Assembly (NCBI GenBank): GCA_964354105.1
Contig: CAYGXM010000001.1
Coordinates: 85,392-149,391 of the forward strand
Length of the DNA stretch: 64,000 nucleotides
Source of the DNA: Candidatus Woesearchaeota archaeon
GTDB taxonomy: Archaea; Nanobdellota; Nanobdellia; UBA10117
Reading direction: 5' to 3'
Shown: positions 1 through 64,000 of the stretch, piece after piece
Numbering within the stretch: position 1 is the first letter of the stretch
Layout: each line of letters starts with the position of its first letter
Notes under the pieces: generated by a model
Databases searched by the model: none
What the model was told of the DNA's origin: nothing
The model's input: the letters and a program-made list of their open reading frames with translations, nothing else
Position numbers and translations under genes: made by a program

Positions 1-107
1 TTGAGGGTTAGCTCTTAGGTTTAGTTATAGAAAATCGCAAGTCTTGCGCGCTAAAATTTTTATATGCAAACATAACAGTTAACCTGCCAGAAACAATCTT
101 TGGTAAG

Positions 108-992
108 CTATTCTAAGACAATAGTCTTTACCGTGGCTTTTTCCAGATAAGCAATCTTCTGCGTTAATTGATCTATGTTCCTTGAATTTTGCTCCAACAT
201 GTCTTTAATCTCTGTAAGCTGTGCAGACTGGCTTTCAAGAGCTAAAATTTTATCCTTAATCAATTCCAAAGCAGCCGTAATTTCTGTAGCTGCAGCAGTA
301 TTCGAATTAATCCTGTTGTTGAGGCTCTCGCTTTGCTTGAAGAAATAGTTCATAGTGTCTTTCAAATTTTCAGCTTTTATTACAAGTTCTCTTGCAGTCA
401 TCTTAGCATCAATGTGTTCCGCTTCAATATCTGCAGCATGCTTGGAGATTGCAAATATTCCTGAATGTACTTTATCAAGATTTCTTACATTTTTTGAATC
501 CCTTTTTTCTATTGCTTCAATAACTTTGTTTACATCAGCAAGCGTCTTATCAGTTCTCTTCAAAACATTAATATTCCAAGATTTTATCATAGCAGCCTGC
601 TTTGCTGCCACGTTTGCAATTTCCGTCCGGGTTGCATCGATTTTTGCAGACATATTTCTGTTTATAGCAGCTACGCTTCGAAACTTCTTCTTATTTTCAG
701 TTTCGGCATCAAACAAAGGCATGACTTCCTTGCTGAATGATTTTCTTTCTTCATCAATTTCTTCATGCAAGGTTGCAAGCTCAGAATCCATGCTTGAAAC
801 TGTCTTGCCCAGTTTATCTAGAATTTTAAATTTCTTAGTAAAATCTGCATCAAGGTCATAAAGTTCTGTAACTTCCTTGTTAAATCCGTGCATGGTAGAG
901 TCTAGTTCTCCCCTTAAGGAATCAAAATTTGCATTTAATTTAGCAAGCTGGCTTTCAAGCCTCTTTAGTCGCTTTTCGATAGCATCAGCCAT
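108..992 (-). CDS. coiled-coil protein, function unknown
   Basis: 294-aa ORF with heptad-like Glu/Lys/Leu-rich sequence (MADAIEKRLKRLESQLAKLN...). The + strand ORF 355..861 is its Ser/Phe-rich antisense shadow. Confidence 0.5.
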   Translation of the reverse strand: MADAIEKRLKRLESQLAKLNANFDSLRGELDSTMHGFNKEVTELYDLDADFTKKFKILDKLGKTVSSMDSELATLHEEIDEERKSFSKEVMPLFDAETENKKKFRSVAAINRNMSAKIDATRTEIANVAAKQAAMIKSWNINVLKRTDKTLADVNKVIEAIEKRDSKNVRNLDKVHSGIFAISKHAADIEAEHIDAKMTARELVIKAENLKDTMNYFFKQSESLNNRINSNTAAATEITAALELIKDKILALESQSAQLTEIKDMLEQNSRNIDQLTQKIAYLEKATVKTIVLE

Positions 993-1033
993 ACATTAAA
1001 CAAAATTCAGGCAGTAATAAAGGTTCGTTGCTC

Positions 1034-1885
1034 TCAACTAGTGTGGAAAACAGGCTTCATTACATCAAGCCTTCTTTTGGCAGAAACAGCAGGCCTGTAA
1101 AGATGCCAAAAGACTCGCTGAAGCCATTCTATCCATTCTTTATCATAGATATAGTATAGCAGGTATGCTTTTTCCTTCAATTCTTTTGGTGCATAATTCT
1201 CAGGCTCTAAAACTTCCTTTAAGACTGCAACTTTGTCATCAACAATGGTACAGCGCAAAGGCTGGTACCTGTGCCGGACTTCGATTGCATCATAGCCGAC
1301 CTTATTGTTGACTGCCAAGATATTTTTTATGTTATTTATGCCAGCCAGCTCAACTCTAGTCAGAACTTTTGACGAAATCTTCTTCCTTGCAAGGCTTTCC
1401 AAGATATCCAAAATTTTCTGATCATGGACTGGATAATTACTCCAAGTCATATTTCCAGAGAAAAACAAAATCTGCTGCGTTGCCTCCTTTAATTCATCCG
1501 CAAAATTCTTGAAATTCCTGTATGAATTGTATTCGTGCTCCTTGAGTTTGATAATTTTTATTTTATTCTTATCGATGTTATGAATAATTTCTGATGGCGA
1601 GAAATCGCCTTTCTTCCTGCCAGATTCAATCTGCTTCAATAGATGTTCCTGCACTTCGCTTTCAGCCAGTCTTTCAATGTTATTCCAGAAAACAATTTTC
1701 AAAGCCCCGCGCGTGCCTTCCCTAAAAGTTCTGCACGAAATTGTCCCCTCATCTTTTGCAATTGCATCAACATAACGGTCAGCAGTGCGCCAATTAACTT
1801 TCAAAAGCAGGGAAATTTCCTGAACAGTCCTAGGTTTGGCATAAACAAATTCGCTAATCTGTTTGACAGTAGCCTTGTCCAGCAT
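1034..1885 (-). CDS. winged-helix DNA-binding protein (TrmB-like regulator?)
   Basis: The N-terminus ISEFVYAKPRTVQEISLLLKVNWRTADRYVDAI looks like an HTH. The C-terminal domain is unassigned. Confidence 0.5.
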   Translation of the reverse strand: MLDKATVKQISEFVYAKPRTVQEISLLLKVNWRTADRYVDAIAKDEGTISCRTFREGTRGALKIVFWNNIERLAESEVQEHLLKQIESGRKKGDFSPSEIIHNIDKNKIKIIKLKEHEYNSYRNFKNFADELKEATQQILFFSGNMTWSNYPVHDQKILDILESLARKKISSKVLTRVELAGINNIKNILAVNNKVGYDAIEVRHRYQPLRCTIVDDKVAVLKEVLEPENYAPKELKEKAYLLYYIYDKEWIEWLQRVFWHLYRPAVSAKRRLDVMKPVFHTS

Positions 1886-1960
1886 ATTAGCAATAGTACA
1901 ACACCTTGTATATAAATTTGTCGATAAATGACAAATTTACTACAACTCTATGTATATTAT

Positions 1961-2500
1961 ATGAGAGTTGTACTGACTGGAGGCGCCTGCACAGGCAAGA
2001 CAACCGTAATTGAGGAGCTAGCCAAAAGAGGTTGCAAAACAGTTCCAGAGGTTGCAAGACCTGTAATTGATAGCTATCTGAAAAGAAATGTGCTCCAGAA
2101 ACCTCGCCTTAACGATATAGCTGTCCTGCAGAAAGAGATAACCTTAAAACAAATCGAGCTTGAATCCAAATTAGATCCAACCAAAGAGATAATCTTTTTC
2201 GACAGAAGCGGCTTAGACACAATTGCATACTGCCAGTTTTACAATGTGGAGATTCCAGAAGAACTGACAAATTATTCACGAAATGCCAAATTCGACAAGA
2301 TTTTCATTTTAGACCAGATTGGCGAATTTCAATATGATGGTATCAGATATGAAAATCCTGATGACGCCAAAAAAATTCACGATTTAATCAGGGGGATATA
2401 TTGCCAGCAAGGTTATTCTCCAATTCCTGTTCCAGTTATTTCAGCAAAAGATAGGGCAAATTTTATTCTGCAAAATATTGGAGGTAAAAAATTGCAATGA
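1961..2500 (+). CDS. P-loop ATPase, AAA_28/NadR-kinase-like (COG3911-like)
   Basis: Walker A motif in MRVVLTGGACTGKTTVIEEL; hhhhD motif IIFFDRSG. ATG 1961 is preferred over the ORF-track start at 1928. Confidence 0.65.
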   Translation: MRVVLTGGACTGKTTVIEELAKRGCKTVPEVARPVIDSYLKRNVLQKPRLNDIAVLQKEITLKQIELESKLDPTKEIIFFDRSGLDTIAYCQFYNVEIPEELTNYSRNAKFDKIFILDQIGEFQYDGIRYENPDDAKKIHDLIRGIYCQQGYSPIPVPVISAKDRANFILQNIGGKKLQ

Positions 2501-3096
2501 ACTCAAAGCTAAAATGCATAGAATTTATGGGCATGCCCAAATCAGGCAAGTCGACACAGCTAGAGATTTTGAAAACAAGGCTTGAAAAAGAAAAAGGCGC
2601 GCGAGTAAGAGAAATTTACGAAGGTGCACGAATTAGCCCTCTAAATAAGGCAGACAATCGCTTTCTGTATAATGCATGGTCTTTCCATAATACTTTGAAT
2701 AGACTATTGGAAGCAAGATTGGACGGTTATGATTATTTGTTAATCGATAGGGGTGTTTATGATCATTTAGCTTTTACTGAAGCCTTGCACGAATCAAAAC
2801 AGATAACAGATAAACAATACATTGCACAATTAGAATACTTTAAACAATTTACTGATTTGGAAGATGTTGTTTTAATGTTTTTGATAAATCCCGCAGAAGC
2901 TATGCACCGGGAAAATAAGCATCATAATTTTATTGGCAGAGTCATGAATGAAGATTTTCTGTCTAAATTAAAGGAAGCGTACACTCTGTATTCTTTTTAT
3001 GCGGATCGTATAATAGACTGTTCTAAATCTTTAGAGGAAAATAGCAAGGACATTTTCGATGCAGTTTTAGGAGATAAACATGGGAAAAGAGATTGA
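2497..3096 (+). CDS. P-loop nucleoside/nucleotide kinase-like protein (dNK/Tmk fold)
   Basis: Walker A motif GMPKSGKST; LLIDRGVYD resembles the DRY/DRS motif of dNK/Tmk kinases. ATGA overlap with the upstream gene; GGAGGT lies upstream. Confidence 0.6.
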   Translation: MNSKLKCIEFMGMPKSGKSTQLEILKTRLEKEKGARVREIYEGARISPLNKADNRFLYNAWSFHNTLNRLLEARLDGYDYLLIDRGVYDHLAFTEALHESKQITDKQYIAQLEYFKQFTDLEDVVLMFLINPAEAMHRENKHHNFIGRVMNEDFLSKLKEAYTLYSFYADRIIDCSKSLEENSKDIFDAVLGDKHGKRD

Positions 3097-3664
3097 AGCT
3101 AAAATTCAGCTAAATCCTGGCGAGGGGGAATCTTTGTACCACAAAGTAAATCGCTCAGCATATGAAGCATCTCCGCATTATATCCTCGAAAAAAATATAA
3201 TTTACATTATTCCTTGGGCAAAAGGCGAAATTTTAAGGTTAAGATTAGTAAGCCAAGAAGGTTCTTTGGCAAGTTCGTATATTACTTACAAAGGCAAAAA
3301 TATTGGTAAAATAGTAAATTGTCGCGAAGAGCTTGAAACTCCTTTTGAAGTACGTTATGAGGACACATTTAAGCAAATTCTTAATGCCATTGGCTTAAAA
3401 TTTTATTCAGGCTATGCAAAGACCCGCATGGTGTTTTCATCCGGTGGTATTCGAATATGTTTGGATACTATTGTTGCATCCGATGAAAAGTTTGAATTGG
3501 ACAAAACCCAATGCCATCGTACATATCCTTCCATACCCAACTATGTAGAGATAGAAGGCCCTACTGAAGAGAAGATTCTTGATATGATAAAGCAGTTGGG
3601 CCTGCAGGATAAGCCAATTATTCACAAATCATATGCAGATTTAGTTCGAGAGGAGAAAAAATGA
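3080..3664 (+). CDS. CYTH-domain protein (CyaB-like class IV cyclase / triphosphate tunnel metalloenzyme)
   Basis: N-terminal ExExK signature EIEAKIQL, followed by LRLRLV, TYKGK, REELE, ICLDT and VEIEG. This matches the spaced acidic/basic CYTH pattern. Confidence 0.75.
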   Translation: MGKEIEAKIQLNPGEGESLYHKVNRSAYEASPHYILEKNIIYIIPWAKGEILRLRLVSQEGSLASSYITYKGKNIGKIVNCREELETPFEVRYEDTFKQILNAIGLKFYSGYAKTRMVFSSGGIRICLDTIVASDEKFELDKTQCHRTYPSIPNYVEIEGPTEEKILDMIKQLGLQDKPIIHKSYADLVREEKK

Positions 3665-3948
3665 CTATAGTTGTGGAGCCAACTGAAAATTATTCTATGC
3701 TACCACTCGCAACACAAGAGTTTGTAACGAAAATGATATTTGGCAAGAGTTTTAATTCCCTGGATGATATATTTAACCAAAAAGATGAAAAGGGCCACAG
3801 AATGGGATCATTTTTTCGCCGATATGAAGTAAAAATTATACCCAAAAACCTACCTGAGCAAATAACAGAAATTAATCTAATCACTAATGGTGATTTTTAT
3901 ACAGAGTTTATTGCACTAAAAGCAAAATATACGGAGAAAAATGGTTGA
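3661..3948 (+). CDS. hypothetical protein
   Basis: 95-aa ORF with an ATGA overlap to the CYTH gene; GAGGAG Shine-Dalgarno-like sequence upstream. Confidence 0.45.
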   Translation: MTIVVEPTENYSMLPLATQEFVTKMIFGKSFNSLDDIFNQKDEKGHRMGSFFRRYEVKIIPKNLPEQITEINLITNGDFYTEFIALKAKYTEKNG

Positions 3949-4606
3949 GAGAACAAGTCCATCTCAACATTTGAAATTTAAGTGTCTGAGCTGCGGCGAG
4001 AAACTAAAAACGTATACTAGGACTGAAGATTGGGGGAATTGTGAATCTGGTAATAATTATGTCCAAGTTGAGTATTACTCTAGGCAGAATGATGCATATT
4101 TTATAAGATTTGGAAAATATGATTTTTTAGATTTATTTAGAAAAATAATTGATGACTCCATTGAAGTGGATAGAAATAAGCTCAAGGCAGAAGTCGAAAA
4201 AGCAGTATCGAGCGAAGAATACCAGAAAATAGTTCTTGCAGTAAAAGGCTCGGATATAGGTCTAGAATTTAGAGTTAATTATGATAACTTGGCGAGCATA
4301 GCCCTAGAGCTGAGAGAGCAAAAATGGGAGGATACATTTTTCAAAATAAGCAGGCACGGACATTCGATACATTATGATTGTGCAAAGCCACTTTTTGAAA
4401 AAGCATCAAACATCGAAGAATTGAAATATATTATTGAAGGGAGCGATAAAAAATTGTTGAAAGCAAAAATAACAACAGATTCCGGAACGCTTTTGGACGT
4501 GCTGGGCTTTTTTAGAAATTATGTTTCAGAGCACATTGCACCACCATATCTTGAAAATCCGAAACAAGTAAATTTTGAAATAGCATACTTTTCAGAATAT
4601 CTTTAA
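3941..4606 (+). CDS. hypothetical protein with possible N-terminal Zn-ribbon (CLSCGEKLK)
   Basis: 221-aa ORF overlapping the upstream gene by 8 nt; last gene of the 1961-4606 operon. Confidence 0.5.
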   Translation: MVERTSPSQHLKFKCLSCGEKLKTYTRTEDWGNCESGNNYVQVEYYSRQNDAYFIRFGKYDFLDLFRKIIDDSIEVDRNKLKAEVEKAVSSEEYQKIVLAVKGSDIGLEFRVNYDNLASIALELREQKWEDTFFKISRHGHSIHYDCAKPLFEKASNIEELKYIIEGSDKKLLKAKITTDSGTLLDVLGFFRNYVSEHIAPPYLENPKQVNFEIAYFSEYL

Positions 4607-4633
4607 TTATAGAAAAATCCACAGTCAAAATTA

Positions 4634-4673
4634 GTGATTTTTCTATCCCTCAAATTAGTTAAATTTGAGTTAT
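4634..4673 (+). repeat. intergenic repeat family 3, short copy
   Basis: Sequence GTGATTTTTCTATCCCTCAAATTAGTTAAATTTGAGTTAT, containing the hairpin CTCAAATT/AATTTGAG. Confidence 0.6.
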
Positions 4674-5437
4674 TCATTATCAGGATTGCTGAATTCGTCA
4701 TCTTCGTCTTCTGGCTCTTCTGGTTCTGGCTCCCCGCCGCTGTCTGGCTTTTCATCACTTAGCTCTTCGTTTTCATTATTGTTATCTTCATCTTGAGCTT
4801 TAGTTTCTTCTGCAGCCTTTTCAGCAGCCTCTAGTCTTTCTTCAACCGCTTTTGAAATTGGAAGCTTTTGGTTTGACTTTACATTAAAGTATTCATAGAA
4901 CTTTTTTGTTGGCTGGAGCCATTTTGATAAGCCTGATTTATGTGATTCTATGAAGCCTTTTTCTATCAGAAGTTTGATGTGATTGTACGCTTTGTTTGAT
5001 CTTACACGAACAACATCACATTGTCTGCTGCCACCACGCCAGCCTATGTATGCCAGCGTTTCCAAAATGGATTTGTCAAATTCAGGCAATGCAGCATCCA
5101 AAACTAAAGTTGTATGTTCGTTTGGAATTGAAAATTTCCAGCGGCTGCCGTCTTGGATTAATTGGATAGCTCCTTTTCTAGTCTCATATTCTTTCTGAAG
5201 TTCCCTGAGAAGCTTGCCAACATCCGCTTTCAATCCAAGATTGAGCTTGTTTGCAAGGGCATCAACAGTAACACCATCAGGAATGCAGTAAAGTACAGAT
5301 TCTATTTTTGCCTTTAGTTCAGCATTGAGGTCTGGCTTTGATGGAGGGCTTTCTTCCTGCCGCTGTGGCTCTTGCGGCTGTTCAAATGGATCTTCAGGTT
5401 CGATATCCAGATTTTTTTTATTCTTCGTCTGTTTCAT
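4670..5437 (-). CDS. scpB: segregation and condensation protein B, with acidic C-terminal tail
   Basis: Winged-helix ScpB-like core (IESVLYCIPDGVTVDALANKLNL ... LETLAYIGWRGG). Sits downstream of scpA in the smc operon. Confidence 0.8.
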   Translation of the reverse strand: MKQTKNKKNLDIEPEDPFEQPQEPQRQEESPPSKPDLNAELKAKIESVLYCIPDGVTVDALANKLNLGLKADVGKLLRELQKEYETRKGAIQLIQDGSRWKFSIPNEHTTLVLDAALPEFDKSILETLAYIGWRGGSRQCDVVRVRSNKAYNHIKLLIEKGFIESHKSGLSKWLQPTKKFYEYFNVKSNQKLPISKAVEERLEAAEKAAEETKAQDEDNNNENEELSDEKPDSGGEPEPEEPEDEDDEFSNPDNE

Positions 5438-6206
5438 CTTCAGTAATTTCTCTTTCCCGCTTCAACGGCTTGCTAAGCTCCTTTTCAGATGTTTTAATAA
5501 ATATTTTGCCGAATGCTTCCTCTTGCACCAAATCCAGTTTACCTTCGTTTGCCAGATGCAATAATGGTATGAGTGTCCAAATCACGTCCCTTTTTTCTGT
5601 GCTCGGAATTATTTCTTCAAATGGTATCAATTTGCTCTTGAATTTTTTAGCTAATTCTCTGAGTTTTGAAAATACAACCTGGATTTTTGAAAAAATATCC
5701 GGCTTTTTTATATTTAAAAGCCTGGGAGCAGGCTTTAAATCCAAAACTCTCTGCCTTCTTCTCTCGTCTACTTCAAGAGCTTTCTTCAAAGATTCAACCA
5801 ATTCAAAAATTGTGACCTTTCTTTTTCTAGGGAAAGGAATTCTGCTTTGTAATTCAGCTTTTGTAAAATGCTTCTCAAGTTCCGAGCCATCCTCTGCATC
5901 AATTTCCGGCTCCTCAGGAGGATTCATCAACAAATATAATTGCTCCAAACCGATGCGCTCCGCCTTCATTTTTAACAGAACTGCTGCAGCGAGAATGACC
6001 TTGCCAGACAAGCGGAAATTCATTTCTTTCAGTTTTCTAACCATCTGTAGATATTCAACAGAAAGAACAGAAATGTCAATATCCCAAGGGTCTATTTTTC
6101 CTTCCCTGGCCAGTTCGTAAATGACAGACTGCCAGGTAACATCATCTTCCTGGAAAATCAAATTATGGACAACTTCATTCGGATTCAAATTCTTTATTTC
6201 AGTCAT
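5418..6206 (-). CDS. scpA: segregation and condensation protein A (kleisin)
   Basis: Motif WQSVIYELAREGKIDPWDIDISVLSVEYLQMV...FRLSGKVILAAAVLLKMK. ATG at 6206 forms an ATGA overlap with the M50 stop codon. Confidence 0.85.
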   Translation of the reverse strand: MTEIKNLNPNEVVHNLIFQEDDVTWQSVIYELAREGKIDPWDIDISVLSVEYLQMVRKLKEMNFRLSGKVILAAAVLLKMKAERIGLEQLYLLMNPPEEPEIDAEDGSELEKHFTKAELQSRIPFPRKRKVTIFELVESLKKALEVDERRRQRVLDLKPAPRLLNIKKPDIFSKIQVVFSKLRELAKKFKSKLIPFEEIIPSTEKRDVIWTLIPLLHLANEGKLDLVQEEAFGKIFIKTSEKELSKPLKREREITEDETDEE

Positions 6207-6847
6207 AGCATCACCGTAAGGATGAACATGAGGACGCTTAGGCCCATCACACCTCCCCAAATCCCCTTAGACCAATGCCAAACTTTTGCTCCATCCAGCA
6301 TAGAAATTGGAATCATATTGAAAATTGCCAGCCACGCATTAACTTGGGCGCCGATTTTGAAAATCAATAGCGGTGAAACTAGTGCAAGTGCTCCAAATAC
6401 CAAACAAAGTATTATGTTTATTACAGGTCCGATTACGCCAATTTCGCCCAAATCTTTTGGCTTTAATATTTGCATGGTGTAGCCAAATCGATTTCTTTTG
6501 ACAGGAGAGATCATTGTTGCACCAGGAGCTGCAAAGACAAATCCCCCTCTTGATATGATTGCCATACCAATTGCTAGAAGCAAGCCGGTTGGCCAGGCTC
6601 TGAATTCAGACCAAAGGCCTTTCGACTGTGCCATGAATTTATGCCCCAATTCATGCAAGACAAAAGCAAAGCCAACTGCAACTAATGATTGCAAAAAGAA
6701 AACCAGCATCGCAGTTATGTTGGAAAATAAACCTTGGCCGAAAATTTGGTCCCTGAAAAGTATAAACTGGAATGAAAACGCCAGAGCGACAAGAGCGGCA
6801 GCTATGTGCTTGATTTCTACAAATGAAAAAGTAAATTTTGGTTTCAT
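6203..6847 (-). CDS. site-2-protease family (M50) membrane metalloprotease
   Basis: HExxH motif HELGHKF and the second motif FNMIPISMLDG; multiple TM helices. Confidence 0.8.
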   Translation of the reverse strand: MKPKFTFSFVEIKHIAAALVALAFSFQFILFRDQIFGQGLFSNITAMLVFFLQSLVAVGFAFVLHELGHKFMAQSKGLWSEFRAWPTGLLLAIGMAIISRGGFVFAAPGATMISPVKRNRFGYTMQILKPKDLGEIGVIGPVINIILCLVFGALALVSPLLIFKIGAQVNAWLAIFNMIPISMLDGAKVWHWSKGIWGGVMGLSVLMFILTVML

Positions 6848-9800
6848 ATTTTCATGCTGACTATTACAGATTCTCCTTCCTTATTCATATGTACACCATA
6901 AACCGAATCTGCCTCCGATATTACAGAATCGTTGTGCGTAACAACAATGACCTGCGCTTTAGTACTGTATTCTTTCAAAAGTTTTGCAACTTTCTCAGAG
7001 TTTAATTTGTCAAGGGCAGCATCAATCTCATCTAAAAGATAGAAAGCGGCAGGTTCATGCTCCTGGATCGCAAAAATAAATGCGAGAGCAACAAGAACTT
7101 TTTCTCCGCCAGACAAAGAAGCTGCAGAAACTCTTTTCCGCTTTGAATCCATTATCCGGACTAAAATGCCAGCTTCAAACGGCTTCTCGAGGTTTTCCAG
7201 TTGCAAATCGCCCAGATACTTTGCGTTCGTTTTAGCATAAATTGTTGAGAAATGTCCATTGATTTCATTGTAAGTTTTCATAAATGCATCAGTCTTTTTA
7301 TTCTCAACTTCTTCTATTAAAGATAAGACTGAATTCTTCTCTTCCTGTAATTTTGAAACTCTGACAGCAAGCTCATTGTATTCCTTGATTACATCTTCAA
7401 AAACCTCCAAAGCTCGCATATTTACATTTCCGAGCGACTCTAATTTCACTTGTGCCTCATTAATTTTCTTTCTCGCCTCTTCTAAAGTTTTGAATTCTAC
7501 AGGCTCTATGCCAACAAAAGGCTTCAATTCCTCTCCAATAGCAGCCAATTCAGCCTCGTATTGTGCTTTTTCAATCGCAAAATTATTTTTTTCTGTGCCA
7601 ATTACATTTTGTTGCATTAAGAATTTATTGTAATCTGCTTCTGCGCTTCTCAACTGATTGCTCAACCCAGCCTGCTCCTCAAAAGCCAACTTTAATTTGC
7701 CATGGAAGCTTTCCTGTTCCGTTTCCTTAGCTTCCAGATTTTTCTCCAAGTTTTTCACTTTGGACTCTTCTTCTGAAATCTGTTTGTCGAAAGATTTCTT
7801 TTCCTTTTCCAATTCCTTCAAAACCCGCAATGTGTTTTCTCTGTCAGGTAAAAGGGCATTTTCAATCGTCGCTTTTACTGCCGCAAGTTTAGTCTCAAAC
7901 TCAGATTTTTTCTGCTGCAATTCCTCGACTTTAGATGCAGAGTCGCCAAACTGCAGATCGTGCAGTTGTGTTTTGATGGCATTTCTTTCTGAAACTTTCT
8001 CTGTTATCTTTACTTCAAGTTCGGCAAGATCCTTTTCCAATTCTTCTATTTTTGAGAAATTCTTTTTTGCAGAATCATTCAGTTGGGAGGCGCGCTTCTC
8101 TAAGCCGCCAATATCCCTGGTCAGCTGGCCTTTTTCCGTAAGCTCAGCCTTTGCGTCTACTTCAGCCTTTGCTTTTCTGAGCTCAAATAATTTATCTTCT
8201 AATTTGGCCCTTTCTTTTCCTAATTCGGAGAATTGTTCATTTAATTTCCCAAGTTCCAAGTCTAATTTATCAATCTGCTCTCTTGCTACAGTCTCAAAAA
8301 CAATGCCTGCCGCTTGCCTGAAGCCGCCAGTTATAGCCCCTGAGGGCTCGAATAAGTCCCCATCTAAAGTGACCATTCGGCATTTTCCAACGCCGATTGA
8401 TTTTGCAATATCTATGTTTTGAATAACAATGGTGTTTCTAAAAATATATTTGAAAACTTTGCTGTATTTTGGGTCACAGTCTATCAAAGTGTGCGCCAGC
8501 CCCAAAACGCCGGATTTTTTCAGGACAGCTTCTGGAACATCTTCCGTAGACATCTTTAATTTATCCAAAGGCAAGAATGTTGCAACACCTGCACGAGAGC
8601 TTTTCAGCATTTCCAGGCATTTTATGGCAGTATTTACAGAGTCAACAACAATATTCCTCATCCTGTTGCCGGCTGCTATGCTTAATGCAGTTGCATATTG
8701 CTGTTTTGCATTCCCTAATTCAGCAACAGTTCCATAAACTCCAGATATGTCTTTTTCTTTCAGCACGCGAATTGCAGCATCCCTCAACAGGGCTTCCTGT
8801 GAGCCCCTGGAAAGAATTTTATTTTTTGTAAGCTTCTCCTCTTTGCCGATAATTTCTTTTCTCAGCTCACCAAGCTCTAAAGCAAGCCTGGAATCTTCCC
8901 TTGCCAGCACATCAATTTCTTTCATTAATTTTTGCTGCTGCTCCTTTGCAACGGAGAAATCTTTTGTTGAATTTTTTAGCTGTGCAATTCTGTCTTCGAT
9001 AAATCTTAATTCACTCTCTTGAACTTGGAATTTTGCCTTAAATTGTTGAATTTCAGAGTTTGTCTTGTCCCTCTTGTTTTTTAGAGCATCAGCGTCTTTC
9101 TCAAATTTATCAACATCAGCTTCTAATTCCTTCAAATCTGCAATTGAGCCTTTTTTCAATGCAGATTCCTGCTTTTCTATAGCGGAGAGTTCTTTTTCCA
9201 GATTATTTCTTTCAGATTCGTTTTCTTTCAGCCTGTTGCCTAGTGTAGAAAGGTTTTGTTCCAAGTCAGCTTTTCTCTTTTGCACCTGCTCTATCTGGCT
9301 TAATGATGTCGAGATTAACGTTCTGGCCTTTTCTAATTCTACACGAACGGCTTCAACTTGCCTGTTCAATTGCAAAGATTCTTCTCCACCCTTCTTTTGA
9401 ATTTCTTTTTCCAATTTCTCCAATTGCTGCTTGAATTGTGCAATTTTTTTGCTGGAAATCTCAATTTCGAGTTTAATGTTATCTATTTCCATAATTTTGG
9501 CCTCGATGCTTGCGGCAACCTTATCCCTTCTTTCAAGCGCGTATTTTTTCTTTAATGATAATTCGCCAGTCTGGAATTTTTTAATGTCAGTTTGCAATTC
9601 TCTGTAAGTCTGGGCGCCTTTCTTTTCATCATCCAGATTTTTCATGTAAGTCTCTTTTTCCTTCAGAACAATGTTTACTTCCCTCAATTTTTCGTCAACT
9701 TTTCCTAATTCAGATAATGCTTTGGCTTTCTTTTCCTCATAAATTGCAATTCCTGCGACTTCCTCAATTAATTGCCTTCTCTCTATCGGTTTTAGGTCTA

Positions 9801-10248
9801 CAAACTTGTCAACATCGCCCTGCAAGATTATGTTGTGGCCGTCCGGGAAGATCCTTGCAGGCGCTAGAAGGTCGAGAACTTGTATTCTTGTGGCATTTTT
9901 CCCGTTTATTTTATATTGTGTCTGGCCCGTTTTCTTGATTTTTCTCTTCAATTCAACAGCTTTTTCTCCAAGTGGAAACATACCCTTGCTGTTGTCTAAA
10001 ACAATGCAGACTTCGCCTTCGGACGCGGATGCACTTTTCCTTTTGAACAACAAATCTGCGAAATTATCCGCTCGCATGTCGTGGGACGACCTTTTTCCCA
10101 GAATGAAGCATAAACTATCGAGGACATTGGATTTGCCAGAACCATTAGGACCGATAACACAGTTTAGGCCTGGCTGGAAAATTATGTCTATCTTCTTGTT
10201 AAAAGACTTGAAGCCACGCATATGCAGCGACTTAATAGCAGTGCCCAT
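6844..10248 (-). CDS. smc: chromosome segregation ATPase SMC
   Basis: 1134 aa. Walker A GPNGSGKSN, long coiled coils, a hinge, and the C-terminal signature LSGGEKVLVALAFIFAIQ...LLDEIDAALD. Confidence 0.95.
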   Translation of the reverse strand: MGTAIKSLHMRGFKSFNKKIDIIFQPGLNCVIGPNGSGKSNVLDSLCFILGKRSSHDMRADNFADLLFKRKSASASEGEVCIVLDNSKGMFPLGEKAVELKRKIKKTGQTQYKINGKNATRIQVLDLLAPARIFPDGHNIILQGDVDKFVDLKPIERRQLIEEVAGIAIYEEKKAKALSELGKVDEKLREVNIVLKEKETYMKNLDDEKKGAQTYRELQTDIKKFQTGELSLKKKYALERRDKVAASIEAKIMEIDNIKLEIEISSKKIAQFKQQLEKLEKEIQKKGGEESLQLNRQVEAVRVELEKARTLISTSLSQIEQVQKRKADLEQNLSTLGNRLKENESERNNLEKELSAIEKQESALKKGSIADLKELEADVDKFEKDADALKNKRDKTNSEIQQFKAKFQVQESELRFIEDRIAQLKNSTKDFSVAKEQQQKLMKEIDVLAREDSRLALELGELRKEIIGKEEKLTKNKILSRGSQEALLRDAAIRVLKEKDISGVYGTVAELGNAKQQYATALSIAAGNRMRNIVVDSVNTAIKCLEMLKSSRAGVATFLPLDKLKMSTEDVPEAVLKKSGVLGLAHTLIDCDPKYSKVFKYIFRNTIVIQNIDIAKSIGVGKCRMVTLDGDLFEPSGAITGGFRQAAGIVFETVAREQIDKLDLELGKLNEQFSELGKERAKLEDKLFELRKAKAEVDAKAELTEKGQLTRDIGGLEKRASQLNDSAKKNFSKIEELEKDLAELEVKITEKVSERNAIKTQLHDLQFGDSASKVEELQQKKSEFETKLAAVKATIENALLPDRENTLRVLKELEKEKKSFDKQISEEESKVKNLEKNLEAKETEQESFHGKLKLAFEEQAGLSNQLRSAEADYNKFLMQQNVIGTEKNNFAIEKAQYEAELAAIGEELKPFVGIEPVEFKTLEEARKKINEAQVKLESLGNVNMRALEVFEDVIKEYNELAVRVSKLQEEKNSVLSLIEEVENKKTDAFMKTYNEINGHFSTIYAKTNAKYLGDLQLENLEKPFEAGILVRIMDSKRKRVSAASLSGGEKVLVALAFIFAIQEHEPAAFYLLDEIDAALDKLNSEKVAKLLKEYSTKAQVIVVTHNDSVISEADSVYGVHMNKEGESVIVSMKI

Positions 10249-10380
10249 TAAGGTGCAGATAGCCGAGCTTGTTTTAAAACTTTTGTTAATCCCAGAATAC
10301 GACTTATAGAAAGCTGAAAACTACGGTGTTAGTCTTTAATGTTAGTTGGCTTTCCTTCTCTGCAATGCTAAGGAGTTAAG

Positions 10381-10406
10381 CTTTACAAACTCATAGAGCT
10401 TCAAAA
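10381..10406. repeat. 26-nt repeat family 4, copy a
   Basis: CTTTACAAACTCATAGAGCTTCAAAA matches 45876..45900 at 25 of 26 positions. Confidence 0.65.
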
Positions 10407-10411
10407 AGGAA

Positions 10412-11074
10412 TTAGTCTTCAAATTCTGTTAAAGTCTTCTGTCCTTTAAGCTTTTCAAGTTCTTTGATAGTTCCCCAGCTTTTTCTAATATATTGTGAAA
10501 GTGAATTTTCCCAGTGTTCCTTGACAAATCTTTTAGTTATGGGGTCTGCAGGATATCCGCTACCGAAATCTAGGCCAATCTCTTTTTTTATCATTTCAAT
10601 TTCATCATCTCTGTCAACTTTTGCAATTATAGACGCTGCGGAACAAATCGGATATTTGGAATCTGCTTTGTGTTCTGCAACTATTTTGATATGTTTATGT
10701 ACGGAAGTTTTCAGAATCATTTCTGCAAACTTATCCGCTTTTGGCGAAGTTGGCGAGTCAACATAAACCACATCAGGGCAAAGATCATCAAGAAGCTCAG
10801 CAATTTTCAAAGCTTCAAGCTGGTTTAAATTTGTTCCAACAGCATTCCTGCTGTCAATCTCCTGTGCTGAAATAACTGCTAATTTGAAATCTTTTGATAA
10901 TTTCTTTAATTTGCTGTAAAAAGAATTCCGTTGTTTTGGCGTTAGAAGTTTAGAATCTTTGACATTTAATTTCTTGAGCTCTGGAAGCTCTTTTTCGTCT
11001 ATGCAATAAGCACAGATTACAAGAGGGCCTATAACAGGACCCCTGCCAGCTTCGTCAACTCCGCAGATTTTCAT
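10412..11074 (-). CDS. rnhB: ribonuclease HII
   Basis: N-terminus MKICGVDEAGRGPVIGPLVI with a downstream DSK motif; length is typical for RNase HII. Confidence 0.95.
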   Translation of the reverse strand: MKICGVDEAGRGPVIGPLVICAYCIDEKELPELKKLNVKDSKLLTPKQRNSFYSKLKKLSKDFKLAVISAQEIDSRNAVGTNLNQLEALKIAELLDDLCPDVVYVDSPTSPKADKFAEMILKTSVHKHIKIVAEHKADSKYPICSAASIIAKVDRDDEIEMIKKEIGLDFGSGYPADPITKRFVKEHWENSLSQYIRKSWGTIKELEKLKGQKTLTEFED

Positions 11075-11151
11075 GTGACTTTAAACTATTTACAGACTAT
11101 AAAAATCTAAGCACAAGCTTTAAATATATGTAAATACATAAATATATAATT

Positions 11152-11295
11152 ATGGCTAAAGAAACAGAACGTGTAAAAGCGATATTTACAGTGAATAAAG
11201 AAACTTGGAAAAAATTCAAAGTAAAGGCAACGTTGGCAGATAGAAAGTATTCAGATGTTATAGAAGAATTAATTGAAAAATACTTGGAAAAGTAA
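11152..11295 (+). CDS. small ribbon-helix-helix (CopG-like) protein; not in the supplied ORF track
   Basis: 47-aa ORF MAKETERVKAIFTVNKETWKKFKVKATLADRKYSDVIEELIEKYLEK. The pattern is beta-strand, helix, helix. Its stop codon lies 1 nt before the ATG of the next gene. Confidence 0.5.
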   Translation: MAKETERVKAIFTVNKETWKKFKVKATLADRKYSDVIEELIEKYLEK

Positions 11296-11296
11296 A

Positions 11297-11959
11297 ATGG
11301 ATATTAAATTTCCGCAACCAAACGATCCTAAGCTAGCCGAATTTGTAGGTATTATGTTGGGCGATGGTTCATTGAACGAAAGAGGAATACAAATAACAAT
11401 GCATAGTATAGATGAAGTGGACTATACTACTTATGTTGTTAAAATTATAAACGAGCTATTTAATTTAAACGCTAAAGTTGTTAAGCGTAAAAATGCTAAT
11501 GCAGTAGATATTAGGGTTTATAGCAAAGAAATTGCTAGCTTTTTATTTAAGCTAGGCTTAATCAGAGCTCCAAAGTGGAAAAGAGCTATTATTCCTAATG
11601 GTTTTATTAACCAAAAACTTGGCAAATATGTACTACGTGGCTATTGCGATACTGATGGCTGTATAACATCCTACAAACGAACCGATAGGCGAAATCAAAA
11701 GCGGTGCCCGAGATTAGAAATGAAATTTTCTCCTTCACCCATGCAAGACCAATTTATAGATTTGTTAGAAATGTTTAACTTTAAATTTCGCAAATATCCA
11801 ATCTATAAAGAAGACAGAGGACGAAGTCTTGTGCGAATAAATGGCATTCCTGAAATAAGCAAGTGGATGAAAATTATTGGTACGCGCAACCCTAAGCACT
11901 ATGCTAAAATTAGTAATTATGTAGCGGGGGTAGGAATTCCACTGAACTACAAGGTGTAG
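11297..11959 (+). CDS. LAGLIDADG-family homing-endonuclease-like protein (two-motif, monomeric type)
   Basis: Two LAGLIDADG-type motifs, FVGIMLGDGSL and VLRGYCDTDGCI. ATG 11297 is preferred over the TTG at 11273. Confidence 0.8.
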   Translation: MDIKFPQPNDPKLAEFVGIMLGDGSLNERGIQITMHSIDEVDYTTYVVKIINELFNLNAKVVKRKNANAVDIRVYSKEIASFLFKLGLIRAPKWKRAIIPNGFINQKLGKYVLRGYCDTDGCITSYKRTDRRNQKRCPRLEMKFSPSPMQDQFIDLLEMFNFKFRKYPIYKEDRGRSLVRINGIPEISKWMKIIGTRNPKHYAKISNYVAGVGIPLNYKV

Positions 11960-12078
11960 CTCGTTTTGAACCTACGACCTCTTCACCTCTCGCAAACTTC
12001 GCTTGCGAAATCGGGTTATGAGCCCAGCGGGCAATCTGGCAACATTTTCGTGTTGTCTCCAGGCTGCCCTACCCCGCT
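11922..12078 (-). tRNA. initiator tRNA-Met (CAT) with three predicted introns
   Basis: Minus-strand read: AGCGGGG-TA-GGGC-AGCCTGG[~23 nt]ATT-GCCC-G-CTGGG-CTCATAA-CCCG[30 nt]G-AGGTC-GTAGG-TTCAAA[29 nt]T-CCTAC-CCCCGCT-A. It has an A1:U72 pair and three G:C pairs in the anticodon stem, as in archaeal initiator tRNAs. Each insert has an internal hairpin. Intron boundaries are approximate. Confidence 0.7.
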
Positions 12079-12148
12079 GAAAATGCAATCTTAAATTCCC
12101 TTTATAAAACTGACTACAGTCAGTTAATGTTTTCGTTAAAACAAAAGC

Positions 12149-13063
12149 CTAACCTACGAGCTGCTTGAATTTGACAACTCCAGATATTGTTTCCAAATAA
12201 TTCTGTGCAGGTTTTGCCAGCTTGCCAGGGCTATACAGCAAAACAGGCAGTTTCTTGTCAACGCCTGCTGCATACGCCAGGGATAAATCATCTTTTGTTA
12301 TTGTCTTCTTGCTCTGCACAATTACCAAAAACTGCAAAAGCCCGATACTGCTGGGGATTTTTGCAATAATTGATGCTTCCTTCCCTCTTTTGATGATTTC
12401 TTTTGATAAAATTTCAGCGCCAGCAGAATTTAACTGTGACAATGTTAATTCAATGGCAGGGCTTGCTGCACCTGTAATCAGTTTTTTGACCGCAGTTACA
12501 ACTTGAGCTTCTATCGACGGTTTTTCTTGAATCTCTTTAGTTTCAGAAGGCGTTTCTGCTGCTTGAGGTTTAGCAACTTCAACTTCTTTAACGGCAGGAG
12601 CAATAGGCTTTGGAACTTCTTTCCTGGCAACTTGAATTTCAACCTTTGGCTTTACAAAATCTTTTACTTTTACCTGGGCTTTTACAGCAATCTTAATATC
12701 TTTAGATTTCTTCAATTCAGCTTCTTTCTTTTCTATCTCTTCAAGTCTGGCTTTGAAGTCGGCTCTTTTTTGCTCAAGTGCAGGGCCTTGCGGCACTGTT
12801 GCCGCAAAAGTTCTTGCAGTGGGCTTGATGCCAAGAAGTTTTTTGATTTTGGAATCTGCAACAAGTTCTTGTCCAATTACGAAATAAACAGGGACTCCAC
12901 CGACTTTTTCAGAAGTCATCTTTAATTTGTGGGCTTCTACCAACTGATCAAGAAAAGCCTTGGCTATAAAACTGTCAACACCTAATTTTGATGCAACTTC
13001 AATAGGAAGAGCAGGCTGTTGTCGTACTATGTCAAATGCCCTGTCCAAATTGCTGGTGTTCAT
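12149..13063 (-). CDS. hypothetical protein with N-terminal winged-helix-like domain and Lys/Glu/Pro-rich linker
   Basis: 304-aa ORF with N-terminus FDIVRQQPALPIEVASKLGVDSFIAKAFLDQLVEAHKL. The + strand ORFs inside it are antisense artefacts. Confidence 0.5.
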   Translation of the reverse strand: MNTSNLDRAFDIVRQQPALPIEVASKLGVDSFIAKAFLDQLVEAHKLKMTSEKVGGVPVYFVIGQELVADSKIKKLLGIKPTARTFAATVPQGPALEQKRADFKARLEEIEKKEAELKKSKDIKIAVKAQVKVKDFVKPKVEIQVARKEVPKPIAPAVKEVEVAKPQAAETPSETKEIQEKPSIEAQVVTAVKKLITGAASPAIELTLSQLNSAGAEILSKEIIKRGKEASIIAKIPSSIGLLQFLVIVQSKKTITKDDLSLAYAAGVDKKLPVLLYSPGKLAKPAQNYLETISGVVKFKQLVG

Positions 13064-13188
13064 ACTTTTTCAGAAATGTTCTAGCTATTAAATTTTTGTT
13101 TAGAATTGTATAGACAAATAGCAAAGGGAATCTGTTAAGGTCTGGAAAGCCTTCTGGAACGAAACCTTGCTCGCAATGAGAGCTTCCT

Positions 13189-13965
13189 CTATACTAGATA
13201 TTTCGTATCGTTTACAAAAACCAAGCTTTTATCAGCATTTCCAGTTAAAGCATCAGCTAGCTTTATTCCACCCAAAACTTCTGGCAATAAGATGTAGTCT
13301 GCGCCAGCTTTCTTCAGCTTTGGCACCATTTTAGGGTCAGATGCTCTTACTGCTATTTTGGCGCGGGGATTCAATTCTCGCGCAGTTATTACCAATAGCA
13401 TGTTTTTGCCGTCGTCTCCAAGGGCGATTGCAACTCCAGCAGCTCTCTCGATGCCTGCATCTTTCAGAACATGTTCGTCGATAGGGCCTACATCTAAGAC
13501 ATTGCGATTATCTGCCTTCAATTTATTGATAACATCTTTGTCTTTCTCAATGAATACGACTGAATGACCTTTAGCTATTAGTCTTTGGCCGATGTTTCGG
13601 CCAACTTTGCCGGATCCGCAAATTATGTAATGATTTTTCATCTTCTTTATGTCAGATACCATTCTAGCCTCCTTTAGGAATGCCCCAAATTTTCCCTCTA
13701 CTGCGAGCGCAAAAGCAGCCCATATCGCAAACCATATGATTATGGCCCCAAATAAATTTAACCCTATCACTAGACCGTGAGGTTGTACTGTTTCCGAGGC
13801 CTTGCCGGCCAGCGATTCTATTGTCAATCCAAATGCGCCAGTAAAGCTTTGCTTGCTAAATGCCATAAAGCCAACTAAACCTGTAACCAAGATGGTTACG
13901 ATTAGAGAAATTAGCAATTTCAGCTGTCGCAAGACGTGCTCAGTGGCCATGAAGTAAGACTTCAT
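13189..13965 (-). CDS. 2-TM membrane protein with cytoplasmic TrkA-N/RCK NAD-binding domain (ion-channel-like)
   Basis: Rossmann motif YIICGSGKVGRNIGQRL..VVFIEKD follows two N-terminal TM helices. I see no TVGYG-type K+ selectivity filter. Confidence 0.7.
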   Translation of the reverse strand: MKSYFMATEHVLRQLKLLISLIVTILVTGLVGFMAFSKQSFTGAFGLTIESLAGKASETVQPHGLVIGLNLFGAIIIWFAIWAAFALAVEGKFGAFLKEARMVSDIKKMKNHYIICGSGKVGRNIGQRLIAKGHSVVFIEKDKDVINKLKADNRNVLDVGPIDEHVLKDAGIERAAGVAIALGDDGKNMLLVITARELNPRAKIAVRASDPKMVPKLKKAGADYILLPEVLGGIKLADALTGNADKSLVFVNDTKYLV

Positions 13966-13999
13966 GGCTTAATTAACAAAATACTTAATTAAAAACTTA

Positions 14000-14070
14000 T
14001 GCGCCGACGGGGATTCGCACCCCGGTCTTAAGCTTGGGAAGCTCATGTCCTGCTACTAGACTATCGGCGC
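14000..14070 (-). tRNA. tRNA-Gly (CCC)
   Basis: Minus-strand read: GCGCCGA..TGAGC-TTCCCAA-GCTTA..CGGGG-TGCGAAT-CCCCG-TCGGCGC-A. It folds as a cloverleaf. Confidence 0.9.
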
Positions 14071-14152
14071 AGTTTATCGCATTTCTTTTGAGTAAACAAA
14101 TCTTTATAAATAAAATCCAAGAAAGCATAAAACCCACGATGAAGCCAGCAAA

Positions 14153-14566
14153 ATGCGTTACAAATTTAAGGCAAAGTATTCAGAATCAGACGAGTATACT
14201 GTCTATAGATACTATCATTATACTCCCAGACAACTAGGCATAAGAGGATTTTTAGCAACAGTTTGTACAGCAATTGCAGTTTTCATATTATTCCCCTTTC
14301 CAGATGAAATTGTTGTGATTCCTGCTATTGCAAAAGCCCTGCAGCATGCCTTCCAGCTAGAATTTAATTCTGCAATCGGCTATGCATATGGAGTTTACAA
14401 ATCCATAGGCTTGGTTTTCCTGGGTTTAGCCTTATTGTTTGGAGCGCAGTATTTGAGGGATGCGCTTTTGGCTAAAGTAAGACATGTCAAGGATACAGAA
14501 AGAAAAGTCCGGCATTACGTGCAAAATGGTCACAGCACTTTAAAGCATCTGGCTCGCAAGCGTTAA
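14153..14566 (+). CDS. hypothetical membrane protein
   Basis: 137-aa ORF with 2-3 hydrophobic helices and a basic C-terminus. Confidence 0.45.
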   Translation: MRYKFKAKYSESDEYTVYRYYHYTPRQLGIRGFLATVCTAIAVFILFPFPDEIVVIPAIAKALQHAFQLEFNSAIGYAYGVYKSIGLVFLGLALLFGAQYLRDALLAKVRHVKDTERKVRHYVQNGHSTLKHLARKR

Positions 14567-14599
14567 AAAGCATTCAAGTTTTCTTTAAACTGTAGACCT

Positions 14600-14721
14600 G
14601 GGCCCATGGTCTAGTGGTTATGCGCTGAAATCGGCAAAAGCCAATTTCGCTGATTTGCGTATCCGCAAATGACGCCTGCTTGACGTGCAGGAGGTCGCAG
14701 GTTCGAATCCTGCTGGGCCCA
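14600..14721 (+). tRNA. tRNA-Val (GAC) with ~49-nt intron in the 3' side of the D-arm (about 14623..14671)
   Basis: Read: GGGCCCA-TG-GTCT-AGTGGTTA-TG[49 nt]AC-G-CCTGC-TTGACGT-GCAGG-AGGTC-GCAGG-TTCGAAT-CCTGC-TGGGCCC-A. Removing the insert restores a standard 73-nt cloverleaf. Confidence 0.8.
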
Positions 14722-14728
14722 CTAAAAA

Positions 14729-15505
14729 TTATCTTTCTGTTTCAACAATCAAAAATTGGCGAGCTTCTTTAACCGTTAATTTGTTTCGGCGATATAGTCT
14801 ATGCACTTCTATACGCGCTTCATTTTCTATCTCCTCTGTAAAATTAACCGCATCTGTTAGCGTTTTTCCTATGCTAACCAATCCATGGTCTTTAAGTATA
14901 ACTGCATTTGTGTCTATAACTTTCAATGCATTTGCAGTATGCACAGCTAATTCTTTCGATCCCGGTTCGTAAAAGGGTATGACCGGAACTTCGTAGTGTA
15001 TATTTTGGTCTGGATCTTCGATTACTAGCTTATCAAAATAATTTGCAAATAATTTTGTGCACACCGGATGTGTATGAATAATCGCATTAATATCTGGGCG
15101 CTCTTTGTAAATGCTGACATGCATACCCGTTTCGATAGAAGGTTTATTTGTGCCCTCTAAGATTCTACCTTCTAAATCTACCAGAATAAAGTCTGAAGTT
15201 TGTATCTGCCAAAAATCTTCTCCACTTGGTTTTATGAGTACTTTGTTATCGTTTACTCTCATACTAACGTTGCCAGTTGCTCTGTATTCGCCAGCCGTCT
15301 TGATAAGTGGTACATATCTTCGCCCACTAAAGTGATAACAAGCTGCCGCTAGTGCAATCCGATTTAATTTCATTTGGTCTAAGGGCGCGAAAAGGAGTTG
15401 CAAAACATCAATGGCAGACTTGTCTGTTTCTATAAGAAAATTGCCCAGATAATCGCTAGTGGCTTCTATGAATGGGCCAATTTTCTCGGCATTTAACTTT
15501 TCCAT
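14729..15505 (-). CDS. class II aldolase/adducin-family protein (fuculose-phosphate aldolase / MtnB-like)
   Basis: Motif INAIIHTHPVCTKLFA plus the downstream pattern ILKDHGLVSIGKTL, both typical of the family. Confidence 0.8.
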   Translation of the reverse strand: MEKLNAEKIGPFIEATSDYLGNFLIETDKSAIDVLQLLFAPLDQMKLNRIALAAACYHFSGRRYVPLIKTAGEYRATGNVSMRVNDNKVLIKPSGEDFWQIQTSDFILVDLEGRILEGTNKPSIETGMHVSIYKERPDINAIIHTHPVCTKLFANYFDKLVIEDPDQNIHYEVPVIPFYEPGSKELAVHTANALKVIDTNAVILKDHGLVSIGKTLTDAVNFTEEIENEARIEVHRLYRRNKLTVKEARQFLIVETER

Positions 15506-15557
15506 GGCTAAATCATAAAGCTAAACTTTAAAAGTCATTTTCAAGTCACCTATTAAC

Positions 15558-15641
15558 GCGGGGATACCAAAGTGGTCAAATGGGTACGGCTTAGGACCGT
15601 ATGGCTTAGTGCCTTCGAAGGTTCGAATCCTTCTCCCCGCA
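15558..15641 (+). tRNA. tRNA-Leu (TAG)
   Basis: Read: GCGGGGA..TACGG-CTTAGGA-CCGTA, long variable arm TGGCTTAGTGCCTTC, then GAAGG-TTCGAAT-CCTTC-TCCCCGC-A. Confidence 0.9.
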
Positions 15642-15650
15642 CCTCGATAA

Positions 15651-15665
15651 CAAATCTTTATATTA
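15651..15665 (+). promoter_or_regulatory. BRE/TATA-like promoter of 15687..16082
   Basis: CAAATCTTTATATTA; the TATA element starts 30 nt upstream of the ATG, suggesting a leaderless mRNA. Confidence 0.45.
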
Positions 15666-15686
15666 GCCAAAATTTCTTAATATTTA

Positions 15687-16082
15687 ATGGCCGAACAGGT
15701 TAGATATGTTGAAGTTCCAGAGTATTCTATGATAACTTCAGATTTGTCAAAATCTTCTACAGACATCTCGACAGAACTGGAGGCAGCAAAAGAGGCCGCA
15801 AATCTCCACATTGAAAAACACATGCACGTAAAAAGGGCGGAAGAACTTTTGAATTTGATAGAAAAAGACATTGCCAGATTTATCAGAATGATGCCAATAA
15901 AGCAGCCAGGCAAGTCGGCAAGAAAACCTGCAACTGCAAAATCTATTGTCGAGTTTACAGCAAGGCCGACAAAGCCAATCATGACAGAATCCGACAGGGA
16001 GCTGATTGCAAGATCACATAGAGCATTGCAGAACCTGCAAAAGAATCTGGCAGAATTAAAATCAGAATTGGGAAAGGTTTAA
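15687..16082 (+). CDS. hypothetical protein
   Basis: 131-aa ORF with a TATA-like element 30 nt upstream. The minus-strand ORF 15677..15982 is judged an antisense artefact. Confidence 0.5.
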   Translation: MAEQVRYVEVPEYSMITSDLSKSSTDISTELEAAKEAANLHIEKHMHVKRAEELLNLIEKDIARFIRMMPIKQPGKSARKPATAKSIVEFTARPTKPIMTESDRELIARSHRALQNLQKNLAELKSELGKV

Positions 16083-16112
16083 TAGATTTTCTTACGTAAT
16101 TATGTTAAGGCA

Positions 16113-16457
16113 ATGGCAATAACCAAAACTAATTTTGAGCGCAGAGGGATTAAACAAGGCAGTTTGTTAGAAATAATTGTGCTGTGGCAAAGGCCTTGTC
16201 CGGAATTACCAGGGCGGTTGAAGAAATTATTTAGAACTGTTGGCTATGTCGTAGAGCTTACAGATAATTATATCACACTTTCACATAATGAAAGAAACCA
16301 AACATTTTCCAAGATACCTTTTTTTAAGTCGAAAGATCCGGTATACGATAATAACAATGGTTATGGTGCGGAAGATAATACTGACTGGGGCTATGTTGAA
16401 CAGGTAATAGGCTATAGAATTCTGGGAGATGGCAGAAGGCGTTTAAACGCAAGTTAA
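16113..16457 (+). CDS. hypothetical protein (one copy of an ITKxxFExxGIKxGSxLE module)
   Basis: 114-aa ORF; the module is shared with the next gene. Confidence 0.5.
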   Translation: MAITKTNFERRGIKQGSLLEIIVLWQRPCPELPGRLKKLFRTVGYVVELTDNYITLSHNERNQTFSKIPFFKSKDPVYDNNNGYGAEDNTDWGYVEQVIGYRILGDGRRRLNAS

Positions 16458-16922
16458 ATGGTAACTAAAAAAGATTTTGAAAAAGCAGGCATTAAAGAAA
16501 ACTATAAGCTAAGTTTGATGTTGCAGCCAGAGGGAAAACATATTTGTTATTTTATGGAATTTCAATACCGTGATGTTGCGGTTGCCAATTCCGTAGCTGA
16601 AGCCCGCGCTGGCGTGCATTCGTTACTAATTCCCTATAGACATATACTTTCCTGTAAAGTTTTAAGAAAAGATTTGGAACCCATTACGAAAAAAGAATTA
16701 GAAAAGCAACTTATTGAAAAAGGCAGTAAACTAGAATTAACACTTTCCAATGGTGCAGAGATTATAGGTTTTGTTAAAGAGCTTGAACGTGACTGTATTT
16801 CCTTAACGCCAGGATGGGATAAAAGTGGCGAACCTTATCGGTTTAATGACGGAGGCGTACCTGGAGTGGAAATAAAGTACCGCGCAATTAGGTCTTACAA
16901 AGAATTGGGCCAATTTGATTAG
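16458..16922 (+). CDS. hypothetical protein (two copies of the same module)
   Basis: 154-aa ORF that starts 1 nt after the upstream stop. Carries VTKKDFEKAGIKENYKLSL and ITKKELEKQLIEKGSKLEL. Confidence 0.5.
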   Translation: MVTKKDFEKAGIKENYKLSLMLQPEGKHICYFMEFQYRDVAVANSVAEARAGVHSLLIPYRHILSCKVLRKDLEPITKKELEKQLIEKGSKLELTLSNGAEIIGFVKELERDCISLTPGWDKSGEPYRFNDGGVPGVEIKYRAIRSYKELGQFD

Positions 16923-17356
16923 GCTTCGGGCTTGGTTAATTTAGAATGAACATTATCTATGCTTGCTTTTGCATCATTTAGCATTGCTGCCCAGCCATCT
17001 ATGATTTCCCCTTCCCTGCTCTTTATTGCAGCAATCCTGTCTAATGTTCCCTTTAATTCTGCTAGCTTGTCATCAATTTCAGAAACAGTTCGCATAATGT
17101 CCCTGTATTTGTCTAGTTTTACAAAGACTGTTGCAACCGGCCTTTCAATAGCAGGTGTTGACTGCCAGGATGTTTCAGGGATTGCAGGTCCTGCAGGCCT
17201 CATTCTTCTAGCAGGCATTTCTTCCGGCTCTGGCATTGGAGGAAGCTCCTCTTCTCCAGGCAAAGGGGGCAGTGGAGGTAGTTCCTCACCTTCAGCTTCA
17301 GGCAAAGGGGGTAATTCGCCATAGTCTTCAGCTTGTTTTTTCTTAAAGAACGCCAT
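16919..17356 (-). CDS. Pro/Glu-rich N-terminus + C-terminal helical domain protein (MAFFKKK family)
   Basis: Sequence begins MAFFKKKQAEDYGELPPLPEAEGEELPPLPPLPGEEELPPMPEPEE, followed by a helical tail. The architecture resembles 42086..42730. Confidence 0.5.
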   Translation of the reverse strand: MAFFKKKQAEDYGELPPLPEAEGEELPPLPPLPGEEELPPMPEPEEMPARRMRPAGPAIPETSWQSTPAIERPVATVFVKLDKYRDIMRTVSEIDDKLAELKGTLDRIAAIKSREGEIIDGWAAMLNDAKASIDNVHSKLTKPEA

Positions 17357-17372
17357 AAGTTTACAAAAGAAT

Positions 17373-17390
17373 ACGACCTTTTATATATAA
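17373..17390 (+). promoter_or_regulatory. BRE/TATA-like promoter of the LTD protein gene
   Basis: ACGACCTTTTATATATAA, 32 nt upstream of the ATG. Confidence 0.45.
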
Positions 17391-17410
17391 TTCACTAATG
17401 TGTAGTAGAT

Positions 17411-18481
17411 ATGCGCTGGCTACTTTTATTGTTGGTGCTATGCTGTATTTCAGGTGCTTCAGCTATTCAGATTTCAGAAGTTATGTATGACCCTGTAAAT
17501 GAAAGCGAAGAATGGCTTGAATTGTATAATGATGGAGCCACAAGTGTAAATCTTAGTGGCTGGACAGTCTTAGACCCTACAAAACATACTCTAAGTTTAG
17601 TTAATGGCGATTGGATTTTAGCCCCTGGCGCTTATTCGATTATTGCAGAAAGTGCAGCAACTTTTGCAGCTAACTATTCTTACACTGGAATGCTGTTAGA
17701 AGCAAGCTCTTTAGGCTTAAACAATGATGGGGACTGGATAGCGCTGAATGATTCATCTGGAAATATCGTTGAAAATGCTACTTATTCAGATATTGCAGAT
17801 GAAGGGAATACCATACAGTTAGTAGATGGAGTTTTCTGCGAGGGGATTCCAACACCAGGTTCAACAAATGATTGTGCAGATGATGAAGAGCCTCTGCCTG
17901 AGGAAGAGCAGTACGACTTGAAATTAGAAGTTAAAATACAAAATGCCACTCAAGGCACAGATGCAAAAAATCTTTTCAAGCTTACAAATCTCGACTATAA
18001 AACGAATCAGCCATACATGAATGTTACTGTTGAATTTACTGTTAAATTAAACAGTAATTTGGAATTTGAAGATTCATTTACAGTTGAGTTCAAGCAAAGC
18101 AAATCCATAGGCACAGGTGAATGGACGCCAGAAAGTTTTGGCACGTATGAACTTTGCGGGGAAATCACTGATGCTCCATTTAAAGATCCTGGTGAAAGCA
18201 ATAACGACGCCTGCGAAGATATAATTGTTTATGAAAATGAAACAATACTTGAAGAAGTTCAGGAAAATAATAATATCACTGCTGACGAAAACCGAACTTT
18301 AGGGATATCTCTTAGAAACAGCACAGCAAACGCATCCGCAAAGGGTGATTATGTCACAGGAGCGTACACTTGGCGTTCAGGCAGCACTTCGATAGGAGTT
18401 GCTTTCTGGCTTTTTACTGCGGTTCTGCTGATATTTGTAGTCTTGCTGCTTCTGATGCTGTTGCGAAAGCAGAATCCTTAA
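17411..18481 (+). CDS. secreted, C-terminally membrane-anchored lamin-tail-domain (LTD) protein
   Basis: Signal peptide MRWLLLLLVLCCISGASA; LTD signature IQISEVMYDPVNESEEWLELYNDGATSVNLSGWTV; C-terminal TM segment plus RKQNP; many N-x-S/T sequons. Confidence 0.75.
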   Translation: MRWLLLLLVLCCISGASAIQISEVMYDPVNESEEWLELYNDGATSVNLSGWTVLDPTKHTLSLVNGDWILAPGAYSIIAESAATFAANYSYTGMLLEASSLGLNNDGDWIALNDSSGNIVENATYSDIADEGNTIQLVDGVFCEGIPTPGSTNDCADDEEPLPEEEQYDLKLEVKIQNATQGTDAKNLFKLTNLDYKTNQPYMNVTVEFTVKLNSNLEFEDSFTVEFKQSKSIGTGEWTPESFGTYELCGEITDAPFKDPGESNNDACEDIIVYENETILEEVQENNNITADENRTLGISLRNSTANASAKGDYVTGAYTWRSGSTSIGVAFWLFTAVLLIFVVLLLLMLLRKQNP

Positions 18482-18505
18482 AAGACATAGTTCTCAGTAA
18501 AAATT

Positions 18506-18955
18506 ATGGCTGAACAGCAGAAATGGCTGAAGACAAGAATGATTGTTGAAATAGCCGGCTTTCCAAAGGAACATATCGAAAATACCATTGTTTTATTGGG
18601 GCAGAAATTTGCTGAAGGCCTGCAGACTGTAAAAGTCACAAAAAGAATGGTGCGGGAGCCGCAGCAGATAAAAAATTCTAAAATCTGGAGCGGATTCGTA
18701 GAATTCTACTGCGATGTCCAGAATCTCGCAACATTAATCGGATTGATTTTTGATTATATGCCTTCATCTATTGAAATCATAGACCCTGAAACAATAACAG
18801 AAGACACACCTTACCTGAATGGAATTTTAAATGATTTGGCTGCAAAACTGCACAACTATGATGCAACTGTAAAAACATTAAGGGCCGAAACGAGAATTTT
18901 GGGAAAAGAATTGAAAAAGAAAGAAACTAAGCCTGCAGATAAACCTGCCACGTGA
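18506..18955 (+). CDS. hypothetical protein
   Basis: 149-aa ORF with no recognisable motif. Confidence 0.45.
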   Translation: MAEQQKWLKTRMIVEIAGFPKEHIENTIVLLGQKFAEGLQTVKVTKRMVREPQQIKNSKIWSGFVEFYCDVQNLATLIGLIFDYMPSSIEIIDPETITEDTPYLNGILNDLAAKLHNYDATVKTLRAETRILGKELKKKETKPADKPAT

Positions 18956-19028
18956 GAATTAATACCTTGCGAAATGGAATCTCTCAATCTGCAAAAAGTT
19001 TTTCTCAACTAGCTAACTTGGGCTCGCT

Positions 19029-19097
19029 AATGCAAACAAAATCTTGAGAATTTTGTTGCACAGCGAAATATGAATTTCGCTTGTGTTAAGAGCTAAC
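19029..19097. repeat. intergenic double-hairpin repeat family 2, copy a
   Basis: AATGCAAACAAAATCTTGAGAATTTTGTTGCACAGCGAAATATGAATTTCGCTTGTGTTAAGAGCTAAC is about 90% identical to 43363..43432. Confidence 0.75.
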
Positions 19098-19132
19098 ATC
19101 AGAGTTAGTTGTGCTAGTTATGATAAAATAAA

Positions 19133-19435
19133 TTAAGTAACTAGCACAAGCTTTACTTTTTCTTTCAGTTCAGGGCTGGCCCAACTGCAAAATTCCTTCA
19201 TGCTTACATTTCCAAGCTCGTTGCATCTTACATTTACAATGCCTGCAGATGTGTCTGAAGTGCAGTAATCTGGCTTGACTACTTCAACCTGGCTGAAGCC
19301 TTTTGCATAACCATAGCCGTTTCCTACGAAAAAGCCAAGGATTACAGCAAGCCCGACTCCCAGCAAGGCTATTCCTAGCAGCTGCCCTAACTGTATTTCA
19401 TATTTTACTTCAACTGTTTTTTTCGTTTCATCCAT
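19133..19435 (-). CDS. small single-TM protein
   Basis: Sequence MDETKKTVEVKYEIQLGQLLGIALLGVGLAVILGFFVG; three Cys in the ectodomain. The internal ATG at 19435 is preferred as the start. Confidence 0.45.
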   Translation of the reverse strand: MDETKKTVEVKYEIQLGQLLGIALLGVGLAVILGFFVGNGYGYAKGFSQVEVVKPDYCTSDTSAGIVNVRCNELGNVSMKEFCSWASPELKEKVKLVLVT

Positions 19436-20069
19436 TTTTTTTGTCCTCAGGTTCTTTTTTCTGAGCATTAGTTTCTTTAGGTTTGTTGCCTTTGCCCCAC
19501 TTTATTACAACTTTTGATTCCAGGAATTTCATTAAATTAAACCTGTCAACAGAATATGTCGTTTCCTTGCCTTCGCCCTCTCTTGTTACCAGGCCTTGTT
19601 CTTCCAGTTCCTTGATTTGCTTTGATGTAAAACTTTTATCAGTATCCAGAACTTGTGCTAATTCTTTGTTCTTGTTCTTGCCAAGCATGATTGCAGTAAT
19701 TATTCTCATGCTTTTCAGCATGTTTTGGGCTTCTCTCTTCCCAAGGTCCTTCTCCAGTTCGTGCAATGGCTTGTCCAAAAGCTCCTGCGCAGTTAATTGC
19801 GCAGCGGACCTTCTTTCCATCTCGTCTTCTGTGGCAATCGAAGGAGATTGCTCGGCAACAACCGCATAACCTTCTATTTTTGATTCAGAAATTGATTCAG
19901 GGGTAATTTGTATGGAAGAAGACGTGCCCTTTACCTTTGCAGGTGTGTTTTTTCTGAGCTTAGGCTTGACCTTAAGTTTAGCCCTAACTTTAGTTCTGGT
20001 CTTTGCGATGGTTATAGGGCCAGTTTGAGGTTCAATTAGTGTTGGTTTTTCTAGCTTGTCTTTATTCAT
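19428..20069 (-). CDS. winged-helix (MarR/ArsR-like) DNA-binding protein with basic N-terminus
   Basis: C-terminal sequence ELAQVLDTDKSFTSKQIKELEEQGLVTREGEGKETTYSV. Confidence 0.55.
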   Translation of the reverse strand: MNKDKLEKPTLIEPQTGPITIAKTRTKVRAKLKVKPKLRKNTPAKVKGTSSSIQITPESISESKIEGYAVVAEQSPSIATEDEMERRSAAQLTAQELLDKPLHELEKDLGKREAQNMLKSMRIITAIMLGKNKNKELAQVLDTDKSFTSKQIKELEEQGLVTREGEGKETTYSVDRFNLMKFLESKVVIKWGKGNKPKETNAQKKEPEDKKNG

Positions 20070-20242
20070 CTTGCTATATTTTGTAAAGTAGTTACATTTT
20101 TAACATATTGTATTGTTTTTAGAATAAATACCATATTGCAAATTGTCTAATTGTAATATAATTGGTATGAAATAAAATCTAACCATAATCCTTTTAAAGA
20201 ATTTTCAATTGCCTTTATGTTAAGGAGGCAAAAACAAAAAAT

Positions 20243-22480
20243 TTGCTAAAATATAAAATGGAAATACGAACTAGAAATGTAATAAAGAAAATAGCCGCAA
20301 TTGGAAGCGGTGCTTTGATGGCAGCAACGTGCTTTGGCGTAGCAGGCTTAGCAACAGACCTAAGCGATTATCCAGCACCATTTGTCGCAGACGGCAAGTG
20401 GGTAGGATTAATTGCAGTTGGCTCTGATGCAGCAGCAGGCGACATCATAGGCGCGACAGACATCGCAGCAACACTAGCCCAAGTAGCAGGCGGTACAGCA
20501 GGAACGACGACAGTAACAGGTGGAAAAGAGAAGGAAGTTGACTTAGGAACATACTTGAACGCAACTGCAAACTTCGGAACAACTGCATTAGACGATGATG
20601 ACTTAGCAGGACTCCAAGACACAGCAATAACTATTGACATTGCAGAAGGCGATGACGACTTCGACGTATCGGACCAATTGAAGATAAGCGGAATCGGCAC
20701 AGATGCTGCATCTATACAAACTGGATTGACATTTGCAGCAAACCAAGATGAAGACTTTAAGGAAGACGCCTTCATGGCAATTCCAAAGGGCTCCATCGGA
20801 TATTACTATGTGTTTGATGACGCACCAACTGCAACAGTTAACTTGAGTGGCGCAGATGACAGTTATCCAATAGAATTAGACTTCTTAGGAAAGAAGTTAA
20901 TTATAACTGGTACAACTGCAACAAGTGTAACTGCACAAGTTGGCGAAGAATTCTTCATGAACACAGACGACACCGTAACTGTACTGGGACACACTGTAAA
21001 GTTGATTAATGTAGGCAGTGCTGGCGCAGTCGTTGTAAGTGTTGACGGAACACAAGAAACTGTATCTGGTGTTGAAAAGGTTGGCACAATGAGAATAAAA
21101 GTCAAAGAGACTTTCTATTCTGACACAAAAGCCGAAAGGTCTGCAACATTGGTCATTGGCGAAGACGCAACAAAGACATATGACAATGACGATCCATACA
21201 TAGGTGAAGATGAAGACGATCCTAATTGGGTATGGGACTTAGCAGGCGTAAACGGCTTGACACCTACAATTGGTATAACTTGGGACCAGGTATATGATGA
21301 CCCTGAAGAAGTTATTGCAATAGGTGGAAGCTTTGCATTACCAAACAACTATGTAACCATAAAGCCAACAGCATACACTGTAAATGACTACCAGACATAC
21401 ACAATCGGCACGGAAAGTGGCATAACATTAAGCTACAACAACGGCACTGGTGGAGACTTTAAGACATCTGCAAAGGCAGTACACATAGAAGCAAGTGGTG
21501 GCAGTGACGATGGCCTAAAGGTAAGCACATATGAGACCGATGACATATACTTGTACCTTGACACCGTTACAAACGACACAATAGTGTTCTACAAAGATAC
21601 AGATGACAATAAAATAAAGGATGCACTAACATACTTTAACACAACAGGTGACGACAAATTCACCTTAGAATACCAAGATTCATCGATAGGTGTTGATGGT
21701 GTAATAAATGCATCAGGACAGTTGACCCTTACCATTGATGAACAAAACAATGATGGCACAACAAACAACTTGAATTTGTTCTTACAACCAGTGGGTTGGG
21801 CTGCTGCAGACCTATACTATGGATACATAGGACACAGCGACGGCGACACAGTAACAGCAAGTGATTTGACGTATGGAACAAAAGACATCTCAGGCTGGGA
21901 AGAAAACACAAGGACGCAAAAGGGTCTAATTGTGCACAGCTACGATGCAAGCGCATCAAGCGATGAGTTTGTCTTTGAAGTACCATCAGACACAGCAGAC
22001 ATGGCTGTAAATGTGTTGATAAGCTCAAGTGGAACAAAGACAACTGTAACAGGCGGAGCAGGAACAATGAGTGGTGTACCTGTTGCGAAGTTAGACACAG
22101 AAATAACTGACGCAAAGGCACAGAACTTAATCCTGGTCGGCGGAACAGCTGTCAACAAGTTGACCGCAGAAGCATTAGGTTTGACATACCCAACGTATGG
22201 AACTGACGCATCAGTTGCCACAGGAATCGGCGCAGGCGAAGCAACTTTGAAGCTAGTCGAAAATGCATTCGGCGGCACAAACACTGCTTTGATTGTAGCT
22301 GGTTGGGAAGCGGCAGACACAAGAGCAGCAGCCAACGTGTTGAAAGACTACAGCGCATACAGTGCAACATTGACTGGCAAGCAAGTTATTGTTAAGTCCA
22401 CAGCGGGCACGATAACATTGTCAGCACCAACTGTAGCAGCACCAGCACCAGTACTACCTGAGACAAACGAGACTGTGTAA
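20243..22480 (+). CDS. putative S-layer / major surface glycoprotein
   Basis: 745 aa. Signal-like N-terminus IAAIGSGALMAATCFGVAGLA; Thr/Asp/Gly/Ala-rich with almost no Cys; many sequons. The C-terminal NLILVGGTAVNKLTAEALGL resembles euryarchaeal S-layer C-termini (from memory). AAGGAGG lies upstream and a hairpin plus T-run downstream. An alternative ATG start is at 20258. Confidence 0.6.
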   Translation: MLKYKMEIRTRNVIKKIAAIGSGALMAATCFGVAGLATDLSDYPAPFVADGKWVGLIAVGSDAAAGDIIGATDIAATLAQVAGGTAGTTTVTGGKEKEVDLGTYLNATANFGTTALDDDDLAGLQDTAITIDIAEGDDDFDVSDQLKISGIGTDAASIQTGLTFAANQDEDFKEDAFMAIPKGSIGYYYVFDDAPTATVNLSGADDSYPIELDFLGKKLIITGTTATSVTAQVGEEFFMNTDDTVTVLGHTVKLINVGSAGAVVVSVDGTQETVSGVEKVGTMRIKVKETFYSDTKAERSATLVIGEDATKTYDNDDPYIGEDEDDPNWVWDLAGVNGLTPTIGITWDQVYDDPEEVIAIGGSFALPNNYVTIKPTAYTVNDYQTYTIGTESGITLSYNNGTGGDFKTSAKAVHIEASGGSDDGLKVSTYETDDIYLYLDTVTNDTIVFYKDTDDNKIKDALTYFNTTGDDKFTLEYQDSSIGVDGVINASGQLTLTIDEQNNDGTTNNLNLFLQPVGWAAADLYYGYIGHSDGDTVTASDLTYGTKDISGWEENTRTQKGLIVHSYDASASSDEFVFEVPSDTADMAVNVLISSSGTKTTVTGGAGTMSGVPVAKLDTEITDAKAQNLILVGGTAVNKLTAEALGLTYPTYGTDASVATGIGAGEATLKLVENAFGGTNTALIVAGWEAADTRAAANVLKDYSAYSATLTGKQVIVKSTAGTITLSAPTVAAPAPVLPETNETV

Positions 22481-22493
22481 GTGACGACAAACA

Positions 22494-22530
22494 CCTCAGC
22501 TTAAGCTGAGGTTTTTTCTTTTTTTTATTT
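22494..22530 (+). terminator. hairpin + oligo-T terminator after the S-layer gene
   Basis: CCTCAGCTTAAGCTGAGG is followed by TTTTTTCTTTTTTTTATTTT. Confidence 0.6.
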
Positions 22531-22666
22531 TATATTTTTTGAAGCTCTTAATGGAAGTATCAAGCGCCGAACCTAAGCTTTGTGGCTAGCTAGCAATTAG
22601 GGATATCAGGCCATCGCCTTTGGCGATGGCCATAACGTTTAAAACATTATTCCTCAAACTGGAAAC

Positions 22667-23350
22667 ATGGTAGATATAAGTCCTGAAGCAGCAGAAGCTA
22701 TTGCAGCAGCTGCTCCTGTACCGCAAAAGTCCAAGAAAAAGATGTCTATTTGGGCGAAGGTATTTGCTGTTGTTGTTATAATATCAATGACTGGCTGGGT
22801 TTTTGCAGCTTATATTGAAAACCCTGATAATGAAGACAAGAAAAAGAACCCTAATCTCATAGAAATATCAGGCTATTCGTTCTATGATTTGCAGGATGGG
22901 ACTTATGGGACTTTCATAAATGCCGGCGGCAAGGACGAAATTCCAATCGCATTTAGGATGGATCCCAGAAATGCCAGCAACATTTCCATAGATAATACTT
23001 CAGTGACGCAACTGCTATCAGCGAAAAAAGTTTATGTTGTAGTCAGCCCGAACAATACAGAGCTTGCAAAAATAGCTGTTGCAGCTGCAGAGATATCAAG
23101 AATCCTGCCATTATATAATATTACCACTGTCGGTGCCTATACGGAAGACAGCAATCCGCCAAATCCAAATATTCCTATAAGAACTTGCAATGACACTTCC
23201 GCTACAACAGGGATAGTTTATCTTAGCATAGGAAATAAAACAGGAATAGAAACTATTGACGGTTGTGTTCATGTTACAGGCATAAATGCTGATGAACTAA
23301 TACTGGCAGCTGATAAACTAGGGTATAATTTAGTAGGCATATTGATATAA
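22667..23350 (+). CDS. N-terminally anchored extracellular protein, unknown function
   Basis: 227 aa with a single TM segment IWAKVFAVVVIISMTGWVFAAYI. Confidence 0.5.
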   Translation: MVDISPEAAEAIAAAAPVPQKSKKKMSIWAKVFAVVVIISMTGWVFAAYIENPDNEDKKKNPNLIEISGYSFYDLQDGTYGTFINAGGKDEIPIAFRMDPRNASNISIDNTSVTQLLSAKKVYVVVSPNNTELAKIAVAAAEISRILPLYNITTVGAYTEDSNPPNPNIPIRTCNDTSATTGIVYLSIGNKTGIETIDGCVHVTGINADELILAADKLGYNLVGILI

Positions 23351-23444
23351 TGGCAAAGCAAATAGAGCGGAACAAAGTTCCGCTAATGTTGTTACACAAC
23401 ACGTATCTGATTATGCATTTGCTGTGCCAGGAACAGATTGTACA

Positions 23445-24749
23445 ATGGAAATCTTGAACTGGCTAGCTCTTTTCGGAATTTATATTTCATTGTTTGCAAG
23501 CACTTTTTTCCTCTACACTTTTTTTGAAAACAGAAAATCAATGAATGGAAAAGAGCCGAAGGAATGGCCTTCCGTAACAATAGCCGTGCCGACATACAAC
23601 GATGCAGATACAATAAAGCAAACGGTTGAATCGTTATTGGCTTTGGATTACCCTAAAGACAGACTGCAGCTGATGATTGTTGAAAATAATCATTCAACAG
23701 ACGGAACTTATGAGATAGCAAAACAATTTGAATCTCGTGATGTAGAAGTTTATTCTATTCCGCAGGGAGGAAAAGGGCCGGCGCTTAATTTTGCCCTAAA
23801 ATTTGCAAAAGGGGAATTTTTCGGCGGATTGGATTCAGATTCAATTGTGGAGCCCGATGCCTTGAAGAAATTGATAATGCATTTTACTTCAAAAGATGTA
23901 ATGGCTGTAACGCCTGCATTAAAGGTGCATAATCCGAAATCTGTCCTTGGCAGGATACAGCAGATAGAATATATGATGGGAGTTTTTCTCAGAAAAGTTT
24001 TTGCCAACCTGAACAGCATACACGTAACGCCAGGCCCGCTGACTGTTTATAGAAAATGCTTTTTTGATGAATATGGCGGCTATGACGAGCACAACATTAC
24101 AGAAGATATGGAACTCGCAATGCGTATACAAGCGAAAAGATTCAGAATCAAAAACGCAATTGAGGCAAATGTCTATGCGGCAAATCCAGAAACATGGGGA
24201 ACTTTGGCAAAACAGAGAATCAGATGGTACATTGGTTTCATTGAAAATATGATAAAATACAAGGAACTTTTGCACTATAGATATGGTGTTTTGGCGGTCT
24301 ACATCCTGCCGATGGCGTTTATCTCGGTTTTACTGGCGATGATGTTCTCAACATATACTTTTTACAGGGCAGGCGTGCATATAATTACATACCCATTTTT
24401 CCTACAGTCAATAAATTATAACCTGCCTGCTGCAGTTCACAGCTGGTTTGTGCAGTTCATGAGCAGAGCTCCGGATGTAAAAACAATCCTGGCTATACCC
24501 TTGATTGTATTCAGCATGATTATGCTGTATGCTGCAAAAACATACTCTAAAGAGACGAAAGAGAGCGGCCTGAAGCTTGGAATCCTTTTTATTCCTTACG
24601 GAATAGCATACATATACATCTTTTCGATTTGGTGGATGATGGCAATAGGATACAAGATATTCGCGAGAAAACCGCTCAGGTTTGGCGGTACAGTGTGGGA
24701 CAACAGCATTCTTAACAGCATAAGAAGGAGGCAACATGCACAGTGTTAG
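23445..24749 (+). CDS. family 2 glycosyltransferase, processive type (QxxRW)
   Basis: Motifs VTIAVPTYNDADTI, DSDS, TEDMELAMR and QRIRWY, plus C-terminal TM helices. This matches synthase-like GT2 enzymes (NodC/IcaA/chitin or cellulose synthase class). Confidence 0.8.
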   Translation: MEILNWLALFGIYISLFASTFFLYTFFENRKSMNGKEPKEWPSVTIAVPTYNDADTIKQTVESLLALDYPKDRLQLMIVENNHSTDGTYEIAKQFESRDVEVYSIPQGGKGPALNFALKFAKGEFFGGLDSDSIVEPDALKKLIMHFTSKDVMAVTPALKVHNPKSVLGRIQQIEYMMGVFLRKVFANLNSIHVTPGPLTVYRKCFFDEYGGYDEHNITEDMELAMRIQAKRFRIKNAIEANVYAANPETWGTLAKQRIRWYIGFIENMIKYKELLHYRYGVLAVYILPMAFISVLLAMMFSTYTFYRAGVHIITYPFFLQSINYNLPAAVHSWFVQFMSRAPDVKTILAIPLIVFSMIMLYAAKTYSKETKESGLKLGILFIPYGIAYIYIFSIWWMMAIGYKIFARKPLRFGGTVWDNSILNSIRRRQHAQC

Positions 24750-25434
24750 TCCTCTAAAATTGCTCGGAATTTTTGCAATCACTACCTTAATATTCTTATC
24801 AGGCTTTATGCTCTCAAAATCCCTGACAGGGTCTAAATTAGGAGATTTGGAGCAGGCAGTCAACGATATCACGCTGCAAACTGCAAGCATCGAAACCGAA
24901 TATAACTTATTGCTGGAAAATCCATGCAGCTTTGGCGGCTTCAACAGGCTTACAGCAAGTTTAGACGAGCTTGCAGGAAAACTTTTGTTCAATAATGCGC
25001 GGGAACAACAGACACAAACCCGACTTAATTCAATTAAGCAAAATTATTTTCTTTTAGAGACACGGCATTGGTTATTTGTGCAAAAATTAAACAAAGAATG
25101 TGGAACAAACTATACTCCAATGCTTTATTTCTATTCAGATCAAGGCGATTGCGATAATTGCGAAGCGCAGGGTATTGTCTTGTCTGAAATAAAGAAAACA
25201 CATCCAGATGCCATGATTTATTCTTTTGATACAAATGCGGATTATTCTCTTGTAAGCACAATAAAGGCAATATACAACATAACAACTGCGCCATCTGTCG
25301 TAATTAATAATACATTATATGATAAATTTCTTACGCAGGAAGATATAGAAAAAATACTTGGAAAGCTGAACACAAATGCAACAACCCAAAATCAGCCTGA
25401 AGCCTGTAATTCTTCCAACAGTACAGTCGCATAG
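24736..25434 (+). CDS. membrane-anchored thioredoxin-fold-like protein with CxxC (CDNC)
   Basis: N-terminal TM segment, then PMLYFYSDQGDCDNCEAQGIVLSEIKK...APSVVINN. This fits a Trx beta-alpha-beta pattern. Overlaps the GT2 gene by 14 nt. Confidence 0.45.
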   Translation: MHSVSPLKLLGIFAITTLIFLSGFMLSKSLTGSKLGDLEQAVNDITLQTASIETEYNLLLENPCSFGGFNRLTASLDELAGKLLFNNAREQQTQTRLNSIKQNYFLLETRHWLFVQKLNKECGTNYTPMLYFYSDQGDCDNCEAQGIVLSEIKKTHPDAMIYSFDTNADYSLVSTIKAIYNITTAPSVVINNTLYDKFLTQEDIEKILGKLNTNATTQNQPEACNSSNSTVA

Positions 25435-26474
25435 CATCCTTTTGGCAAGTTAAAGGATAACTTCAATTTCTGTTTATTCTTGTTGAAATCATCATTTTCT
25501 GGAGAACCAAATTTTAGCTTCTTGGGCTTTATAACAGCCATACGAGATTCCCCTTTTACAGCAATCTCTGGCATCCTTTTACAGTGGAAGCTCTCAAGAG
25601 TCAAATTGTCTTTTTCCAGAAGTCTTTTGATTGTCTGAGAGAAGCTATCTTTACTTAGTTTTGTCGCGAAGCCTGGAACTGGGAGATTCCCCTTAACAGT
25701 TTTAAGCGATTTTAATGCAGAGTTCCAAAGCCAGCTCTGATATGCATGTACATACAATTTCCTTATGTGTTTTGGCAGGATGCGCAAGGCTCCTGCAAAA
25801 TCATTGGGATTTTTAACAAGCCATTTGATTACATCTATTTCCAAATGCAGATGTTGGGGGAATCTTTCAAGGATGGAAGACCATTCCTTCCAATGCTGGG
25901 CAGCAAATTTCTTTGCTACTTTAACATCTTCTCGCTCCTTCTCGCCAGCAAAGCAAACTATTTCCCTAACAGCTTCATGCAATTGCCCTGTTAAGATATA
26001 TTTTCCAATTATGTGTGTGTTTCCCTTGCCGAATCTTTGCTCGCCGAAATAATTCCTGAAGCCTGATTTCTTTATTCTGGCGAAATTTTTCTTCAACTTT
26101 GATATCTCTTTGGTTGAGAGATCGCGAACTATAATCTCAAAGCGATTCCCTTTCAATGTCCCCAGTGAGATAGGCGCATCGCCAATGCCTATGATGTCTA
26201 TGGAAATATCCTTTAGTTTTATTTTTCGCAAGACTTCTGCAGGGATCTTGAAAGCTGAAACCAATTGTTTTGTAATTGCAATCTTGTCCTTGCTTCCAGC
26301 AAACTTGAATCTTCTTTGGGATGTATTGCAAGCTCTTGAAATTGCCCTTATTGCAGCTTCGGTTGTCCAGTTCTTTTTAGTCAGCCAGAAGTATGTTTGA
26401 TTTCCTTTTTCTTCCAACGGAATATTGATTAGTTCTTCCACTATAAAATCTTCAGGTATTTGCTTGATGCGCAT
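25392..26474 (-). CDS. truD: tRNA pseudouridine synthase TruD/Pus7 family
   Basis: Motifs IKQIPEDFIVEE, LKGNRFEIIVR and FRNYFGEQRFG. Confidence 0.85.
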   Translation of the reverse strand: MRIKQIPEDFIVEELINIPLEEKGNQTYFWLTKKNWTTEAAIRAISRACNTSQRRFKFAGSKDKIAITKQLVSAFKIPAEVLRKIKLKDISIDIIGIGDAPISLGTLKGNRFEIIVRDLSTKEISKLKKNFARIKKSGFRNYFGEQRFGKGNTHIIGKYILTGQLHEAVREIVCFAGEKEREDVKVAKKFAAQHWKEWSSILERFPQHLHLEIDVIKWLVKNPNDFAGALRILPKHIRKLYVHAYQSWLWNSALKSLKTVKGNLPVPGFATKLSKDSFSQTIKRLLEKDNLTLESFHCKRMPEIAVKGESRMAVIKPKKLKFGSPENDDFNKNKQKLKLSFNLPKGCYATVLLEELQASG

Positions 26475-27063
26475 TTCGTGCTTTCCAAATCCAATATCCA
26501 ATAATTATAAATATTCCAATAATTACAATCAGCTGGAATTTGTCGAAGGTTGCTATTATTGCCTGCCACCGCTCCCCTAAAATATAGCCAAAGTAAATAA
26601 AAATAATTGTCCAGGGAATTATTCCAAGTATGCTATAGAACAAAAATTTCCTGAAATTCATCTTTGCTATGCCTGCTGGAAATGATATCACAGTTCTTAC
26701 AACTGGCAAGAGCCTTCCGAAGAAAATTGTTGCAGAGCCATATTTCTTAAACCAGTTGTCCACACGGGCAAACTTCTTTTCGCTTAGGTGCAGGTATTCG
26801 CCGTACTTTAGTATGGCTGGCCTGCCGCCATAGTGGCCAATTGAGTATGAAATTATAGAACCGAAAAGTTGCCCTAAAATCGCAATTACTATTGCTGAAA
26901 AGAAAGTCATTTGCCCAGAGTAGACCAAAAAGCCTGCAAATGGAAGTACTATTTCTGAAGGTATTGGCAACAGTGCAGATTCGCCAGTCATTAGAAAAAA
27001 TAAGCCTAAGTAACCGGATTTTGAAATCAAGTCCGTAACGAATGAAGCCAATCCAAATACCAT
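26452..27063 (-). CDS. DedA/SNARE-associated family membrane protein
   Basis: Motifs GESALLPIPSEIVLPFAGFLV and GRLLPVVRTVISFPAG. The start is trimmed to MVFGLASF so that it does not overlap the Zn-ribbon gene. Confidence 0.75.
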   Translation of the reverse strand: MVFGLASFVTDLISKSGYLGLFFLMTGESALLPIPSEIVLPFAGFLVYSGQMTFFSAIVIAILGQLFGSIISYSIGHYGGRPAILKYGEYLHLSEKKFARVDNWFKKYGSATIFFGRLLPVVRTVISFPAGIAKMNFRKFLFYSILGIIPWTIIFIYFGYILGERWQAIIATFDKFQLIVIIGIFIIIGYWIWKARNAHQANT

Positions 27064-27103
27064 AACGCAACATTTAAAAGAGCTAATTTTAAGCCTTTCC
27101 AGT

Positions 27104-27259
27104 ATGAAATCGTGCATATCCTGCAAAAAATCGACGGAAAATGACCGCTCTGCAGCCAGCTTTAGCTGTCCTGCCTGCAATGAAGCTATAACGAGATGCG
27201 GAAACTGCAGGAAAACTTCAGTTGCTTACAGATGCAAATGCGGTTTTGAGGGTCCATAA
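27104..27259 (+). CDS. small Zn-ribbon protein (the type that precedes aEF-1beta in archaea); not in the supplied ORF track
   Basis: 51-aa ORF MKSCISCKKSTENDRSAASFSCPACNEAITRCGNCRKTSVAYRCKCGFEGP, containing four CxxC/CxC pairs. Confidence 0.6.
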   Translation: MKSCISCKKSTENDRSAASFSCPACNEAITRCGNCRKTSVAYRCKCGFEGP

Positions 27260-27329
27260 TTCTAATGGTACAATTTATCTCAATGTTCACAAACGTTACG
27301 AAAATGCAGGGAGAATTGACATAAATTGT

Positions 27330-27608
27330 ATGGCAGATGTTATTGTAAAGCTAAAAGTAATGCCCTCTGATCCAAGCGCAGATCTGCTTAAAATGCAGAA
27401 GGCCTGTGAAATAGAAATAAAAAAATTCGGTGCTAAAGTCATACACTCTGTAAAGCAGGAGCCTGTTGCTTTCGGCTTGAAAGCTCTGGTAATCATATTC
27501 CTGATTGATGAAAAAATATCAAACATGGATGTTTTGGAAGCAGCCATAAAGAAAATTCATGATGTCCAGTCCGCAGAAATTATTGATGTGAGAAGAGCTT
27601 TGGGCTAG
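27330..27608 (+). CDS. translation elongation factor aEF-1 beta
   Basis: Sequence MADVIVKLKVMPSDPSADL...EPVAFGLKALVIIFLIDE...VQSAEIIDVRRAL; about 92 aa, typical length. Confidence 0.85.
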   Translation: MADVIVKLKVMPSDPSADLLKMQKACEIEIKKFGAKVIHSVKQEPVAFGLKALVIIFLIDEKISNMDVLEAAIKKIHDVQSAEIIDVRRALG

Positions 27609-27704
27609 GGTTATCTCTTGATGTCTGGTTAGACTTTCTATAGCTTTGGGTGAACTTTTGCTGATGTTAGGAACTAACCCGCGAGCGAAGCGAGCTAGCC
27701 TTTA

Positions 27705-27726
27705 GAAACATTTATACATTTATACT
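27705..27726 (+). promoter_or_regulatory. BRE/TATA-like promoter of fen
   Basis: GAAACATTTATACATTTATACT, 29 nt upstream of the ATG. Confidence 0.45.
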
Positions 27727-27739
27727 TTTGTGTTGAGAC

Positions 27740-28735
27740 ATGGGAGTTAACCTTAGAGACCTTTTGATAAAACACAAGTTTGAGCTGGAAGACCTGAATG
27801 GCAAGAAGATAGCAATTGATGCTTTCAATACACTCTATCAATTTCTTTCTATAATTAGGCAGCCAGATGGCCAACCACTGATGGATTCTAAAGGAAATGT
27901 TACTTCACATTTATCTGGCTTGTTTTACAGGACAATCAATCTTTTGGAGGTTGGAGCGAAGCCAGTTTTTGTTTTTGATGGAAAAGCCCCTTTTGAAAAG
28001 GTTTCAGTCCAGGTTTCCAGGGAAGAAATAAGAGAGCAGGCCAGGGCAAAACACGCTGAAGCTCTGGCTGCAGGCCAGCTGGAAGAGGCAAGGAAATATG
28101 CACAGCAAACAGCCAGATTAACAAGGGAAATAATCCAGGAATCTAAAGAACTGATAAGTGCAATGGGCCTGCCATGGGTACAAGCCATGGCAGAAGGCGA
28201 AGCCCAGGCAGCATACATGTGCAGGAAAGGAGATGTTTGGGCGGTTGCATCGCAGGATTATGATGCTTTATTGTTTGCAACAACAAGGTTGGTTAGAAAT
28301 CTGACAATAAGTGGAAGAAGAAAAGTAGATTCAAAAACAATTGCTGTTGAGCCAGAGTTGATAGACTTAGCTGAATGCCTGAATTTCCTGAGCATAGACA
28401 TTGAAAAATTAGTTGAACTTGCCTTGTTGATAGGAACAGATTATAATCCTGGCGGTGTTTCAGGAATAGGGCCTAAAACTGCCCTGAAAGTCATCAAGGA
28501 AGGGAAATTTTCAGATTATTCAGATAAAATTTCAAATGTAGATCGTTTGAAGCAATTATTCCTGAAGCCAACAATAGTAACAGATTATTCTTTGGAGTGG
28601 AAAGCTCCAAATCCAAAAAAGATAAGAGAAATTTTAGTGGAAAAACATGAATTCTCGGAAGAGCGTGTTGATGTTGCCCTGAAGAGACTGGAAAAAGCTC
28701 CTATTTCGCAGAAAGGGCTCGGCGATTTTCTTTAA
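27740..28735 (+). CDS. fen: flap endonuclease 1
   Basis: Motifs MGVNLRDLL..KIAIDAFNTLYQFLS, VFVFDGKAP, SQDYDALLF and LIGTDYNPGGVSGIGPKTA. Confidence 0.95.
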   Translation: MGVNLRDLLIKHKFELEDLNGKKIAIDAFNTLYQFLSIIRQPDGQPLMDSKGNVTSHLSGLFYRTINLLEVGAKPVFVFDGKAPFEKVSVQVSREEIREQARAKHAEALAAGQLEEARKYAQQTARLTREIIQESKELISAMGLPWVQAMAEGEAQAAYMCRKGDVWAVASQDYDALLFATTRLVRNLTISGRRKVDSKTIAVEPELIDLAECLNFLSIDIEKLVELALLIGTDYNPGGVSGIGPKTALKVIKEGKFSDYSDKISNVDRLKQLFLKPTIVTDYSLEWKAPNPKKIREILVEKHEFSEERVDVALKRLEKAPISQKGLGDFL

Positions 28736-29714
28736 ATCTTAAATAAAATTTGCTGGCAAAATATACCAGTATAACTGCAACAGTTGTTAATGCCAATGAA
28801 ATTAAAATTGAAAATGAATCTGCAATTTTCAGTAATTCTAATGGCTTTATTATGAACAAGAAGTGCCCGACGTATATTCCAAAAGCCAGTTTTCCATAAA
28901 CAGCCAGCTTTTTCCACAAGGCAGAGGCAGGGAATTTTTGCCAAAGTGCATACGCTCCTAAAATTATCAAAGCAGGCTCGCCTATCCCCAGCAAGAAGCA
29001 GCTGAATGTCCTGCTGTAAAAGTCCAGTTTTATGCCTGCAAAATGTAGGATAATTGCTGAAACAGTAAATATTAATGCTAGCGCAAGAATTTTTGTTTTG
29101 GGTTTATTGCGTCTTATTAGATTAAAGAACAAAACACCAGCCAGCATAAATGGCAGCAAGTGTGTAACTGAAAACCAGCCGCGCCAAAGCATGCTCTCTA
29201 TAAAATTTACTATAGCACTGGAATGGAAGCTGAATGCTGTTGAAAATAATCCTATTTGAAGCAAGCCTACTCCAAAAATCAGAGCGAGCAGATGCTTGTT
29301 CTTTGGCTTGAATAATAAAATAGCTGCAGTTACGATTGCAGTCAAGCCTAAGCCTTGTATGGCTTCTTCCCAGCCCAGATAAGTTGACAGGCCGAACATG
29401 AACCAAGTGAAAGGTATGCTAAGCAGTACATACTTGCCGTATCTTTTAGTTACATTCCAAAATGTTGTTCCTTTGCTCAAGGCTGAAAATTTATTTAGCA
29501 GCAAAACAACGCTCATTCCAACGACAAAAGTAAATACTCCAAAACAAGGATAAATTGTTACTAAATTAAACTGCGAGTTCGGCAAAATAAAATCTGAATA
29601 TATGCTTTTAGTGGAAAAACGGTCGAATAGCTGGAAAAATATCATAGAGACGATAGCAATTCCTCTGAAAACATCAACGTATTCAAGCCTTTGTTTCATT
29701 TTCAACTTCAGCAA
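28701..29714 (-). CDS. DUF1624/acyltransferase-like polytopic membrane protein
   Basis: N-terminal RLEYVDVFRGIAIVSMIFFQ followed by about 9 TM helices. An alternative start is at 29699. Confidence 0.6.
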   Translation of the reverse strand: MLKLKMKQRLEYVDVFRGIAIVSMIFFQLFDRFSTKSIYSDFILPNSQFNLVTIYPCFGVFTFVVGMSVVLLLNKFSALSKGTTFWNVTKRYGKYVLLSIPFTWFMFGLSTYLGWEEAIQGLGLTAIVTAAILLFKPKNKHLLALIFGVGLLQIGLFSTAFSFHSSAIVNFIESMLWRGWFSVTHLLPFMLAGVLFFNLIRRNKPKTKILALALIFTVSAIILHFAGIKLDFYSRTFSCFLLGIGEPALIILGAYALWQKFPASALWKKLAVYGKLAFGIYVGHFLFIIKPLELLKIADSFSILISLALTTVAVILVYFASKFYLRFKENRRALSAK

Positions 29715-30429
29715 TAGTTTTTACAGTTATGTTGGGATTTTTGATTTGCTCTAAAACCCAATTATAATCTTCTGGCGATAAATCAATATCAGGCCTAGGA
29801 TTATCGCTGACATCATGAATTGCCAAAACAAGCCAGCCACCATTCGATTTCAAATCTTCCAGATATGTTGGCAAAAGCTCCTTGTAATTATTATGTGTTA
29901 AGGCAAGCCCATTAAGCTCAGTTTCATTTTTCATGTCAATAGGGTTTATTCCACCATTTACATTTCTTCGGATTGGATAATATTCTTTTGTGATTTCAGT
30001 ATGGTTTATGTCATTGTAAGGATATGCAAAACTTTCTACAGTTATGTTATGCTGCTCAAGCAAGTCTTTTCCCTGTTTAATTTCAGATTCCCATTCGCTT
30101 TCACTGAGATTGCTTGCTTTTGCATGAGTCAGAGTATGCCCGCCAATCTCATGTCCCCTGTTCTGCAAATCTGAAACCTGCTCCCAGCTCATAACAGGAA
30201 TGTTTTCAAAATAACCGCCTGCAAGCCCTGATGGGAAATAAATTGTTCCATGCCAGCCATATTTTTCCAATTCCAAGGCAGAATTATATTCAGAGACATA
30301 ACCATCATCAAAAGTTATGCTGATTATTGCTTCTTTTGCGTTTTGCTGCGGAATATTATACTGACCAACAAGCAAAAGCCCCATGGCTATGAGAAAGCCC
30401 GCAATTATTGCCGTTGCTAATCTTTTCAT
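29683..30429 (-). CDS. membrane-anchored polysaccharide deacetylase (NodB homology domain)
   Basis: N-terminal TM segment; motifs ISITFDDGY and GGHTLTH. Confidence 0.8.
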   Translation of the reverse strand: MKRLATAIIAGFLIAMGLLLVGQYNIPQQNAKEAIISITFDDGYVSEYNSALELEKYGWHGTIYFPSGLAGGYFENIPVMSWEQVSDLQNRGHEIGGHTLTHAKASNLSESEWESEIKQGKDLLEQHNITVESFAYPYNDINHTEITKEYYPIRRNVNGGINPIDMKNETELNGLALTHNNYKELLPTYLEDLKSNGGWLVLAIHDVSDNPRPDIDLSPEDYNWVLEQIKNPNITVKTIAEVENETKA

Positions 30430-30467
30430 AATTTAAGCTAAAATGATAGAAATTTAAGCTCTACGGT

Positions 30468-31544
30468 TTAGATTAGTTTGCAATTTTCATTGCGCATTAA
30501 AACAGCGTCAACATCTTTTTCAGTTATTTTTGCTAACTTTTTCTTATAATCTACCAAGAATTTTTCTAATTCTTCATATAGTTTTTCTTTTAATTCTGCG
30601 CTTAGAATTTTTCCAGCTTTGTAATCTTTTTCCAATTTATCTGCTTCTTTTTTATCTAGGAAATAAGCAGTTAGATATTTCAAAGCAACATCTTGTTCGG
30701 GAATTCCACCGAGCCTTCTATGCTCTTCAACAGTTCCTCTACCTCCCGAGAAAGCGCGCATAACTTTTTTCTTAACTAATTTTAAATCATCATCTAAAAA
30801 TATCGCAGATTCCGGCCTTGATTTTGACATTTTTTCTCCATCTATGCCAGGCATAAATGCAGAATGTAATACGGAAGGTTTTGGCAAATTAAGTTTACCC
30901 GCAATATCTCTGGATATTCGGATGTGCATATCTTCATCAATAGATATTGGCACGAGAACATGCTTATAGCCTAAATAAAGTGGCAGAAGGATGTGTGCTG
31001 CTTGCACACAAGGATAGAATTGTAATCCAATGTTAACTTCCTCAGAATGCCCGTAAGTTGCTTTTATTGTTGACCGTGTAACTAATCTGGAGAATTTTAT
31101 TGCCAAATTGTAGATTTCTGTATAGATTTGGTCGATTATGAATTTTGTTTTTTTAGGATTAAATCCTATAGCCAATAATTGTTTTACCAAATGTCTGGCG
31201 TTTTTCAAACCCGTTTTTTGGTCTTGAATTTTGCCAGCTAGATATGATTCGTCATCTGATAAAGGGATAAAGACATCAACGTTATATTTTTCCTGGAAAA
31301 ATAAATTCGTATCAAAAACGCCCTTGTGCCCTAAATGCAGTGCAGAACTTGGATTTAGTCCCGAAACAATAGCCACTTTCTCCCCTTTCTTTAGTTTTTT
31401 GAAAAATTCATCAAAATCTCTATGTGAAAATAGCAAGCCCGATTCAAAACCTCGGTATTTAGGAAAATCTTTCAAGTCCTTAGTATAACTAGCTCCAAAT
31501 TCCTTTACTAATCGTTTATGTTCGTCATCAATTGGAATTTTCAT
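30468..31544 (-). CDS. trpS: tryptophan--tRNA ligase (archaeal/eukaryotic type)
   Basis: Class I aaRS motifs SALHLGH (HIGH) and KMSKS. The N-terminal FSHRDFDEF resembles archaeal TrpRS. tRNA-Trp is adjacent. Confidence 0.8.
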   Translation of the reverse strand: MKIPIDDEHKRLVKEFGASYTKDLKDFPKYRGFESGLLFSHRDFDEFFKKLKKGEKVAIVSGLNPSSALHLGHKGVFDTNLFFQEKYNVDVFIPLSDDESYLAGKIQDQKTGLKNARHLVKQLLAIGFNPKKTKFIIDQIYTEIYNLAIKFSRLVTRSTIKATYGHSEEVNIGLQFYPCVQAAHILLPLYLGYKHVLVPISIDEDMHIRISRDIAGKLNLPKPSVLHSAFMPGIDGEKMSKSRPESAIFLDDDLKLVKKKVMRAFSGGRGTVEEHRRLGGIPEQDVALKYLTAYFLDKKEADKLEKDYKAGKILSAELKEKLYEELEKFLVDYKKKLAKITEKDVDAVLMRNENCKLI

Positions 31545-31566
31545 TTTTGTCTCCTAAAGTATAAAG

Positions 31567-31639
31567 TGGGGTGACCCGGATTTGAACCGAGATGTGCCGC
31601 TCTGGAGGCGGCCATACTGCCAGGTTATACTATCACCCC
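31567..31639 (-). tRNA. tRNA-Trp (CCA)
   Basis: Minus-strand read: GGGGTGA-TA-GTAT..GCCGC-CTCCAGA-GCGGC-ACAT-CTCGG-TTCAAAT-CCGGG-TCACCCC-A. Confidence 0.9.
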
Positions 31640-31773
31640 ATTTGTAACGCGTTCTATTAAGATTGCGTTAGTATTTAAATTTGATAAAAATCGGGCTATC
31701 TGTGCGCTTCTTTCAACGCCAAAGATAACCACCTTTTTCCATAAACTTAATACAAAACCGGTGTTTATAAGCC

Positions 31774-32817
31774 TTACTTTACGAGAATATCAAACGTATA
31801 TCTATTTACGCGAGGCGCATAGCTTCCGAATAAGCGCCAGTCCTTGATTACTACTTTTTTGCCGGCACTTTTTGATATGTCCATAATTTTGTCTCTCGTT
31901 TTTTCAAGTCCATCCTCATGTACAAACACAATGAAATGTATCATCGCATTTGGAATTGCATATTTCAAGGCCAAATCTAAGAATTCCCAGTTCTTTTCCG
32001 GGAACGGCATGATTATCCTGTCATACCTTTCTCCTATTTCAGGCAAAACTTTTCTTACATCTCCTTGGATTGCAGTAACAATATGACCAACTCTGTTAAG
32101 TCTGATGTTCTCCTCAGCTAATTTGTGGGCATCAGGGTTAAGCTCTACTGCATAGACTCTGCAGTTTGGCTGGAATTTTGCAATCACAAGAGCATAAGGG
32201 CACACTCCTGAGAACATCACTAAAACATTTTCATTTTTCTTAACAAGCTGTGCTAGCCTTAATCGTTCTCTTGAAGCTCTCGGGCTGAAGTAAACTTTAG
32301 ACAAATCAACTTTCATCAAAACACCATGCTCCTTGTATGTTGTAATGAAGCGTTTTTCACCTGTAATTATCTTTAATGGCTGAACTCTTTCTATTGCAGT
32401 TCTTTTGCCTTCCTTTTTGGCAACAACTTTGATATTTGGAAAAGCTCTTTTGATTGCATGTCCAATTACAAGCTCGAACTTCTCCAGCGATTTTGGAATA
32501 TCTAAAATACAAATGTCTCCAACAGTATCATAGCTTCTTATCAGCTCATCAATTTTCTTTTCTGGAATAATATGCTTTAACAAATCCTTCAGGTTTCCAG
32601 ATGAGGGTGGTAGTGGTTTAAGATTTCTGCGGTCTATTCTTGCAGGAGCAAATTTCTTCACAAGCAGGGATTCGTCAGCTTTTTCGTTTAATGGAAGAAG
32701 GATATATCTTTGTACTGAACGGCCGACTGAGATGTTTGTGGCCAGCCAGCCTTTCTGCATAAGGAATTCCTTTGCCTTTTGCGCAGATTCTTTTTTCAGT
32801 CTGAGACAACGAACCAT
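31774..32817 (-). CDS. trm5: tRNA (m1G37) methyltransferase Trm5/Taw22 family
   Basis: Met-10+-like domain with SAM-binding motif VLVMFSGVCPYAL and the catalytic-loop-like sequence DRIIMPFPE. Confidence 0.75.
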   Translation of the reverse strand: MVRCLRLKKESAQKAKEFLMQKGWLATNISVGRSVQRYILLPLNEKADESLLVKKFAPARIDRRNLKPLPPSSGNLKDLLKHIIPEKKIDELIRSYDTVGDICILDIPKSLEKFELVIGHAIKRAFPNIKVVAKKEGKRTAIERVQPLKIITGEKRFITTYKEHGVLMKVDLSKVYFSPRASRERLRLAQLVKKNENVLVMFSGVCPYALVIAKFQPNCRVYAVELNPDAHKLAEENIRLNRVGHIVTAIQGDVRKVLPEIGERYDRIIMPFPEKNWEFLDLALKYAIPNAMIHFIVFVHEDGLEKTRDKIMDISKSAGKKVVIKDWRLFGSYAPRVNRYTFDILVK

Positions 32818-32849
32818 ATTTAGAAATTTGAAAAGACTCGCTTAAAAAG

Positions 32850-33392
32850 TTATATCCCTTTAGCTCCAAGCTCGCGCTTCTCTGCAGGCAGCTCTTTTTG
32901 CGTTTCAATCTCCATCATCTCAACACCACGAAGGACCGCCATGGTATTTGCGAATTCTTCCCGCATTATCGTCAGCTTCCGAATAAGTACAGACTTCAAT
33001 TGAGCTAACCGTTTGTATTCTTTTATCGTGTCCTTAAGTTGCCTACGCTCTGCTTTGCTGTAGTTGCGTTGGTTGCCGCGCATGGCGTAAGTCATGGCTA
33101 TATTCTGGTCCCATAATTCTCTGTAAGCCTGCATCTCCACACCTTTTGAAAAGGCTCCACCTTCCAGCAATTTACGCTCTTTTTTCATCAATTTCTTTAA
33201 TTCCTTGTCTTTTGCCTTTTCCCTATCTCTTTCGGTTTCAACAGCTTGCATAGTTCCTAGTTCTGCACGATAAGCTTGCATAAAATTCGTAGCGGCTTTT
33301 GCGGCGGCTTGGTGTCCTGTCCGCCAAGCCTTTTGAACTTTGCCAATAAGTTTTCCAAAAACCTTGCCAGCTTTTGCAGCCACGCGAGCCAT
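32850..33392 (-). CDS. hypothetical basic helical protein
   Basis: 180-aa ORF, Lys/Arg/Glu-rich. Confidence 0.45.
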   Translation of the reverse strand: MARVAAKAGKVFGKLIGKVQKAWRTGHQAAAKAATNFMQAYRAELGTMQAVETERDREKAKDKELKKLMKKERKLLEGGAFSKGVEMQAYRELWDQNIAMTYAMRGNQRNYSKAERRQLKDTIKEYKRLAQLKSVLIRKLTIMREEFANTMAVLRGVEMMEIETQKELPAEKRELGAKGI

Positions 33393-33427
33393 ATCTTTTT
33401 TAAAGCAATCACTTTGTTATAAGTTTT

Positions 33428-34177
33428 ATGTTATACTTAATCGGCCTCGGATTGAGCTGGAAAGACCTTAGCATGAAAGCTCTTGAAGCCCTAAGTGTGT
33501 GCGAAGAAATTTATGTTGAAGGATACACATCTGTTGCTGACTTTACGCCACTTCAGCTTCAGAGACTGCTTGGAAAACCAATTCATGTTCTTGATAGAAA
33601 ACAAGTGGAAGAAGAAATGATATTTTTAGGGGATGCAGAAGTCAAAAATGCTGCTCTTTTGATTTATGGCGATCCACTTTCTGCTACAACACATCAGGAA
33701 ATCCTGCAATTAGCAAAGAAAAGAAACATAGAAACAAAAGTAATTCACGCACCATCTATATTTACAGCAATTGCAGAAACAGGCCTTTCTTTGTATAGGT
33801 TTGGAAAAGTTGCTTCTATTCCTATTTCTGAAAAGGGCTTTGAGCCAGAATCCTTCTTTGATATCTTGAAAGGAAATCTCTCAAATGATGCACATACTTT
33901 GTTTTTGCTGGATTTGCGGCCAGCTGACAACAAGTTCTTGACAATTCCAGAGGCCATAAAGCAGCTCCTTGAAATCAGCAAGCGACAAAAAGATACTGAG
34001 ACATTCCACGAAGGTTCAACAGTAGTCGGATGTGCAAGACTGGGCCAAGAAAATTCAATAATAAAAGCAGGCCCTGCAAAAGACATTATGAAAGAGGATT
34101 TCGGGAATCCTCCTTATTGTTTAATTGTTCCAGCCAAGCTAAACCACAAGGAAGAAGAATATCTGCAAAAGATATAA
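33428..34177 (+). CDS. dph5: diphthine synthase
   Basis: Motifs MLYLIGLGL...ALEALSVCEEIYVEGYTS and LIYGDPLSATTH. Confidence 0.9.
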   Translation: MLYLIGLGLSWKDLSMKALEALSVCEEIYVEGYTSVADFTPLQLQRLLGKPIHVLDRKQVEEEMIFLGDAEVKNAALLIYGDPLSATTHQEILQLAKKRNIETKVIHAPSIFTAIAETGLSLYRFGKVASIPISEKGFEPESFFDILKGNLSNDAHTLFLLDLRPADNKFLTIPEAIKQLLEISKRQKDTETFHEGSTVVGCARLGQENSIIKAGPAKDIMKEDFGNPPYCLIVPAKLNHKEEEYLQKI

Positions 34178-34202
34178 AAACTCCTATTTCTCTAATAGCA
34201 GT

Positions 34203-35288
34203 ATGCTTAAGAGAGTGCTAGTGGCTACAGCAGCATCATTAGCAGTATTGCCTGCCGCTCTTGCTGCAGATATAACCTTTTCAAATGTTTTTGATATAAT
34301 CACAGAAACATTAGGCCCGCAAGGCTTTGATTTCCTAACCGCTTTTGGCGTTGTATTTGCAGCGCTTTGGATGGGCATAACTATGCTCCCCATGTTTCAA
34401 AAAGAAGGCCCCACCAAAGCAGCAGGCATACTTTTTGCGGTTATGGGCGGCCTAGGAACTGCTTTTTATGTTTACATGAAACAAATTCCATTTTTGGATA
34501 TAGTTGCTCCATTTTCACTCTTCATAACCTTTACATTGTTTGCACTTTTGATAATTAAAGTAATTCTTGCAGCAAAAGAAGGCGAACTTAAAGGCACAGC
34601 TTTATGGACGATGATTGGATTTGGTGCGTTGATTATGGGTATAGGCCTGTTGGTGGCAAAACAGGGCGCAATAGGTGGCGTGGTAGTTGTAATTGGCATA
34701 ATAATTTTAGCTGGCTCGGGAATATTTTGGCTTGCAGGTAAAGGATGGAAAAACGTGCAATTTGGCAGGCCTCCTGGCAGGAAAACACAATACGAAGCCA
34801 TGGAAGAAGCACTGAAAGCCGTGCGTGAAATAGAATATATACGAAAGAAGCTCAGACTTGATGCGAATCTTGTTCAAACAGCGATTAACACCACTACTAA
34901 AGGTAATGTTAATGCAGCCCTCGCGGAACTTCAGCAAACAGATAGGGACGAAAGAAAACTGGCGAACTTATCTACAGACATAATCAAGAAACTAGAGGCA
35001 GCTGGTGATATTTTGCGAAAATCGCGAAGCCCTCTCATCAATGAAGTACAAGCTGCAATCGCTGAAGTGCGACTTTTGCAGCAGATGGAAGTTACAATTG
35101 TAACTTCTATAGAATATATTGAAAGAGAAACTAGAAGACTAAGGGGACGCAATCCGCAATATTCTACTGCGATTAAGCCATTAGTACAACGTCAATTAAA
35201 CCAATTGCTTACATACCTGCAGAAAGAAGCAAATGTAGCTAGACAGATTGATTTTGTGATTAGAACTATTGAATCTAAATTAGCTTGA
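34203..35288 (+). CDS. polytopic membrane protein with C-terminal cytoplasmic coiled coil
   Basis: Signal-like N-terminus VLVATAASLAVLPAALAA, about 5 TM helices, and a 180-aa helical tail. Confidence 0.5.
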   Translation: MLKRVLVATAASLAVLPAALAADITFSNVFDIITETLGPQGFDFLTAFGVVFAALWMGITMLPMFQKEGPTKAAGILFAVMGGLGTAFYVYMKQIPFLDIVAPFSLFITFTLFALLIIKVILAAKEGELKGTALWTMIGFGALIMGIGLLVAKQGAIGGVVVVIGIIILAGSGIFWLAGKGWKNVQFGRPPGRKTQYEAMEEALKAVREIEYIRKKLRLDANLVQTAINTTTKGNVNAALAELQQTDRDERKLANLSTDIIKKLEAAGDILRKSRSPLINEVQAAIAEVRLLQQMEVTIVTSIEYIERETRRLRGRNPQYSTAIKPLVQRQLNQLLTYLQKEANVARQIDFVIRTIESKLA

Positions 35289-35371
35289 ATTTAAGGTTTT
35301 TTTTAAGTTTTATTTGGCCTAAACATACCGAAACCCTTTTAATTCTTACTTGCAATATAGTAAACATAACT

Positions 35372-35878
35372 ATGGTAGAAAACAAAGATACTTCGTCAAA
35401 AGATAAGGGCCTGGAAGAAAAGCTAGATGAGAAGAATAAGGTAATAGACATTATAAAAAACGCAGAAGGCAAGTACAAAATAAATGAAGACGAAACTGTT
35501 TATTTTTCAAAAGACCACATGTATGTTGTCACAAAAGATAATGATTATTGGGAGCTTAAAGGCTCAATTAAAAAGGACATGGAAGCAAAAATTAAAGCTT
35601 CAAAAGATGGCAAAAAAAGCGATTTAACAAATAAATTAGATGAGGATAAAACTGAAGACGAAGAGCAAGACTACACAGAAGATGAAAGATTATCAAGCGC
35701 CATCCTGAATGCTGGAGTCGGCGATTATGTTGCATACTGGGGTAAAGATGGCAAAATTTACAGGGTTGCAGTCAGTGGCGGCAATGTTGAAGAATTAACT
35801 TCAAACCATGTTGATTATAAAACTACGAAACAAAAGCTGGAAGCAGAGGCAAAATCACACGGAATAACGCTCCAATAA
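35372..35878 (+). CDS. hypothetical Lys/Asp-rich protein
   Basis: ATG at 35372 (MVENKDTSSKDKG) with a TATA-like sequence about 30 nt upstream. Confidence 0.45.
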   Translation: MVENKDTSSKDKGLEEKLDEKNKVIDIIKNAEGKYKINEDETVYFSKDHMYVVTKDNDYWELKGSIKKDMEAKIKASKDGKKSDLTNKLDEDKTEDEEQDYTEDERLSSAILNAGVGDYVAYWGKDGKIYRVAVSGGNVEELTSNHVDYKTTKQKLEAEAKSHGITLQ

Positions 35879-35999
35879 TTGTGTCAATTTAATCCTTAAC
35901 AAAACATTTTAGTTTTCTAAATATGCTGTTTCATACATAATCTTAAATACTTGGATAGCTCTAAAAATAAGTTAGCAAATTTGTTAACAGGTGAAGAAC

Positions 36000-36659
36000 A
36001 TGCCAAATGGTGTAATGCCCATACAGCCACTACAAAATCAAATGCACGTCGCACAACAAAAAATTGCTAGAATACAAACAGATATGGTGTCCCACGCCAC
36101 CAAACTTAATGAATTGGCAAGCAAACTCTATAAGGCCGAACTAACTGCAAGACAAGATTTAGTAGCATCTTTGACTGCAGAACAGCGCCAAATTATGGAT
36201 ACGCAGCAAGCTTTAGAGCAGTTACGAACAGTACAATCGCAATTAGCAACCTTTATACAATCCGTGGTTAATTTTGGCGGAGAGGTTCACGCAGCAGCCA
36301 CACTCCTTTGGCGATTAGCTAGTGCTCCAGCTTCCGTAAAAAGACTCGAATTAAATAGGTTGGAGTATATGGAATCAGATCTGAATGCTAAAGACAATAC
36401 GATAATAAGAGAAGCAGGCGTCTTAGCGAAAGAGATTGCAAAAGTGAAAAAGCTAATCGTAGACATATTAAGGGGCAGGGAAAAACAGCTAGCTGCGGCA
36501 GGGATTAAAAATTTAAACATAGCCCTAACAGAAGCCATAAATCTAAGGGCAGAGATGACTAGAATTAAAGGAGATGTCCTCATGGCAAATGGGCCTATAT
36601 TAGAAGAAACTAGACTAGCAGCGCGCGTCCCACCACCGCTACGCCCAGCGGTCAGATAG
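36000..36659 (+). CDS. hypothetical Gln-rich coiled-coil protein
   Basis: ATG at 36000 (MPNGVMPIQ), preceded by a TATA-like CTAAAAATAAG. Confidence 0.45.
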   Translation: MPNGVMPIQPLQNQMHVAQQKIARIQTDMVSHATKLNELASKLYKAELTARQDLVASLTAEQRQIMDTQQALEQLRTVQSQLATFIQSVVNFGGEVHAAATLLWRLASAPASVKRLELNRLEYMESDLNAKDNTIIREAGVLAKEIAKVKKLIVDILRGREKQLAAAGIKNLNIALTEAINLRAEMTRIKGDVLMANGPILEETRLAARVPPPLRPAVR

Positions 36660-36721
36660 GTCTTTAAATTTGAAGCTAGGAATTAGAAACCTTTTTATTT
36701 GTAATTGTTCACTATATAGAA

Positions 36722-37615
36722 ATGGATAGAGCACTTAGCGAACTCTTCAAACTCTTGGATATCAGTGATGAGGGCCTTTCTCAAGATCTTTTAGCCTTGG
36801 AAGCCAAATATGGAATAGGGGCGCCTCTCGTAGACTTAGGCACAGGCACCGAAACATTAGCCCTTGAAGCGGCGCCAGAAGGCGGGCTTTTCTGTTGCCT
36901 GCTCTATGATTCCAGAGGATTTGAAGAGAGCAAAGAAGAAAAAGCCCTAGAAATAGGAGCCCATTTAGAACATAAAATAGAGCAACTTTCGCATGATAAG
37001 GTAATTGAAGTAGAAAAAACATTTGGCTTGGGCCCAATCTGCAGACTTAGTTATGGTTATGCCTACCCACCTGTCCACTATGATATATGGTTTGGGAAAA
37101 GCCTAGAAGATAGCCTCCATCTTCACGCTGAAACAGAAATAAACGGCAACTTTGAATTCTATTCTTTAGAAAAAGGCATGGTAAAGCCGGCATCACCTGC
37201 GTTGCAAGATGTCCTGACGTGGTTTTCAGGCTCCCGCATAGAACTCTCTAAGCCTGACAGCAGTGAATTTTATTCCTGCAAGGACGGCAAGATAGAACTG
37301 CAGAAAGGCCAGTTGAATAAGGCCACGCAAGAACTTGCAACAAAAATAATGGCGGCAACTCCTGCCAGCCTGTTAAATTATCTAAAACAAAAAGGCATAA
37401 CTGTTTTTGTTTGGAGCAAACCTCATTTACAAGAGATTTATGCGACAAAAGCAATTGGAAGGTACCTGCCCGAAAATAAATTTTTGGCACAAGCGCTAAA
37501 CCAGCCGCCAAAATTTAATACTGAAATTGAAACGCTCAAAATCTCTGATGTCCAGCGCGAGCTGCAGTACAGCCTGCAACAAATAAGCGAGATTTACGAA
37601 CAGCTAAATAAGTAG
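36722..37615 (+). CDS. hypothetical protein
   Basis: 297-aa ORF with its own TATA-like element; locally higher GC. Confidence 0.5.
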   Translation: MDRALSELFKLLDISDEGLSQDLLALEAKYGIGAPLVDLGTGTETLALEAAPEGGLFCCLLYDSRGFEESKEEKALEIGAHLEHKIEQLSHDKVIEVEKTFGLGPICRLSYGYAYPPVHYDIWFGKSLEDSLHLHAETEINGNFEFYSLEKGMVKPASPALQDVLTWFSGSRIELSKPDSSEFYSCKDGKIELQKGQLNKATQELATKIMAATPASLLNYLKQKGITVFVWSKPHLQEIYATKAIGRYLPENKFLAQALNQPPKFNTEIETLKISDVQRELQYSLQQISEIYEQLNK

Positions 37616-37626
37616 CTTTATATTAA
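37611..37626 (+). promoter_or_regulatory. BRE/TATA-like promoter of 37646..38173
   Basis: AGTAGCTTTATATTAA, 29 nt upstream of the ATG. Confidence 0.4.
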
Positions 37627-37645
37627 TCCTTGTTTTAATTAAAGC

Positions 37646-38173
37646 ATGCCGCAATCATCTTCCCCGCAATTACAGCAGCTGCACGACTTGTCTGCAGAAG
37701 TGAGGAATTATATCAGCGAGAACCTTATGGATTTTTTGGATGAGAAGCATACCGAAGAGCTGAACAAGAAAATGAACAGCAGCAATGCAGTGGTTTCTGT
37801 TGTATTGCAGCCTGTTGAAGCTTTTGAGCTTGAAGTAAAGCATAAGCTATCAAATGCTGCACACGAAATTCTTCAGTGCATTAACAGGGTTGAAGATTCA
37901 CGGAAACAAAATACGGACTTAGATGTTGCAAATTTCCTTAGATATGCCAGGCTGAATCTGGAAGAAGCTGAAAAAGATATGGATGCAGCAAAATCGGCCT
38001 GGGATTCATTAAATCTGTACACCAGCAGGATTGAGAAGCAAAATGTGCAATTGGCAACAGCTGTAAATGGAATTGCAGAACAGCTGATTAATATGCTGGA
38101 GCAGACAAAGAATTATAGGAAAGAATTGTATGAAAAAATACTGATGGCCTTAAATGCCATCATGGCAGGTTAG
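37646..38173 (+). CDS. hypothetical helical protein
   Basis: 175-aa ORF with its own TATA-like element. Confidence 0.45.
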   Translation: MPQSSSPQLQQLHDLSAEVRNYISENLMDFLDEKHTEELNKKMNSSNAVVSVVLQPVEAFELEVKHKLSNAAHEILQCINRVEDSRKQNTDLDVANFLRYARLNLEEAEKDMDAAKSAWDSLNLYTSRIEKQNVQLATAVNGIAEQLINMLEQTKNYRKELYEKILMALNAIMAG

Positions 38174-38195
38174 TTGATAGGTGATAAGTGATAAA

Positions 38196-38483
38196 ATGGT
38201 AGACTTAAGGGGCTTGAAGGAGATAAAATACAAAACTGCAGAACTGGCAGAATGGATAAAAGTAGCGTATGGTGCCGAAGAATCGATTATGCAACTTTCA
38301 ACATACATCAAGGACCTAACTTACAAGCGCTTAGGAACAAAAGACCTGACGCATCGGGCAAAATATGATCTTGAAATTGCAAAGCTGGAAAAGCACAGGG
38401 CAGCGCAGGAATTAAGGAAATCAAAAGCATTCAATGAATCGAAAGATGCAGTAAAACTAATTGTAGATAAACTTGGCAGATAG
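38196..38483 (+). CDS. hypothetical protein
   Basis: ATG at 38196 (MVDLRGLKEIKYK). Confidence 0.4.
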   Translation: MVDLRGLKEIKYKTAELAEWIKVAYGAEESIMQLSTYIKDLTYKRLGTKDLTHRAKYDLEIAKLEKHRAAQELRKSKAFNESKDAVKLIVDKLGR

Positions 38484-38507
38484 AATTATAGAAAAACTAG
38501 AAAATAA

Positions 38508-39239
38508 TTAACCGCCGGTTGTACCTTGGGCTTGTCGTTGATAAGGGATTAATATGTATGACTGTCCATCCATTTCAGCTGAGTGCACATTTCCACGAGG
38601 CGTGTTAATTTGCCCAGCATAAGTTATCTGTGGCACTTGCGGATTAGCCGGAGCAGGTGGTGTTGGAGCAGGTGGTGTTACCGGAGGTGTTGCCGGAGTT
38701 GTGGCAGTGGTTGTTGCAGGAGTTGTAGTTCCTGCTGGAGTTGCGTTCTTTACAAAATATCCTTTTCTTTGTACAAGAGCTTTGTATATTTTTTGCAGGT
38801 CTTTTGCAATAACTTTTTCAGGAACAGCTTCATCACAGACATGTTTTATTGTTACTTTTCCATTATCTATGACAAGTTCAACATGTCTCTTGTAATCAGC
38901 CCTGAATGGGCTTTCTAAATTATAAGTGGCTGTAACTTTACCATCTTTTTCATCTACTTTGTAATAGCCAGACCATTTACCAAATATTCCAACTAAGCTT
39001 GTATAGCCAAATCTGCTTGCTAAACTGTCAGCAAGCCTTTTTGCATCCTTTTTGTCAGCTAATTGAGTATAATTTGCAGTGTATTCAGGATTGTGTTTTA
39101 CAACAATATCTTCAAGCTTGTATGCATTTGTTAAGCCCCAAGTTCCAGGAATTTTAGCGGTTGGTTGTTCCGGTTTGGTGAAGTTAAAGAACTGGCTATC
39201 AATAGCGTCAAACTTTTTCCATCCGCCAAAGCCTAACAT
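38508..39239 (-). CDS. hypothetical protein with Thr/Pro-rich linker
   Basis: 243 aa, containing TPAGTTTPATTTATTPATPPVTPPAPTPPAPANP. Last gene of a 3-gene minus-strand unit. Confidence 0.5.
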   Translation of the reverse strand: MLGFGGWKKFDAIDSQFFNFTKPEQPTAKIPGTWGLTNAYKLEDIVVKHNPEYTANYTQLADKKDAKRLADSLASRFGYTSLVGIFGKWSGYYKVDEKDGKVTATYNLESPFRADYKRHVELVIDNGKVTIKHVCDEAVPEKVIAKDLQKIYKALVQRKGYFVKNATPAGTTTPATTTATTPATPPVTPPAPTPPAPANPQVPQITYAGQINTPRGNVHSAEMDGQSYILIPYQRQAQGTTGG

Positions 39240-39240
39240 T

Positions 39241-39690
39241 TTAGTTAACTCCCTGAGCTTCTAGAACGAGTTTTGCAATATTTTCATATTTTATTTGAAA
39301 TTCTTTCAACTCACTTTTACCTTCTTTGATAATTTGCTGATAGTCCCTATCTCCAGCAGCCGTTATTGCTTGAAGTATGTCTTCAATATCTACGTTAAAG
39401 TATTTTGCAAAATCCCTAGCACGCTCTGCATAGACCTCTCCACACGTCTTATTTTCAACAGAACATCCCGTTCTTGCACTACGGTATGCGGTTAAATTAT
39501 GATATAAGCCGTTTAAACAAGCTGTTTGTTTTGGGCCCGGATCAACTATATGACCCTTTTGCAATACAATCGGATTCTTACCAGCGAATATAATTCCATC
39601 TTCTTTTGGGAGGTTACTTGAATAAAAAGGCCATAAATCTACCTCAGACATTCTTTTTTCCTTGAAAAGCCCTTTGAACAGACCTACCAT
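39241..39690 (-). CDS. hypothetical protein
   Basis: The ORF-track ORF is trimmed to the ATG at 39690 (MVGLFKGLFKEKR), which follows the AbrB-like ORF stop. Confidence 0.45.
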   Translation of the reverse strand: MVGLFKGLFKEKRMSEVDLWPFYSSNLPKEDGIIFAGKNPIVLQKGHIVDPGPKQTACLNGLYHNLTAYRSARTGCSVENKTCGEVYAERARDFAKYFNVDIEDILQAITAAGDRDYQQIIKEGKSELKEFQIKYENIAKLVLEAQGVN

Positions 39691-39694
39691 TGCT

Positions 39695-39829
39695 TTAGCC
39701 TCCAAGTATATCTAGCGTTACCTTAACGAGTGTGCCTGGTTTAAGCACGTCTTTCAGCAAACTAGGTATAACTAAGACTGCTTGCTTGCCTTGCTTGGCT
39801 ATCTTTTTTGTTATTGTATACTGTTGCAT
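39695..39829 (-). CDS. small SpoVT/AbrB-like (MazE-type swapped-hairpin) protein; not in the supplied ORF track
   Basis: 44-aa ORF MQQYTITKKIAKQGKQAVLVIPSLLKDVLKPGTLVKVTLDILGG. The pattern xxxVxIPxxLxxxLxLKPGxxVxV is typical of the AbrB fold. Confidence 0.5.
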   Translation of the reverse strand: MQQYTITKKIAKQGKQAVLVIPSLLKDVLKPGTLVKVTLDILGG

Positions 39830-39942
39830 TTTATGTTCCTCTTATAATTACTATATAGAAAGGATATTTATAAAGGTTTCGGTTAGGCCTTTTAGCTTTT
39901 TTCACCACAAGGCTTATATATTCAATATAGTAATTATGCTGA

Positions 39943-40521
39943 ATGGTAAAGGAAGAGTTTACAGATACAGACGGCAAAACGTATCGAAAAGCGTACGGCT
40001 TCTGGTACGAACGACAGCCAGAAAATGGTGTTTTTATTATAGTTTCATACCAAAACCTCGAAAACCAAAAAATACAGCAAAGGTTTGAGAGGTCACAAGG
40101 GCTTGAAGATAAGTTAACTTTTGTATTTCCAGGTCGTATAAACGGAAAAGGTTATGCTCTGAAGGGTGGTGAAGTAGTTTATGAAGTTTGGCCGCTTCCT
40201 GCCCGTACTAAAGACGATAAAGATTCTCGTCCAATATTAGAGGCTTTGGGCTTTAAAATTCTGAAATCTCCCGAAGGCGGATTTGATGATATTTACACAG
40301 TTCAAGCTCCAGAAGACTTAGTTTGCGAGGACGATACGCTCTATGGCCAAATTTACATAAAAGATAAAAACGGAAAGGAGCTGCTGGATCTAAAGCAGCC
40401 AAGTCATTGGCTTTATGATTGGAACTCTGCGCTTACTCTAACTAAAGATGGTGAGCGTTTCGTAATGGAAAAGCACAAAAGCGAATCTGGAACAAAGCCA
40501 AATTTAGTAGCACAAAACTGA
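39943..40521 (+). CDS. hypothetical protein
   Basis: 192-aa ORF, divergent from the AbrB-like unit. Confidence 0.45.
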   Translation: MVKEEFTDTDGKTYRKAYGFWYERQPENGVFIIVSYQNLENQKIQQRFERSQGLEDKLTFVFPGRINGKGYALKGGEVVYEVWPLPARTKDDKDSRPILEALGFKILKSPEGGFDDIYTVQAPEDLVCEDDTLYGQIYIKDKNGKELLDLKQPSHWLYDWNSALTLTKDGERFVMEKHKSESGTKPNLVAQN

Positions 40522-40545
40522 GCTTTTCAACAAGACCAAAGAGGG

Positions 40546-40560
40546 ATAACATTTATATTC
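40546..40560 (+). promoter_or_regulatory. BRE/TATA-like promoter of 40583..41194
   Basis: ATAACATTTATATTC, 32 nt upstream of the ATG. Confidence 0.4.
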
Positions 40561-40582
40561 TACATACATCTTAGAAAACATA

Positions 40583-41194
40583 ATGGCCATAAACTTTCTA
40601 GCACAACTAGGGATTGGAACTATGCCTGCGAATGCGGGGCCTTTAGACATGGTTATTGCAATGCTGCAGAATTTCGGCTTTTTTAGGGTCATATTACCAT
40701 TTTTATTAGTGTTTGCGGTCATCTATGCAGTTCTGGCGAAAACAGAAGTGCTCGGCACCACAAAATCTGCAAAGAGCGCAGCAGCAATTGTAGCATTAGT
40801 CTCAGCATTTTTAGTAATTGTTTATACTCCTGTTGTTAGCGCAATTGCAACATTAATGCCACAGGCTTCATTCTTGATAATAATCGTAGTTTTGCTGTTG
40901 ATGGTTCTTGGAATGTTTGGAATCACATTTGGAGAAAAGGGCCCATGGGCAGGAAAACCAACTACGTTGTACATAATAGCAGCCATTGTCTTGGTGCTTT
41001 TTGTTGTGATGGTTGGCTATATATTAGGGCCGGATGTTCCTTTGCTGTATGGATTCAGCCAGCTCTTGATGGGCGCTCTTCCTGTAACAGGAGAAGTTCC
41101 TGCGGAAACTGTTGCACTGATTATTGGCCTGATAATAATCTTTGGAATAGTCGGCGGCGTAATCTACATGGTTACAAGGTCTGAAAAGCCTTAG
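40583..41194 (+). CDS. polytopic membrane protein, paralog of 41378..41974
   Basis: Contains FGFFRVILPFLLVFAVIYAVLAKTEVLG and ends in YMVTRSEKP. Confidence 0.55.
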   Translation: MAINFLAQLGIGTMPANAGPLDMVIAMLQNFGFFRVILPFLLVFAVIYAVLAKTEVLGTTKSAKSAAAIVALVSAFLVIVYTPVVSAIATLMPQASFLIIIVVLLLMVLGMFGITFGEKGPWAGKPTTLYIIAAIVLVLFVVMVGYILGPDVPLLYGFSQLLMGALPVTGEVPAETVALIIGLIIIFGIVGGVIYMVTRSEKP

Positions 41195-41243
41195 TTATTA
41201 TATGTTAGAGTTTTGTTGAAAGTCGCTTTTACTAAAGGGAATG

Positions 41244-41335
41244 CTTTAATGTTAATAACAGCCAGAGCTTGAGGCATAATAGCCAGCAGACTTTATTTCT
41301 GTATGATTTATACGATGTTAGAACTTGACCTTTGT
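41244..41335. repeat. intergenic repeat family 1, copy a
   Basis: Aligns with 57867..57966. Core: CTTAATGTTAATRACMGCYAGARCTTRAKGCATAWTAGCCAGCARACTTT, about 85% identical over the first ~50 nt. Confidence 0.7.
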
Positions 41336-41377
41336 AGCAGTAAACTTTTATAATGCCATTTCTGTAATAATACAGAT

Positions 41378-41974
41378 ATGGCCACGCTTGTTGATGCTCT
41401 TGGCGTCTTGAAAGGATTTGGTATCTATGACACTATTCTGCCGTTTCTGCTGATAATGGCAGGAACATATGCAATTCTTGTAAAATACGAGCCGTTTGGC
41501 AAAATTAAAGGAGTGAATGCGTTAGTCGCAACAATTGTCGGTCTGGTGTTTATTTCATTTGCAAAAGCCGTGCTATTCCTTAATTTATTGATACCGGCAA
41601 TGACAATATTTTTGCTTTTGCTGATTATGGCCCTTTTAGTGTTTACTTTCATAGGAATTAAGGGAGAGACGATTGCAAAAACATTTCAGGAGACACCAGC
41701 TGCCTTCGGCATATTAATCCTGATGTTTGTTGTTGTAATATTTGTAGTTGCCAGCTCGACTCTGCCTGAAGTTTCATTATTCATCCAGAATCCGGTTTTA
41801 GCACAACAATTAAACATAAGCCCGACCGGCGGAGCGACTCCAACAGCACAGGCAGCAACTTGGCTGATGTTCCAGATGACGCAAGTACTTCTCAGCCCGC
41901 AAATTCTAGGCTTGATTACAATGTTGGTTGTATTTGGAATTGCAGCTTATTTGATTACAAGAGAAAAAGATTAG
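41378..41974 (+). CDS. polytopic membrane protein, paralog of 40583..41194
   Basis: Contains FGIYDTILPFLLIMAGTYAILVKYEPFG and ends in YLITREKD. Confidence 0.55.
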   Translation: MATLVDALGVLKGFGIYDTILPFLLIMAGTYAILVKYEPFGKIKGVNALVATIVGLVFISFAKAVLFLNLLIPAMTIFLLLLIMALLVFTFIGIKGETIAKTFQETPAAFGILILMFVVVIFVVASSTLPEVSLFIQNPVLAQQLNISPTGGATPTAQAATWLMFQMTQVLLSPQILGLITMLVVFGIAAYLITREKD

Positions 41975-41980
41975 TTAAGG

Positions 41981-42030
41981 GTTAACTCAAAAGCTTTAGC
42001 TTTTGAGGGATAGAAAACAAAGTTTTCTAT
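41981..42030 (-). repeat. intergenic repeat family 3, inverted copy
   Basis: The reverse complement reads ATAGAAAACTTTGTTTTCTATCCCTCAAAAGCTAAAGCTTTTGAGTTAAC. Confidence 0.55.
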
Positions 42031-42085
42031 AAGTCTTAACATCAAGCTTTGCGGAAATTACGAAATCAAACCTTAACAGATTCCC

Positions 42086-42730
42086 TCACCGTTTTCTTTT
42101 CCGTTTAGGTTTCCTTATTCCTTTTTCTTTTGCTTCTCCTACCAATTCCTGCAGCTCCTTGATGTTTTCTGTAAATGAAGGCAGGACTGTCCCAAAAACT
42201 TTCTGCATGGCCTTTAATTCAGTGCCAACATCAGAAATTCCTTTTCCGTATTCCTCAACTTTCCCAAGAACTTCCTGTATGACCATATCCATCTTTTTCT
42301 CTACATTAGAGATGCGCTCCTGCATGCCTGAAATTGTTGAAGAAATATCTTCCTGGGATCTTTTAATCTCGTCAAAGTCTCTGCTGAATTTCTGCCATCT
42401 TTCAGCAATGATGGCTTCTGCAATCTCTTCAATTTCTGCAGTCGTTGTTCTCCTTTCTGTTACTAAAGGAGCAGACGGCCTGAAAACTGGAGGAGAAGGA
42501 ATCGGCGGCAATTGTTGAAATTGTTGCGGCGGTCCTGCAGGCCTCATTTGGGAAGCTTGCATCCCTGCCAAAACATCAGCTGATGTAAAGCCTCTTGTTG
42601 TCAAATCCCTCATTTGAGGCTGCGATATAGACGGAGAAATAGGCGGGAGTTCAGGTATTTCAGGCAAGTTGCCAAAATCCATCGGCATTTCAGGTAATGC
42701 TTCTGGTTCTTTTCTCTTAAACAAAGCCAT
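42086..42730 (-). CDS. Pro-rich N-terminus + coiled-coil protein with poly-basic tail (MALFKRK family)
   Basis: Sequence MALFKRKEPEALPEMPMDFGNLPEIPELPPISPS... then a helical C-terminal half and KPKRKRKR. Confidence 0.5.
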   Translation of the reverse strand: MALFKRKEPEALPEMPMDFGNLPEIPELPPISPSISQPQMRDLTTRGFTSADVLAGMQASQMRPAGPPQQFQQLPPIPSPPVFRPSAPLVTERRTTTAEIEEIAEAIIAERWQKFSRDFDEIKRSQEDISSTISGMQERISNVEKKMDMVIQEVLGKVEEYGKGISDVGTELKAMQKVFGTVLPSFTENIKELQELVGEAKEKGIRKPKRKRKR

Positions 42731-42734
42731 TTGG

Positions 42735-43244
42735 TTAACTGCCTCCTTGCTCTTTTACTTTAATGCCGTGCTCTTTTAAAATGCTTTGCACCATTGTTTT
42801 TACTTCAGCTCTGGTAACAAATTGCAAAGGCTGCCAGAGTTCCACGTATCTTTCCAGAACCTTAACCTCTTCTTTTGAAGCAAGAGCTTCCATTCTTTTT
42901 GCAATTCGTTCAGTCATATCCTTCAAAGCATCAATATCTGCGCGGAGGGAGCGCATGCCATCTTCAACATCCCTAAGTTCAGAAATTACAGACTTGTGTT
43001 TTTCAATCAAACTGCTGTCAATAAGTTCAAGGTGCCCTCTTAAGTTGTCAGTTTTTTGCTCCAATAATTTAACTCTCGCCGCAATGTTAAGAACAGTTTC
43101 AGAAACTTTTTTCTCTAGAGCTTCCAGCTCGGGGGGCAGTCTCCTTTCCATAGGGGGAGCTTGCTGCGACATAGGTATGAATGCAGAGGCTGGCGCTGGT
43201 GCAGTCGTTTTTTGAGGAGAAAATAGGCCATCTGGCATATACAA
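42735..43244 (-). CDS. coiled-coil protein
   Basis: 169 aa with a TATA-like sequence 25-30 nt upstream. Divergent from the pilus ATPase gene. Confidence 0.5.
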   Translation of the reverse strand: MYMPDGLFSPQKTTAPAPASAFIPMSQQAPPMERRLPPELEALEKKVSETVLNIAARVKLLEQKTDNLRGHLELIDSSLIEKHKSVISELRDVEDGMRSLRADIDALKDMTERIAKRMEALASKEEVKVLERYVELWQPLQFVTRAEVKTMVQSILKEHGIKVKEQGGS

Positions 43245-43362
43245 TCATATTAAATGGAGCTATAAAAACACTGTGGCACTGTTGCCAGATGGCAACTATT
43301 TGAATCTGTTAAAGCCTGAGAGAGCATTCCTGAAACAGCTTAGTGGAAGATTAAGCTTTTCT

Positions 43363-43432
43363 GATGCAAACAAAACCTCGAAAATTTTGTTTGCACAGCG
43401 AAATATGGGTTTCGCTTGTGTTAAGAGCTAAC
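43363..43432. repeat. intergenic double-hairpin repeat family 2, copy b
   Basis: Sequence GATGCAAACAAAACCTCGAAAATTTTGTTTGCACAGCGAAATATGGGTTTCGCTTGTGTTAAGAGCTAACC. Hairpins are GCAAACAAAA/TTTTGTTTGC and AGCGAAA/TTTCGCT. Confidence 0.75.
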
Positions 43433-43551
43433 CTTCAGTAGTCAACTTATCCTTGCAGCAAGCTTATTAAATTCAGATAACTTTGTTTTAATCGAGGTAT
43501 CAAGGCAGAGCTAAACTGCTATTTAGCTAGTTTGCTCGCAAGGCTACGCAA

Positions 43552-45825
43552 ATGTCACAACCTGGAGAATTTCAAGTCAAGACAGAAGGTGGAATCAAAG
43601 TTCTTCGCATCAATTATGAGGGAGTTCTTTACACACCAAGCATAGAGGATGACCTAAACATAATGTCCAGAGTTTTTGACATTTTATTGGAAGTCGGCAA
43701 AGTAGGCAAAATCGTTTTCCTGCAGAGAGAAGAATATGAATATGATTGGGCGCAGGTGCGCTTGCTTTCAGAAGTAGTAGATGCTTACAAAAAATTAGTC
43801 CTGGAAGAAAATATTCTGGAAACGTCGAAGCTTGGAGCAACATCTGAATGCCAGAGATACATTCCCGGGTGGTATGATTTCTTAAGGGATACAATTATGC
43901 ACCAGCTGAAAGAAGATCCTATTGGAGCTTATGTTGAATTAGTGAGAAAGCATAGGGAGGAGTTGATAAAACAAAGAAATCCGCCAACTCCTGATTATGC
44001 GCTTTGTTCGCAAAGCTTCATCGAAATACTGCAGCACGCTATTGATGTAATAGGGAATACGGCTTTAATCAAAATATCCGCACAGCACCTGCCCGGCTTC
44101 AAGCCAGGGGACAGGACTTTATACAAACTGCACTTCAGGCCGGCGATTCGGCCTTATTTTGTTTATACAAAATTAGTTACCGAATATCCGACCGGAGCTG
44201 AAGAAATTGACAGTTATAGAATTGCAGAAGATACCGAAGTCCTGATTCTGAGAACACCGCAAGACCTCAGGCTAATTTACCACATAATTCCGCCGGAATT
44301 CAAGCTGACAGAAGAAAAGTATGCGCTCCTGACTGAAGCCAGAGAGGTAATGGCTGAGCACAGGCCGCAAAAGTCTGAATTTATAGACCCTGCAAGAACA
44401 AGGGAAATATTTCTGTCTGTTGAAAGGGATTTGATCCAAGATTTAGCAAGGAACAAAGGACTGAAATTAAATTATAAAGAATTAGAAGAGCTGGCAAGAA
44501 TCCTGCTTAGATATACAATAGGGTTTGGATTGATTGAAATCTTGCTTACAGATCCAAACATACAGGATGTTGTTGTCAATGCTCCGCTGGGAGCCAATCC
44601 TATTTCCATAATACACGGAGATTATGGCGAATGCCGGACAAACATCACGCCATTGACAAAAGAGGGAGAATCTTGGGCGACTAAGCTTCGCTTGATGAGC
44701 GGAAGGCCATTTGACGAGGCCAATCCCGTTTTAGACACAGACTTGTTACTGCCGGGTGCAAGGGCAAGAGTTGCAGCATTACAATCACCTTTATCGCCAT
44801 CAGGATTTGCATTTGCCTTCAGAAGACACAGAGATAAATCCTGGACGCTTCCATTGTTCATTAAAGCAGGCATGCTAACGCCATTAGCTGCAGGAATCAT
44901 TTCATTTTTAGTTGACGGTGCGCGCACAATTTTAGTAGCAGGAACAAGGTCTGCTGGAAAAACATCCCTGCTGGGCGCTTTGATGGTCGAGATTGCAAGG
45001 ACAAACAGGGTGCTTACGATTGAAGATACGCTGGAACTTCCTGTTGTACAGCTAAGACACCAGGGCTATGACATATTATCGATGAAGACTCGCTCGGTTA
45101 TAACAGGAGCAGAGGCAGAAGTTCCTGCAGAGCAAGCTATCAGAACTGCATTAAGATTAGGTGATTCCGCTTTAATAATTGGCGAAGTTAGAAGTGTTGA
45201 AGCAAGAGCTTTGTTTGAGGCCATGCGTGTAGGAGCCCTCGCAAAAGTTGTTGCAGGAACCATCCATGGAGATTCGCCTTATTCTGTATTTGATAGAGTT
45301 GTAAATGACCTTGGTGTTCCGAAAACAAGCTTCAAAGCCACAGATATAATTATGACTGCAAACACAATAACATCTCCGTCAGGCTTGGAGCGTTACAGGA
45401 GATTAGTAAATGTCTCAGAAATCAGGAAATTCTGGACAGAGGATCCTTTATTAGAAAAAGGTTTTGCAGACCTTTTGGTGTATGATGCAAAAACAGACAC
45501 CTTGCAGCCAACTGATGTGCTCCTAGAAGGTGAATCAGAAGTTCTAAAAGCAATTGGAGGCCGTGTTAAGGAATGGGCCGGCAACTGGGATGCAATCTGG
45601 GGCAACATAGAATTAAGGGCCAAGATAAAGCAAGCTTTAGTTGAAAATGCAGCAAAATCAAAACTTCCAGACATCCTGGAAGCGCCATTTGTGGTGGCAT
45701 CAAATGACGAATTCCACAGGCTGTCTGCAAAAGTTGCAGAAGAAGTAGGATTTACAGACCCTAAAAGAGTCTTTACAGAATGGAATAATTGGTTAAAGCA
45801 GCATGTAAAGAAGATGAAAGCATAA
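43552..45825 (+). CDS. type IV filament assembly ATPase (FlaI/ArlI-PilB-VirB11 superfamily) with long N-terminal extension
   Basis: Motifs GFGLIEILLTDPNIQDVVVN, Walker A AGTRSAGKTS, LTIEDTLEL, Walker B ALIIGEVRSVEA and His box AGTIHGDSP. Confidence 0.9.
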   Translation: MSQPGEFQVKTEGGIKVLRINYEGVLYTPSIEDDLNIMSRVFDILLEVGKVGKIVFLQREEYEYDWAQVRLLSEVVDAYKKLVLEENILETSKLGATSECQRYIPGWYDFLRDTIMHQLKEDPIGAYVELVRKHREELIKQRNPPTPDYALCSQSFIEILQHAIDVIGNTALIKISAQHLPGFKPGDRTLYKLHFRPAIRPYFVYTKLVTEYPTGAEEIDSYRIAEDTEVLILRTPQDLRLIYHIIPPEFKLTEEKYALLTEAREVMAEHRPQKSEFIDPARTREIFLSVERDLIQDLARNKGLKLNYKELEELARILLRYTIGFGLIEILLTDPNIQDVVVNAPLGANPISIIHGDYGECRTNITPLTKEGESWATKLRLMSGRPFDEANPVLDTDLLLPGARARVAALQSPLSPSGFAFAFRRHRDKSWTLPLFIKAGMLTPLAAGIISFLVDGARTILVAGTRSAGKTSLLGALMVEIARTNRVLTIEDTLELPVVQLRHQGYDILSMKTRSVITGAEAEVPAEQAIRTALRLGDSALIIGEVRSVEARALFEAMRVGALAKVVAGTIHGDSPYSVFDRVVNDLGVPKTSFKATDIIMTANTITSPSGLERYRRLVNVSEIRKFWTEDPLLEKGFADLLVYDAKTDTLQPTDVLLEGESEVLKAIGGRVKEWAGNWDAIWGNIELRAKIKQALVENAAKSKLPDILEAPFVVASNDEFHRLSAKVAEEVGFTDPKRVFTEWNNWLKQHVKKMKA

Positions 45826-45875
45826 CGCAGCTTCACAAACCTGGGGTGTAATGGGTTTCGCTGATGCTCAAGCCC

Positions 45876-45900
45876 ATAGAAAAGCCTTACAAACTCATAG
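45876..45900. repeat. repeat family 4, copy b (between the ATPase and platform genes)
   Basis: Sequence CCTTACAAACTCATAGAGCTTCAAAA. Confidence 0.65.
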
Positions 45901-45930
45901 AGCTTCAAAAGTTCAAATTGAAAATCAAAA

Positions 45931-47982
45931 ATGGCCGAACTGACACCTGAACAGAGAAAAACATTGTTTCTGAAATATAAGGACAAGATAGAGAAAGAAG
46001 TGGACCAGCCGGCTTCTATTAAAGAAGGCCCTAATGTAACATATTCTGAAGCTTATCAGATTTTCAAGAAAGAGCAAATTGACATCGGGCACAGCTTGTT
46101 TGAGCGTTTGTGTGCTGGCTCTGAAAAAGTGATAAAACTAAAACTGAAGCCTTCTGAAACAGAAAGGCTTCTGCCGTCCCTCGAGATGGCACACATCAGT
46201 GCAACTCCTGAAAGCGTGTATTCTTTCGCGACAATAACAACACTCATAGGAATAGTTCTTTCATTTGTATCCGGCTTGCTGCTCGGGAATTTTTACATAA
46301 TAATAATTGGGATGATAGCCTCTGCAGGAATTTTCTTTTACATTCCATCAATACCAAAAAGGATGTTTATGATATGGCGCTCAAAAGCTTCCGACCAGAT
46401 TGTCCTGGCAGTTTTGTATATGATAATTTACATGGAGCACACGCCTAATCTGGAGTTGTCAACATGGTTTGCCGCAAAACATCTTCCGCCACCACTCTCG
46501 CTTGATTTCATAAAAGTTCTTTGGGATGTCGAAACTAAAAAATACAGCAACATAACTACAGCACTAGAAGATTATATTGAAACATGGAGGGGCTGGGATG
46601 ACGCCTTTATCGATTCGATACATGTCTTGGAAACTGCATTATTTGCAGAAACAAAATCTGAAAGGTTAAAGACTTTGGAGAAGGCGGAAGAAATAATTTT
46701 AGATGGAACATATGACAAAATGCTGACATTTGCGCATAATCTGCAAAGCCCGATACAGACACTGCACATGCTTGGAACAGTTCTGCCAGTGATGGGCCTA
46801 GTAATGCTGCCCATGGTATCTGCTTTCATGGGCGCGTCAATAAAATGGTGGCATATCGCAATTCTCTATAACTTTTTATTGCCAATATCTGTTTATGCAT
46901 TGTCAAAATCTGTTCTGGCAATAAGGCCTGCAGGCGCAAATCCTGCAGATGTTTACATGCATCTAAGCCAAAAGTATCTGAAGCCAAAAATACCGCCGGC
47001 GCTTGTTGGCTTTGGCGTTTTTGCAGCAGTTGCAGCACCTGCAGTCGCCTATTTCACTATTATACAGCCTGCAGGAACAGAAGCCTTCACGACGATGCCA
47101 CTTTTGTTTTCAACTCTAGTTACTACAGCAATAGGGCTCGGGTTTGCAGCGTATTATTTCTACAAAATAAATCACCTGATTGCCATCAAGAAAAAAATAG
47201 CCCAAATCGAGAGCGAATTTGCAGCAGCGATTTTCCAGCTAGGAAACAAGATTGCACAAGGCGTTCCTGCAGAAGCGGCTATTTCAGCAGTTATGGAAGC
47301 CATGCCAAAAGCAGAAGTAACTGATTTCTTCAGAATCATCGATTATAACTTAAGAGAGCTTGGGATGAACTTGAAAGATGCAATCTTTGATGAAAAGAAA
47401 GGAGCATTGTCATTTTATCCTTCAGCCATAATAAAATCAGTTATGAATACGCTAGTTGAAGCTGCAAGAAAATCTCCAGAAATTGCTGCCGCTTCGCTGA
47501 TAACAATTTCAAAATATCTCACGAATGCACACAGAGTTAATGAAAGGCTTCAGGACTTGCTGGCAGATACAACTTCATCAATGTCAGCACAAATCAAAAT
47601 GTTTGCTCCAGTTATTTCAGGAATTGTTGTAGGCCTTTCAGCTTTAACAACATCAATCTTGTCAGATCTGGGAGACAAACTGAGAGGATTCGAAGCAGGC
47701 ACAGAGACGCAAGGCTTCGGCACCGGTTTATTGCAGGTTTTCCAGATAGAGCACATGCTTCCTGCTTATCAATTCCAGCTTATCGTCGGCGTATATTTGG
47801 TACAAATTGTTATTGTAATGTCTTTCCTGCTAAATGGAATAGTAAACGGGCCTGATAAAATAGAACAGGAGAACATGATGTCGAAGAATCTCATATTGGC
47901 AACATTATTCTATGCGGGTCTTACTGTGGCCACAACATTATTATTTGCGGGTCTCGTCGGTGACATAGTGGGGGTAATCTGA
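45931..47982 (+). CDS. type IV filament platform protein (FlaJ/ArlJ-TadC-PilC family)
   Basis: 683 aa and polytopic. Two cytoplasmic T2SSF-like helical domains, e.g. ESEFAAAIFQLGNKIAQGVPAEAAISAVMEAMP. Directly follows the ATPase gene. Confidence 0.8.
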   Translation: MAELTPEQRKTLFLKYKDKIEKEVDQPASIKEGPNVTYSEAYQIFKKEQIDIGHSLFERLCAGSEKVIKLKLKPSETERLLPSLEMAHISATPESVYSFATITTLIGIVLSFVSGLLLGNFYIIIIGMIASAGIFFYIPSIPKRMFMIWRSKASDQIVLAVLYMIIYMEHTPNLELSTWFAAKHLPPPLSLDFIKVLWDVETKKYSNITTALEDYIETWRGWDDAFIDSIHVLETALFAETKSERLKTLEKAEEIILDGTYDKMLTFAHNLQSPIQTLHMLGTVLPVMGLVMLPMVSAFMGASIKWWHIAILYNFLLPISVYALSKSVLAIRPAGANPADVYMHLSQKYLKPKIPPALVGFGVFAAVAAPAVAYFTIIQPAGTEAFTTMPLLFSTLVTTAIGLGFAAYYFYKINHLIAIKKKIAQIESEFAAAIFQLGNKIAQGVPAEAAISAVMEAMPKAEVTDFFRIIDYNLRELGMNLKDAIFDEKKGALSFYPSAIIKSVMNTLVEAARKSPEIAAASLITISKYLTNAHRVNERLQDLLADTTSSMSAQIKMFAPVISGIVVGLSALTTSILSDLGDKLRGFEAGTETQGFGTGLLQVFQIEHMLPAYQFQLIVGVYLVQIVIVMSFLLNGIVNGPDKIEQENMMSKNLILATLFYAGLTVATTLLFAGLVGDIVGVI

Positions 47983-48113
47983 TGGAAGAGGAAGAAACTG
48001 AAAATTTGGTGAAGCTCATAGCGTCTGTCATAGTAATACTAGCCATAGTGGCTATAATAATCATTGCCTTAGGTACTGTCGAGATTCCAAGGGCAGCAGG
48101 AACTCCGAGATAA
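47982..48113 (+). CDS. 43-aa single-TM micro-protein; not in the supplied ORF track
   Basis: Sequence MEEEETENLVKLIASVIVILAIVAIIIIALGTVEIPRAAGTPR. Its ATG overlaps the platform gene stop codon. Confidence 0.4.
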   Translation: MEEEETENLVKLIASVIVILAIVAIIIIALGTVEIPRAAGTPR

Positions 48114-48117
48114 ACAA

Positions 48118-48561
48118 ATGGCAGAATTCACGATGGAAAAAATGCTAATTATCATTCTAGTAATAATTGCCTTCATTTTGTTTGTAATCATACTTTCAAG
48201 ATTTAATGTTGCGCTTGACTTCTGGTATTTGGGATGCGAAGGCGATGTAGGTGGAGAATTAGTTCCAGGAAAAGGCTATGCAAATCCTATCTGCGACATT
48301 CTTTCAGAAAGAGATAATGTATCATGCGAAGTCACGACATATGAGAACATAACGAGAAAAGACGGGGAAGAACTAACCCTTTGCGTTTGGAGCTATTCGC
48401 CAGAGCTCATTGGGGGGAGGAACATTACCTGCTTCTTGAATGAAAGATTAAGCTGTGAGAATTTCAACCAAAAGACAAAGCCAAAATGCCAGGATGTTCC
48501 TGACTGCCTGCCAGTCTCAGCATTAAAAGTTATAGTGCACAGGCTTGCACCGTCGGAGTAA
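48118..48561 (+). CDS. N-terminally anchored Cys-rich extracellular protein
   Basis: TM segment MLIIILVIIAFILFVIILS followed by 9 Cys in a 110-aa ectodomain. Confidence 0.55.
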   Translation: MAEFTMEKMLIIILVIIAFILFVIILSRFNVALDFWYLGCEGDVGGELVPGKGYANPICDILSERDNVSCEVTTYENITRKDGEELTLCVWSYSPELIGGRNITCFLNERLSCENFNQKTKPKCQDVPDCLPVSALKVIVHRLAPSE

Positions 48562-48562
48562 A

Positions 48563-49666
48563 ATGCAAAACAAAAACAAAAAAGGAGACATTACTGTTTC
48601 GGTGATATTTTTAATCGTACTTATAGCTGGTGGGCTTCTCGCAATATTTATTTTTGCTCCAATTCTCGCCGGAGCTTCACCAGCAGCAGCGGGCTTTAGC
48701 TGCGGCCTTAACATGCGAATAGACGCCGCAGTCATAGAAAACAGCAGGGTGCTTGGCAAGCCAGTCTTTGACGCGCCTATTTTTATGTGTGGCCAGTACA
48801 AAAAGCCTATTGACATAAATGCAAACAACTTCAAGGCCTGCCCTAGCATTTCTGATTTCTGCGAGAATGCGCAAAAAGGCTCTGCCTTGCAGGTTGAGTG
48901 CTGGAAGCAGTGTGCAAGAATCCAGATAGATAAATTGACAGACAGCTGCTGGACAATGGCTGGAAGCGGGAAATTAAATTTTGAAGACAGCTGGCTGGAT
49001 GGCTTTAAAGATATTGTATCAAATCCCTACACTCTTGGCGCAGTTATTGTCACGGGAGGCGTTGGGTGGTATGCAGGCGGAGCCCTGCTCGGCAAATTAG
49101 CAGTCGGCTCCACTTTCGTCATAGGCGGTTATTATTCAGGCACAGGGTCTAAAATACTGCGCTGTTATGAATACAGAATTGTAAATCCTATTGTCAGCCC
49201 GATTGACAAAAAGCCGATTAAATATCTTGACAATAGTTTAGGGCGCAGCTGGGCATATAGTTTAGAGTGCAGCTGTGACAATTGCACCAATCGCACTCTT
49301 TGCCCAAGCCTGATGAGCACACATCTTTGCAGGCCAACTGCTGAAGACCCAATGTGTTCTTTCGGCGGAACAGGCGTCTCGCACATTAATGAGATGGGTG
49401 AGCTAAAATATGTTATTAATGACAAGGATATAGCCACCCCTACTGATGATGTTGAATACCTTACAGGCGCAATTCTTAATTATAATATTACAGACCCCAA
49501 GAGCCAAATTTGCTACATTGCTTATCATCAGTCTAATGAAGGACCTAAAATTGAATACACCGATCCTGAGGGAAGTCACAGCGCAAAATTAAACAACAAG
49601 TATGTTGTCAGAAGCTGCAATTCGTGGAGCGCATATGCAGGCGGAGACGCCCACTTCATGAACTAA
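48563..49666 (+). CDS. pilin-like (class III signal-like) Cys-rich surface protein
   Basis: N-terminus MQNKNKKG|DITVSVIFLIVLIAGGLLAIFIF; about 20 Cys; a glycine-zipper-like second hydrophobic segment. Confidence 0.55.
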   Translation: MQNKNKKGDITVSVIFLIVLIAGGLLAIFIFAPILAGASPAAAGFSCGLNMRIDAAVIENSRVLGKPVFDAPIFMCGQYKKPIDINANNFKACPSISDFCENAQKGSALQVECWKQCARIQIDKLTDSCWTMAGSGKLNFEDSWLDGFKDIVSNPYTLGAVIVTGGVGWYAGGALLGKLAVGSTFVIGGYYSGTGSKILRCYEYRIVNPIVSPIDKKPIKYLDNSLGRSWAYSLECSCDNCTNRTLCPSLMSTHLCRPTAEDPMCSFGGTGVSHINEMGELKYVINDKDIATPTDDVEYLTGAILNYNITDPKSQICYIAYHQSNEGPKIEYTDPEGSHSAKLNNKYVVRSCNSWSAYAGGDAHFMN

Positions 49667-49716
49667 TTTATTATCGCAATAGTTAACTCTGCTTTTCAAG
49701 ACAGAAACTGTTGAAT

Positions 49717-49760
49717 GTCTTAATGTCAGTAATGCCTAAGCTTAACGTTAAGGCTTAATC
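49717..49760. repeat. intergenic repeat family 1, partial copy d
   Basis: GTCTTAATGTCAGTAATGCCTAAGCTTAACGTTAAGGCTTAATC shares the TCTTAATGT..CAGTAA seed. Confidence 0.4.
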
Positions 49761-49766
49761 ATAAAC

Positions 49767-50927
49767 TTAAAGCTTAACTCTTAATTGAAATTCGTTTAGT
49801 ATTTTATCTATCTTGTTTGCAGTCTTATCCCAACTAAATTTCTCGGCGTGCTTTCTAACTTTTTTTGAATATGCTGAAGCGCCCTTTTTGGCTACTATTG
49901 CCAGCTTTTTTGCAATGTCTGCTGAATCTGGAAACGGCTTTTTTATGCCCTTAGAACTTATTTTATACTGTCCTATTTTAACTCTCAGCTCAGGCGTAAT
50001 CTCCAATAACTCCTTTGATGCGCCCCAATCCAGTCCTATTACAGGTGTGCCGCAAGCCATGGCTTCTAAAGCCGGCAGGCCGAAACCTTCTGCACTTGCA
50101 TTTAGGCAAACATCTGCCAAATTATAAAATAAAACAAGATCTTTTTCAGTATAAATGTTATTGATGTAGCGCTGCGGGTCGGGAAAAGCGCAATTTTTCC
50201 TCAAGCCCAATTGCGCAACCAGGTCGAATAATTTGAAATAGCCAATTGGATGCGCATGTATGTAAATTTTCACCTTTAAGTCTGGATTTTCATCAATAAA
50301 TTTCTTGATGCCTGTCAATTGTTCTATGTAAGCCTTGTTTGCAGCATTTTTCTGCACTATTATTATGAGAAATTCATCTTCTTTTACAAGCGAAGGCGCA
50401 AATTTTTTCCTTATCTCCGTTTTTGAAGCTCCGAGCGGCTTGTACAAAGAAGAATCAACACCGTGATAAACAAAATCCTTGACATTAGACAAATCTGATT
50501 TCAGTTTTTGTTTTGCCCATTTGCACATAGGTATTATTCCGTTTACGCATTTTAGTTTTTCAAAAACGAAATCAGGTATTGGTTCAAAATCTATGGGAAC
50601 AAGGGCCAGCCATTTTATCAGGCCTTTTTTTGCGAAATCATAGGTTTTATCAAAAACAGAGAAATCTGATTCTGTAAAATACAAATCTGCAGAAAAGCTT
50701 TTGTAAATTTTTAACAAAGAAACTTCTCCTGTAGGGATATCTTTATTTAAATCACCCTTGAATATCGGAATACTATTTATTTTATCCGGGAAAAATGTGG
50801 CAGACACTGGAGCATAAATCCCTATTTCATATTTTTTAGACAAGCGCTTTACCCAGATTTCATTTAAGCTTCGAGCATAGCCGGTGTTTAAGCTAGGATG
50901 GTCTTTATGGGATACTAATATTTTCAT
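49767..50927 (-). CDS. GT-B glycosyltransferase, family 4-like
   Basis: Motif EGFGLPALEAMACGTPVIG (Ex7E region). Confidence 0.8.
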   Translation of the reverse strand: MKILVSHKDHPSLNTGYARSLNEIWVKRLSKKYEIGIYAPVSATFFPDKINSIPIFKGDLNKDIPTGEVSLLKIYKSFSADLYFTESDFSVFDKTYDFAKKGLIKWLALVPIDFEPIPDFVFEKLKCVNGIIPMCKWAKQKLKSDLSNVKDFVYHGVDSSLYKPLGASKTEIRKKFAPSLVKEDEFLIIIVQKNAANKAYIEQLTGIKKFIDENPDLKVKIYIHAHPIGYFKLFDLVAQLGLRKNCAFPDPQRYINNIYTEKDLVLFYNLADVCLNASAEGFGLPALEAMACGTPVIGLDWGASKELLEITPELRVKIGQYKISSKGIKKPFPDSADIAKKLAIVAKKGASAYSKKVRKHAEKFSWDKTANKIDKILNEFQLRVKL

Positions 50928-50984
50928 GTTGCTTAATGTTATAGAAAAATCAGGGTTTAAAATCTTATACTTTAGTGTGCACCC

Positions 50985-51081
50985 GTGATTTTTCTATTCC
51001 TCAAATTCGCGATTAAGCGAGAGGCGTAAAAACCACAGGCTTCAGCCCGTGGAATCACCTCGAGCAGCGAATTTGAGTTAT
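50985..51081 (+). repeat. intergenic repeat family 3, long copy with ~60-nt structured insert
   Basis: GTGATTTTTCTATTCCTCAAATTCGC[...CCACAGGCTTCAGCCCGTGG...]GCGAATTTGAGTTAT. It has the same flanks as 4634..4673 and an 11-bp closing stem. Confidence 0.6.
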
Positions 51082-51084
51082 GCA

Positions 51085-51099
51085 AGAAGATTTATATGC
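51085..51099 (+). promoter_or_regulatory. BRE/TATA-like promoter of the Kelch-like giant gene
   Basis: AGAAGATTTATATGC, 30 nt upstream of the ATG. Confidence 0.45.
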
Positions 51100-51120
51100 T
51101 TTAGCATATAGATTATTTTT

Positions 51121-54100
51121 ATGAAAAAGGAGTTCAATCAGGCCTCACGAAGCCTGTTTTCAGCGCAATGTCCTGTAACTGAATGCAAAGAAGGCAAGCC
51201 CTCTAACAAATATTTAGAACTAAAAATTTATGATTCATATTTCAATCTGCTGGATAATTTTGCAGAATTTAAAACACAGTTTGATGCCATTAGCAAGCAA
51301 GGACACAGGGTTTGGCACAGCGAATTTGAAATAAATGACGTGAAATACACAATTAAAGCGCTGGATAACCAAATACTGCATACTTTTAGCGATGAAAATG
51401 GCGATTTCTCAACAGTTTTTTTGCCTGAAGGCTATGTTAAAATTGAAACTGCGGATAATGTTGAGTGGAAGTCTTTCGCAGAACTCCATAAAGAATTAAG
51501 GCAAGATGAAAAATTGCTAAACAAATTTGATGAAGCATTTGTAAAAGCAGAAAAAACTGAAATTACAGATGAATATTTTTCAGATTTAAGAATAATTTTT
51601 GCCAATTCACTATCACCTATGCACGCATTAGCAAAAGATGAAGTTTCATTTAACAAAATGCTCGGTTTGATTGGAACTTACCGTCCAGAAATTATCGATT
51701 TTGTATTCGAAACTTACAATTCTCCAAAAGGCCTATCTCAGATATTAGAGCATCAAGCAGATATCTCGTTGAAAGAGCTTCGGGCAACAAGGCCAGCAGC
51801 TCTAGAAGATGTTTTGGAAGCTGGAATGCTGCAGAAATTTGCATTGGCAGTTAAAAGAGGAATGACAACATTACCAGGTATGCTAGTTGCAACAGCGGGG
51901 GTTGCTGTTGCTGCAGACCATAATGCAGGCCATGATGCAGATTCAAAGGATAATAATATTGAAAGTAACAAAGATATTTCACAAAAACCAAATCCATTTT
52001 CTATTGATAATGGCTGGGAAAAGATTAACACGTCAAATGATATAATAAAGTCTTTATGGGGCCACCATTATGGATTAGCGCATATTTCAAAACACGATGA
52101 AATTCTTTTACTGCAGTACCATCACGCAACAAATGGTTTTTTCCAGACTTGGGTTTACCACTTAAATAATGACACCTGGGAAAACAAAACAAGCAGCATT
52201 CAGCCACCAGAGCCAAAAGAGCCTATTATTGCTCCTGCAAATATAATGCTGGCATATGATTCAAAAAATGACAAAGTTGTCTATGCAGAATATCCGTCTG
52301 CATGGGTAAACCAGGGAAAATTTGAGACATGGGTTTATGATGTAAAGACCAATATCTGGACTAACAAAACTACGGGCGACGAGCCTTCCGCCGCATTTGA
52401 AGGCACAAGAATATCTTATGATGAAGAAAGCGGCAAGATAGTAGCCTTCCCTTGCCCAAGTAATAAACCTCCATCCACATGTGATTATACATATACGTAT
52501 GATGCGGCAAGCAATAAATGGGAAAGCAAGGACACTTCCTTGAAACCAGCAAGCTACTATGCAGATTTCGAACTTTTTTATGTGGCTAAGGAAGGCAAAG
52601 TAAGCTGCATCAGCGACAAGGGCAGGTGGTCTTATGATGCAGCAAATGGCAATTGGGAAAACAAATCAGGAGAGCCGCAATACGTACCTGAGAGTTTTAT
52701 ATTTCCATCTTCTGTTTCCCCACCTGAATTTGCATATGATGCGCAAAGCAACAAATTAATCATGTTGGCGCATGGCTTTGAGACGTGGCTTTATGATCTG
52801 GATAAAAATAACTGGTCTGATGCAAAGCCTTTAGCAAACATACCTTATGGCGAGCTTGGCCACTATAAACTAATATACGATGCAAAAAGTGACAGGGTTA
52901 TCAGCACATTGATATTTGATGAATATACAAACCCCTCAAATTTCTGTCCGTTTGAAGTCTGGCAGTATTACTTCAGCACGCCTGCGCAATCACAGACATA
53001 TCCTACATTCATAATTCCTGACAAAGAAATTTTAATGCAGGGAACTCCGCAGCAAACAAATTATCCTGCAGCAGGCGATGACAACAATGTTGCAAACAAT
53101 CATGCTAATGGCCTTTTAGACCAGCAGCAATTCACTGCTGGCGGAAAGCCGATTGTGCTTTATAATGAAATTACAGGCTCAGATGGCTATCTTTACAAAC
53201 AATACATCCTGTATGAAACAGACAATCCTGTTTATGTTTTGATGCCCGGCTTCAAGGACCATCATGCGCAGGATATTGAAGCAGTTATAGACAAATGCAC
53301 ATTAGAAGGCAAAGTTTTGGAAAGAGCGACTTCCTATCATATAAAATACGGCGGCGGACAGTTTGAAAGGGGATGGAAATTTACAAATGATGCAACCAAG
53401 CCGGTTTACATAGAGCTGGCAGGCCATGCGATGTCCGCAAACAACAAGGATTTTTCCAACCCATTTGACATAGTTGTAAAAGATCCTGCAAATAATGAAG
53501 ACCTGCATCCTGCATTTTATCATAAAAATGGAAGGACGTTGACCCCAGAGAATTATGTCCTTATGCAATTGAGCAAGGTAGTTGACAACAGCCAGATAGA
53601 CGCTTATGACAGGTATAAAACAGAAGGATATCCTGAAGCTGCGCCTATTAAATTCGGAGACGCATCAAAAGTTCCGTGGAAATCAACAGCTTTTGTAAGC
53701 CCGTGGATAATTTTTAATGAAAAGGACAAGAGCGAGGCAAAAAGCTGGCAGAACCTGATTGAAGGAAATAACATAGAAGTCAGATTAGTTGCCGAAGGTT
53801 CAAGGCTGGTATTGGGAGAGGAAAATGGAGAAAAGAAAGCAGACCTCCCAGGCACATATGTGGCAGAGGGAAACAAGACCTTCCTAGCCGCTGACTTTTC
53901 TTCATACGATAATGTGCAGCTTGAGATTTGCGCAAAAGGAGACACACACTACAAAGATACAATGTATTTGACAAAAAATGTGAATGGCCAGAGTGTTGTT
54001 GAAGAAAAAATTATTGAAAAAGACATAAAGAAAGGCGAAACACAAATTGTAAAGCTAAATCCAGATACACTGCAGCCAACTATAACGCCAGGTAATGGAA

Positions 54101-54279
54101 ACAATACAAATAATCCGCAAGGCTCAAACAATTCAATTACATGGACTTACATTGCTGCAGGAACTGCAGGAATTGCAGCTGCAATCGGCATAGGCTACGT
54201 CATATACAGGAAGAGAAACCCGCCAAAAAGACCACAGCCTGCTGAATTTTATATGCAGCAGCAACAATCGCAAGCTTAA
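51121..54279 (+). CDS. giant two-TM surface protein with Kelch-like beta-propeller repeats
   Basis: Repeats are FQTWVYHLNNDTWENKT, FETWVYDVKTNIWTNKT, YTYTYDAASNKWESKD, GRWSYDAANGNWENKS and FETWLYDLDKNNWSDAK. Internal hydrophobic segment TLPGMLVATAGVAVAA; C-terminal TM segment WTYIAAGTAGIAAAIGIGYVIY followed by RKRNPPKRP. Confidence 0.65.
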   Translation: MKKEFNQASRSLFSAQCPVTECKEGKPSNKYLELKIYDSYFNLLDNFAEFKTQFDAISKQGHRVWHSEFEINDVKYTIKALDNQILHTFSDENGDFSTVFLPEGYVKIETADNVEWKSFAELHKELRQDEKLLNKFDEAFVKAEKTEITDEYFSDLRIIFANSLSPMHALAKDEVSFNKMLGLIGTYRPEIIDFVFETYNSPKGLSQILEHQADISLKELRATRPAALEDVLEAGMLQKFALAVKRGMTTLPGMLVATAGVAVAADHNAGHDADSKDNNIESNKDISQKPNPFSIDNGWEKINTSNDIIKSLWGHHYGLAHISKHDEILLLQYHHATNGFFQTWVYHLNNDTWENKTSSIQPPEPKEPIIAPANIMLAYDSKNDKVVYAEYPSAWVNQGKFETWVYDVKTNIWTNKTTGDEPSAAFEGTRISYDEESGKIVAFPCPSNKPPSTCDYTYTYDAASNKWESKDTSLKPASYYADFELFYVAKEGKVSCISDKGRWSYDAANGNWENKSGEPQYVPESFIFPSSVSPPEFAYDAQSNKLIMLAHGFETWLYDLDKNNWSDAKPLANIPYGELGHYKLIYDAKSDRVISTLIFDEYTNPSNFCPFEVWQYYFSTPAQSQTYPTFIIPDKEILMQGTPQQTNYPAAGDDNNVANNHANGLLDQQQFTAGGKPIVLYNEITGSDGYLYKQYILYETDNPVYVLMPGFKDHHAQDIEAVIDKCTLEGKVLERATSYHIKYGGGQFERGWKFTNDATKPVYIELAGHAMSANNKDFSNPFDIVVKDPANNEDLHPAFYHKNGRTLTPENYVLMQLSKVVDNSQIDAYDRYKTEGYPEAAPIKFGDASKVPWKSTAFVSPWIIFNEKDKSEAKSWQNLIEGNNIEVRLVAEGSRLVLGEENGEKKADLPGTYVAEGNKTFLAADFSSYDNVQLEICAKGDTHYKDTMYLTKNVNGQSVVEEKIIEKDIKKGETQIVKLNPDTLQPTITPGNGNNTNNPQGSNNSITWTYIAAGTAGIAAAIGIGYVIYRKRNPPKRPQPAEFYMQQQQSQA

Positions 54280-54310
54280 ACCTTATATATCTCAAGCATT
54301 TTTCCTAGCA

Positions 54311-54490
54311 ATGGCCATTAAAGACAAAATCAACATGAGAGGAGATGCGCCCTGGTGGGCTTTTCTCGCGGCAGTTATCATAGCCATAGTTGTTGTAATA
54401 TTTTATCTTGTATTTTTCGGCAAAGTCAAAATAGGGGGAGAGGCCGCAACCACAGGCATCATAGACAAAATTGGCCAGATGTTCAAATGA
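54311..54490 (+). CDS. 59-aa single-TM protein, weak class III-like N-terminus; not in the supplied ORF track
   Basis: N-terminus MAIKDKINMRG|DAPWWAFLAAVIIAIVVVIFYLVFF, with a TATA-like sequence 29 nt upstream. Confidence 0.45.
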   Translation: MAIKDKINMRGDAPWWAFLAAVIIAIVVVIFYLVFFGKVKIGGEAATTGIIDKIGQMFK

Positions 54491-54639
54491 TTAAAGGCAA
54501 AAAAGGCGATATATGGTATGGCTACATAATTATGATAATACTTGGCATAATAGGAATTCTTTTTGTATTGTGGATTTTCAGAGGAAGCTTTAGCCCTCTG
54601 AGCAGCAAGCTACTAGCCTTGCTGAACCAGACAACCTAG
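54487..54639 (+). CDS. 50-aa single-TM protein, class III-like N-terminus
   Basis: N-terminus MIKGKKG|DIWYGYIIMIILGIIGILFVLWIF. ATGA overlap with the previous ORF. Confidence 0.45.
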   Translation: MIKGKKGDIWYGYIIMIILGIIGILFVLWIFRGSFSPLSSKLLALLNQTT

Positions 54640-54640
54640 T

Positions 54641-54711
54641 GTTAAATGTTAATGTCAGTAAATCATTATGTCGCATGCTGAATTAGAACTTAACACTTAG
54701 CCCTTTGCTCC
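54641..54711. repeat. intergenic repeat family 1, copy c (internally deleted)
   Basis: Sequence GTTAAATGTTAATG...TCATTATGTCGCATGCTGAATTAGAACTTAACACTTAGCCCTTTGCTC. Confidence 0.65.
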
Positions 54712-54760
54712 AACGTGCAGCGTCAGATTTATGTTCATCAGAACATTAGCGGACCATAGC

Positions 54761-54776
54761 GTCAGATTTATATATC
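54761..54776 (+). promoter_or_regulatory. TATA-like promoter of pilin-like gene 54805
   Basis: GTCAGATTTATATATC; GAGGT Shine-Dalgarno-like sequence at 54795..54799. Confidence 0.45.
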
Positions 54777-54804
54777 CGCATATGTTCAAACAGTATGAGG
54801 TAAT

Positions 54805-55191
54805 ATGGCCAATTCAAAAGGACAAGGTCTTCCATTAAGCTTCATTGTAATAGCAGCAATATCAGTGCTGGTGTTGATAATTATAATTGCAGTTACGTTA
54901 GGCCCTGGCGGAGGCCTGCTGAAGCAATTGATTGCACCTGCGCCAACAGAACTTGGAACAGTGCAGGTTGCCTGCAATTCTTTCTGCGAGAGGGCAAGAG
55001 TGACTGTACAGACTCAAGATCAATATAAGGATTCAGATTATTGCACAAAAACATATGCCATAGATATCGATAAGGACGGCAAGATCAATACTAATGCAAC
55101 TGCTATGCCAAAAGAAGTTGGCCTGCATTGTGTGGATGTAGGTATGCTTTGCACAGTTCAATCAGCAAACGGCACACTATTAACTTGCTAG
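54805..55191 (+). CDS. pilin-like protein (candidate major subunit), 6 Cys
   Basis: N-terminus MANSKG|QGLPLSFIVIAAISVLVLIIII. Own TATA-like element and a GAGGT Shine-Dalgarno-like sequence. Paralog of the next gene. Confidence 0.7.
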   Translation: MANSKGQGLPLSFIVIAAISVLVLIIIIAVTLGPGGGLLKQLIAPAPTELGTVQVACNSFCERARVTVQTQDQYKDSDYCTKTYAIDIDKDGKINTNATAMPKEVGLHCVDVGMLCTVQSANGTLLTC

Positions 55192-55199
55192 GCTACAGC

Positions 55200-55215
55200 A
55201 AAACTATAAAAATAA
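55200..55215 (+). promoter_or_regulatory. TATA-like promoter of pilin-like gene 55235
   Basis: AAAACTATAAAAATAA, 31 nt upstream of the ATG. Confidence 0.45.
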
Positions 55216-55234
55216 CCTTTCTTCTTTTATTCTC

Positions 55235-55633
55235 ATGGCTAAAGGAGGCATTGACAGAAAGGGCCAGGGTTTGCCAATTAATCTTATTGTTATAGCCATA
55301 ATTGGAGTCATTGTATTATTGCTTGTTGTTGCTTTTGCAACAGGCACGTTAGGAAAATTATTTGGCGGCACTAAAGAATTGAGTGAATCAGTAACGCCAG
55401 AGCAAGTTGCAACATTCAGGATAGGATGCAAGCAGGCCTGCTTTGGTGCCCAGCAATTAGCAGATACGCCAGGCGAATGGAAGAAATCAGATTACTGCAA
55501 CAGAACAATAGGCGGGCAGCGTTGCTGGGAAATCGGCGCAGAATGCAGCAAGAATACAACAATTGAAGGCGTAAAGTGGTACTTTAATGCAACAGGCAAT
55601 AATCCTGGAGTAAATATAGCGGGATGTCAATAA
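55235..55633 (+). CDS. pilin-like protein (candidate major subunit), 6 Cys
   Basis: N-terminus MAKGGIDRKG|QGLPINLIVIAIIGVIVLLLVV. Shares the Cx3C...SDYC pattern with 54805..55191. Own TATA-like element. Confidence 0.7.
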   Translation: MAKGGIDRKGQGLPINLIVIAIIGVIVLLLVVAFATGTLGKLFGGTKELSESVTPEQVATFRIGCKQACFGAQQLADTPGEWKKSDYCNRTIGGQRCWEIGAECSKNTTIEGVKWYFNATGNNPGVNIAGCQ

Positions 55634-55863
55634 TCAATAACAAAAAAGGCAGTGCTAAGACTTCGCTTAGCAGGTCTTTCTTACCTCGTGGAAAGAAAGG
55701 CATAGAACTTACAATGCAGGTAATTGTAGTTATAATTATTCTTCTTGCACTTTTGGTTTTCCTGCTCGTGTTCTTGACAGGGCAGGGCGGCAAGCTGACA
55801 ACTTTATGGGACAATTTAGTCGGAACAAGCATTAACCAGACAAATATGTCTACACTGCCATGA
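55624..55863 (+). CDS. short pilin-like protein
   Basis: N-terminal region ...LPRGKKG|IELTMQVIVVIIILLALLVFLLVF; 79 aa. Confidence 0.5.
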   Translation: MSIINNKKGSAKTSLSRSFLPRGKKGIELTMQVIVVIIILLALLVFLLVFLTGQGGKLTTLWDNLVGTSINQTNMSTLP

Positions 55864-56876
55864 CGCGCAAAGGTATTATAGGTGCCATTATACTCGGTCT
55901 CATTGTTTTAGCCATAGTTCTTATTTTCTTTGCGGGTACAGTAATGCCTTTCTTGCAGAAAGCACCTGAAACTGGGCAGAAAACACTTTACTCGCTGCAG
56001 GGAATAGAGCCAGAGCCTTATTATGATGTAATTATAGACAGCTCTAAGAGCTACAGAGGGCACTTGGAATTTTCAGTCTTGGACCCTGAAGCTGATAAAT
56101 ACGTGACAGATTTTCCATTTCCGTCAGCATTTGAAGGCTTTTCAGTTTCTGAAGACAACAACCCTAGAAGGGTGCAAAGCGTTTCTTTATACAGAAATTT
56201 GTATATTGCAACAGCTTTTGAGGGCAAGCTTGCATTCGGCGACTGCAATACATCTTATCTAGAGAAAATGAAAGGGATACCATTCAACAATACACACATA
56301 GGATTTTTCCCGGGAGAAGGCTTCACAGGAGTATGCTCAGATACAAAGCAGAATTATCTTCAGGCAGTAAAAGATGCAACATATGCATTGCCAGCAGGCG
56401 GCGACAACTATAATGCTCTTGTTATAATTGCAGACGGCGACTGCACAATAAGCCCAGACTGCGATAATGGTTCTGAAGAGTATGATGAGCTGATTGGAGA
56501 TGCAGCAAAAGGCCTCAACAGGCAGGATGTACAAACAGCATTGATATTCACGACTAATGTAGCAAACTGCGTAAAAGATGGATCACTTATTAATTTCACA
56601 AGGGGTGCATTAGGTATTTCTGCTGAACAAGTTATAGATGCAAACACAGGTGCGGCATATTATAAGTCACCAGACGGCAGGAGGAGATGCGAGGGAATCA
56701 GTGATTCGAGCTATGAAAACCTTGCAACCACACTTCTCCCTGATGTAGCTAAAATAAAATTAAATTACGTACCTTATGCAGGTGAAGACGGCGTGTCTCA
56801 CACGATTGCTGTGCGCGCAACAAAAAAGCCCTACATGGGTAGGAATGAAATTGAGATTATATATGGTGTTGCTTAA
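55860..56876 (+). CDS. pilin-like N-terminus + 310-aa Cys-containing ectodomain
   Basis: N-terminus MTRKG|IIGAIILGLIVLAIVLIFF. ATGA overlap with the upstream gene. Confidence 0.55.
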   Translation: MTRKGIIGAIILGLIVLAIVLIFFAGTVMPFLQKAPETGQKTLYSLQGIEPEPYYDVIIDSSKSYRGHLEFSVLDPEADKYVTDFPFPSAFEGFSVSEDNNPRRVQSVSLYRNLYIATAFEGKLAFGDCNTSYLEKMKGIPFNNTHIGFFPGEGFTGVCSDTKQNYLQAVKDATYALPAGGDNYNALVIIADGDCTISPDCDNGSEEYDELIGDAAKGLNRQDVQTALIFTTNVANCVKDGSLINFTRGALGISAEQVIDANTGAAYYKSPDGRRRCEGISDSSYENLATTLLPDVAKIKLNYVPYAGEDGVSHTIAVRATKKPYMGRNEIEIIYGVA

Positions 56877-57312
56877 GAAAGGACAGGAAGGACCTGGCTG
56901 GATAATTGTACTTGTCTTAATGATTCTTATTGTAGTAGCATTCTGGACTTTTTTGTCACAGCTGGCGGGGGGAGCTCCGCTGGAAAAGGCATTGAATGAC
57001 GTAAAAGAATCAATAGAGACTGTCTGCCAAAAACCTATATCTAATTACAAGCAGGGCTTTGCAGTCATACCTGAAGGAAACAAAATAGAACTGGAAAAAC
57101 TTGGTGGCGTCCTTAATTATATGAAGGATTCGAATGTACTTGCAAAGAAAACCCTTGAATGCCCTGAAAACACTGTTTTTTCAAACTGCGTAATAGGGCC
57201 GACTAAATCAGGATGGGAAGGTGTGGTTTTCGGCGTGAACAAAACAATAAACATAACAACTGGACAGGCAAAAATAACTTTAAATGGGACAAACGTTACT
57301 TGTAGTGGCTGA
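56863..57312 (+). CDS. pilin-like protein
   Basis: N-terminus MVLLKKG|QEGPGWIIVLVLMILIVVAFW. The internal ATG is preferred over the ORF-track start at 56776. Confidence 0.55.
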   Translation: MVLLKKGQEGPGWIIVLVLMILIVVAFWTFLSQLAGGAPLEKALNDVKESIETVCQKPISNYKQGFAVIPEGNKIELEKLGGVLNYMKDSNVLAKKTLECPENTVFSNCVIGPTKSGWEGVVFGVNKTINITTGQAKITLNGTNVTCSG

Positions 57313-57848
57313 TGGCAAAGAGCATTATTATAGGCATTATTTTTGCATTGATAATGATTGGTTTTATGCTTATTATTGCTAACACATTTATTGCACAGCC
57401 GCTTATGGGCGGTGCAGAAGTGCAGGCTGCAGAAAGCATAGCGACAACATTAAATTCAGCCTGCATGCAAAACAAAGGCTACGTAACTGAACTCGCTGTG
57501 TTTTTGCCTGATTTCAAGAAAGGAGGAGGGCGCACGGAATATTTTTACATTGCAGTAAGTGATTATAATTTATTGCTGCGCGAAAGGAACCAGGCTGAAG
57601 ATATTGTCACGTCATTTATAGATTTTGCAACACAGAGGCCTGGGGAGGAAACAGTTGCAACATATCCGCTTAAGGCATGCAAGGACAAGGGCGTGCAGGT
57701 TTGTATATTATCATTTGACGCCAAAGAGAAAAAATGCAATAATTTCCAGTTTGAGTCCAATGAAGGTATGGAAATGATGACATTTACAGTAAACAGGACA
57801 TACGCCAAAGAAGTTGTCATGAATTATACGCGAGCTGCAAAAAGCTAA
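57312..57848 (+). CDS. N-terminally anchored protein (weak pilin-like)
   Basis: N-terminus MAKSIIIGIIFALIMIGFMLII; 178 aa. Confidence 0.5.
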   Translation: MAKSIIIGIIFALIMIGFMLIIANTFIAQPLMGGAEVQAAESIATTLNSACMQNKGYVTELAVFLPDFKKGGGRTEYFYIAVSDYNLLLRERNQAEDIVTSFIDFATQRPGEETVATYPLKACKDKGVQVCILSFDAKEKKCNNFQFESNEGMEMMTFTVNRTYAKEVVMNYTRAAKS

Positions 57849-57866
57849 AGAAAAGTGTTGGGAAGG

Positions 57867-57966
57867 TCTTAATGTTAATGACCGCTAGAACTTAATGCAT
57901 ATTAGCCAGCAAACTTTTCATTATGTCATGTGCTGAATTAGACCTTAACGATTAACCCTTTGCTCA
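57867..57966. repeat. intergenic repeat family 1, copy b (full length)
   Basis: The 5' half matches 41244..41335. The 3' half (TCATTATGTCATGTGCTGAATTAGACCTTAACGATTAACCCTTTGCTC) matches 54661..54711. Confidence 0.7.
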
Positions 57967-58037
57967 GATATATAAGAAATCAAATTTAATTAAACCCAAG
58001 TTATTTAAATCAAGATTTAGACTTAAAGCTGGCCACA

Positions 58038-60329
58038 ATGAAGTCTAAGCGAGCTGTATCTGACCTAACCCTTATGATGGGTATAGTCATTGCAATAGCC
58101 ATACTTCTTATTGGCGGGATGGCTACTGTCATCAAGCTGGTTGAAGGCGAAGCAAGAGCAAGCCCAAGGTTTGTTGCTACCGATCTGGTTGCTATTATTA
58201 ATACTGTCCAAGCAGCTCCTGAAATAGCAATATTTGATTTCTTCACGCCCCAAGACGAAAACGGCTATCCAATAATAGGAAGCCTTGAGATAGATGATGA
58301 TGCAAGAAAGCTTTGCGTGAGCAAGAAAACAGAAGATGAAATCATAGGCTCGATAGCAGAATCCGCAGGCATCACAGCCTTCGGAACAGGAGGGCAGTAT
58401 GCCTACGAGACAACCAGGCAGAAATTCAGGACATTTTCGCAAAACAAGCTCATTGACAAGACTTTGCCAAGCCTCAAGGCCAAATATGGCGAAGGCATTC
58501 CTACAACACAGACCGGAAAACTCATATTTGCAAGCGACAATGCAGCAGCCACTGGCATGAAGAGGCTCATCAACAGCGATTTTAAAGTAGTAGATACGCC
58601 AGATATGATACGATTATCACACGCTAGGCATAGGCTTCTTGGGACGTATGATGGCATAGAAATTTTCGACAATGGTGTGGAAACAGCACTGTATCAGCAC
58701 ATAGTTGACGAGCAAGGGCGCAAAGACGTAAGGCTACTTGCAAAATATACTGGTAATCCTTTAATGTTAAAAGATGAAGCAAGGAAAATATCTAGATTTG
58801 CAAAATTTACAGATAGCCAAATGGATGAACTCGTTGATGACATAGATGTTTTGGTAAGAACAGATGGTATAAAAGCGTTTGACAGTAGAACAGAACTAAT
58901 TAGCGGCAATGCTCTCCCTGCTGGTGTGAGAACTAATCTAAAAGACGTTGTTAACGATCTTCATAACGTTGACATTGCGGTTAGCATAGACCCAGAAGCA
59001 AATACGTTGTATAAAGGCGCGACAAAAATACCTAAATGGAAGCTTTGGACGCGATTTAAAAATTGGCGTTCTGCCCGCAGTGCAAATGTTGCCAAAACAG
59101 CAATAGGCATGGAAGCAGGCAAATTCCAGAGAATGAAGGCTTATGGTGGCACAATAATAAGCGGCGTGACAATCATAGCATCTGTTGTTGCTATAGGTTA
59201 TGTTAGCGGAGACTGGAATGAAGCAATTATACAAAGCGCCATACCTTCTATCCTAGCTTTTTCAAGGTCTTTTATCGAAACCGGCGCTTATAAGATATTT
59301 CGTGCATTGATAAGGACAAAAGCGGCGGCGGGTGTGGCAGGAGCAGGCGATAAAGTAGAAGACACTGCTGTCTGTGCAGCCCCTCCTGGTGCAGATGTTG
59401 TAGTTGGTTTAGGCATAAGAGCTGCAAAGGCCACAATCATATTCGCAGATTCATTATACACTACAGCATTAATGGATTGGTGGCTTATAGGCATATATAA
59501 TGGAGCATCAAGTGCTGTCAGCAAAGAAAAGGCAGCAATAGACTGTGAGTCTTTCACGTCAACAAAAAAAGTTCTTCTGACGCCTCCTAATTGCGCTATT
59601 GATTTGGAGGATGGGCCTGCTGTCAAGGAATTAGGGCCATCGTTTAAGGCGCTCGAAGTACAAGTTGGAACTTTAATTGCAACTGTCACTGGCTTGAGCA
59701 TTGTCTGCGCAATGCCAGGCAAAGTGTGCTGCGGTGCTAGGTTTCCAATATACATGGGTACGGTAATGCCACAACTTATTTTGATAGGGGCAAACATATA
59801 TACAAATCAGGATAAATATGCGAAACTTGTAACATCTCCAAGTGATATTATTCCAAGAACTTCATGCAAGCCAACGCCAAATTTAAAAACAGATACGTGC
59901 GACAGGACTTATCTTCAACAGGATTGTCCGAATTGGTATATTTCTGATCCAGGTCTTGGCTCTGTTGCTGCCGGTGCAGTTCTTTTGGAATTAATTAACG
60001 CAGGGCCTGCCTGTGCAGCATTCTCTTGGCTTGGGCTTGTCACGCCTGCCTGCAACATGGGTAGGTATATTGGGATGACTGTTTTGCTTGTAACATTTCC
60101 TGGACAGCTTACAGGTGCAATGCTCCAAGGTTATCAGGTTGGCTTTACCAAAAGCAAAATATCTGCCAAGCCTGCTCCTGAATTAGGCCTGACAGAAGCA
60201 GAATTTGCAGACAATGAAGGCTTCTGGTATGCAGAAATGCCTTTTGCCATAGAATTTACAAAAATTTATACAGACAATACAACATCATTGGACTCGAGGT
60301 CAGGCCATTTCGTAATAAGGAAAGCATAA
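58038..60329 (+). CDS. 763-aa protein: pilin-like N-terminus + soluble domain + polytopic Gly/Ala/Cys-rich membrane region
   Basis: N-terminus MKSKRA|VSDLTLMMGIVIAIAILLIGG, followed later by at least 5 hydrophobic segments. Confidence 0.55.
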   Translation: MKSKRAVSDLTLMMGIVIAIAILLIGGMATVIKLVEGEARASPRFVATDLVAIINTVQAAPEIAIFDFFTPQDENGYPIIGSLEIDDDARKLCVSKKTEDEIIGSIAESAGITAFGTGGQYAYETTRQKFRTFSQNKLIDKTLPSLKAKYGEGIPTTQTGKLIFASDNAAATGMKRLINSDFKVVDTPDMIRLSHARHRLLGTYDGIEIFDNGVETALYQHIVDEQGRKDVRLLAKYTGNPLMLKDEARKISRFAKFTDSQMDELVDDIDVLVRTDGIKAFDSRTELISGNALPAGVRTNLKDVVNDLHNVDIAVSIDPEANTLYKGATKIPKWKLWTRFKNWRSARSANVAKTAIGMEAGKFQRMKAYGGTIISGVTIIASVVAIGYVSGDWNEAIIQSAIPSILAFSRSFIETGAYKIFRALIRTKAAAGVAGAGDKVEDTAVCAAPPGADVVVGLGIRAAKATIIFADSLYTTALMDWWLIGIYNGASSAVSKEKAAIDCESFTSTKKVLLTPPNCAIDLEDGPAVKELGPSFKALEVQVGTLIATVTGLSIVCAMPGKVCCGARFPIYMGTVMPQLILIGANIYTNQDKYAKLVTSPSDIIPRTSCKPTPNLKTDTCDRTYLQQDCPNWYISDPGLGSVAAGAVLLELINAGPACAAFSWLGLVTPACNMGRYIGMTVLLVTFPGQLTGAMLQGYQVGFTKSKISAKPAPELGLTEAEFADNEGFWYAEMPFAIEFTKIYTDNTTSLDSRSGHFVIRKA

Positions 60330-60871
60330 TGAAAATGAAAATAAATAAGAAGGGTGTAGAACAGCCGCAAGTAATTGTATATGTAATCTTTGTAATCATT
60401 CTTACAATAGCAGGAATTTATGTTTCATTTACCAAATTAGGCGGAGTTGATATAACTTTTGAATTCCATGATTTTGCCTCGCGGCTTAATGTTGTTTCAA
60501 CAAAACTGATGTTCACGCCTGAATGCTATGCAGTAGAAAGTAATTACACTGCCGAAGATAAAATTTTGCATTACCAGATAAATGGCGGAATAATCGACTT
60601 GGCAAAATTCAACAAGACAAATACAAACATAATAGATTCAAAATGCCTGTCAGGAGAGAAACAAGTCTGGGCAAGCCTGAAAGAAATTAACAAAGCGTAT
60701 AATGAAACAGTGTGGAGCTGTCCCGGCGGAAGAACTTCCTGTACAGAGCCTTTATGGAATGAAAGAACGGATTCAACATTGTGGAACAAGCAAAAACGCT
60801 CTTTTTTCGTCTTGATTAAAAACGGAAACAAGCTTGACAAGGGAATACTCACGGTGCAGATGAAAGAATAA
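60329..60871 (+). CDS. pilin-like protein
   Basis: N-terminus MKMKINKKG|VEQPQVIVYVIFVIILTIAGIYV. Its start overlaps the upstream stop codon. Confidence 0.55.
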   Translation: MKMKINKKGVEQPQVIVYVIFVIILTIAGIYVSFTKLGGVDITFEFHDFASRLNVVSTKLMFTPECYAVESNYTAEDKILHYQINGGIIDLAKFNKTNTNIIDSKCLSGEKQVWASLKEINKAYNETVWSCPGGRTSCTEPLWNERTDSTLWNKQKRSFFVLIKNGNKLDKGILTVQMKE

Positions 60872-60872
60872 C

Positions 60873-61730
60873 ATGGCAGAAATTAAAAACAAAAGCAGGA
60901 AAGGAAGCGCGGACCTGCTCATAGAAATAATTTTCTCGGCAATTGTCTTCTTTGTAGTTACTATAATTGTTTTTGGCCTGCAGATACCCCAGCAGGAATT
61001 CAAGGCGAGAGCAATTGTGGTCTCTGCAGACTCTGCTGTTGCCTGCGACCTTTCACTAACAAATATGCTGAGGGCAAATACCAGCACAGGCATAACTTAC
61101 AGCGACTGGCTGATGAATGAATATGTAGTTGGAAATGACATCAATGCAAGCGCGTCAGGCAGCTGGAAAAGCATCATGGCCGGTTACCTTGACCAAACAT
61201 TTTCATCGGGGAAATGGGTCATGAACATAACACTGCCAAATGGCACAGTTTTGTTGAACATGGGGGAGCTTAAGGGCAATCCTCCTCTAGAAGCAATTTT
61301 TACATGCATGAATTACGTACCTTATCCTGCAGCTTATTCACAGTATTTCTGCTTCCCAGACATTCCTGAATTTACAGATATAACAAGTGGAAACAAAATA
61401 GCCAAGTTCAAGACGCCTGAAGGAGAAGATGTAGAGTGCGTTATTAATATCAAGCCACGGCTTGAGGTAAAAGCCGCTGCAAAATGCAAGCTTGACCTAG
61501 CAGCTAAAAATCCATTCGAGGAAGATCTGCTGTATTATATTGAAAACACAGACGGCTTGAATGACTCCATTACTTTGCCCATTACAGTTGCGAATTCAGA
61601 TTATACTATAACAGTTTACGAGACAGTTGACGGCCTAAAGGCAAATGCTATTCTAAGAAGAAGCTCCCTGCTTGAGGACTGCTCATTGCACGCAGTCCTG
61701 AAAATAACAAACATATCTGCTCAAATCTAA
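60873..61730 (+). CDS. pilin-like protein
   Basis: N-terminus MAEIKNKSRKG|SADLLIEIIFSAIVFFVVTIIVF. Confidence 0.55.
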   Translation: MAEIKNKSRKGSADLLIEIIFSAIVFFVVTIIVFGLQIPQQEFKARAIVVSADSAVACDLSLTNMLRANTSTGITYSDWLMNEYVVGNDINASASGSWKSIMAGYLDQTFSSGKWVMNITLPNGTVLLNMGELKGNPPLEAIFTCMNYVPYPAAYSQYFCFPDIPEFTDITSGNKIAKFKTPEGEDVECVINIKPRLEVKAAAKCKLDLAAKNPFEEDLLYYIENTDGLNDSITLPITVANSDYTITVYETVDGLKANAILRRSSLLEDCSLHAVLKITNISAQI

Positions 61731-61737
61731 ACGTAAA

Positions 61738-62883
61738 ATGGCACAACAAAAAATAAGGTCGAAAAAAGGACAAGGCCTGGGCTTTGTAGCCGTAATTATA
61801 ATGATAGCGCTGCTTTATTTTGTCTTCAGGTACAACACAGAGGCTTACGAATTTGTTATGGCTGCAGGCCAGCAGCAGGCGCATCTCGTAACAAGCTATG
61901 TTGAAACAGAGAAGGCAAAATTCTTTTCAGAGACTGCAATGGAACAAGCAGCTTATGAAACTGCCTGGAAATTTGGAGCGGCAAACTGCAGCAACTTTAC
62001 AGCAAAAATCTGCAGCAAAAAAGATGATTTTATTGAGAATACCACTGTAATATTTTATGAATATCTTGCTAGATATTCGCCGGGCGTAATTGATTTAGAC
62101 ACATATTTCCCCGATTACAGATTTAGAATAAATAAGTGCGACAAAAATGGAATGGAAATAGAAGCATTTGGCTTTGATGAAAGCTGCTGGCTAAGGCCCG
62201 ATTATCCATTCCCTGAATCTGCCTGCCTTGACCAGGAAAATTCAGAAGACTGTCAAGCAGTCAAGTTTACAGATAAGAAAACAGGCGCGTGCAAGTGGAA
62301 CGATACGGGAAAAGCAAATACCAGTTATTGCTATGAGACAAAACCAGCACCGGACTGCGAATCGATAATTAATAGCGCTAATTGCACAGCCAAAAAGGAT
62401 TTGTTTAACAAGGCAGCATGCTATTGGGAAACATCTTATGCAGAGAACATCAACATCCTGTCGATATCTTTGTCAAATTACCAGTTTGGCATAGATTCTG
62501 ACGCACATTTCATAGAAAATATAGACTGCAAGGGCTATGATGCTTTTGTGGCGACAAGGAAAAACATACAGGCCTTCAGGCCGGTGTGCTCTGTTAAAGT
62601 AGAGCCGCTGACTGGCAACACAACAGACACTTTCATATTTACAATTACTTACAAAGGGGAAACAGAGCCAACATTGAATTTTGGAATATTAAATTCAACA
62701 GGCTCTGAAATCAAAAAACCGAAGTTAGACGAAACAGATAGTACTGATAAGATATATCTTGACGGGAAAACTTATACTGCCGGAAGCTTATTTGCTAGCG
62801 CAGGCAAGTATACTGCAAAAATAAGCTGCAAGGACACTTATGGCAGAACGGATGATGATTCGAAGTCATTCACGGTAACTTAA
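61738..62883 (+). CDS. pilin-like N-terminus + Cys-rich domain + C-terminal Ig/PKD-like domain
   Basis: N-terminus MAQQKIRSKKG|QGLGFVAVIIMIALLYFVF; about 17 Cys. The C-terminus AGKYTAKISCKDTYGRTDDDSKSFTVT looks like a beta-sandwich. Confidence 0.6.
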   Translation: MAQQKIRSKKGQGLGFVAVIIMIALLYFVFRYNTEAYEFVMAAGQQQAHLVTSYVETEKAKFFSETAMEQAAYETAWKFGAANCSNFTAKICSKKDDFIENTTVIFYEYLARYSPGVIDLDTYFPDYRFRINKCDKNGMEIEAFGFDESCWLRPDYPFPESACLDQENSEDCQAVKFTDKKTGACKWNDTGKANTSYCYETKPAPDCESIINSANCTAKKDLFNKAACYWETSYAENINILSISLSNYQFGIDSDAHFIENIDCKGYDAFVATRKNIQAFRPVCSVKVEPLTGNTTDTFIFTITYKGETEPTLNFGILNSTGSEIKKPKLDETDSTDKIYLDGKTYTAGSLFASAGKYTAKISCKDTYGRTDDDSKSFTVT

Positions 62884-62891
62884 GGTTAAAA

Positions 62892-64000
62892 ATGAAAAAA
62901 GGAGCAGTGTCGCAAATCGGGGGCATGTTACTTGTACTGGTCGTGCTCATAGCTGCTTTTATAATATTTTTCGCATTCCAGAGAGGGGCATTCTTCCAGG
63001 AAAAAGTTCAGATTTACCAGGCAATTGAATCAACAGGCGACCTTCCATGCTACAAGGCGCCCGTAGTTTCAATAAACCCTGTAACTTTGATTAGTCCAAA
63101 TGTAAAAGACACTGTAAATCTAAGCGCTTCATTGGGCTCAAGCTGTTTCGAGGCTCTTGACGTGCAGTGGGATTTTAAAGATATAAATCCGCCAGGCACA
63201 GGAACGATAGTAAAGAATGAATGCACTTTTAGTGCAGAGAATAACATTTATGGTATATACAACAATACTACAAACGAGTTTAACCCATTTGGCTGTTCCA
63301 AATTAAATCACACATATAATGCTGAAACAAAGGATATCTGGCAGACTTTTCCAATCACAGTGTCTGCCTTTGGCCTGCGCTCAGGCTCTTATACTGCAGC
63401 AGAAAGCAGCGGCTTTGTAAAAGACCCACTGTTTAAAGTGATTAATACTTCTAAAGTTGATGCAAGTGATTTTTCATGCATAAAGCTGCAAGTTGGAATA
63501 GAACATACAAATATAGCCAACGGCAAGAAAGCAGTCATAAAAGATCCAGGTGCTGAAGATATTTCCCTTGAGTTGTTTGACAAAAGCAAGCTGATAGAGA
63601 TGGAGCATGTTGCTCCGACACCTTCTGTCAGCTCAACAGATATAATTTACAGGGCACCCTGGCAGTCTGGCAACCATAGCATTACATTGACTGCAACAAA
63701 GCAATACCAGACTACAAAGCCTCTGGAGTTAAGCTATGATGTTATATTAGGGCAGAAAACAACAGGAAGGCCTGAAGCAGTTGTGCTAAGAGGCGGAACG
63801 GCAGCAGGAGACATAGGCGTTTACAGTACAAAAGCTCCATATTCATCAGCCCCGATAAACGGAAGCCTGTTTCCTGATGCTGGCGGACATGACCAGAAAG
63901 ATTTCAGCATAGCTGACTTGGATAAGGATAGGGTTGGAGAATTTATTTTCCTAATTGCCTCGGAAACTGACAACGTAAAAGGGCACATACTTGTGCAATC
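62892..64000 (+). CDS. pilin-like N-terminus + PKD-like and FG-GAP/VCBS-like segments (3' partial, runs off the window)
   Basis: No stop codon from ATG 62892 to the window end; absent from the ORF track. N-terminus MKKG|AVSQIGGMLLVLVVLIAAFIIFF. PKD-like VQWDF...LNHTYNAE...FPITVSA. FG-GAP-like DFSIADLDKDRVGEFIF. Confidence 0.6.
   Translation, partial: MKKGAVSQIGGMLLVLVVLIAAFIIFFAFQRGAFFQEKVQIYQAIESTGDLPCYKAPVVSINPVTLISPNVKDTVNLSASLGSSCFEALDVQWDFKDINPPGTGTIVKNECTFSAENNIYGIYNNTTNEFNPFGCSKLNHTYNAETKDIWQTFPITVSAFGLRSGSYTAAESSGFVKDPLFKVINTSKVDASDFSCIKLQVGIEHTNIANGKKAVIKDPGAEDISLELFDKSKLIEMEHVAPTPSVSSTDIIYRAPWQSGNHSITLTATKQYQTTKPLELSYDVILGQKTTGRPEAVVLRGGTAAGDIGVYSTKAPYSSAPINGSLFPDAGGHDQKDFSIADLDKDRVGEFIFLIASETDNVKGHILVQ

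Follow-up and report, generated by a model that had tools for sequence, protein, structure and literature searches.

Three-intron tRNA genes have been described in the Thermoproteales, examples being tRNA-Glu(UUC) of Pyrobaculum calidifontis and tRNA-Pro(UGG) of P. islandicum (PMC4390854, PMC8450103). Up to three short introns per gene occupy non-canonical positions in these species, strict bulge-helix-bulge (BHB) motifs occur together with relaxed hBH and HBh' forms, and simple tRNA finders miss the genes. Splicing depends on a splicing endonuclease, EndA, of broad specificity. Disrupted tRNA genes have also been reported from DPANN archaea and Hadesarchaea, where they go with an EndA of the L3-loop alpha4 type (PMC5829648). 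As far as the available portion of that survey extends, it counts gene types per genome and describes no three-intron tRNAi-Met, intron hot spots or linked LAGLIDADG gene. Initiator tRNAs can themselves be disrupted, and in Nanoarchaeum equitans tRNAi-Met is a split gene. In Thermofilum pendens it is permuted, with the junction at 59/60 and an intron at 37/38 (PMC3978253, PMC4090602). The origin of oddly placed introns in archaeal tRNA genes is a long-open question, and the explanations offered include shielding from mobile elements as well as transposition of introns.

The locus described here lies in a 64-kb window, the whole stretch of DNA that was analysed, from a DPANN archaeon of the class Nanoarchaeia. 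Positions 12078..11922 on the minus strand (157 nt) hold four exons of 22, 22, 17 and 14 nt, which when joined give a canonical 75-nt archaeal tRNAi-Met. Judged from its sequence, this is very probably a functional gene, spliced by EndA from a three-intron precursor. It shares the features of the Thermoproteales genes listed above, including a predicted dependence on broad-specificity EndA. The Thermoproteales are hyperthermophilic crenarchaeotes, however, whereas the present host is mesophile-like with a GC content of ~40%, the initiator tRNA is the one affected and the EndA type presumably differs. As in T. pendens and N. equitans, an essential initiator tRNA is interrupted and would be rebuilt through BHB processing, and the 59/60 break point recurs; unlike in those species the pieces are collinear and cis-spliced, being neither permuted nor separate genes. 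The phenomenon and the superphylum are those of the disrupted tRNAs surveyed in DPANN genomes, of which, going by the portion of the survey available, this gene is a case. The rarity that the original prediction attached to it, with triple-intron tRNAs known mainly from Thermoproteales and a few other archaea, was therefore overstated, and further three-intron tRNAi-Met genes were found in other public genomes. The gene thus adds to a known gene structure and brings the initiator tRNA of Nanoarchaeia into the range of three-intron tRNA genes. What is unexpected at the locus is its LAGLIDADG neighbour.

Archaeal initiator tRNAs are defined by an A1:U72 terminal pair and three consecutive G:C pairs at 29-31:39-41, elongator tRNAs having G1:C72. 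Here the first base is A12078 and the discriminator A11922, the terminal pair is A12078:T11923 and the anticodon-stem pairs are formed by GGG at 12025-12023 with CCC at 12015-12013. The CAT anticodon (12020..12018) sits within the 7-nt loop CTCATAA and the T-arm reads GTAGG-TTCAAAT-CCTAC, so that every identity element originally noted on the minus strand is in place. It had also been anticipated that a canonical tRNA emerges only once the inserts are removed and that standard finders might miss the gene. Both points hold: the unspliced gene was matched neither by ARAGORN, even with its intron option, nor in Rfam in gathering mode or at E<=10, and after splicing ARAGORN calls a 75-nt tRNA-Met(CAT) that folds as a cloverleaf at its minimum free energy (MFE). 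Once spliced, the sequence has 1/75 differences from an intronless gene of another genome (L085), which scores 65 bits against the Rfam tRNA model RF00005. Without an intron-aware search, genomes of this lineage would seem to lack an essential initiator tRNA.

Exon 1 (12057..12078, minus strand, 22 nt) supplies the acceptor 5' strand, U8, A9, the D-stem 5' strand and the D-loop to G20a. It is followed by exon 2 (12012..12033, 22 nt), with U21, the D-stem 3' strand, G26 and the anticodon stem-loop to G42. Exon 3 (11965..11981, 17 nt) runs from G43 through the variable loop and the T-stem 5' strand to A59 of the T-loop, and exon 4 (11922..11935, 14 nt) contributes U60, the T-stem 3' strand, the acceptor 3' strand and the discriminator A73. 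CCA is not encoded at the 3' end, and a TTTT run lies beyond exon 4 at 11909..11906. Upstream, on the same strand, a TATA-box-like element, TTTATAAA, was read at 12101..12108; the gap of 22 nt to A1 puts its centre ~26 nt upstream, and the usual position of archaeal TATA boxes makes it a putative promoter. Among the homologous loci retrieved from other genomes (L numbers), conservation of the promoter stretch 12057..12111 reaches 85% in L125, and it is 81-82% in both L124 and L091.

All three inserts have the character of BHB-type introns at non-canonical sites, namely 20a/21, 42/43 and 59/60, and each contains on the minus strand the hairpin previously ascribed to it (CAACA/TGTTG, TCGCAA/TTGCGA and CTACA/TGTAG). 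Intron 1 (12034..12056, minus strand, 23 nt), in the D-loop, has a strict hBHBh' motif. Its central helix H pairs CTGG (12062-12059) with CCAG (12039-12036) at 4/4 positions, flanked by bulges AG|A and AT|T, an inner helix h' of 5 bp formed by its hairpin and an outer helix h of 2 bp. The length of 23 nt agrees with the original prediction, but the rough placement at 12058..12036 does not, as the BHB register of 12056..12034 lies 2 nt further 3'. Excision in this register leaves the D-loop CUGGAGUGCCC, one base off the CUGGAUUGCCC implied by the earlier coordinates. Most intronless homologues carry GGAGTGCCC, and the L044 gene, which is syntenic and intronless, has CCCGGAGGTC, as predicted by the assigned splice sites. 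With intron 1 at 12058..12036, H would fall to 2/4 pairs and the resulting GGATT D-loop was unseen in the intronless homologues inspected.

Introns 2 and 3 occupy exactly the coordinates first given for them. The former (11982..12011, minus strand, 30 nt) splits the anticodon stem on its 3' strand and fits a relaxed HBh' motif. Its 5' half is canonical, with a bulge CG|A and a long h', and H, (A)ACC/GGT(G), has 3 bp and one A.G mismatch (3/4). The h' comprises 10 bp by script count, and the 3' splice site falls within a 3x3 internal loop with no clean 3-nt bulge. An alternative junction, CCC|AG, which would restore a U28-A42 pair as in L085, gives an H of 0/4, and the syntenic L044 gene reads CCCGG. 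Intron 3 (11936..11964, minus strand, 29 nt) lies in the T-loop with an hBH-type motif in which the 5-bp T-stem serves as outer helix h and H pairs TTCA (11970-11967) with TGGA (11941-11938) at 4/4 positions. Both bulges, AA|A and AT|T, are 3 nt, and an inner helix of 1 bp precedes the internal hairpin.

The alternative splice registers reach an H of only 0-2/4. Random position pairs in the window match the BHB quality of introns 1 and 3 at frequencies of 2.4e-5 and 6.3e-5, respectively, and the fold of the precursor stands out from that of shuffled sequence (z = -6.3; 0/200 shuffles as good). The unconstrained MFE fold contains the 5' bulge, H and h' of intron 1; the 3' bulge of this intron is partly paired, and H of intron 3 is displaced by a longer hairpin. 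The BHB conformer of intron 3 lies only 0.9 kcal/mol above the MFE, and the conformer with all three BHBs 4.4 kcal/mol above it. These deviations, together with the imperfect motif of intron 2, suggest that removal of all three introns needs either a broad-specificity enzyme or alternative conformers. No copy similar in sequence to these introns was found in the window or in the other loci retrieved, so that nothing points to intron transposition of the kind known from Thermoproteales.

Comparison with relatives indicates that the interrupted form of the gene is maintained. A distant syntenic relative, L126 (RNase HII 64%, TrkA 51%), carries introns at the same three sites plus a fourth. Its intron hairpins differ yet stay paired, as in CAACA/TGTTG of the window versus CAGCA/TGCTG, and its exon stems show compensatory changes (G7:C66 to A7:U66; C27-G43/U28.G42 to U27-A43/C28-G42). 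From this combination it follows that the gene is under purifying selection in its interrupted form. L091 has the sites of introns 1 and 2 in common with the window, and the intron 2 position in L126 (H 4/4) and L091 is occupied by introns with a 10-bp h' of unrelated sequence. Site 20a/21 introns with covarying H and h' occur in L126, L091, L093/L064, L052, L107 and L121, the exon H strand CUGG/UUGG/CAGG covarying with the intron strand CCAG/CCAA/CCUG in what are few independent sequences. A metagenome scan for genes bearing intron 1 gave only 3 matches, of which two were the same as L091. Formal covariation statistics for the exact introns of the window were therefore replaced by counts of the BHB register in 72 introns of homologous tRNAi genes. 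H has 4 bp in 43/72 and at least 3 bp in 62/72 of these introns, against estimated chance expectations of ~2% and ~15%.

Intron number varies widely among the relatives. A search by exon pattern yielded ~110 tRNAi loci, 67 of them without introns, and 59/60 is the second commonest intron site (19/72 introns). Three-intron tRNAi-Met genes occur in Micrarchaeota (L019), Norongarragalinales (L028) and Hadesarchaea (L064/L093), as well as in other Nanoarchaeia and Woesearchaeota (L091, L129, L176). L124 and L125 have 1 and 0 introns, respectively, and four and six introns are predicted in L126 and L131, which would exceed the published maximum of three per tRNA gene. The literature searched, a limited library, describes no archaeal tRNA with four or more introns.

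That the locus is instead a decaying tRNAi-Met pseudogene with three insertions, the working initiator tRNA being encoded elsewhere in the genome, is very improbable. Such decay would fit the failure of every tRNA finder on the unspliced locus and the imperfect BHB of intron 2, and the evidence on other tRNAi-Met genes covers the 64-kb window only. Within that window, however, there is neither a second tRNAi-Met nor any other GGGCTCATAACCC-type anticodon arm. Decay is also difficult to reconcile with four intact stems and initiator identity elements, exons only 1 nt off an intronless homologue, a conserved promoter and synteny, and the compensatory exon and intron changes around the same three occupied sites in L126. 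Junctions unable to form any BHB-like motif, together with an intact initiator tRNA gene elsewhere, had been named as the mark of a pseudogene, yet BHB-like motifs are present at 3/3 junctions and every insertion is in BHB register. A chimeric or misjoined contig can be entertained since the window seemingly comes from a metagenome-derived genome, but is less probable still, to the point of being negligible: an independent Logan assembly of ERR4334736 (contig ERR4334736_42413; L120, 3996 nt) has the identical 157-nt sequence and neighbours, and related assemblies from other samples show the same architecture (L126 and L127, two sources).

For a functional three-intron gene, the following processing can be proposed. 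The TATA-box promoter would drive a precursor of ~157 nt, which could adopt an extended cloverleaf in which one intron elongates the D-arm, another the anticodon arm on its 3' side and the third the T-arm. Each intron would form a bulge-helix-bulge with the adjoining exon, and EndA would make six cuts, one behind the second nucleotide of every 3-nt bulge. The 22+22+17+14 nt exons may then be joined by an RtcB-type ligase, CCA would be added to the 75-nt product and the mature tRNAi-Met would serve translation initiation. EndA and RtcB were not found in the 64-kb window, where 67 ORFs were scanned with no tRNA_int_endo match. Two related loci, L130 and L133, encode an EndA of 179-181 aa two genes away from their tRNAi.

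Convergent with the tRNA gene is a LAGLIDADG homing-endonuclease-family gene on the plus strand (11297..11959; 220 aa from ATG, the ORF opening at TTG 11273), which overlaps the last 38 nt of the tRNAi-Met gene, running through exon 4 into intron 3. The ORF matches the Pfam families LAGLIDADG_WhiA and LAGLIDADG_2 and has two LAGLIDADG motifs, LAEFVGIMLGDGS and VLRGYCDTDGC, with D23 and D120 invariant in 15 aligned sequences. Searches of its sequence against PDB and NCBIfam matched intein endonuclease domains alone, and a structure search was more informative. The AF2 model (pLDDT 89.6, pTM 0.88) has an alpha-beta-beta-alpha-beta-beta-alpha double-domain fold, for which Foldseek returned homing endonucleases throughout, the best full-length PDB match being I-Tsp061I (2dch; TM 0.72/0.77). 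I-Tsp061I and I-DmoI (2vs7) share this monomeric two-motif fold of ~200 aa at only ~13-16% sequence identity to the window ORF, and are encoded inside archaeal rRNA BHB introns, whereas the present gene lies outside the introns, beside the tRNA gene. The dN/dS is 0.12-0.135 against L124 and L125. The gene is conserved, and its predicted product is apparently an active homing endonuclease. Viral contigs contained only distant LAGLIDADG matches of <=33% identity and so offer no indication of a viral gene.

The association with tRNAi-Met extends well beyond the window. The endonuclease family numbers 377 members. Ten relatives of 200-240 aa (33-89% identity) from Woesearchaeota, Nanohaloarchaea and other DPANN were examined, and 10/10 lie within ~115 nt of a tRNAi-Met gene; the pairs occur in all four relative orientations, which is not an operon-like pattern. 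The tRNAi genes beside them have 0, 1, 1, 2, 2, 2, 3, 3, 4 and 6 introns, the window having 3. Ca. Nanohalobium constans, a cultured organism, has the same arrangement (CP040089, tRNAi at ~156.67-156.82 kb), and a LAGLIDADG gene likewise adjoins tRNAi at two Micrarchaeota loci. More distant LAGLIDADG genes (L112, L134 and the second copy that L130 and L131 each carry) likewise adjoin tRNA genes or T-arm motifs. Conversely, the gene is absent between tRNAi and RNase HII in syntenic L044, and absent also from L091/L123, so that by locus comparison it comes and goes while its surroundings are conserved, as a mobile gene would. The literature searched, again a limited library, contains no earlier report of LAGLIDADG genes linked to tRNAi-Met.

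A comparable arrangement is known from collaborative homing, in which free-standing endonucleases cleave alleles without the intron; cases are F-CphI, encoded next to the psbA intron of a cyanophage (PMC6083498), and trans-homing by T4 mobE (PMC2790892). Common to both settings are an endonuclease gene beside, not inside, a gene with ORF-less introns, its presence or absence among syntenic relatives and mosaic flanking alleles. Those systems are from phage with self-splicing group I introns and demonstrated cleavage, whereas the present one is an archaeal tRNA gene with protein-spliced BHB introns known from sequence, and the likeness is a functional analogy only. It is nonetheless possible, if somewhat doubtful, that the three introns exist because of the adjacent endonuclease, a reading that would add to the account of a functional gene, not displace it. 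One version holds that the enzyme recognises uninterrupted tRNAi-Met or its 3' flank and cuts alleles without the endonuclease gene, and that repair copies this gene along with the neighbouring intron-bearing tRNA allele, spreading the introns by co-conversion. In the other, introns are selected for breaking a ~20-bp recognition site in a gene with otherwise unchangeable exons, and a protective role of tRNA disruption has been proposed (PMC4390854). If either is true, the association would provide a concrete and experimentally testable selective driver of non-canonical tRNA intron gain in archaea.

Several observations would fit a causal role of the endonuclease. Besides the 10/10 linkage in four orientations, the two Micrarchaeota loci, the distant LAGLIDADG genes beside tRNA genes or T-arm motifs and the homing parallels, these include the 0-6 introns in adjoining tRNAi genes set beside 67 intronless loci in the survey, exons of <=22 nt throughout the tRNAi genes of the window, L126 and L131, and the missing endonuclease gene at L044 and L091. 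The invariant catalytic Asp pair, the homing-endonuclease fold and the dN/dS of ~0.12 agree with this, although purifying selection of such strength equally fits a domesticated, non-homing role. The tRNAi allele tree also conflicts with the flanks: the window tRNAi has 6/75 differences from that of distant L126, with three intron sites common to both, and 11/75 from those of L124 and L125, although the flanking proteins of the latter are 80-98% identical. Against a causal role, the tRNAi of L125 is intronless despite its adjoining endonuclease gene, no LAGLIDADG gene lies near the three-intron tRNAi of L091, L093/L064 and L028, and most Micrarchaeota tRNAi introns (site 9/10) are without an adjacent endonuclease gene. 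Moreover, RNase HII is repeatedly encoded in the vicinity of the two genes (window, L124, L126, L130, L132, L133), meaning that the linkage may in part be old synteny. Intron counts with versus without the endonuclease gene are not taken as a statistical test, being confounded by phylogeny and by the manner in which the loci were found. We regard it as tentative, and somewhat doubtful, that free-standing LAGLIDADG families of DPANN target tRNA genes, the window family being specific for tRNAi-Met and the fragmentation of that gene a consequence.

Directly upstream of the LAGLIDADG gene is a 47-aa ORF (11152..11295, plus strand) whose stop codon is separated from the ATG of that gene by 1 nt. 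Gene calls include it in L120, L124 and L125, with 98% identity in the latter two; none of these three loci lists a Pfam family for it, and it had no NCBIfam match. Further along the window, a tRNA-Val gene at 14600..14721 is likewise hidden from intron-unaware searches.

The initiator tRNA-Met (tRNAi-Met) gene lies on the minus strand at window positions 12078..11922 and reads AGCGGGGTAGGGCAGCCTGGAG / acaacacgaaaatgttgccagat / TGCCCGCTGGGCTCATAACCCG / atttcgcaagcgaagtttgcgagaggtgaa / GAGGTCGTAGGTTCAAA / acgagctacaccttgtagttcagtggaat / TCCTACCCCCGCTA (exons in capitals). In its unspliced form the gene receives no ARAGORN call in the window, where three other tRNAs are called, and has no Rfam match at gathering thresholds or at E<=10, bearing out the original prediction that tRNA finders may miss it. 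Removal of the inserts yields a 75-nt product which ARAGORN calls as tRNA-Met(CAT) and whose minimum-free-energy (MFE) fold is the cloverleaf. With its initiator features also complete (A1:U72, G29-31:C39-41 and a CAU anticodon at 12020..12018), the gene is confirmed as an interrupted initiator tRNA.

Splice sites were placed by bulge-helix-bulge (BHB) geometry, in which exon bases -6..-3 and intron bases -6..-3 form a 4-bp central helix (H) and the cut follows the second base of each 3-nt bulge. Intron 1 (12056..12034, minus strand, 23 nt, site 20a/21) has a strict hBHBh' motif consisting of H CTGG/CCAG, bulges AG|A and AT|T, an inner helix (h') CAACA/TGTTG, and an outer helix (h) of 2 bp. 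Intron 2 (12011..11982, minus strand, 30 nt, site 42/43) is of the relaxed HBh' form. Its 5' half is canonical, with bulge CG|A and a long h', while H consists of 3 bp and an A.G mismatch and the 3' site falls inside an internal loop. Intron 3 (11964..11936, minus strand, 29 nt, site 59/60) has H TTCA/TGGA and bulges AA|A and AT|T, with the T-stem as outer helix. The BHB register reproduces exactly the coordinates originally predicted for inserts 2 and 3; for insert 1 the 23-nt length stands, and the position moves by 2 nt, altering one D-loop base.

H scores 0-2 of 4 in alternative splice registers, and BHB motifs as good arise between random position pairs at rates of 2.4e-5 (intron 1) and 6.3e-5 (intron 3). 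The precursor folds far better than shuffled sequence (z = -6.3), and the conformer with all three BHBs lies 4.4 kcal/mol above the MFE. Intronless homologues also match the predicted junctions, as most read ...GGAGTGCCC... across intron 1 and that of locus L044 (Ca. Nanoarchaeia) reads CCCGGAGGTC across intron 2. The intronless gene of locus L085, with an Rfam score of 65 bits, is identical to the spliced window product at all but 1 of 75 positions. It is very likely that the window gene is functional and that the archaeal endonuclease EndA splices it.

When 185,579 species genomes were scanned with exon 2, at least 119 homologous loci were recovered, most of them, among the matches listed, from Micrarchaeota and other DPANN. 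Within the same listed matches ~67 genes have no intron, 34 have one, four have two, and five loci other than the window have three (L019, L028, L064, L093, L091). Synteny with the window is seen at L044 (RNase HII 67%, a 304-aa protein 48%, TrkA 75%) and at L091 from Nanoarchaeia, which shares intron sites 1 and 2. The source is therefore a DPANN archaeon of the class Nanoarchaeia, and an identical locus is present in an independent Logan assembly. The gene content at 4670..10248 (-), 20243..22480 (+), and 25392..32817, including SMC-ScpA-ScpB, an S-layer-like protein, TruD, EF-1beta, FEN1, and Trm5/TYW2, is compatible with a small-genome archaeon. A class I Trp/Tyr-type tRNA synthetase adjoins tRNA-Trp, and more than half of the 67 window ORFs scanned have no Pfam match.

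Published archaeal tRNAs contain at most three introns, mainly in Thermoproteales (PMC4390854; tRNAscan-SE 2.0, PMC8450103). Disrupted initiator tRNA genes are also known, including that of T. pendens (PMC3978253, PMC4090602), permuted at 59/60, the same position as window intron 3. The window gene therefore adds a member to a known kind and its novelty is modest. The original interpretation is supported apart from the 2-nt correction and a lower rarity than it had claimed, and the value of follow-up lies with the linked endonuclease family and hyper-fragmented relatives.

Among the matches listed, the 72 introns surveyed in homologous tRNAi genes cluster at few sites, recurring at linear positions 9/10, 22/23, 31/32, 43-46, 55/56, and 61/62, with an H of 4 bp in 43/72 and of at least 3 bp in 62/72. 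Position 9/10 accounts for 22/72 introns among those listed for L001-L119, nearly all in Micrarchaeota, and Hadesarchaea (L064, L093) have 22/23 and 61/62 in common with Nanoarchaeia. Three of the recurrent sites are combined in the window gene. The more distant loci L126 (ENA ERZ27247725; tRNAi-Met at 5807..5617, minus strand) and L127 (JGI Ga0315285_10078376), with RNase HII 64% and TrkA 51% identical to the window, have four introns of 23, 30, 31, and 32 nt at 20a/21, 30/31, 42/43, and 59/60, three of these sites being common to the window. Their hairpins differ in sequence with pairing kept, and the exon stems show compensatory changes. L131 (ENA ERZ27248349 k141_648658; 3845..3676, minus strand) exceeds the published maximum of three with six putative micro-introns of 11, 15, 17, 17, 24, and 11 nt between exons of 22, 9, 8, 10, 12, 5, and 9 nt. 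In BHB register each intron has an H of 3-4 bp, and splicing would leave a perfect 75-nt tRNAi.

A LAGLIDADG protein ORF (11297..11959, + strand) is convergent with tRNAi-Met, the two sharing the last 38 nt of the tRNA gene. Its stop in close relatives is a TAG, the reverse complement of the CTA at the 3' end of the tRNA; the window ORF, through a 1-nt frame difference, gains 12 codons that extend into intron 3. Both LAGLIDADG motifs are present with invariant Asp residues. AF2 models the protein with confidence (pLDDT 89.6), and among full-length PDB matches the model is closest to I-Tsp061I, an endonuclease encoded in an archaeal intron (TM 0.72/0.77). The gene is under purifying selection, judging from a dN/dS of 0.12-0.135 against loci L124 and L125, and its family has 377 detected members of ~200-240 aa in DPANN. 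Directly upstream lies a 47-aa ORF (11152..11295, + strand; MAKETERVKAIFTVNKETWKKFKVKATLADRKYSDVIEELIEKYLEK) that matches no family. Its conservation, with 98% identity in L124 and L125, exceeds that of every neighbouring gene, and its product gives the impression of a small DNA-binding protein.

In addition to the window, tRNAi-Met lies within ~115 nt in 10/10 LAGLIDADG members examined (33-89% identity), in all four relative orientations. The genes are convergent with overlaps of about 104 nt (L126) or 3 nt (L124, L125, L131) or gaps of up to 9 nt (L130, L133, L176). Elsewhere the endonuclease gene is downstream (L128) or upstream (L132) of the tRNA on the same strand, or divergent (L129). 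The linked tRNAi genes carry zero (L125), one (L124, L132), two (L128, L130, L133), three (L129, L176), four (L126), or six (L131) putative introns, every one with an H compatible with BHB register, and each gene splices to a perfect tRNAi. The adjacency recurs in Micrarchaeota loci L019 and L046, and no endonuclease gene occurs at the syntenic loci L044 and L091. T-arm motifs adjoin second LAGLIDADG copies of L130 (~57) and L131 (~1439). More distant LAGLIDADG genes are flanked on both sides by tRNA-Ser genes (L134, 351 aa, region 2361-3599) or by tRNA-like genes that contain long inserts and receive no ARAGORN call (L112, ~1050-2060). RNase HII adjoins tRNAi in the window, L044, L085, L126, and L132. 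In L130 (Ca. Nanohalobium constans CP040089) and L133 (Nanohaloarchaea) a conserved cluster comprises LAGLIDADG, tRNAi-Met with two introns, RNase HII, and EndA. This EndA (179-181 aa, tRNA_int_endo_N + tRNA_int_endo) is two genes from the intron-bearing tRNAi; none is encoded among the 67 ORFs scanned in the window.

The window tRNAi exons differ from those of distant L126 at 6/75 positions with three intron sites in common, but from L124 and L125 at 11/75 with all introns different, although flanking proteins of the latter are 80-98% identical to the window's and their tRNAi genes have one and no intron, respectively. This incongruence between alleles and flanks points to replacement of the allele, or to gene conversion, at this locus, the former being the expected product of homing with co-conversion. 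The closest known analogy is with free-standing endonucleases that cut intron-less alleles (PMC6083498, PMC2790892), and tRNA gene disruption has been proposed as protection from mobile elements (PMC4390854). However, the tRNAi of L125 is intronless despite the adjacent endonuclease gene, and the tRNAi genes of L091, L093, and L028 reach three introns in the absence of a nearby LAGLIDADG gene. Some of the linkage may also be old synteny, because RNase HII recurs near both genes. A causal link between the endonuclease and the introns is possible but rather doubtful.

PMC5829648, which reports disrupted tRNA genes in DPANN and Hadesarchaea, adds that more are still to be uncovered through manual curation. 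A second hidden gene, tRNA-Val(GAC) at 14600..14721 (+ strand), has no ARAGORN or Rfam match and was located through its T-arm motif. It has one 49-nt intron in the D-loop (14620..14668, site 20/21) with H GTGG/CCGC and bulges TT|A and AA|A; once this intron is removed, the remaining 73 nt are called as tRNA-Val.

Follow-up and report, generated by a model that had tools for sequence, protein, structure and literature searches.

The closest described systems are gene clusters of DPANN archaea. Hamm et al. (2024, Nat Commun, PMC11291902, Fig. 4) present conserved type IV pilus (T4P)-like loci with a CpaF-like ATPase, TadC, and coiled-coil proteins, which, according to the part of that paper dealing with them, span Woese-, Pace-, Nano-, Aenigm-, and Nanohaloarchaeota (cluster-2 DPANN); proteins of the homologous Nanohaloarchaeum loci are given there as detected in proteomes. 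Makarova, Wolf and Koonin (2019, PMC6393860, Fig. 2A) show DPANN islands in which FlaI/TadC are accompanied by "dark matter" proteins with signal peptides, which they take to be varied, rapidly evolving pilins. Since these two papers describe such loci and islands, the locus at 43552–64000 of the window (the whole analyzed stretch of DNA, 64,000 nucleotides) is assigned here to a kind already noted in the literature, without experimental study, and not to an undescribed kind of machine, as the original prediction suggested.

The locus is a genuine T4P-like gene cluster of a symbiotic DPANN/Woesearchaeota archaeon, with all open reading frames and start codons located as predicted. Its type IV filament character, likewise predicted, is borne out by the combination of an ATPase, a platform protein, and numerous class III-like proteins; and the expected reduced or episymbiotic archaeon is indeed of DPANN origin, since the best relatives of the ATPase come from Woesearchaeota/Nanoarchaeia MAGs (78–86% identity). 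The ATPase (43552–45825, plus strand, 757 aa, extended N-terminally by about 290 aa and also C-terminally) is a divergent type IV filament assembly ATPase of the GspE/FlaI/CpaF type, a hexameric-type secretion ATPase. It contains Walker A GTRSAGKTS (aa 464–472), Asp box LTIEDTLEL (aa 488–496), Walker B ALIIGEVR (aa 540–547), and His box AGTIHGDSP (aa 568–576), all as quoted earlier; matches Pfam T2SSE (5e-15); and in the PDB matches afGspE (2OAP, 1e-28), CpaF (3e-23), and FlaI (9e-19). Full-length orthologues are found in 80 DPANN loci, in 63 of which the platform gene adjoins that of the ATPase. The platform itself (45931–47982, plus strand, 683 aa, about eight hydrophobic segments) has no direct match in Pfam, NCBIfam, or the PDB; its assignment to the TadC/FlaJ type, as predicted, comes through orthologues only, since 14 of 44 match Pfam T2SSF (best 2.3e-8).

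The top NCBIfam models for the ATPase are "conjugal transfer-associated" TadA (4e-38) and the FlaI equivalog (5e-36). This, together with the reliance of DPANN on imported nucleotides, would fit an archaellum, that is, motility, or an apparatus for DNA transfer or uptake instead of an adhesive pilus. However, both scores fall far under the cutoffs (131.4 vs. 373 bits for TadA and 124.5 vs. 550 bits for FlaI); coiled-coil genes and the platform lie on either side of the ATPase, where no ArlH-like gene occurs; the products of 43552–64000 have no Pfam match to archaellin, KaiC, relaxase, VirB4/VirD4, or ComEC; and the small subunits are Cys-rich, unlike archaellins. The FlaI score, the absence of an ArlH-like neighbour, and the lack of archaellin or KaiC-type Pfam matches speak against an archaellum, in agreement with the original prediction, and we consider either apparatus extremely unlikely.

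The conserved core reaches beyond the locus originally delimited and takes in the upstream genes at 40583–43244: across DPANN, the ATPase is accompanied by two coiled-coil proteins and two 5-TM paralogues. The first coiled-coil gene (42086–42730, minus strand, 214 aa) is divergent from that of the ATPase, and its homologues lie on the opposite strand about 1.0–1.7 kb upstream of the ATPase in 54 of the 80 loci; the second (42735–43244, minus strand, 169 aa) has homologues directly upstream of the ATPase, also in divergent orientation, in 53/80. The 42086 product has generic coiled-coil Pfam matches only, and is predicted to be cytoplasmic because it has neither a hydrophobic segment (maximum 19-aa hydropathy 0.53) nor Cys; the 42735 product similarly has no TM segment and no Cys. 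Both are counterparts of the CCPs in Hamm et al. (2024, PMC11291902), as far as these are described with the loci. That description likens them to the viral attachment protein sigma-1; the two proteins here, which have neither a signal peptide nor a TM segment nor Cys, look cytoplasmic instead. The 5-TM proteins (40583–41194, plus strand, 203 aa, homologues in 41/80 loci; 41378–41974, plus strand, 198 aa, homologues in 34/80) belong to no Pfam family. Homologues of the former accessory gene are situated 1.5–3.7 kb upstream of the ATPase, mostly in two or three tandem copies, and share the motif G..D..LPFLL.F; the A24 peptidase assignment was rejected for this family because it has no conserved Asp pair or GxGD.

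Downstream of the platform, at least 15 genes encode a short basic leader with [KR][G/A] as its last residues, ahead of a hydrophobic helix (a slash below marks the end of the leader). The [KR][GA] pair occurs within −1 to +4 residues of the N-terminal helix in 15/17 array proteins and in 9/179 background proteins, the latter being other proteins of the window and, in related loci, proteins encoded upstream of the ATPase (Fisher p=1.5e-14). The first scan gave 11/19 called downstream genes vs. 2/63 elsewhere in the window, and related loci show the motif in 91/176 proteins downstream and 8/168 upstream of the ATPase. The N-termini originally quoted are all present, and their enrichment is far above chance. 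The array continues past the window end with a 65-aa gene (KNKKG/LELVWW), then one of at least 324 aa (NRRG/VTQSIM). This run of pilin-like genes is unusually long and highly divergent, but not unique to this window: among 44 related loci with enough flank, about 17 have 4–10 class III-like genes within 10 kb.

None of the pilin-like proteins matches Pfam Class_III_signal/DUF361, archaellin, or NCBIfam class III models, and a FlaFind-type regex fits only 1/15. Hence the predicted class III signals fail in curated models, and comparative evidence favours processing nevertheless. The failure of these models, and the fact that Sec signals likewise have a basic n-region followed by a hydrophobic helix, would suit ordinary signal-anchor or Sec-secreted proteins of a "surface protein island" that are not substrates of the machine. 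We find this very unlikely, given that 15/17 proteins have [KR][GA] next to the helix, compared with 5% of other helix-bearing proteins; that the same arrangement stands beside the same ATPase and platform in about 17 loci; and that positions −2/−1 are conserved throughout the family of the 54805 and 55235 products. Moreover, in two related Woesearchaeota loci with the same ATPase family (L063 and L066), the last gene of the equivalent array is, by its sequence, a bona fide A24 prepilin peptidase (277–283 aa, GGDAK motif, Pfam Peptidase_A24 41.2 and 40.2 bits, cutoff 26.5), and the arrays thus closed include KRG/QGLS pilins. The Pfam search agrees with the original prediction that the window itself contains no A24 prepilin peptidase.

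The 48118–48561 product (plus strand) is Cys-rich (8 Cys, 5.4%) and starts with MAEFTMEK and an N-terminal helix, with no [KR][GA] leader; the position of the gene is conserved in L002, L003, L005, and L006, and the proteins placed alike in L063 and L066 start with MELTISQLIK and MAELTIGQLIK. Next, 48563–49666 (plus strand; KKG/DITVSV, 16 Cys, orthologues in 6–7 loci) encodes a class III-like protein, the sole one of the array to fit the FlaFind-type regex. The GT4 glycosyltransferase gene (49767–50927, minus strand, Pfam Glycos_transf_1 3e-12) shows a local GC dip to 0.365 and has no homologue in any of the related loci compared; it is probably an insertion and no conserved part of the locus. 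A Kelch/beta-propeller-like surface protein of 1052 aa (51121–54279, plus strand, homologues in L002 and L003) has sub-threshold Pfam matches at residues 298–476 and a C-terminal TM anchor (1010–1028), and lacks a class III N-terminus. Three mini-pilin-like proteins are encoded on the plus strand: 54311–54490 (59 aa, MRG/DAPWWAFLAAVII, a helix with a short tail, Flp-like in size), resembling the 57- and 49-aa genes after the platform in L063/L066 (KKG/VVADYLPW and KRG/IVSDYLPW); 54487–54639 (50 aa, KKG/DIWYGYIIMII, 65–67% identical to the L002/L003 copies); and 55624–55863 (79 aa, GKKG/IELTMQVIVVII, 71–82% identity with its L002/L006 copies), better conserved than any other gene of the array.

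The remaining plus-strand genes encode class III-like proteins of 338 aa (55860–56876, TRKG/IIGAIILG), 149 aa (56863–57312, LKKG/QEGPGWIIV), 763 aa (58038–60329, KRA/VSDLTL, 12 Cys, at least two further hydrophobic segments, eight homologues besides itself, and an unreliable AF2 model with pLDDT 48.5), 180 aa (60329–60871, NKKG/VEQPQVIVYV), 285 aa (60873–61730, SRKG/SADLLIEII), 381 aa (61738–62883, SKKG/QGLGFVAVII, 14 Cys), and 710 aa (62892–64000, MKKG/AVSQIGG, crossing the window end, full length from L082), the last with a weak FG-GAP-like repeat (FG-GAP_3 E=0.011, below cutoff). The 178-aa product of 57312–57848 (plus strand, MAK/SIIIGII, orthologues in L002 and L006) is N-terminally anchored, with no G/A at −1. 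Of the N-termini originally considered weaker, those of 54311 (MRG/DAPWW) and 54487 (KKG/DIWYG) are good once the correct starts are used, while 57312 lacks [KR][GA]. All array proteins longer than about 80 aa have an even number of Cys (1.4–5.4% vs. 0.82% in the background), and most are enriched in sequons, features that suggest extracellular ectodomains; no Pfam match confirms the proposed PKD/Ig-like ones.

The candidate major pilin (54805–55191, plus strand, 128 aa, SKG/QGLPLSFIVIAAIS, 6 conserved Cys) is followed by its paralogue (55235–55633, plus strand, 132 aa, RKG/QGLPINLIVIAII, 6 Cys, 36% identity, the same Cys pattern). In the alignment of their family (about 920 representative clusters), Q7 G8 L9 P10 and the Cys are invariant, the N-terminal segment is near-invariant, and the head is variable. 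Among 150 family representatives, K/R is found at −2 in 105/107 and G/A/S at −1 in 104/107, with a median leader of 5 aa; the Cys count is even in 145/150. Tandem QGL-type pilins are present in L066 too. In the AF2 model of 54805 (pLDDT 78), a Gly-rich break follows the TM helix, and the helix-rich disulfide head differs from that of known pilins, which is a beta-sandwich or an alpha-beta roll; Foldseek finds no match for the model in the PDB. A 48-nt intergenic repeat lies upstream of the 54805 and 58038 sub-operons (54663–54710 and 57918–57965, 85% identity) and is not seen in the related loci compared; with it, the GT4 gene, and the Kelch-like protein, all the interspersed elements originally listed are found. 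After the first copy follow a consensus TATA box (TTTATATA, 54767) and a GAGGT Shine–Dalgarno sequence belonging to the 54805 unit, one of about four transcription units of the array.

The best explanation is probably a T4P-like filament locus conserved across cluster-2 DPANN, in this case from a Woesearchaeota-like genome. The array proteins would lose their leaders to an A24 prepilin peptidase whose gene would lie elsewhere in the genome, and the ATPase/platform pair would pull the helices out of the membrane and polymerise them into a surface filament. Its body would most likely consist of small subunits, the tandem QGLP pilins and/or the 50–79-aa Flp-sized mini-pilins, while the larger Cys-rich, mostly sequon-rich proteins (150–760 aa) may be minor or tip subunits, "modular pilins" with fast-evolving ectodomains. 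Its most likely role would be to adhere to a surface or to a host cell, host attachment being plausible; we infer it from the size and variability of the ectodomains and the weak Kelch and FG-GAP signals. We know of no filaments observed for any Woesearchaeote.

The large, diverse ectodomains of most array members, and the 54805 model, in which a long unbroken alpha-1 helix and a pilin head of canonical form are missing, would also suit a surface-display or pseudopilus system, in principle bindosome-like: a short stub, or extraction and positioning of class III-processed proteins in the envelope, the large ectodomains being anchored binding or scavenging proteins and not parts of a long pilus. 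A 2026 preprint (10.64898/2026.04.22.720090) argues that class III-signal binding proteins widely functionalise archaeal TFF machineries, and the Sulfolobus bindosome (BasEF with BasABC) is similar in that a TFF ATPase and platform handle class III-signal proteins other than classic pilins. Yet sugar-binding proteins and ABC transporters are absent here. The originally proposed bindosome alternative is short of its defining parts: the array has no substrate-binding-protein or ABC-transporter domains (Pfam), and the ATPase scores 54.8 bits against the BasE cutoff of 1000; strictly speaking, the locus is no bindosome. The QGLP helix, near-invariant over the family, also exceeds the needs of a passive anchor, and we judge surface display rather unlikely.

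Compared with other systems, the filament reading finds a likeness in the Epd pilus of Methanococcus maripaludis (TFF "system 1", 10.64898/2026.04.22.720090), an 11-gene operon with several pilin-like proteins, whose major pilin has no globular head and is of a size like that of the mini-pilins in this array. Epd differs in its pair of platform genes and its dedicated 9-TM peptidase, EpdA: the locus here has a single 683-aa platform and no peptidase, and the A24 peptidases closing the L063/L066 arrays have 277–283 aa; it also has accessory coiled-coil and 5-TM genes, and no Class_III_signal/DUF361 matches. Some Epd subunits share with this array a Gln at +1 after KG. In Gram-positive T4P, "modular pilins" such as Streptococcus sanguinis PilB have pilin N-termini grafted onto large functional ectodomains. 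The array resembles them, although a functional module, vWA/MIDAS, proposed for the 55860 product, was tested and is unsupported. Of the bacterial Tad/Flp systems, CpaF is one of the nearest ATPases of solved structure, and Flp-sized subunits are shared, but the archaeal system lacks the secretin, the TadB/TadC pair, and the Flp G/XXXXEY motif.

The islands of Makarova et al. (2019, PMC6393860) agree with this locus in having a FlaI-type ATPase and TadC, after which come many proteins that defy annotation; that one-paragraph, figure-level prediction contains neither statistics nor family definitions, and neither a peptidase linkage nor accessory genes. With the loci of Hamm et al. (2024, PMC11291902), as described there, it shares the CpaF/FlaI-like ATPase, TadC, the two adjoining coiled-coil proteins, and the taxa, and synteny matches their core in 53–63 of the 80 loci. 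Their description of the loci names FlaF/PilA only, in one locus, and includes neither the long array of unannotated class III-like genes nor the 5-TM paralogues nor the family of QGLP pilins. The locus is, then, an additional, well-resolved example of this uncharacterised DPANN T4P-like type.

The motif analysis of the ATPase gene 43552–45825 shows that its 757-aa product carries exactly the motifs named in the original prediction, which had read the region as a type IV filament or surface-display locus: Walker A (GTRSAGKTS, residues 464–472), the Asp box, Walker B, and the His box. The ORFs behind that reading, with their start codons and N-terminal sequences, are likewise all found as listed. 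The ATPase matches Pfam T2SSE (5e-15, 55.4 bits, cutoff 24.9), and its nearest solved relatives in a PDB search are Archaeoglobus GspE (afGspE, 2OAP; 1e-28), CpaF (3e-23), and FlaI (9e-19); taken together, the Pfam and PDB matches and the motifs place it in the GspE/PilB/FlaI/CpaF family of the TFF superfamily. Its NCBIfam scores are well under the cutoffs for TadA (131 vs. 373), FlaI (NF058587; 124.5 vs. 550), and BasE (54.8 bits vs. 1000). The last score, together with the absence of SBP domains, speaks against the bindosome-like system proposed earlier as an alternative. An archaellum or a DNA-transfer apparatus, to which the relatedness to FlaI might point, is an extremely improbable reading: the ATPase misses the FlaI/ArlI equivalog cutoff and is instead flanked by coiled-coil genes and the platform gene, and, in agreement with the prediction, no KaiC-like ArlH, ArlF/G, or archaellin Pfam match is seen in any product of 43552–64000.

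Relatives were collected by a scan of one genome per species, yielding 165 stretches with ATPase relatives, 80 of which were kept as loci. The closest ones come from Woesearchaeota/Nanoarchaeia MAGs (86, 79, and 78% identity) and the others from Woese-, Pace-, Aenigmat-, Nanohalo-, Parv-, and Nanoarchaeota MAGs (about 48–57%); they align across the full 757 residues, the N-terminal extension included. Some locus records are labelled "uncultured Methanosarcinales" (L014, L016, L023, L024, L026, L027, and others) and one "Campylobacterales bacterium" (L069); such labels probably stem from errors in binning or taxonomic labelling, or may reflect DPANN contigs co-binned with those of their hosts.

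The neighboring gene 45931–47982 encodes a 683-aa protein with about eight hydrophobic segments, for which no direct match is found in Pfam, NCBIfam, or PDB; the search of its profile against PDB sequences is also empty. The evidence is indirect and comes via the orthologues from related loci, 14 of 44 of which match T2SSF in Pfam (best 2.3e-8), and from adjacency to the ATPase gene, seen in 63 loci. On these two grounds the product is accepted as a predicted divergent platform of the TadC/FlaJ type, within the GspF/PilC/TadC/FlaJ family. An internal duplication of two T2SSF halves was also considered; hhalign gives no signal for it (probability 0.1).

Upstream of the ATPase, two coiled-coil proteins are encoded on the minus strand, one of 169 aa (42735–43244) and one of 214 aa (42086–42730); their homologues occupy this divergent position in 53 and 54 of the 80 loci, respectively. 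Neither contains a hydrophobic segment, signal peptide, TM segment, or Cys, which suggests a cytoplasmic location; our guess, by analogy of position, is that they could form part of the cytoplasmic base in the manner of ArlX/ArlCDE-type scaffolds. Pfam yields only generic coiled-coil noise here, four members touching DUF7310. Farther upstream lie two paralogous 5-TM proteins (40583–41194 and 41378–41974), whose homologues are found upstream of the ATPase in 41/80 and 34/80 loci, mostly in two or three tandem copies, and share the motif G..D..LPFLL.F...L.K..FG. No Pfam family covers them. They were considered as divergent prepilin peptidases and rejected, as neither a conserved Asp pair nor GxGD is seen in an alignment of 93 sequences (91 locus homologues and the two window copies) and none of 45 members matches A24.

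Class III-like N-termini are concentrated downstream of the platform. The first scan looked for [KR][GA] with a 16-residue stretch of mean hydropathy at least 1.9 starting within a few residues of it; 11 of 19 called genes there show this pattern, vs. two weak cases among the 63 genes in the rest of the window. The stricter test relies on database gene calls and counts only proteins with an N-terminal hydrophobic helix; [KR][GA] then occurs within −1 to +4 residues of the helix in 15/17 array proteins. For background proteins, drawn from the window and from the stretches that precede the ATPase gene in related loci, the figure is 9 of 179 (Fisher p = 1.5e-14). Helix-bearing proteins of the related loci behave in the same way, with the motif in 91/176 downstream and 8/168 upstream. 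The array runs past position 64000: on L082, a locus of the same assembly, the 62892 gene encodes 710 aa and is followed, outside the window, by a 65-aa gene (KNKKG/LELVWW, the slash marking the putative cleavage site) and by a gene of at least 324 aa (NRRG/VTQSIM), after which the contig ends.

Array proteins longer than about 80 aa all have even Cys counts, with Cys making up 1.4–5.4% of residues vs. 0.82% in the background, and most of these proteins are enriched in N-X-S/T sequons; judging by composition, the array ectodomains look extracellular. The array proteins have no Pfam match at E ≤ 0.1, the Class_III_signal and archaellin families included, and no NCBIfam match at E ≤ 1. A FlaFind-type regular expression fits one of the 15 class III-like proteins; in most of them, 3–6 polar residues separate the putative cleavage site from the helix, often with Asp or Glu at +1 to +3. 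The 1052-aa Kelch-like protein (51121–54279) has a C-terminal TM anchor, no N-terminal signal, hydrophilic residues 1–250, and a weakly hydrophobic stretch near residue 250, leaving its start codon or its topology ambiguous. For the 55860 product, a vWA/MIDAS adhesin was suspected from DSSKS and IIADGD and rejected, as the motif varies among orthologues and the PDB profile search is empty. The structure prediction for the 763-aa 58038 product is unusable (pLDDT 48.5).

Synteny in related MAGs, which the prediction had proposed as a check, is confirmed by the closest relatives (L002, L003, and L006), where the array gene order is kept. Array proteins there are 28–50% identical to those of the window, vs. 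69–79% for the ATPase and platform; the exceptions are 54487 and 55624 (65–82%). Among the 44 loci with a downstream flank of at least 7 kb, about 17 have 4–10 class III-like genes right behind the platform, and the rest have the ATPase/platform pair alone.

In agreement with the prediction, no A24 prepilin peptidase is found in the window, whose polytopic proteins are M50, VTT/DedA, acyltransferase-like, and GT2. Among 68 polytopic proteins of the 80 loci screened with Pfam, two are Peptidase_A24 members, in two Woesearchaeota MAGs, one of 277 aa (L063:19073–19906, 41.2 bits) and one of 283 aa (L066:20153–21004, 40.2 bits; cutoff 26.5 for both); tblastn with these against the window and L082 gives no match. 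Both have a catalytic N-terminal part of about 125 aa with the active-site GGDAK and a C-terminal extension, and in both loci the A24 gene ends, on the same strand, an array of 7–10 genes with similar N-termini, tandem KRG/QGLS pilins included. This is the strongest argument that such arrays encode class III substrates. A class III signal is suggested by the heuristic pattern in 15 proteins and by family-wide conservation at −2/−1, yet with zero curated-HMM matches. While this last result would agree with unrelated signal-anchor proteins, we consider that explanation very unlikely; that the array proteins are class III substrates of a type IV filament machine is, in our view, probable.

The small proteins 54805 (128 aa) and 55235 (132 aa) are paralogues (36% identity) and candidate filament subunits. 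A word-index search with these QGLP pilins returns 30 clusters, each labelled "hypothetical" and lacking Pfam domains, and a profile search of 1.84 billion representatives returns 920 clusters at E ≤ 1e-3, of which 212 reach E ≤ 1e-10, nearly all of 110–200 aa. In the family alignment QGLP...I.V.A.I...L is invariant, six Cys are kept, and the remainder is variable. Among the best 150 of the 920 clusters, Q[GS][LI][PS] occurs near the N-terminus in 107, with K/R at −2 in 105 and G/A/S at −1 in 104 of these and a median leader of 5 residues; the Cys count is even in 145/150, six being most common. In the AF2 monomer model of 54805 (pLDDT 78, from 31 sequences), a TM helix at 12–32 is followed by a Gly-rich break and then by a compact head that is largely helical and has a disulfide (pLDDT 84–89). 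Foldseek finds no PDB match for it with E < 7; hence the modelled head has no recognisable pilin or archaellin fold, and a long N-terminal α-helix against a β-sheet head is not seen. This is a real caveat, although the result is weak, coming from a monomer model built on 31 sequences. The 54805 gene is preceded by a TTTATATA box of its own, 38 nt upstream, and by a GAGGT Shine–Dalgarno sequence, which fits the expectation for a strongly expressed gene. Four mini-proteins of 50–79 aa (54311, 54487, 55624, and, outside the window, the 65-aa product), which comprise only leader, helix, and short tail, are Flp-sized and are alternative candidates for the filament body.

The small QGLP pilins, the mini-pilins, or both would make up the filament body, with the large ectodomain proteins, which evolve fast, as minor or tip "modular pilins." A short pseudopilus or a display system is unlikely.

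Several further features of the window were noted. The array has two large intergenic gaps, and each holds one copy of a 48-nt direct repeat (54663–54710 and 57918–57965; 85% identity), 70–140 nt ahead of the sub-operons that start with 54805 and 58038; its core, TGCTGAATTAGANCTTAAC, occurs only twice in the window. The repeat is absent from related loci, which rules out a conserved RNA or operator and points to a genome-specific shared regulatory or duplicated promoter-proximal element. The motif TTAATGTCAGTAA is exact at 49720–49732 and 54649–54661, just past the stop codons ending sub-operons (after 48563–49666 and 54487–54639), and degenerate in the 57869 region and at 41246–41258; with five occurrences observed vs. 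3.15 expected at ≤2 mismatches, it is not significant alone. The GT4 glycosyltransferase gene within the array (49767–50927, minus strand) has no counterpart in any related locus and coincides with a GC dip (0.365 vs. about 0.41), and is therefore likely a recent insertion; a GC-rich hairpin (51033–51052) lies between it and the Kelch-like gene. Envelope genes elsewhere in the window encode an S-layer protein (20243–22480; Pfam S_layer_C, 9e-17; NCBIfam S_layer_MJ) and a PgaC/IcaA-like GT2 polysaccharide synthase (23424–24749). The Rfam scan of the window finds three tRNAs only; a sigma-70 promoter/terminator scan was set aside as irrelevant for an archaeon.

To our knowledge, all cultivated DPANN need cell contact, and for the question of how they recognise and hold their hosts the locus provides a well-resolved example of the one surface machine conserved across cluster-2 DPANN. 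The most plausible role is host or surface attachment, given the size and variability of the ectodomains, weak Kelch/FG-GAP signals, and the DPANN lifestyle. A bolder joint reading, which we regard as quite unlikely when all its parts are taken together, is that the DPANN module (the 5-TM paralogues, two coiled-coil proteins, extended ATPase, and long platform) and the hypervariable class III array form a machine dedicated to host interaction, in place of a simple adhesive pilus. In that case its filament would show exchangeable, fast-evolving ectodomains setting host specificity; the 763-aa 58038-type members, with extra hydrophobic segments, might be delivered or inserted into the host envelope, aiding a cell–cell bridge; and the QGLP pilins, whose disulfide head is rich in helix and unlike that of any solved pilin, would represent a structurally new filament class.

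Comparison with known systems shows that the core of the locus is that of the loci of Hamm et al. (2024; PMC11291902), matched by gene content and synteny. In that study (Fig. 4), two conserved T4P-like loci encoding a CpaF-like ATPase, TadC, and coiled-coil proteins are described across cluster-2 DPANN, Woesearchaeota included, with proteomic expression in Ca. Nanohaloarchaeum antarcticus. Here, the order CC214(−) CC169(−) ATPase(+) platform(+) is present in 53–63 of the 80 loci, in Woese-, Pace-, Aenigm-, Nanohalo-, and Nanoarchaeota MAGs. Hamm et al. liken the coiled-coil proteins to the viral attachment protein sigma-1, with which the cytoplasmic appearance of those in the window is at odds. 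Makarova et al. (2019; PMC6393860) describe DPANN islands of an ATPase, TadC, and signal-peptide "dark matter" proteins as diverse pilins. Given these two studies, the locus kind is already described bioinformatically and experimentally nothing is characterised. Overall, the observations of the original prediction hold (ORFs, motifs, and N-termini) and its interpretation is borne out in part. The Epd-type "system 1" has two platform genes, DUF361/Class_III_signal pilins, and the EpdA peptidase, whereas the window has one platform gene, no PF04021 match, and no peptidase in the locus. The archaeal TFF classification of Sivabalasarma and Albers (2026, preprint; 10.64898/2026.04.22.720090) treats DPANN only briefly. 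The data contradict He et al. (2020, preprint; 10.1101/2020.05.14.094862), according to whom DPANN lack T4P components, and amend the earlier view that pilins cognate to nanoarchaeal ATPases could not be identified (Makarova et al., 2016; PMC4858521). The analysis contributes the large unannotated pilin family with [KR][G/A] before QGLP, six Cys, and about 920 representative clusters, missed by current annotation pipelines; the Flp-sized mini-pilins; the A24 peptidase genes that are physically linked to such arrays in relatives; and two further conserved accessory families, the 5-TM and the cytoplasmic coiled-coil proteins. The value lies in a parts list and testable predictions and not in a new principle; the locus is not a new kind of system, but an unusually complete new case of a known DPANN locus type.

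Follow-up and report, generated by a model that had tools for sequence, protein, structure and literature searches.

How ultra-small DPANN archaea recognize their partners, and how they gain access to a partner's lipids and metabolites, is to our knowledge largely unknown. The locus described here raises this question for a single large protein, the gene of which stands among pilus genes. Pili and surface proteins have been proposed as the DPANN interface in the cited portion of a previous report (PMC5498576). In this study, we examined a stretch of 64,000 nucleotides (the window) from a Nanoarchaeia-type genome of 0.72 Mb, in which an earlier note had pointed out a 1052-aa Kelch-like protein, referred to below as P0001.

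The P0001 gene and the pilus locus

The claimed 1052-aa open reading frame was found to be real, and its placement in a pilus locus was borne out, with the same position conserved in relatives. The relevant features are as follows.

43552..45825, + strand: TadA/FlaI-type pilus ATPase, heading the locus; present in 31 of 31 related genomes
45931..47982, + strand: polytopic membrane protein of 683 aa with 9-10 hydrophobic segments, presumed pilus platform; always adjoins the ATPase
51091..51097, + strand: TATA-like box TTTATAT, about 27 nt 5' of the P0001 ATG, read directly from the sequence
51121..54279, + strand: whole P0001 gene; ATG start, 1052 aa, no internal stop
54805..55633, + strand: two pilin-like genes (128 and 132 aa) directly 3' of P0001, with KGQG-LP-type, class-III-like N-termini

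The gene had also been credited with its own leaderless-type promoter. Inspection of the sequence found no purine-rich stretch between the TTTATAT box and the ATG, and the box fits a candidate promoter and a leaderless mRNA for P0001; as far as sequence alone can tell, the claim is consistent.

The 683-aa polytopic protein gave no match against Pfam. Downstream, at least ten ORFs had pilin-like N-termini (a short basic start, a KGQG-LP-type motif, and a hydrophobic helix), and a prepilin peptidase was encoded at another site of the genome (55.3 bits). In the window, P0001 stands between the assembly genes and the pilins, and this slot is taken by a protein of like build in six other loci, i.e., L003, L018 (G401, same genus), L012 (G403), L004 (G312), L014 (G415, inverted), and L036 (G419). 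The shared build consisted of a cytoplasmic N-region, a transmembrane (TM) segment, a variable ectodomain, a second TM segment, and a basic tail. Counterparts of the two pilin-like genes were also located 3' of the homologue in L003, L004, L012, and L018. When 8 of the relatives' loci were surveyed, 4 had a protein of this build in the slot.

Domain architecture of P0001

The regions distinguished within P0001 are listed below.

51121..51855, + strand: N-terminal orphan domain (aa 1-245), predicted cytoplasmic; conserved in homologues
51865..51915, + strand: internal hydrophobic segment TTLPGMLVATAGVAVAA (aa 249-265); from hydropathy, a likely signal-anchor or signal-like TM1
52006..52998, + strand: six-unit Kelch-type repeat region (aa ~296-626); beta-propeller predicted from motifs, profiles, and BLASTP
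53002..53736, + strand: NLP(NPP1)/Vps62-superfamily-like core (aa ~628-872), predicted from alignments A4/A5, PDB profile matches, hhalign, and sub-threshold NPP1 matches in relatives
53257..53280, + strand: motif DHHAQDIE (aa 713-720), counterpart of the NLP heptapeptide GHRHDWE
53737..54075, + strand: C-terminal half of the conserved region (aa ~873-985); conserved in alignments A1 and A2
54142..54207, + strand: C-terminal TM segment WTYIAAGTAGIAAAIGIGYVIY (aa 1008-1029), hydropathy peak 1.72, preceded by an Asn/Gly-rich linker
54208..54276, + strand: basic, Pro/Gln-rich tail RKRNPPKRPQPAEFYMQQQQSQA, predicted cytoplasmic; 5 K+R in the 15 residues after TM2

As the earlier note had described, P0001 had no N-terminal signal peptide, and its first 248 residues were polar; nor did it show the class III pilin signature, in which a short basic N-terminus is followed by a hydrophobic helix. 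The N-terminal 245 aa are an orphan domain tied to archaeal pilus loci. When its conservation was checked across 39 genomes of the order, 4 had the domain, and it stood in the pilus locus every time. It was retained in P0002-P0005, P0007, P0011, P0015, and P0016 and in proteins of G401, G403, and G419, with the conserved motifs FN..SR.LFS..CP..EC.EGKPSN and ...SDLR..FANTL.P.HA.A.DE.AF...GLS..LEHQA. Searches against Pfam, NCBIfam, PDB, and Atlas gave no match.

The hydrophobic segment that had been placed about 250 aa into the protein does exist, and the positions of both TM1 and TM2 were conserved in all family members examined. That TTLPGMLVATAGVAVAA spans the membrane is plausible. Its mean Kyte-Doolittle hydropathy was marginal (1.48 when averaged over 19 aa, 1.57 over 17 aa), and its summed insertion energy was roughly estimated at about +3.5. 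The segment resembles the core of a signal peptide, being short and Ala/Gly-rich and having an A-x-A end (AVAA to aa 265) followed by a polar stretch; KRG precedes it, and an acidic, His-rich linker (aa 266-295) follows it. At the other end, the hydropathy peak at aa 1008-1029 (1.72) confirmed the C-terminal TM segment followed by RKRNPPKRP. A PGF-CTERM/archaeosortase-type anchor has a PGF motif before the C-terminal TM segment and a very short basic tail. In P0001, no PGF was found before aa 1008 and the tail had 23 residues.

The charge bias was consistent with the N-in/C-in topology proposed previously, since K+R were in excess on the predicted inner side of both segments, namely after TM2 in all 18 family proteins and ahead of TM1 in 10 of the 11 proteins with the N-domain. 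Furthermore, aa 1-247 lacked NxS/T sequons, of which aa 267-1006 had 9. We infer an N-in/C-in protein, the ectodomain of which, about 740 aa in length, would be held at the surface by both ends.

The Kelch-like reading of the repeats was supported by motifs and profiles. Five to six repeats had been reported at roughly 52100..52990, and we found six tandem units with the conserved aromatic/Trp pattern and the ~45-55-aa spacing of Kelch repeats, which occur as five to seven units, at nt ~52006-52998. Motifs of the [FY]ETW.YD type were located at aa 341, 401, 553, and 611, and those of the N.W..K type at aa 353, 413, 467, 512, and 565; GWEKIN at aa 298-303, the N-terminal end of the repeat region, looks like a closing strand. 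In Pfam, Kelch_3 scored 25.0 bits on the whole protein (cut-off 22), with no individual stretch reaching the cut-off, and Beta-prop_ATRN-LZTR1 (E 4.3e-7, 29.9 bits) and Kelch_KLHDC2 (E 4.9e-6, 26.5 bits) remained below their 50-bit cut-offs. A homologue search with P0001 gave 1367 library representatives at E<=1e-3; among the 150 listed, the majority were aligned via aa ~300-630. BLASTP against the propeller of a relative that scored 153.7 bits on a Kelch model gave E 2e-13 in several registers, and phmmer of aa 290-640 against PDB gave 0 matches at E<=0.01. From the motifs and profiles, aa ~296-626 are predicted to form a Kelch-type propeller. The propeller was absent from the same-genus orthologue in G401 (710 aa), indicating that it is an accessory module.

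The earlier note had taken the ~750-aa extracellular loop to be a propeller plus unexplained sequence. The propeller part was supported at the sequence level; a conserved C-terminal region of ~380 aa (C-domain) had been overlooked; this region, rather than the propeller, was the part most often common to the pilus-locus relatives. Its core carries the family motif YxLYxTDNP...DHHxHDWE...S.H...GGH. In DHHAQDIE of P0001, H715, D718, and E720 are retained, and residues 717 and 719 are changed from H to Q and from W to I, respectively; the closest relatives have DHHAHDWE or DHHTHDWE. The heptapeptide GHRHDWE itself was not found in P0001, and of this motif the H, D, and E alone were common to all 13 sequences of alignment A2 (P0001 and its 12 closest C-domain relatives). 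The invariant residues of A2 were D701, N702, P703, H715, D718, E720, S738, H740, and H769. The domain, a distant relative of Nep1-like proteins (NLPs; Pfam NPP1, PF05630) and Vps62-like proteins, is predicted to keep a His-Asp-Glu pocket.

Profile A5, consisting of 7 C-domain sequences and 2 relatives recruited by profile A4 (E 4.4e-6 and 9.6e-4), was compared with 177,635 PDB sequences. Among the 8 matches, the top 7 were all NLPs, aligned over the GHRHDWE region: 5NNW, 3GNZ, and 6QBD (E 1.6-1.8e-4), 3GNU (5.3e-4), 6QBE (0.0031), 3ST1 (0.019), and 9WSC (0.06). With A4 alone, NLPs were the top 3 of 12 matches (E 0.34-0.44); the G415 segment alone matched an NLP at E 0.17, and the P0001 core alone matched nothing. 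When A4 was aligned by hhalign with A6 (14 Vps62-annotated proteins), a match of 83 columns was obtained (probability 89.2%, E 2.2e-6), which covered YW.FY...H.GDWE...S.H...GSH; the Vps62-annotated alignment alone did not recover NLPs from PDB. Precomputed PF06101 (Vps62) was carried by 16 of the 120 matches listed for A5.

P0001 itself matched neither NPP1 nor Vps62 in Pfam, even at E<=10, and none of the 13 A2 members matched these models (none for PF06101 at E<=10). NPP1 was recognized below its 21-bit cut-off in the G415 slot protein (E 0.0047, 17.5 bits) and in a G301 pilus-locus protein (E 0.0056, 15.5 bits), the latter being the sole NPP1 match at E<=0.01 among 401 genomes of the phylum; matches at or above the cut-off numbered 0 in these 401. 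Vps62 scored 20.3 and 17.3 bits (cut-off 22.1) on distant relatives in G315 and G053, which have N-terminal signal peptides and no pilus genes among the flanking ORFs. Hydrolase families did not match the C-domain of P0001. Taken together, these profile-level similarities place the core, as a remote member, in the NLP(NPP1)/Vps62 superfamily, with an NLP similarity confined to ~65-85 residues, and the C-domain family would extend this superfamily into Nanoarchaeia. The following region, aa ~873-985, is probably a beta-sandwich stalk; homologues gave weak, sub-threshold Pfam matches here (DUF5077, E 0.056; EMC7_beta-sandw, E 0.012; DUF2141, E 0.028).

Possible role of P0001

The ectodomain modules (propeller, NLP-like domain, and phosphoesterase) are swapped among relatives and are evolving faster than the ATPase. 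A metallophosphoesterase replaces the NLP-like domain in P0005 (58.4 bits), P0015 (62.2), and the proteins of G403 (59.3) and G419 (71.0), and identity between G401 and the window was 86% for the ATPase, 56% for the N-domain, and 61% for the C-domain. The C-domain was found in 6 of the 31 genomes with the same pilus ATPase, one of which (G406) looks spurious. Since it is missing from most relatives with the ATPase, the pilus itself does not need the C-domain.

Our overall view, to which we give about an even chance, is that P0001 is a modular surface protein of a type IV pilus locus in a small-genome Nanoarchaeia (DPANN-type) archaeon and most likely serves the cell in contact and recognition, together with the pilus. 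The earlier note had proposed a candidate adhesin or host-recognition protein acting with the filament, which is a reading of genomic context and domain types. In our view, a partner surface would be drawn near by the pilus, after which the propeller and the NLP-like pocket would attach to ligands on surfaces. If the pocket works as in NLPs, it would hold the sugar head group of a membrane glycolipid via a bound cation, and the N-domain, on the inner side, may signal to components of the cytoplasm or dock on them.

Alternatively, P0001 might act on its own envelope, as a stator- or scaffold-like anchor at the pilus base, with the ectodomain bound to the cell's own S-layer or glycans, the N-domain in contact with the motor, and nothing directed at a host. 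The protein is membrane-integral at both ends and so cannot travel with the filament, its gene always lies within the pilus locus beside the ATPase and platform genes, and the N-domain is restricted to this locus (4 of 39 genomes of the order). However, such a core part would be expected in most pilus genomes, and the distribution (ATPase, 31 of 31; C-domain, at most 6 of 31; N-domain, 4 of 39) is of another kind; in addition, module swapping and divergence far above that of the ATPase are typical of outward-facing interaction proteins, and we consider an own-envelope function unlikely. The calcineurin-like metallophosphoesterase in exactly the same position in P0005, P0015, G403, and G419 brings up a different possibility, namely a surface enzyme or scavenging platform. 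Here, the module after the propeller would be metal-dependent and catalytic on external phosphoesters, lipids, or glycans, feeding a biosynthesis-poor cell, and the conserved H/D/E/H would be catalytic residues instead of a lectin-like pocket. Several invariant His, Asp, and Glu residues of the C-domain and the very small genome (0.72 Mb) are in line with this, but the C-domain matches no hydrolase family, and the cited parts of two reports describe NLPs as sugar-head-group-binding cytolysins, not enzymes (PMC6743777, PMC13159263). We consider catalysis quite improbable.

It is also very unlikely that the N-region is lost from the mature product, either by a start near Met236/Met248, which would make aa 249-265 an ordinary Sec signal peptide, or by signal peptidase cleavage after AVAA(265), which would leave a type I surface protein. 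This segment is indeed signal-peptide-like (short and Ala/Gly-rich, with KRG before it and A-V-A-A and polar residues at its end), and it is of borderline hydrophobicity for a stable TM segment. Nevertheless, at least 11 homologues, each time from another genome or protein context, retain the protein sequence of the 245 upstream codons as an in-frame fusion; the TATA-like box stands before codon 1; relatives with short N-tails still have 50-130 residues ahead of TM1; and cleavage after TM1, though conceivable, would leave the N-domain in the cell.

Returning to the contact module, the P0001 family is a concrete candidate for partner recognition: it is encoded in a pilus locus, surface-anchored, and fast-evolving, its outer modules are swapped, and it contains a distant NLP relative. 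A bolder version, to which we assign a low probability, is that the NLP/Vps62-like domain is a cation-dependent binder of glycolipid head groups that locally destabilizes or opens the partner membrane once the pilus has joined the cells, with the propeller or phosphoesterase modules setting the choice of target and the N-domain coupling the event to the symbiont cytoplasm. If so, a factor that lets Nanoarchaeia-type symbionts breach host membranes or fuse with them, which has long been sought, would have its first candidate in the P0001 family. If the NLP-like domain is merely lectin-like or structural, P0001 would be a routine adhesin-type surface protein.

Comparison with known systems

PilY1-type adhesins of bacterial type IV pili are large proteins with a beta-propeller, are encoded beside (minor) pilin genes, and are thought to mediate surface contact; PilY1 has a normal signal peptide for export and is located on the filament. 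P0001 differs from PilY1 in its both-end membrane anchor and its Kelch-type propeller, and the PilY1/PilC family was not among its Pfam matches at E<=0.01. A parallel in archaea is ARMAN Mia14, a small-genome archaeon for which the cited passages describe Kelch/YVTN surface proteins as well as a link between DPANN pilus loci and adhesion-type proteins (PMC5498576). As in P0001, a Kelch-type propeller is found there in a large surface protein and adhesion-type genes lie by type IV pilus loci. According to the same passages, the Mia14 proteins are secreted surface-layer proteins fused to CARDB/PKD, or LamG proteins (PMC5498576), whereas P0001 is anchored by two TM segments and combines an NLP/Vps62-like module with an orphan N-domain on the cytoplasmic side.

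With regard to the C-domain, the profile-profile match links its family to Vps62-like proteins (PF06101), including a 'Vps62-related protein' of Candidatus Woesearchaeota. A likeness between HVGDWEH, a peptide of Vps62, and the NLP heptapeptide is pointed out in the cited part of one report (PMC13159263). Part of the Pfam Vps62 model is a separate beta-tripod domain in the cited sections of two others (PMC8624791, PMC7613979); the beta-tripod motif D-x-G-S/T-G was not seen in the aligned columns of the C-domain/Vps62 alignments. ORF8 of haloarchaeal plasmid-vesicle elements (pR1SE family) has a predicted structure that aligns best with NEP1/NLP, and membrane action was proposed for it in the cited part of that work (PMC10818511). 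ORF8 belongs to a different lineage and to plasmid vesicles, not to a pilus locus, and its NLP likeness was found by structure, while that of P0001 was found by sequence profile.

NLPs themselves are described, in the cited part of one report, as secreted toxins of ~24 kDa that plant-associated bacteria, fungi, and oomycetes produce; they bind a glycosphingolipid at its terminal hexose and cause membrane damage, GHRHDWE being crucial for toxicity (PMC6743777). In contrast to the NLP, a small, secreted, single-domain cytolysin that binds GIPC sphingolipids, the P0001 domain is a module of a 1052-aa archaeal protein with two hydrophobic anchors, and the match spans about one third of the NLP. 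Within that third, both have the same order of motifs, i.e., an aromatic-rich strand (Y.WY..D), H-x-H-D-W-E with a hydrophobic strand, and S-x-H.

Gene neighbourhood of P0001

The gene of the pilus-locus protein P0001 starts with ATG, comprises 1052 open codons, and lies among the following features (window coordinates).

40583-41974 (+): two paralogous polytopic membrane proteins (~200 aa) of no known family, ahead of the locus
42086-43244 (-): two coiled-coil proteins (214 and 169 aa), immediately upstream of the ATPase on the other strand; Pfam matches are generic coiled-coil only, including a faint FlaC_arch (E 0.15)
Upstream of P0001: TadA/FlaI-type ATPase, 757 aa (TIGR03819 E 4e-38, FlaI model E 5e-36, both under the equivalog cut-offs)
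Upstream of P0001: polytopic membrane protein, 683 aa
49767-50927 (-): GT4-family glycosyltransferase (Glycos_transf_1, 46.7 bits), divergent from P0001, between a 373-aa assembly-type gene and P0001
50975-51085: predicted long hairpin
51121..54279 (+): P0001
54355-54639 (+): 94-aa ORF
Downstream of P0001: ten or more ORFs whose N-termini resemble those of pilins

A prepilin peptidase (55.3 bits) was found elsewhere in the source genome, which spans 723 kb in 14 contigs and is 87% complete; the organism is a DPANN-type archaeon with a small genome. The ATPase, the polytopic protein, the pilin-like ORFs, and this peptidase together indicate that the label of pilus locus, in which the earlier note had placed P0001, is right.

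No gene was present at the position of the glycosyltransferase in three related loci (L004, L012, and L018); accordingly, it resembles an insertion particular to the source genome. The final ~50 residues (KKGDIWYGYIIMIILGIIGILFVLWIFRG...) of the 94-aa ORF are conserved in the ORF following the homologue of metagenome locus L003 (L003 2016-2213), and the true product is probably a single-helix protein of ~50 aa translated from an internal Met.

The hairpin stretch, which is richer in G+C, lies between the starts of the glycosyltransferase and P0001 genes. The predicted energy was -40.9 kcal/mol on the minus strand (z -4.26; 0 of 200 shuffles as good) and -33 kcal/mol on the plus strand (z -2.9), and an Rfam search of the intergenic region upstream of P0001 gave no match. 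Its initial 23 nt (about 50985-51007) are repeated with 96% identity at window 4634-4656 and at G000:C1:37993-38015, where both copies have TTATAGAAAAAT ahead and a short inverted repeat after. A small RNA may begin at this 23-nt element, or the element may serve as a shared regulatory site. A TATA-like TTTATAT is located ~27 nt upstream of the P0001 ATG and a ribosome-binding-like stretch is absent in between, both of which agree with a leaderless transcript from this candidate box.

Predicted propeller, hydrophobic segments, and topology

Between its two hydrophobic peaks, P0001 contains six repeats. The [FY]ETW.YD core was clear in four (aa 341, 401, 553, and 611) and the N.W..K end was observed in five (aa 353, 413, 467, 512, and 565), while a single GWEKIN at aa 298-303 looks like the ring-closing strand. 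P0001 scored 25.0 bits against Pfam Kelch_3 (cut-off 22), and two propeller-wide Kelch models matched with E 4e-7 and 5e-6, both under their 50-bit cut-offs. An exhaustive library search with P0001 gave 1367 representatives at E<=1e-3, and most among the 150 matches listed cover aa ~300-630. The propeller of the relative in genome G403 reached 153.7 bits on a Kelch model, and the P0001 repeats aligned to it in several registers (E 2e-13). A sequence search of the PDB with the P0001 propeller alone gave 0 matches. At the sequence level, a six-blade Kelch propeller is well supported, and the Kelch repeats proposed in the earlier note, for which an HMM search had been suggested, were borne out as a predicted fold.

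The N-terminus of P0001 is polar and hydrophobicity begins only at TTLPGMLVATAGVAVAA, aa 249-265 (TM1; Kyte-Doolittle mean 1.48 over 19 residues), in line with the proposed lack of an N-terminal signal peptide. The second and last peak, aa 1008-1029 (TM2; Kyte-Doolittle 1.72), is followed by RKRNPPKRP, as had been noted. Lys and Arg are more numerous after TM2 than before it in 18/18 family proteins, and more numerous before TM1 than after it in 10 of the 11 proteins with the N-domain (aa 1-245 of P0001), G403 being a tie. This bias is consistent with the previously proposed N-in/C-in topology. The hydrophobicity of TM1 is only marginal in the N-domain group. The internal peak was confirmed, and its assignment as a transmembrane segment, and with it the topology, is plausible. 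All nine NxS/T sequons of P0001 fall within aa 267-1006 and none within aa 1-247, a weak hint of the topology.

The N-domain was seen only fused ahead of TM1 in pilus-locus proteins. No match was obtained for it in Pfam, NCBIfam, or the PDB (single sequence or profile), nor a usable one in the ESM Atlas; against the PDB, the sequence gave 0 matches and the profile scattered noise (best E 0.047, importin-5). NCBIfam has no family for P0001. This domain, whose conservation was raised earlier as a check, occurred in 4/39 genomes of the order and, in the phylum sample, in 1/401, the source genome itself. Complex prediction with the pilus ATPase scored 0.00 in two runs, which is evidence neither way; as a guess, the N-domain may connect with components of the pilus machinery in the cytoplasm.

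The modular family and its C-terminal domain

Full-length relatives were scarce: seven proteins including P0001 among 5.8 billion, with P0011, P0015, and P0016 further obtained from the representative library. The aligned family is modular and comprises the N-domain, TM1, a His/Ser-rich linker, an optional propeller, a C-domain or metallophosphoesterase, a beta-rich piece, TM2, and a basic tail. The propeller is missing from P0003, P0006, and P0007 (~710 aa), and Metallophos is found in P0005 (58 bits) and P0015 (62 bits). P0009, P0062, P0075, and P0128 have the C-domain and TM2 in common, yet just 50-130 residues ahead of TM1.

The C-domain (core aa ~628-872) was overlooked in the first reading. 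Its motifs are GDDxNVxNNH, Y.LY.TDNP, DHHxHDWE, S.H, GGH, and KVPW, and D701, N702, P703, H715, D718, E720, S738, H740, and H769 are invariant across the 13 sequences of alignment A2. The motif resembles GHRHDWE, the heptapeptide described as crucial for the toxicity of Nep1-like proteins (NLPs; Pfam NPP1, PF05630) (PMC6743777); therefore, a relation to NLPs was tested. Neither P0001 nor any of the 12 relatives closest to it in the C-domain matched NPP1 or Vps62 in Pfam at E<=10, and no NPP1 match was found in the source genome. The P0001 core alone had no PDB match, the ESM Atlas gave no usable match to the C-domain, and the A2 profile, contaminated by full-length sequences, gave only noise against the PDB.

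The slot protein of genome G415, which aligned to the P0001 C-domain with E 9e-13, matched NPP1 at profile positions 49-117 with E 0.0047 and 17.5 bits (cut-off 21). It shares ~400 residues (E 3e-30) with a 1212-aa protein of G301 (L020:2658-6293), the sole NPP1 match at E<=0.01 among 401 phylum genomes. In this G301 protein the motif reads YHEHDWL; scanned whole, it is the second protein to match NPP1 faintly (E 0.21). When alignment A4 (8 C-domain sequences) was searched against 177,635 PDB sequences, three NLP structure sequences ranked at the top with E 0.34. A4 also recruited relatives from G315 (E 4.4e-6) and G053 (E 9.6e-4), which scored 20.3 and 17.3 bits against Vps62, under the cut-off of 22.1. 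With both added (A5), the seven best PDB matches were all NLPs from four source proteins (E 1.6e-4 to 0.06), and the aligned stretch includes SASAH. Furthermore, hhalign of A4, with no Vps62-like sequence inside, against 14 proteins with precomputed PF06101 gave a probability of 89% and E 2.2e-6 over 83 columns. The Vps62-annotated set alone did not find NLPs in the PDB. Part of the Pfam Vps62 model is reported to be a separate beta-tripod domain (PMC8624791, PMC7613979). By these profile comparisons, in which the matched stretch is short and P0001's own motif is DHHAQDIE, we place the C-domain, as a member of neither Pfam family, in a superfamily to which NPP1 and the HxGDWE portion of Vps62 also belong.

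In L012:6345-9614, L036:3713-6925, P0005, and P0015, the two-TM build carries a calcineurin-like metallophosphoesterase (58-71 bits) at the exact position of the NLP/Vps62-like domain of P0001. This looks like an effector-module swap in one scaffold.

Distribution and proposed role

A related-locus search with family alignment A1 yielded metagenome locus L003 alone and none in genome contigs; there, the small membrane ORF and the pilin genes that come after the homologue are the same as in the window. The Bacteroidota locus L005 was rejected, as its match falls inside a UvrA-like ORF. When the loci of eight relatives were examined starting at the ATPase, four had a protein of the P0001 build in the same slot.

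G401 (same genus as the window): 710 aa, no propeller
G403: 1090 aa, N-domain, Kelch, and Metallophos
G312 (L004): 829 aa
G415: 947 aa, opposite strand

The other four (G301, G414, G418, and G420) are arranged differently, and the G301 C-domain relative lies at the far end of the pilus locus. A seventh case comes from G419: a 1071-aa protein that combines a weak N-domain, a region resembling a propeller, and Metallophos, and is encoded 0.7 kb beyond the platform gene. In G418, of the same order, the pilus ATPase match (G418:C1:754345-756597) has one in-frame TGA.

The pilus ATPase was present in 31/31 relatives and the C-domain in six of the 31, one apparently spurious; the A4 profile matched in 5/401 sampled genomes of the phylum. 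Some more distant C-domain relatives come from 'Candidatus Woesearchaeota'. G406 (E 4.7e-4) was rejected as a carrier, its 485-aa ORF having neither the family build nor the motif. Between the window and G401, identity was 86% for the ATPase, 56% for the N-domain, and 61% for the C-domain. This distribution and divergence indicate that the P0001-type protein belongs to the locus as an accessory component, one that evolves fast and swaps modules.

The best-supported reading of these sequences is that P0001 would be a surface protein tethered at both ends and accompanying the pilus, presenting outward interchangeable modules, namely the Kelch propeller and, carried on a beta-rich stalk, a pocket domain of the NLP/Vps62-like type. 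The context of the gene, its distribution as an accessory component, its fast divergence, and the swapping of modules lead us to prefer a function in contacting another cell or surface; that P0001 instead anchors the pilus base to the cell's own envelope seems unlikely. The phosphoesterase variants among relatives suggest a surface enzyme platform, which we consider rather improbable for P0001. TM1 of the N-domain group also has an A-x-A-like motif at its end, and with its marginal hydrophobicity could be a cleavable signal-like element instead of a stable helix; an internal translation start or signal cleavage in P0001 nevertheless appears very improbable.

For the favoured contact role, ligand binding and any membrane effect are suggested by analogy. 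NLPs, whose fold is described as an actinoporin-like beta-sandwich plus helices, attach to the terminal hexose of GIPC sphingolipids in plants and subsequently damage the membrane (PMC6743777). Among the papers listed in our literature searches, none described a domain of the NLP or Vps62 type in a DPANN pilus locus. For haloarchaeal plasmid-vesicle proteins, a NEP1-like fold is reported as a prediction (PMC10818511), and in the DPANN archaeon Mia14, pilus loci with linked adhesion-type proteins, together with Kelch/YVTN surface proteins, have been proposed as the host interface (PMC5498576).
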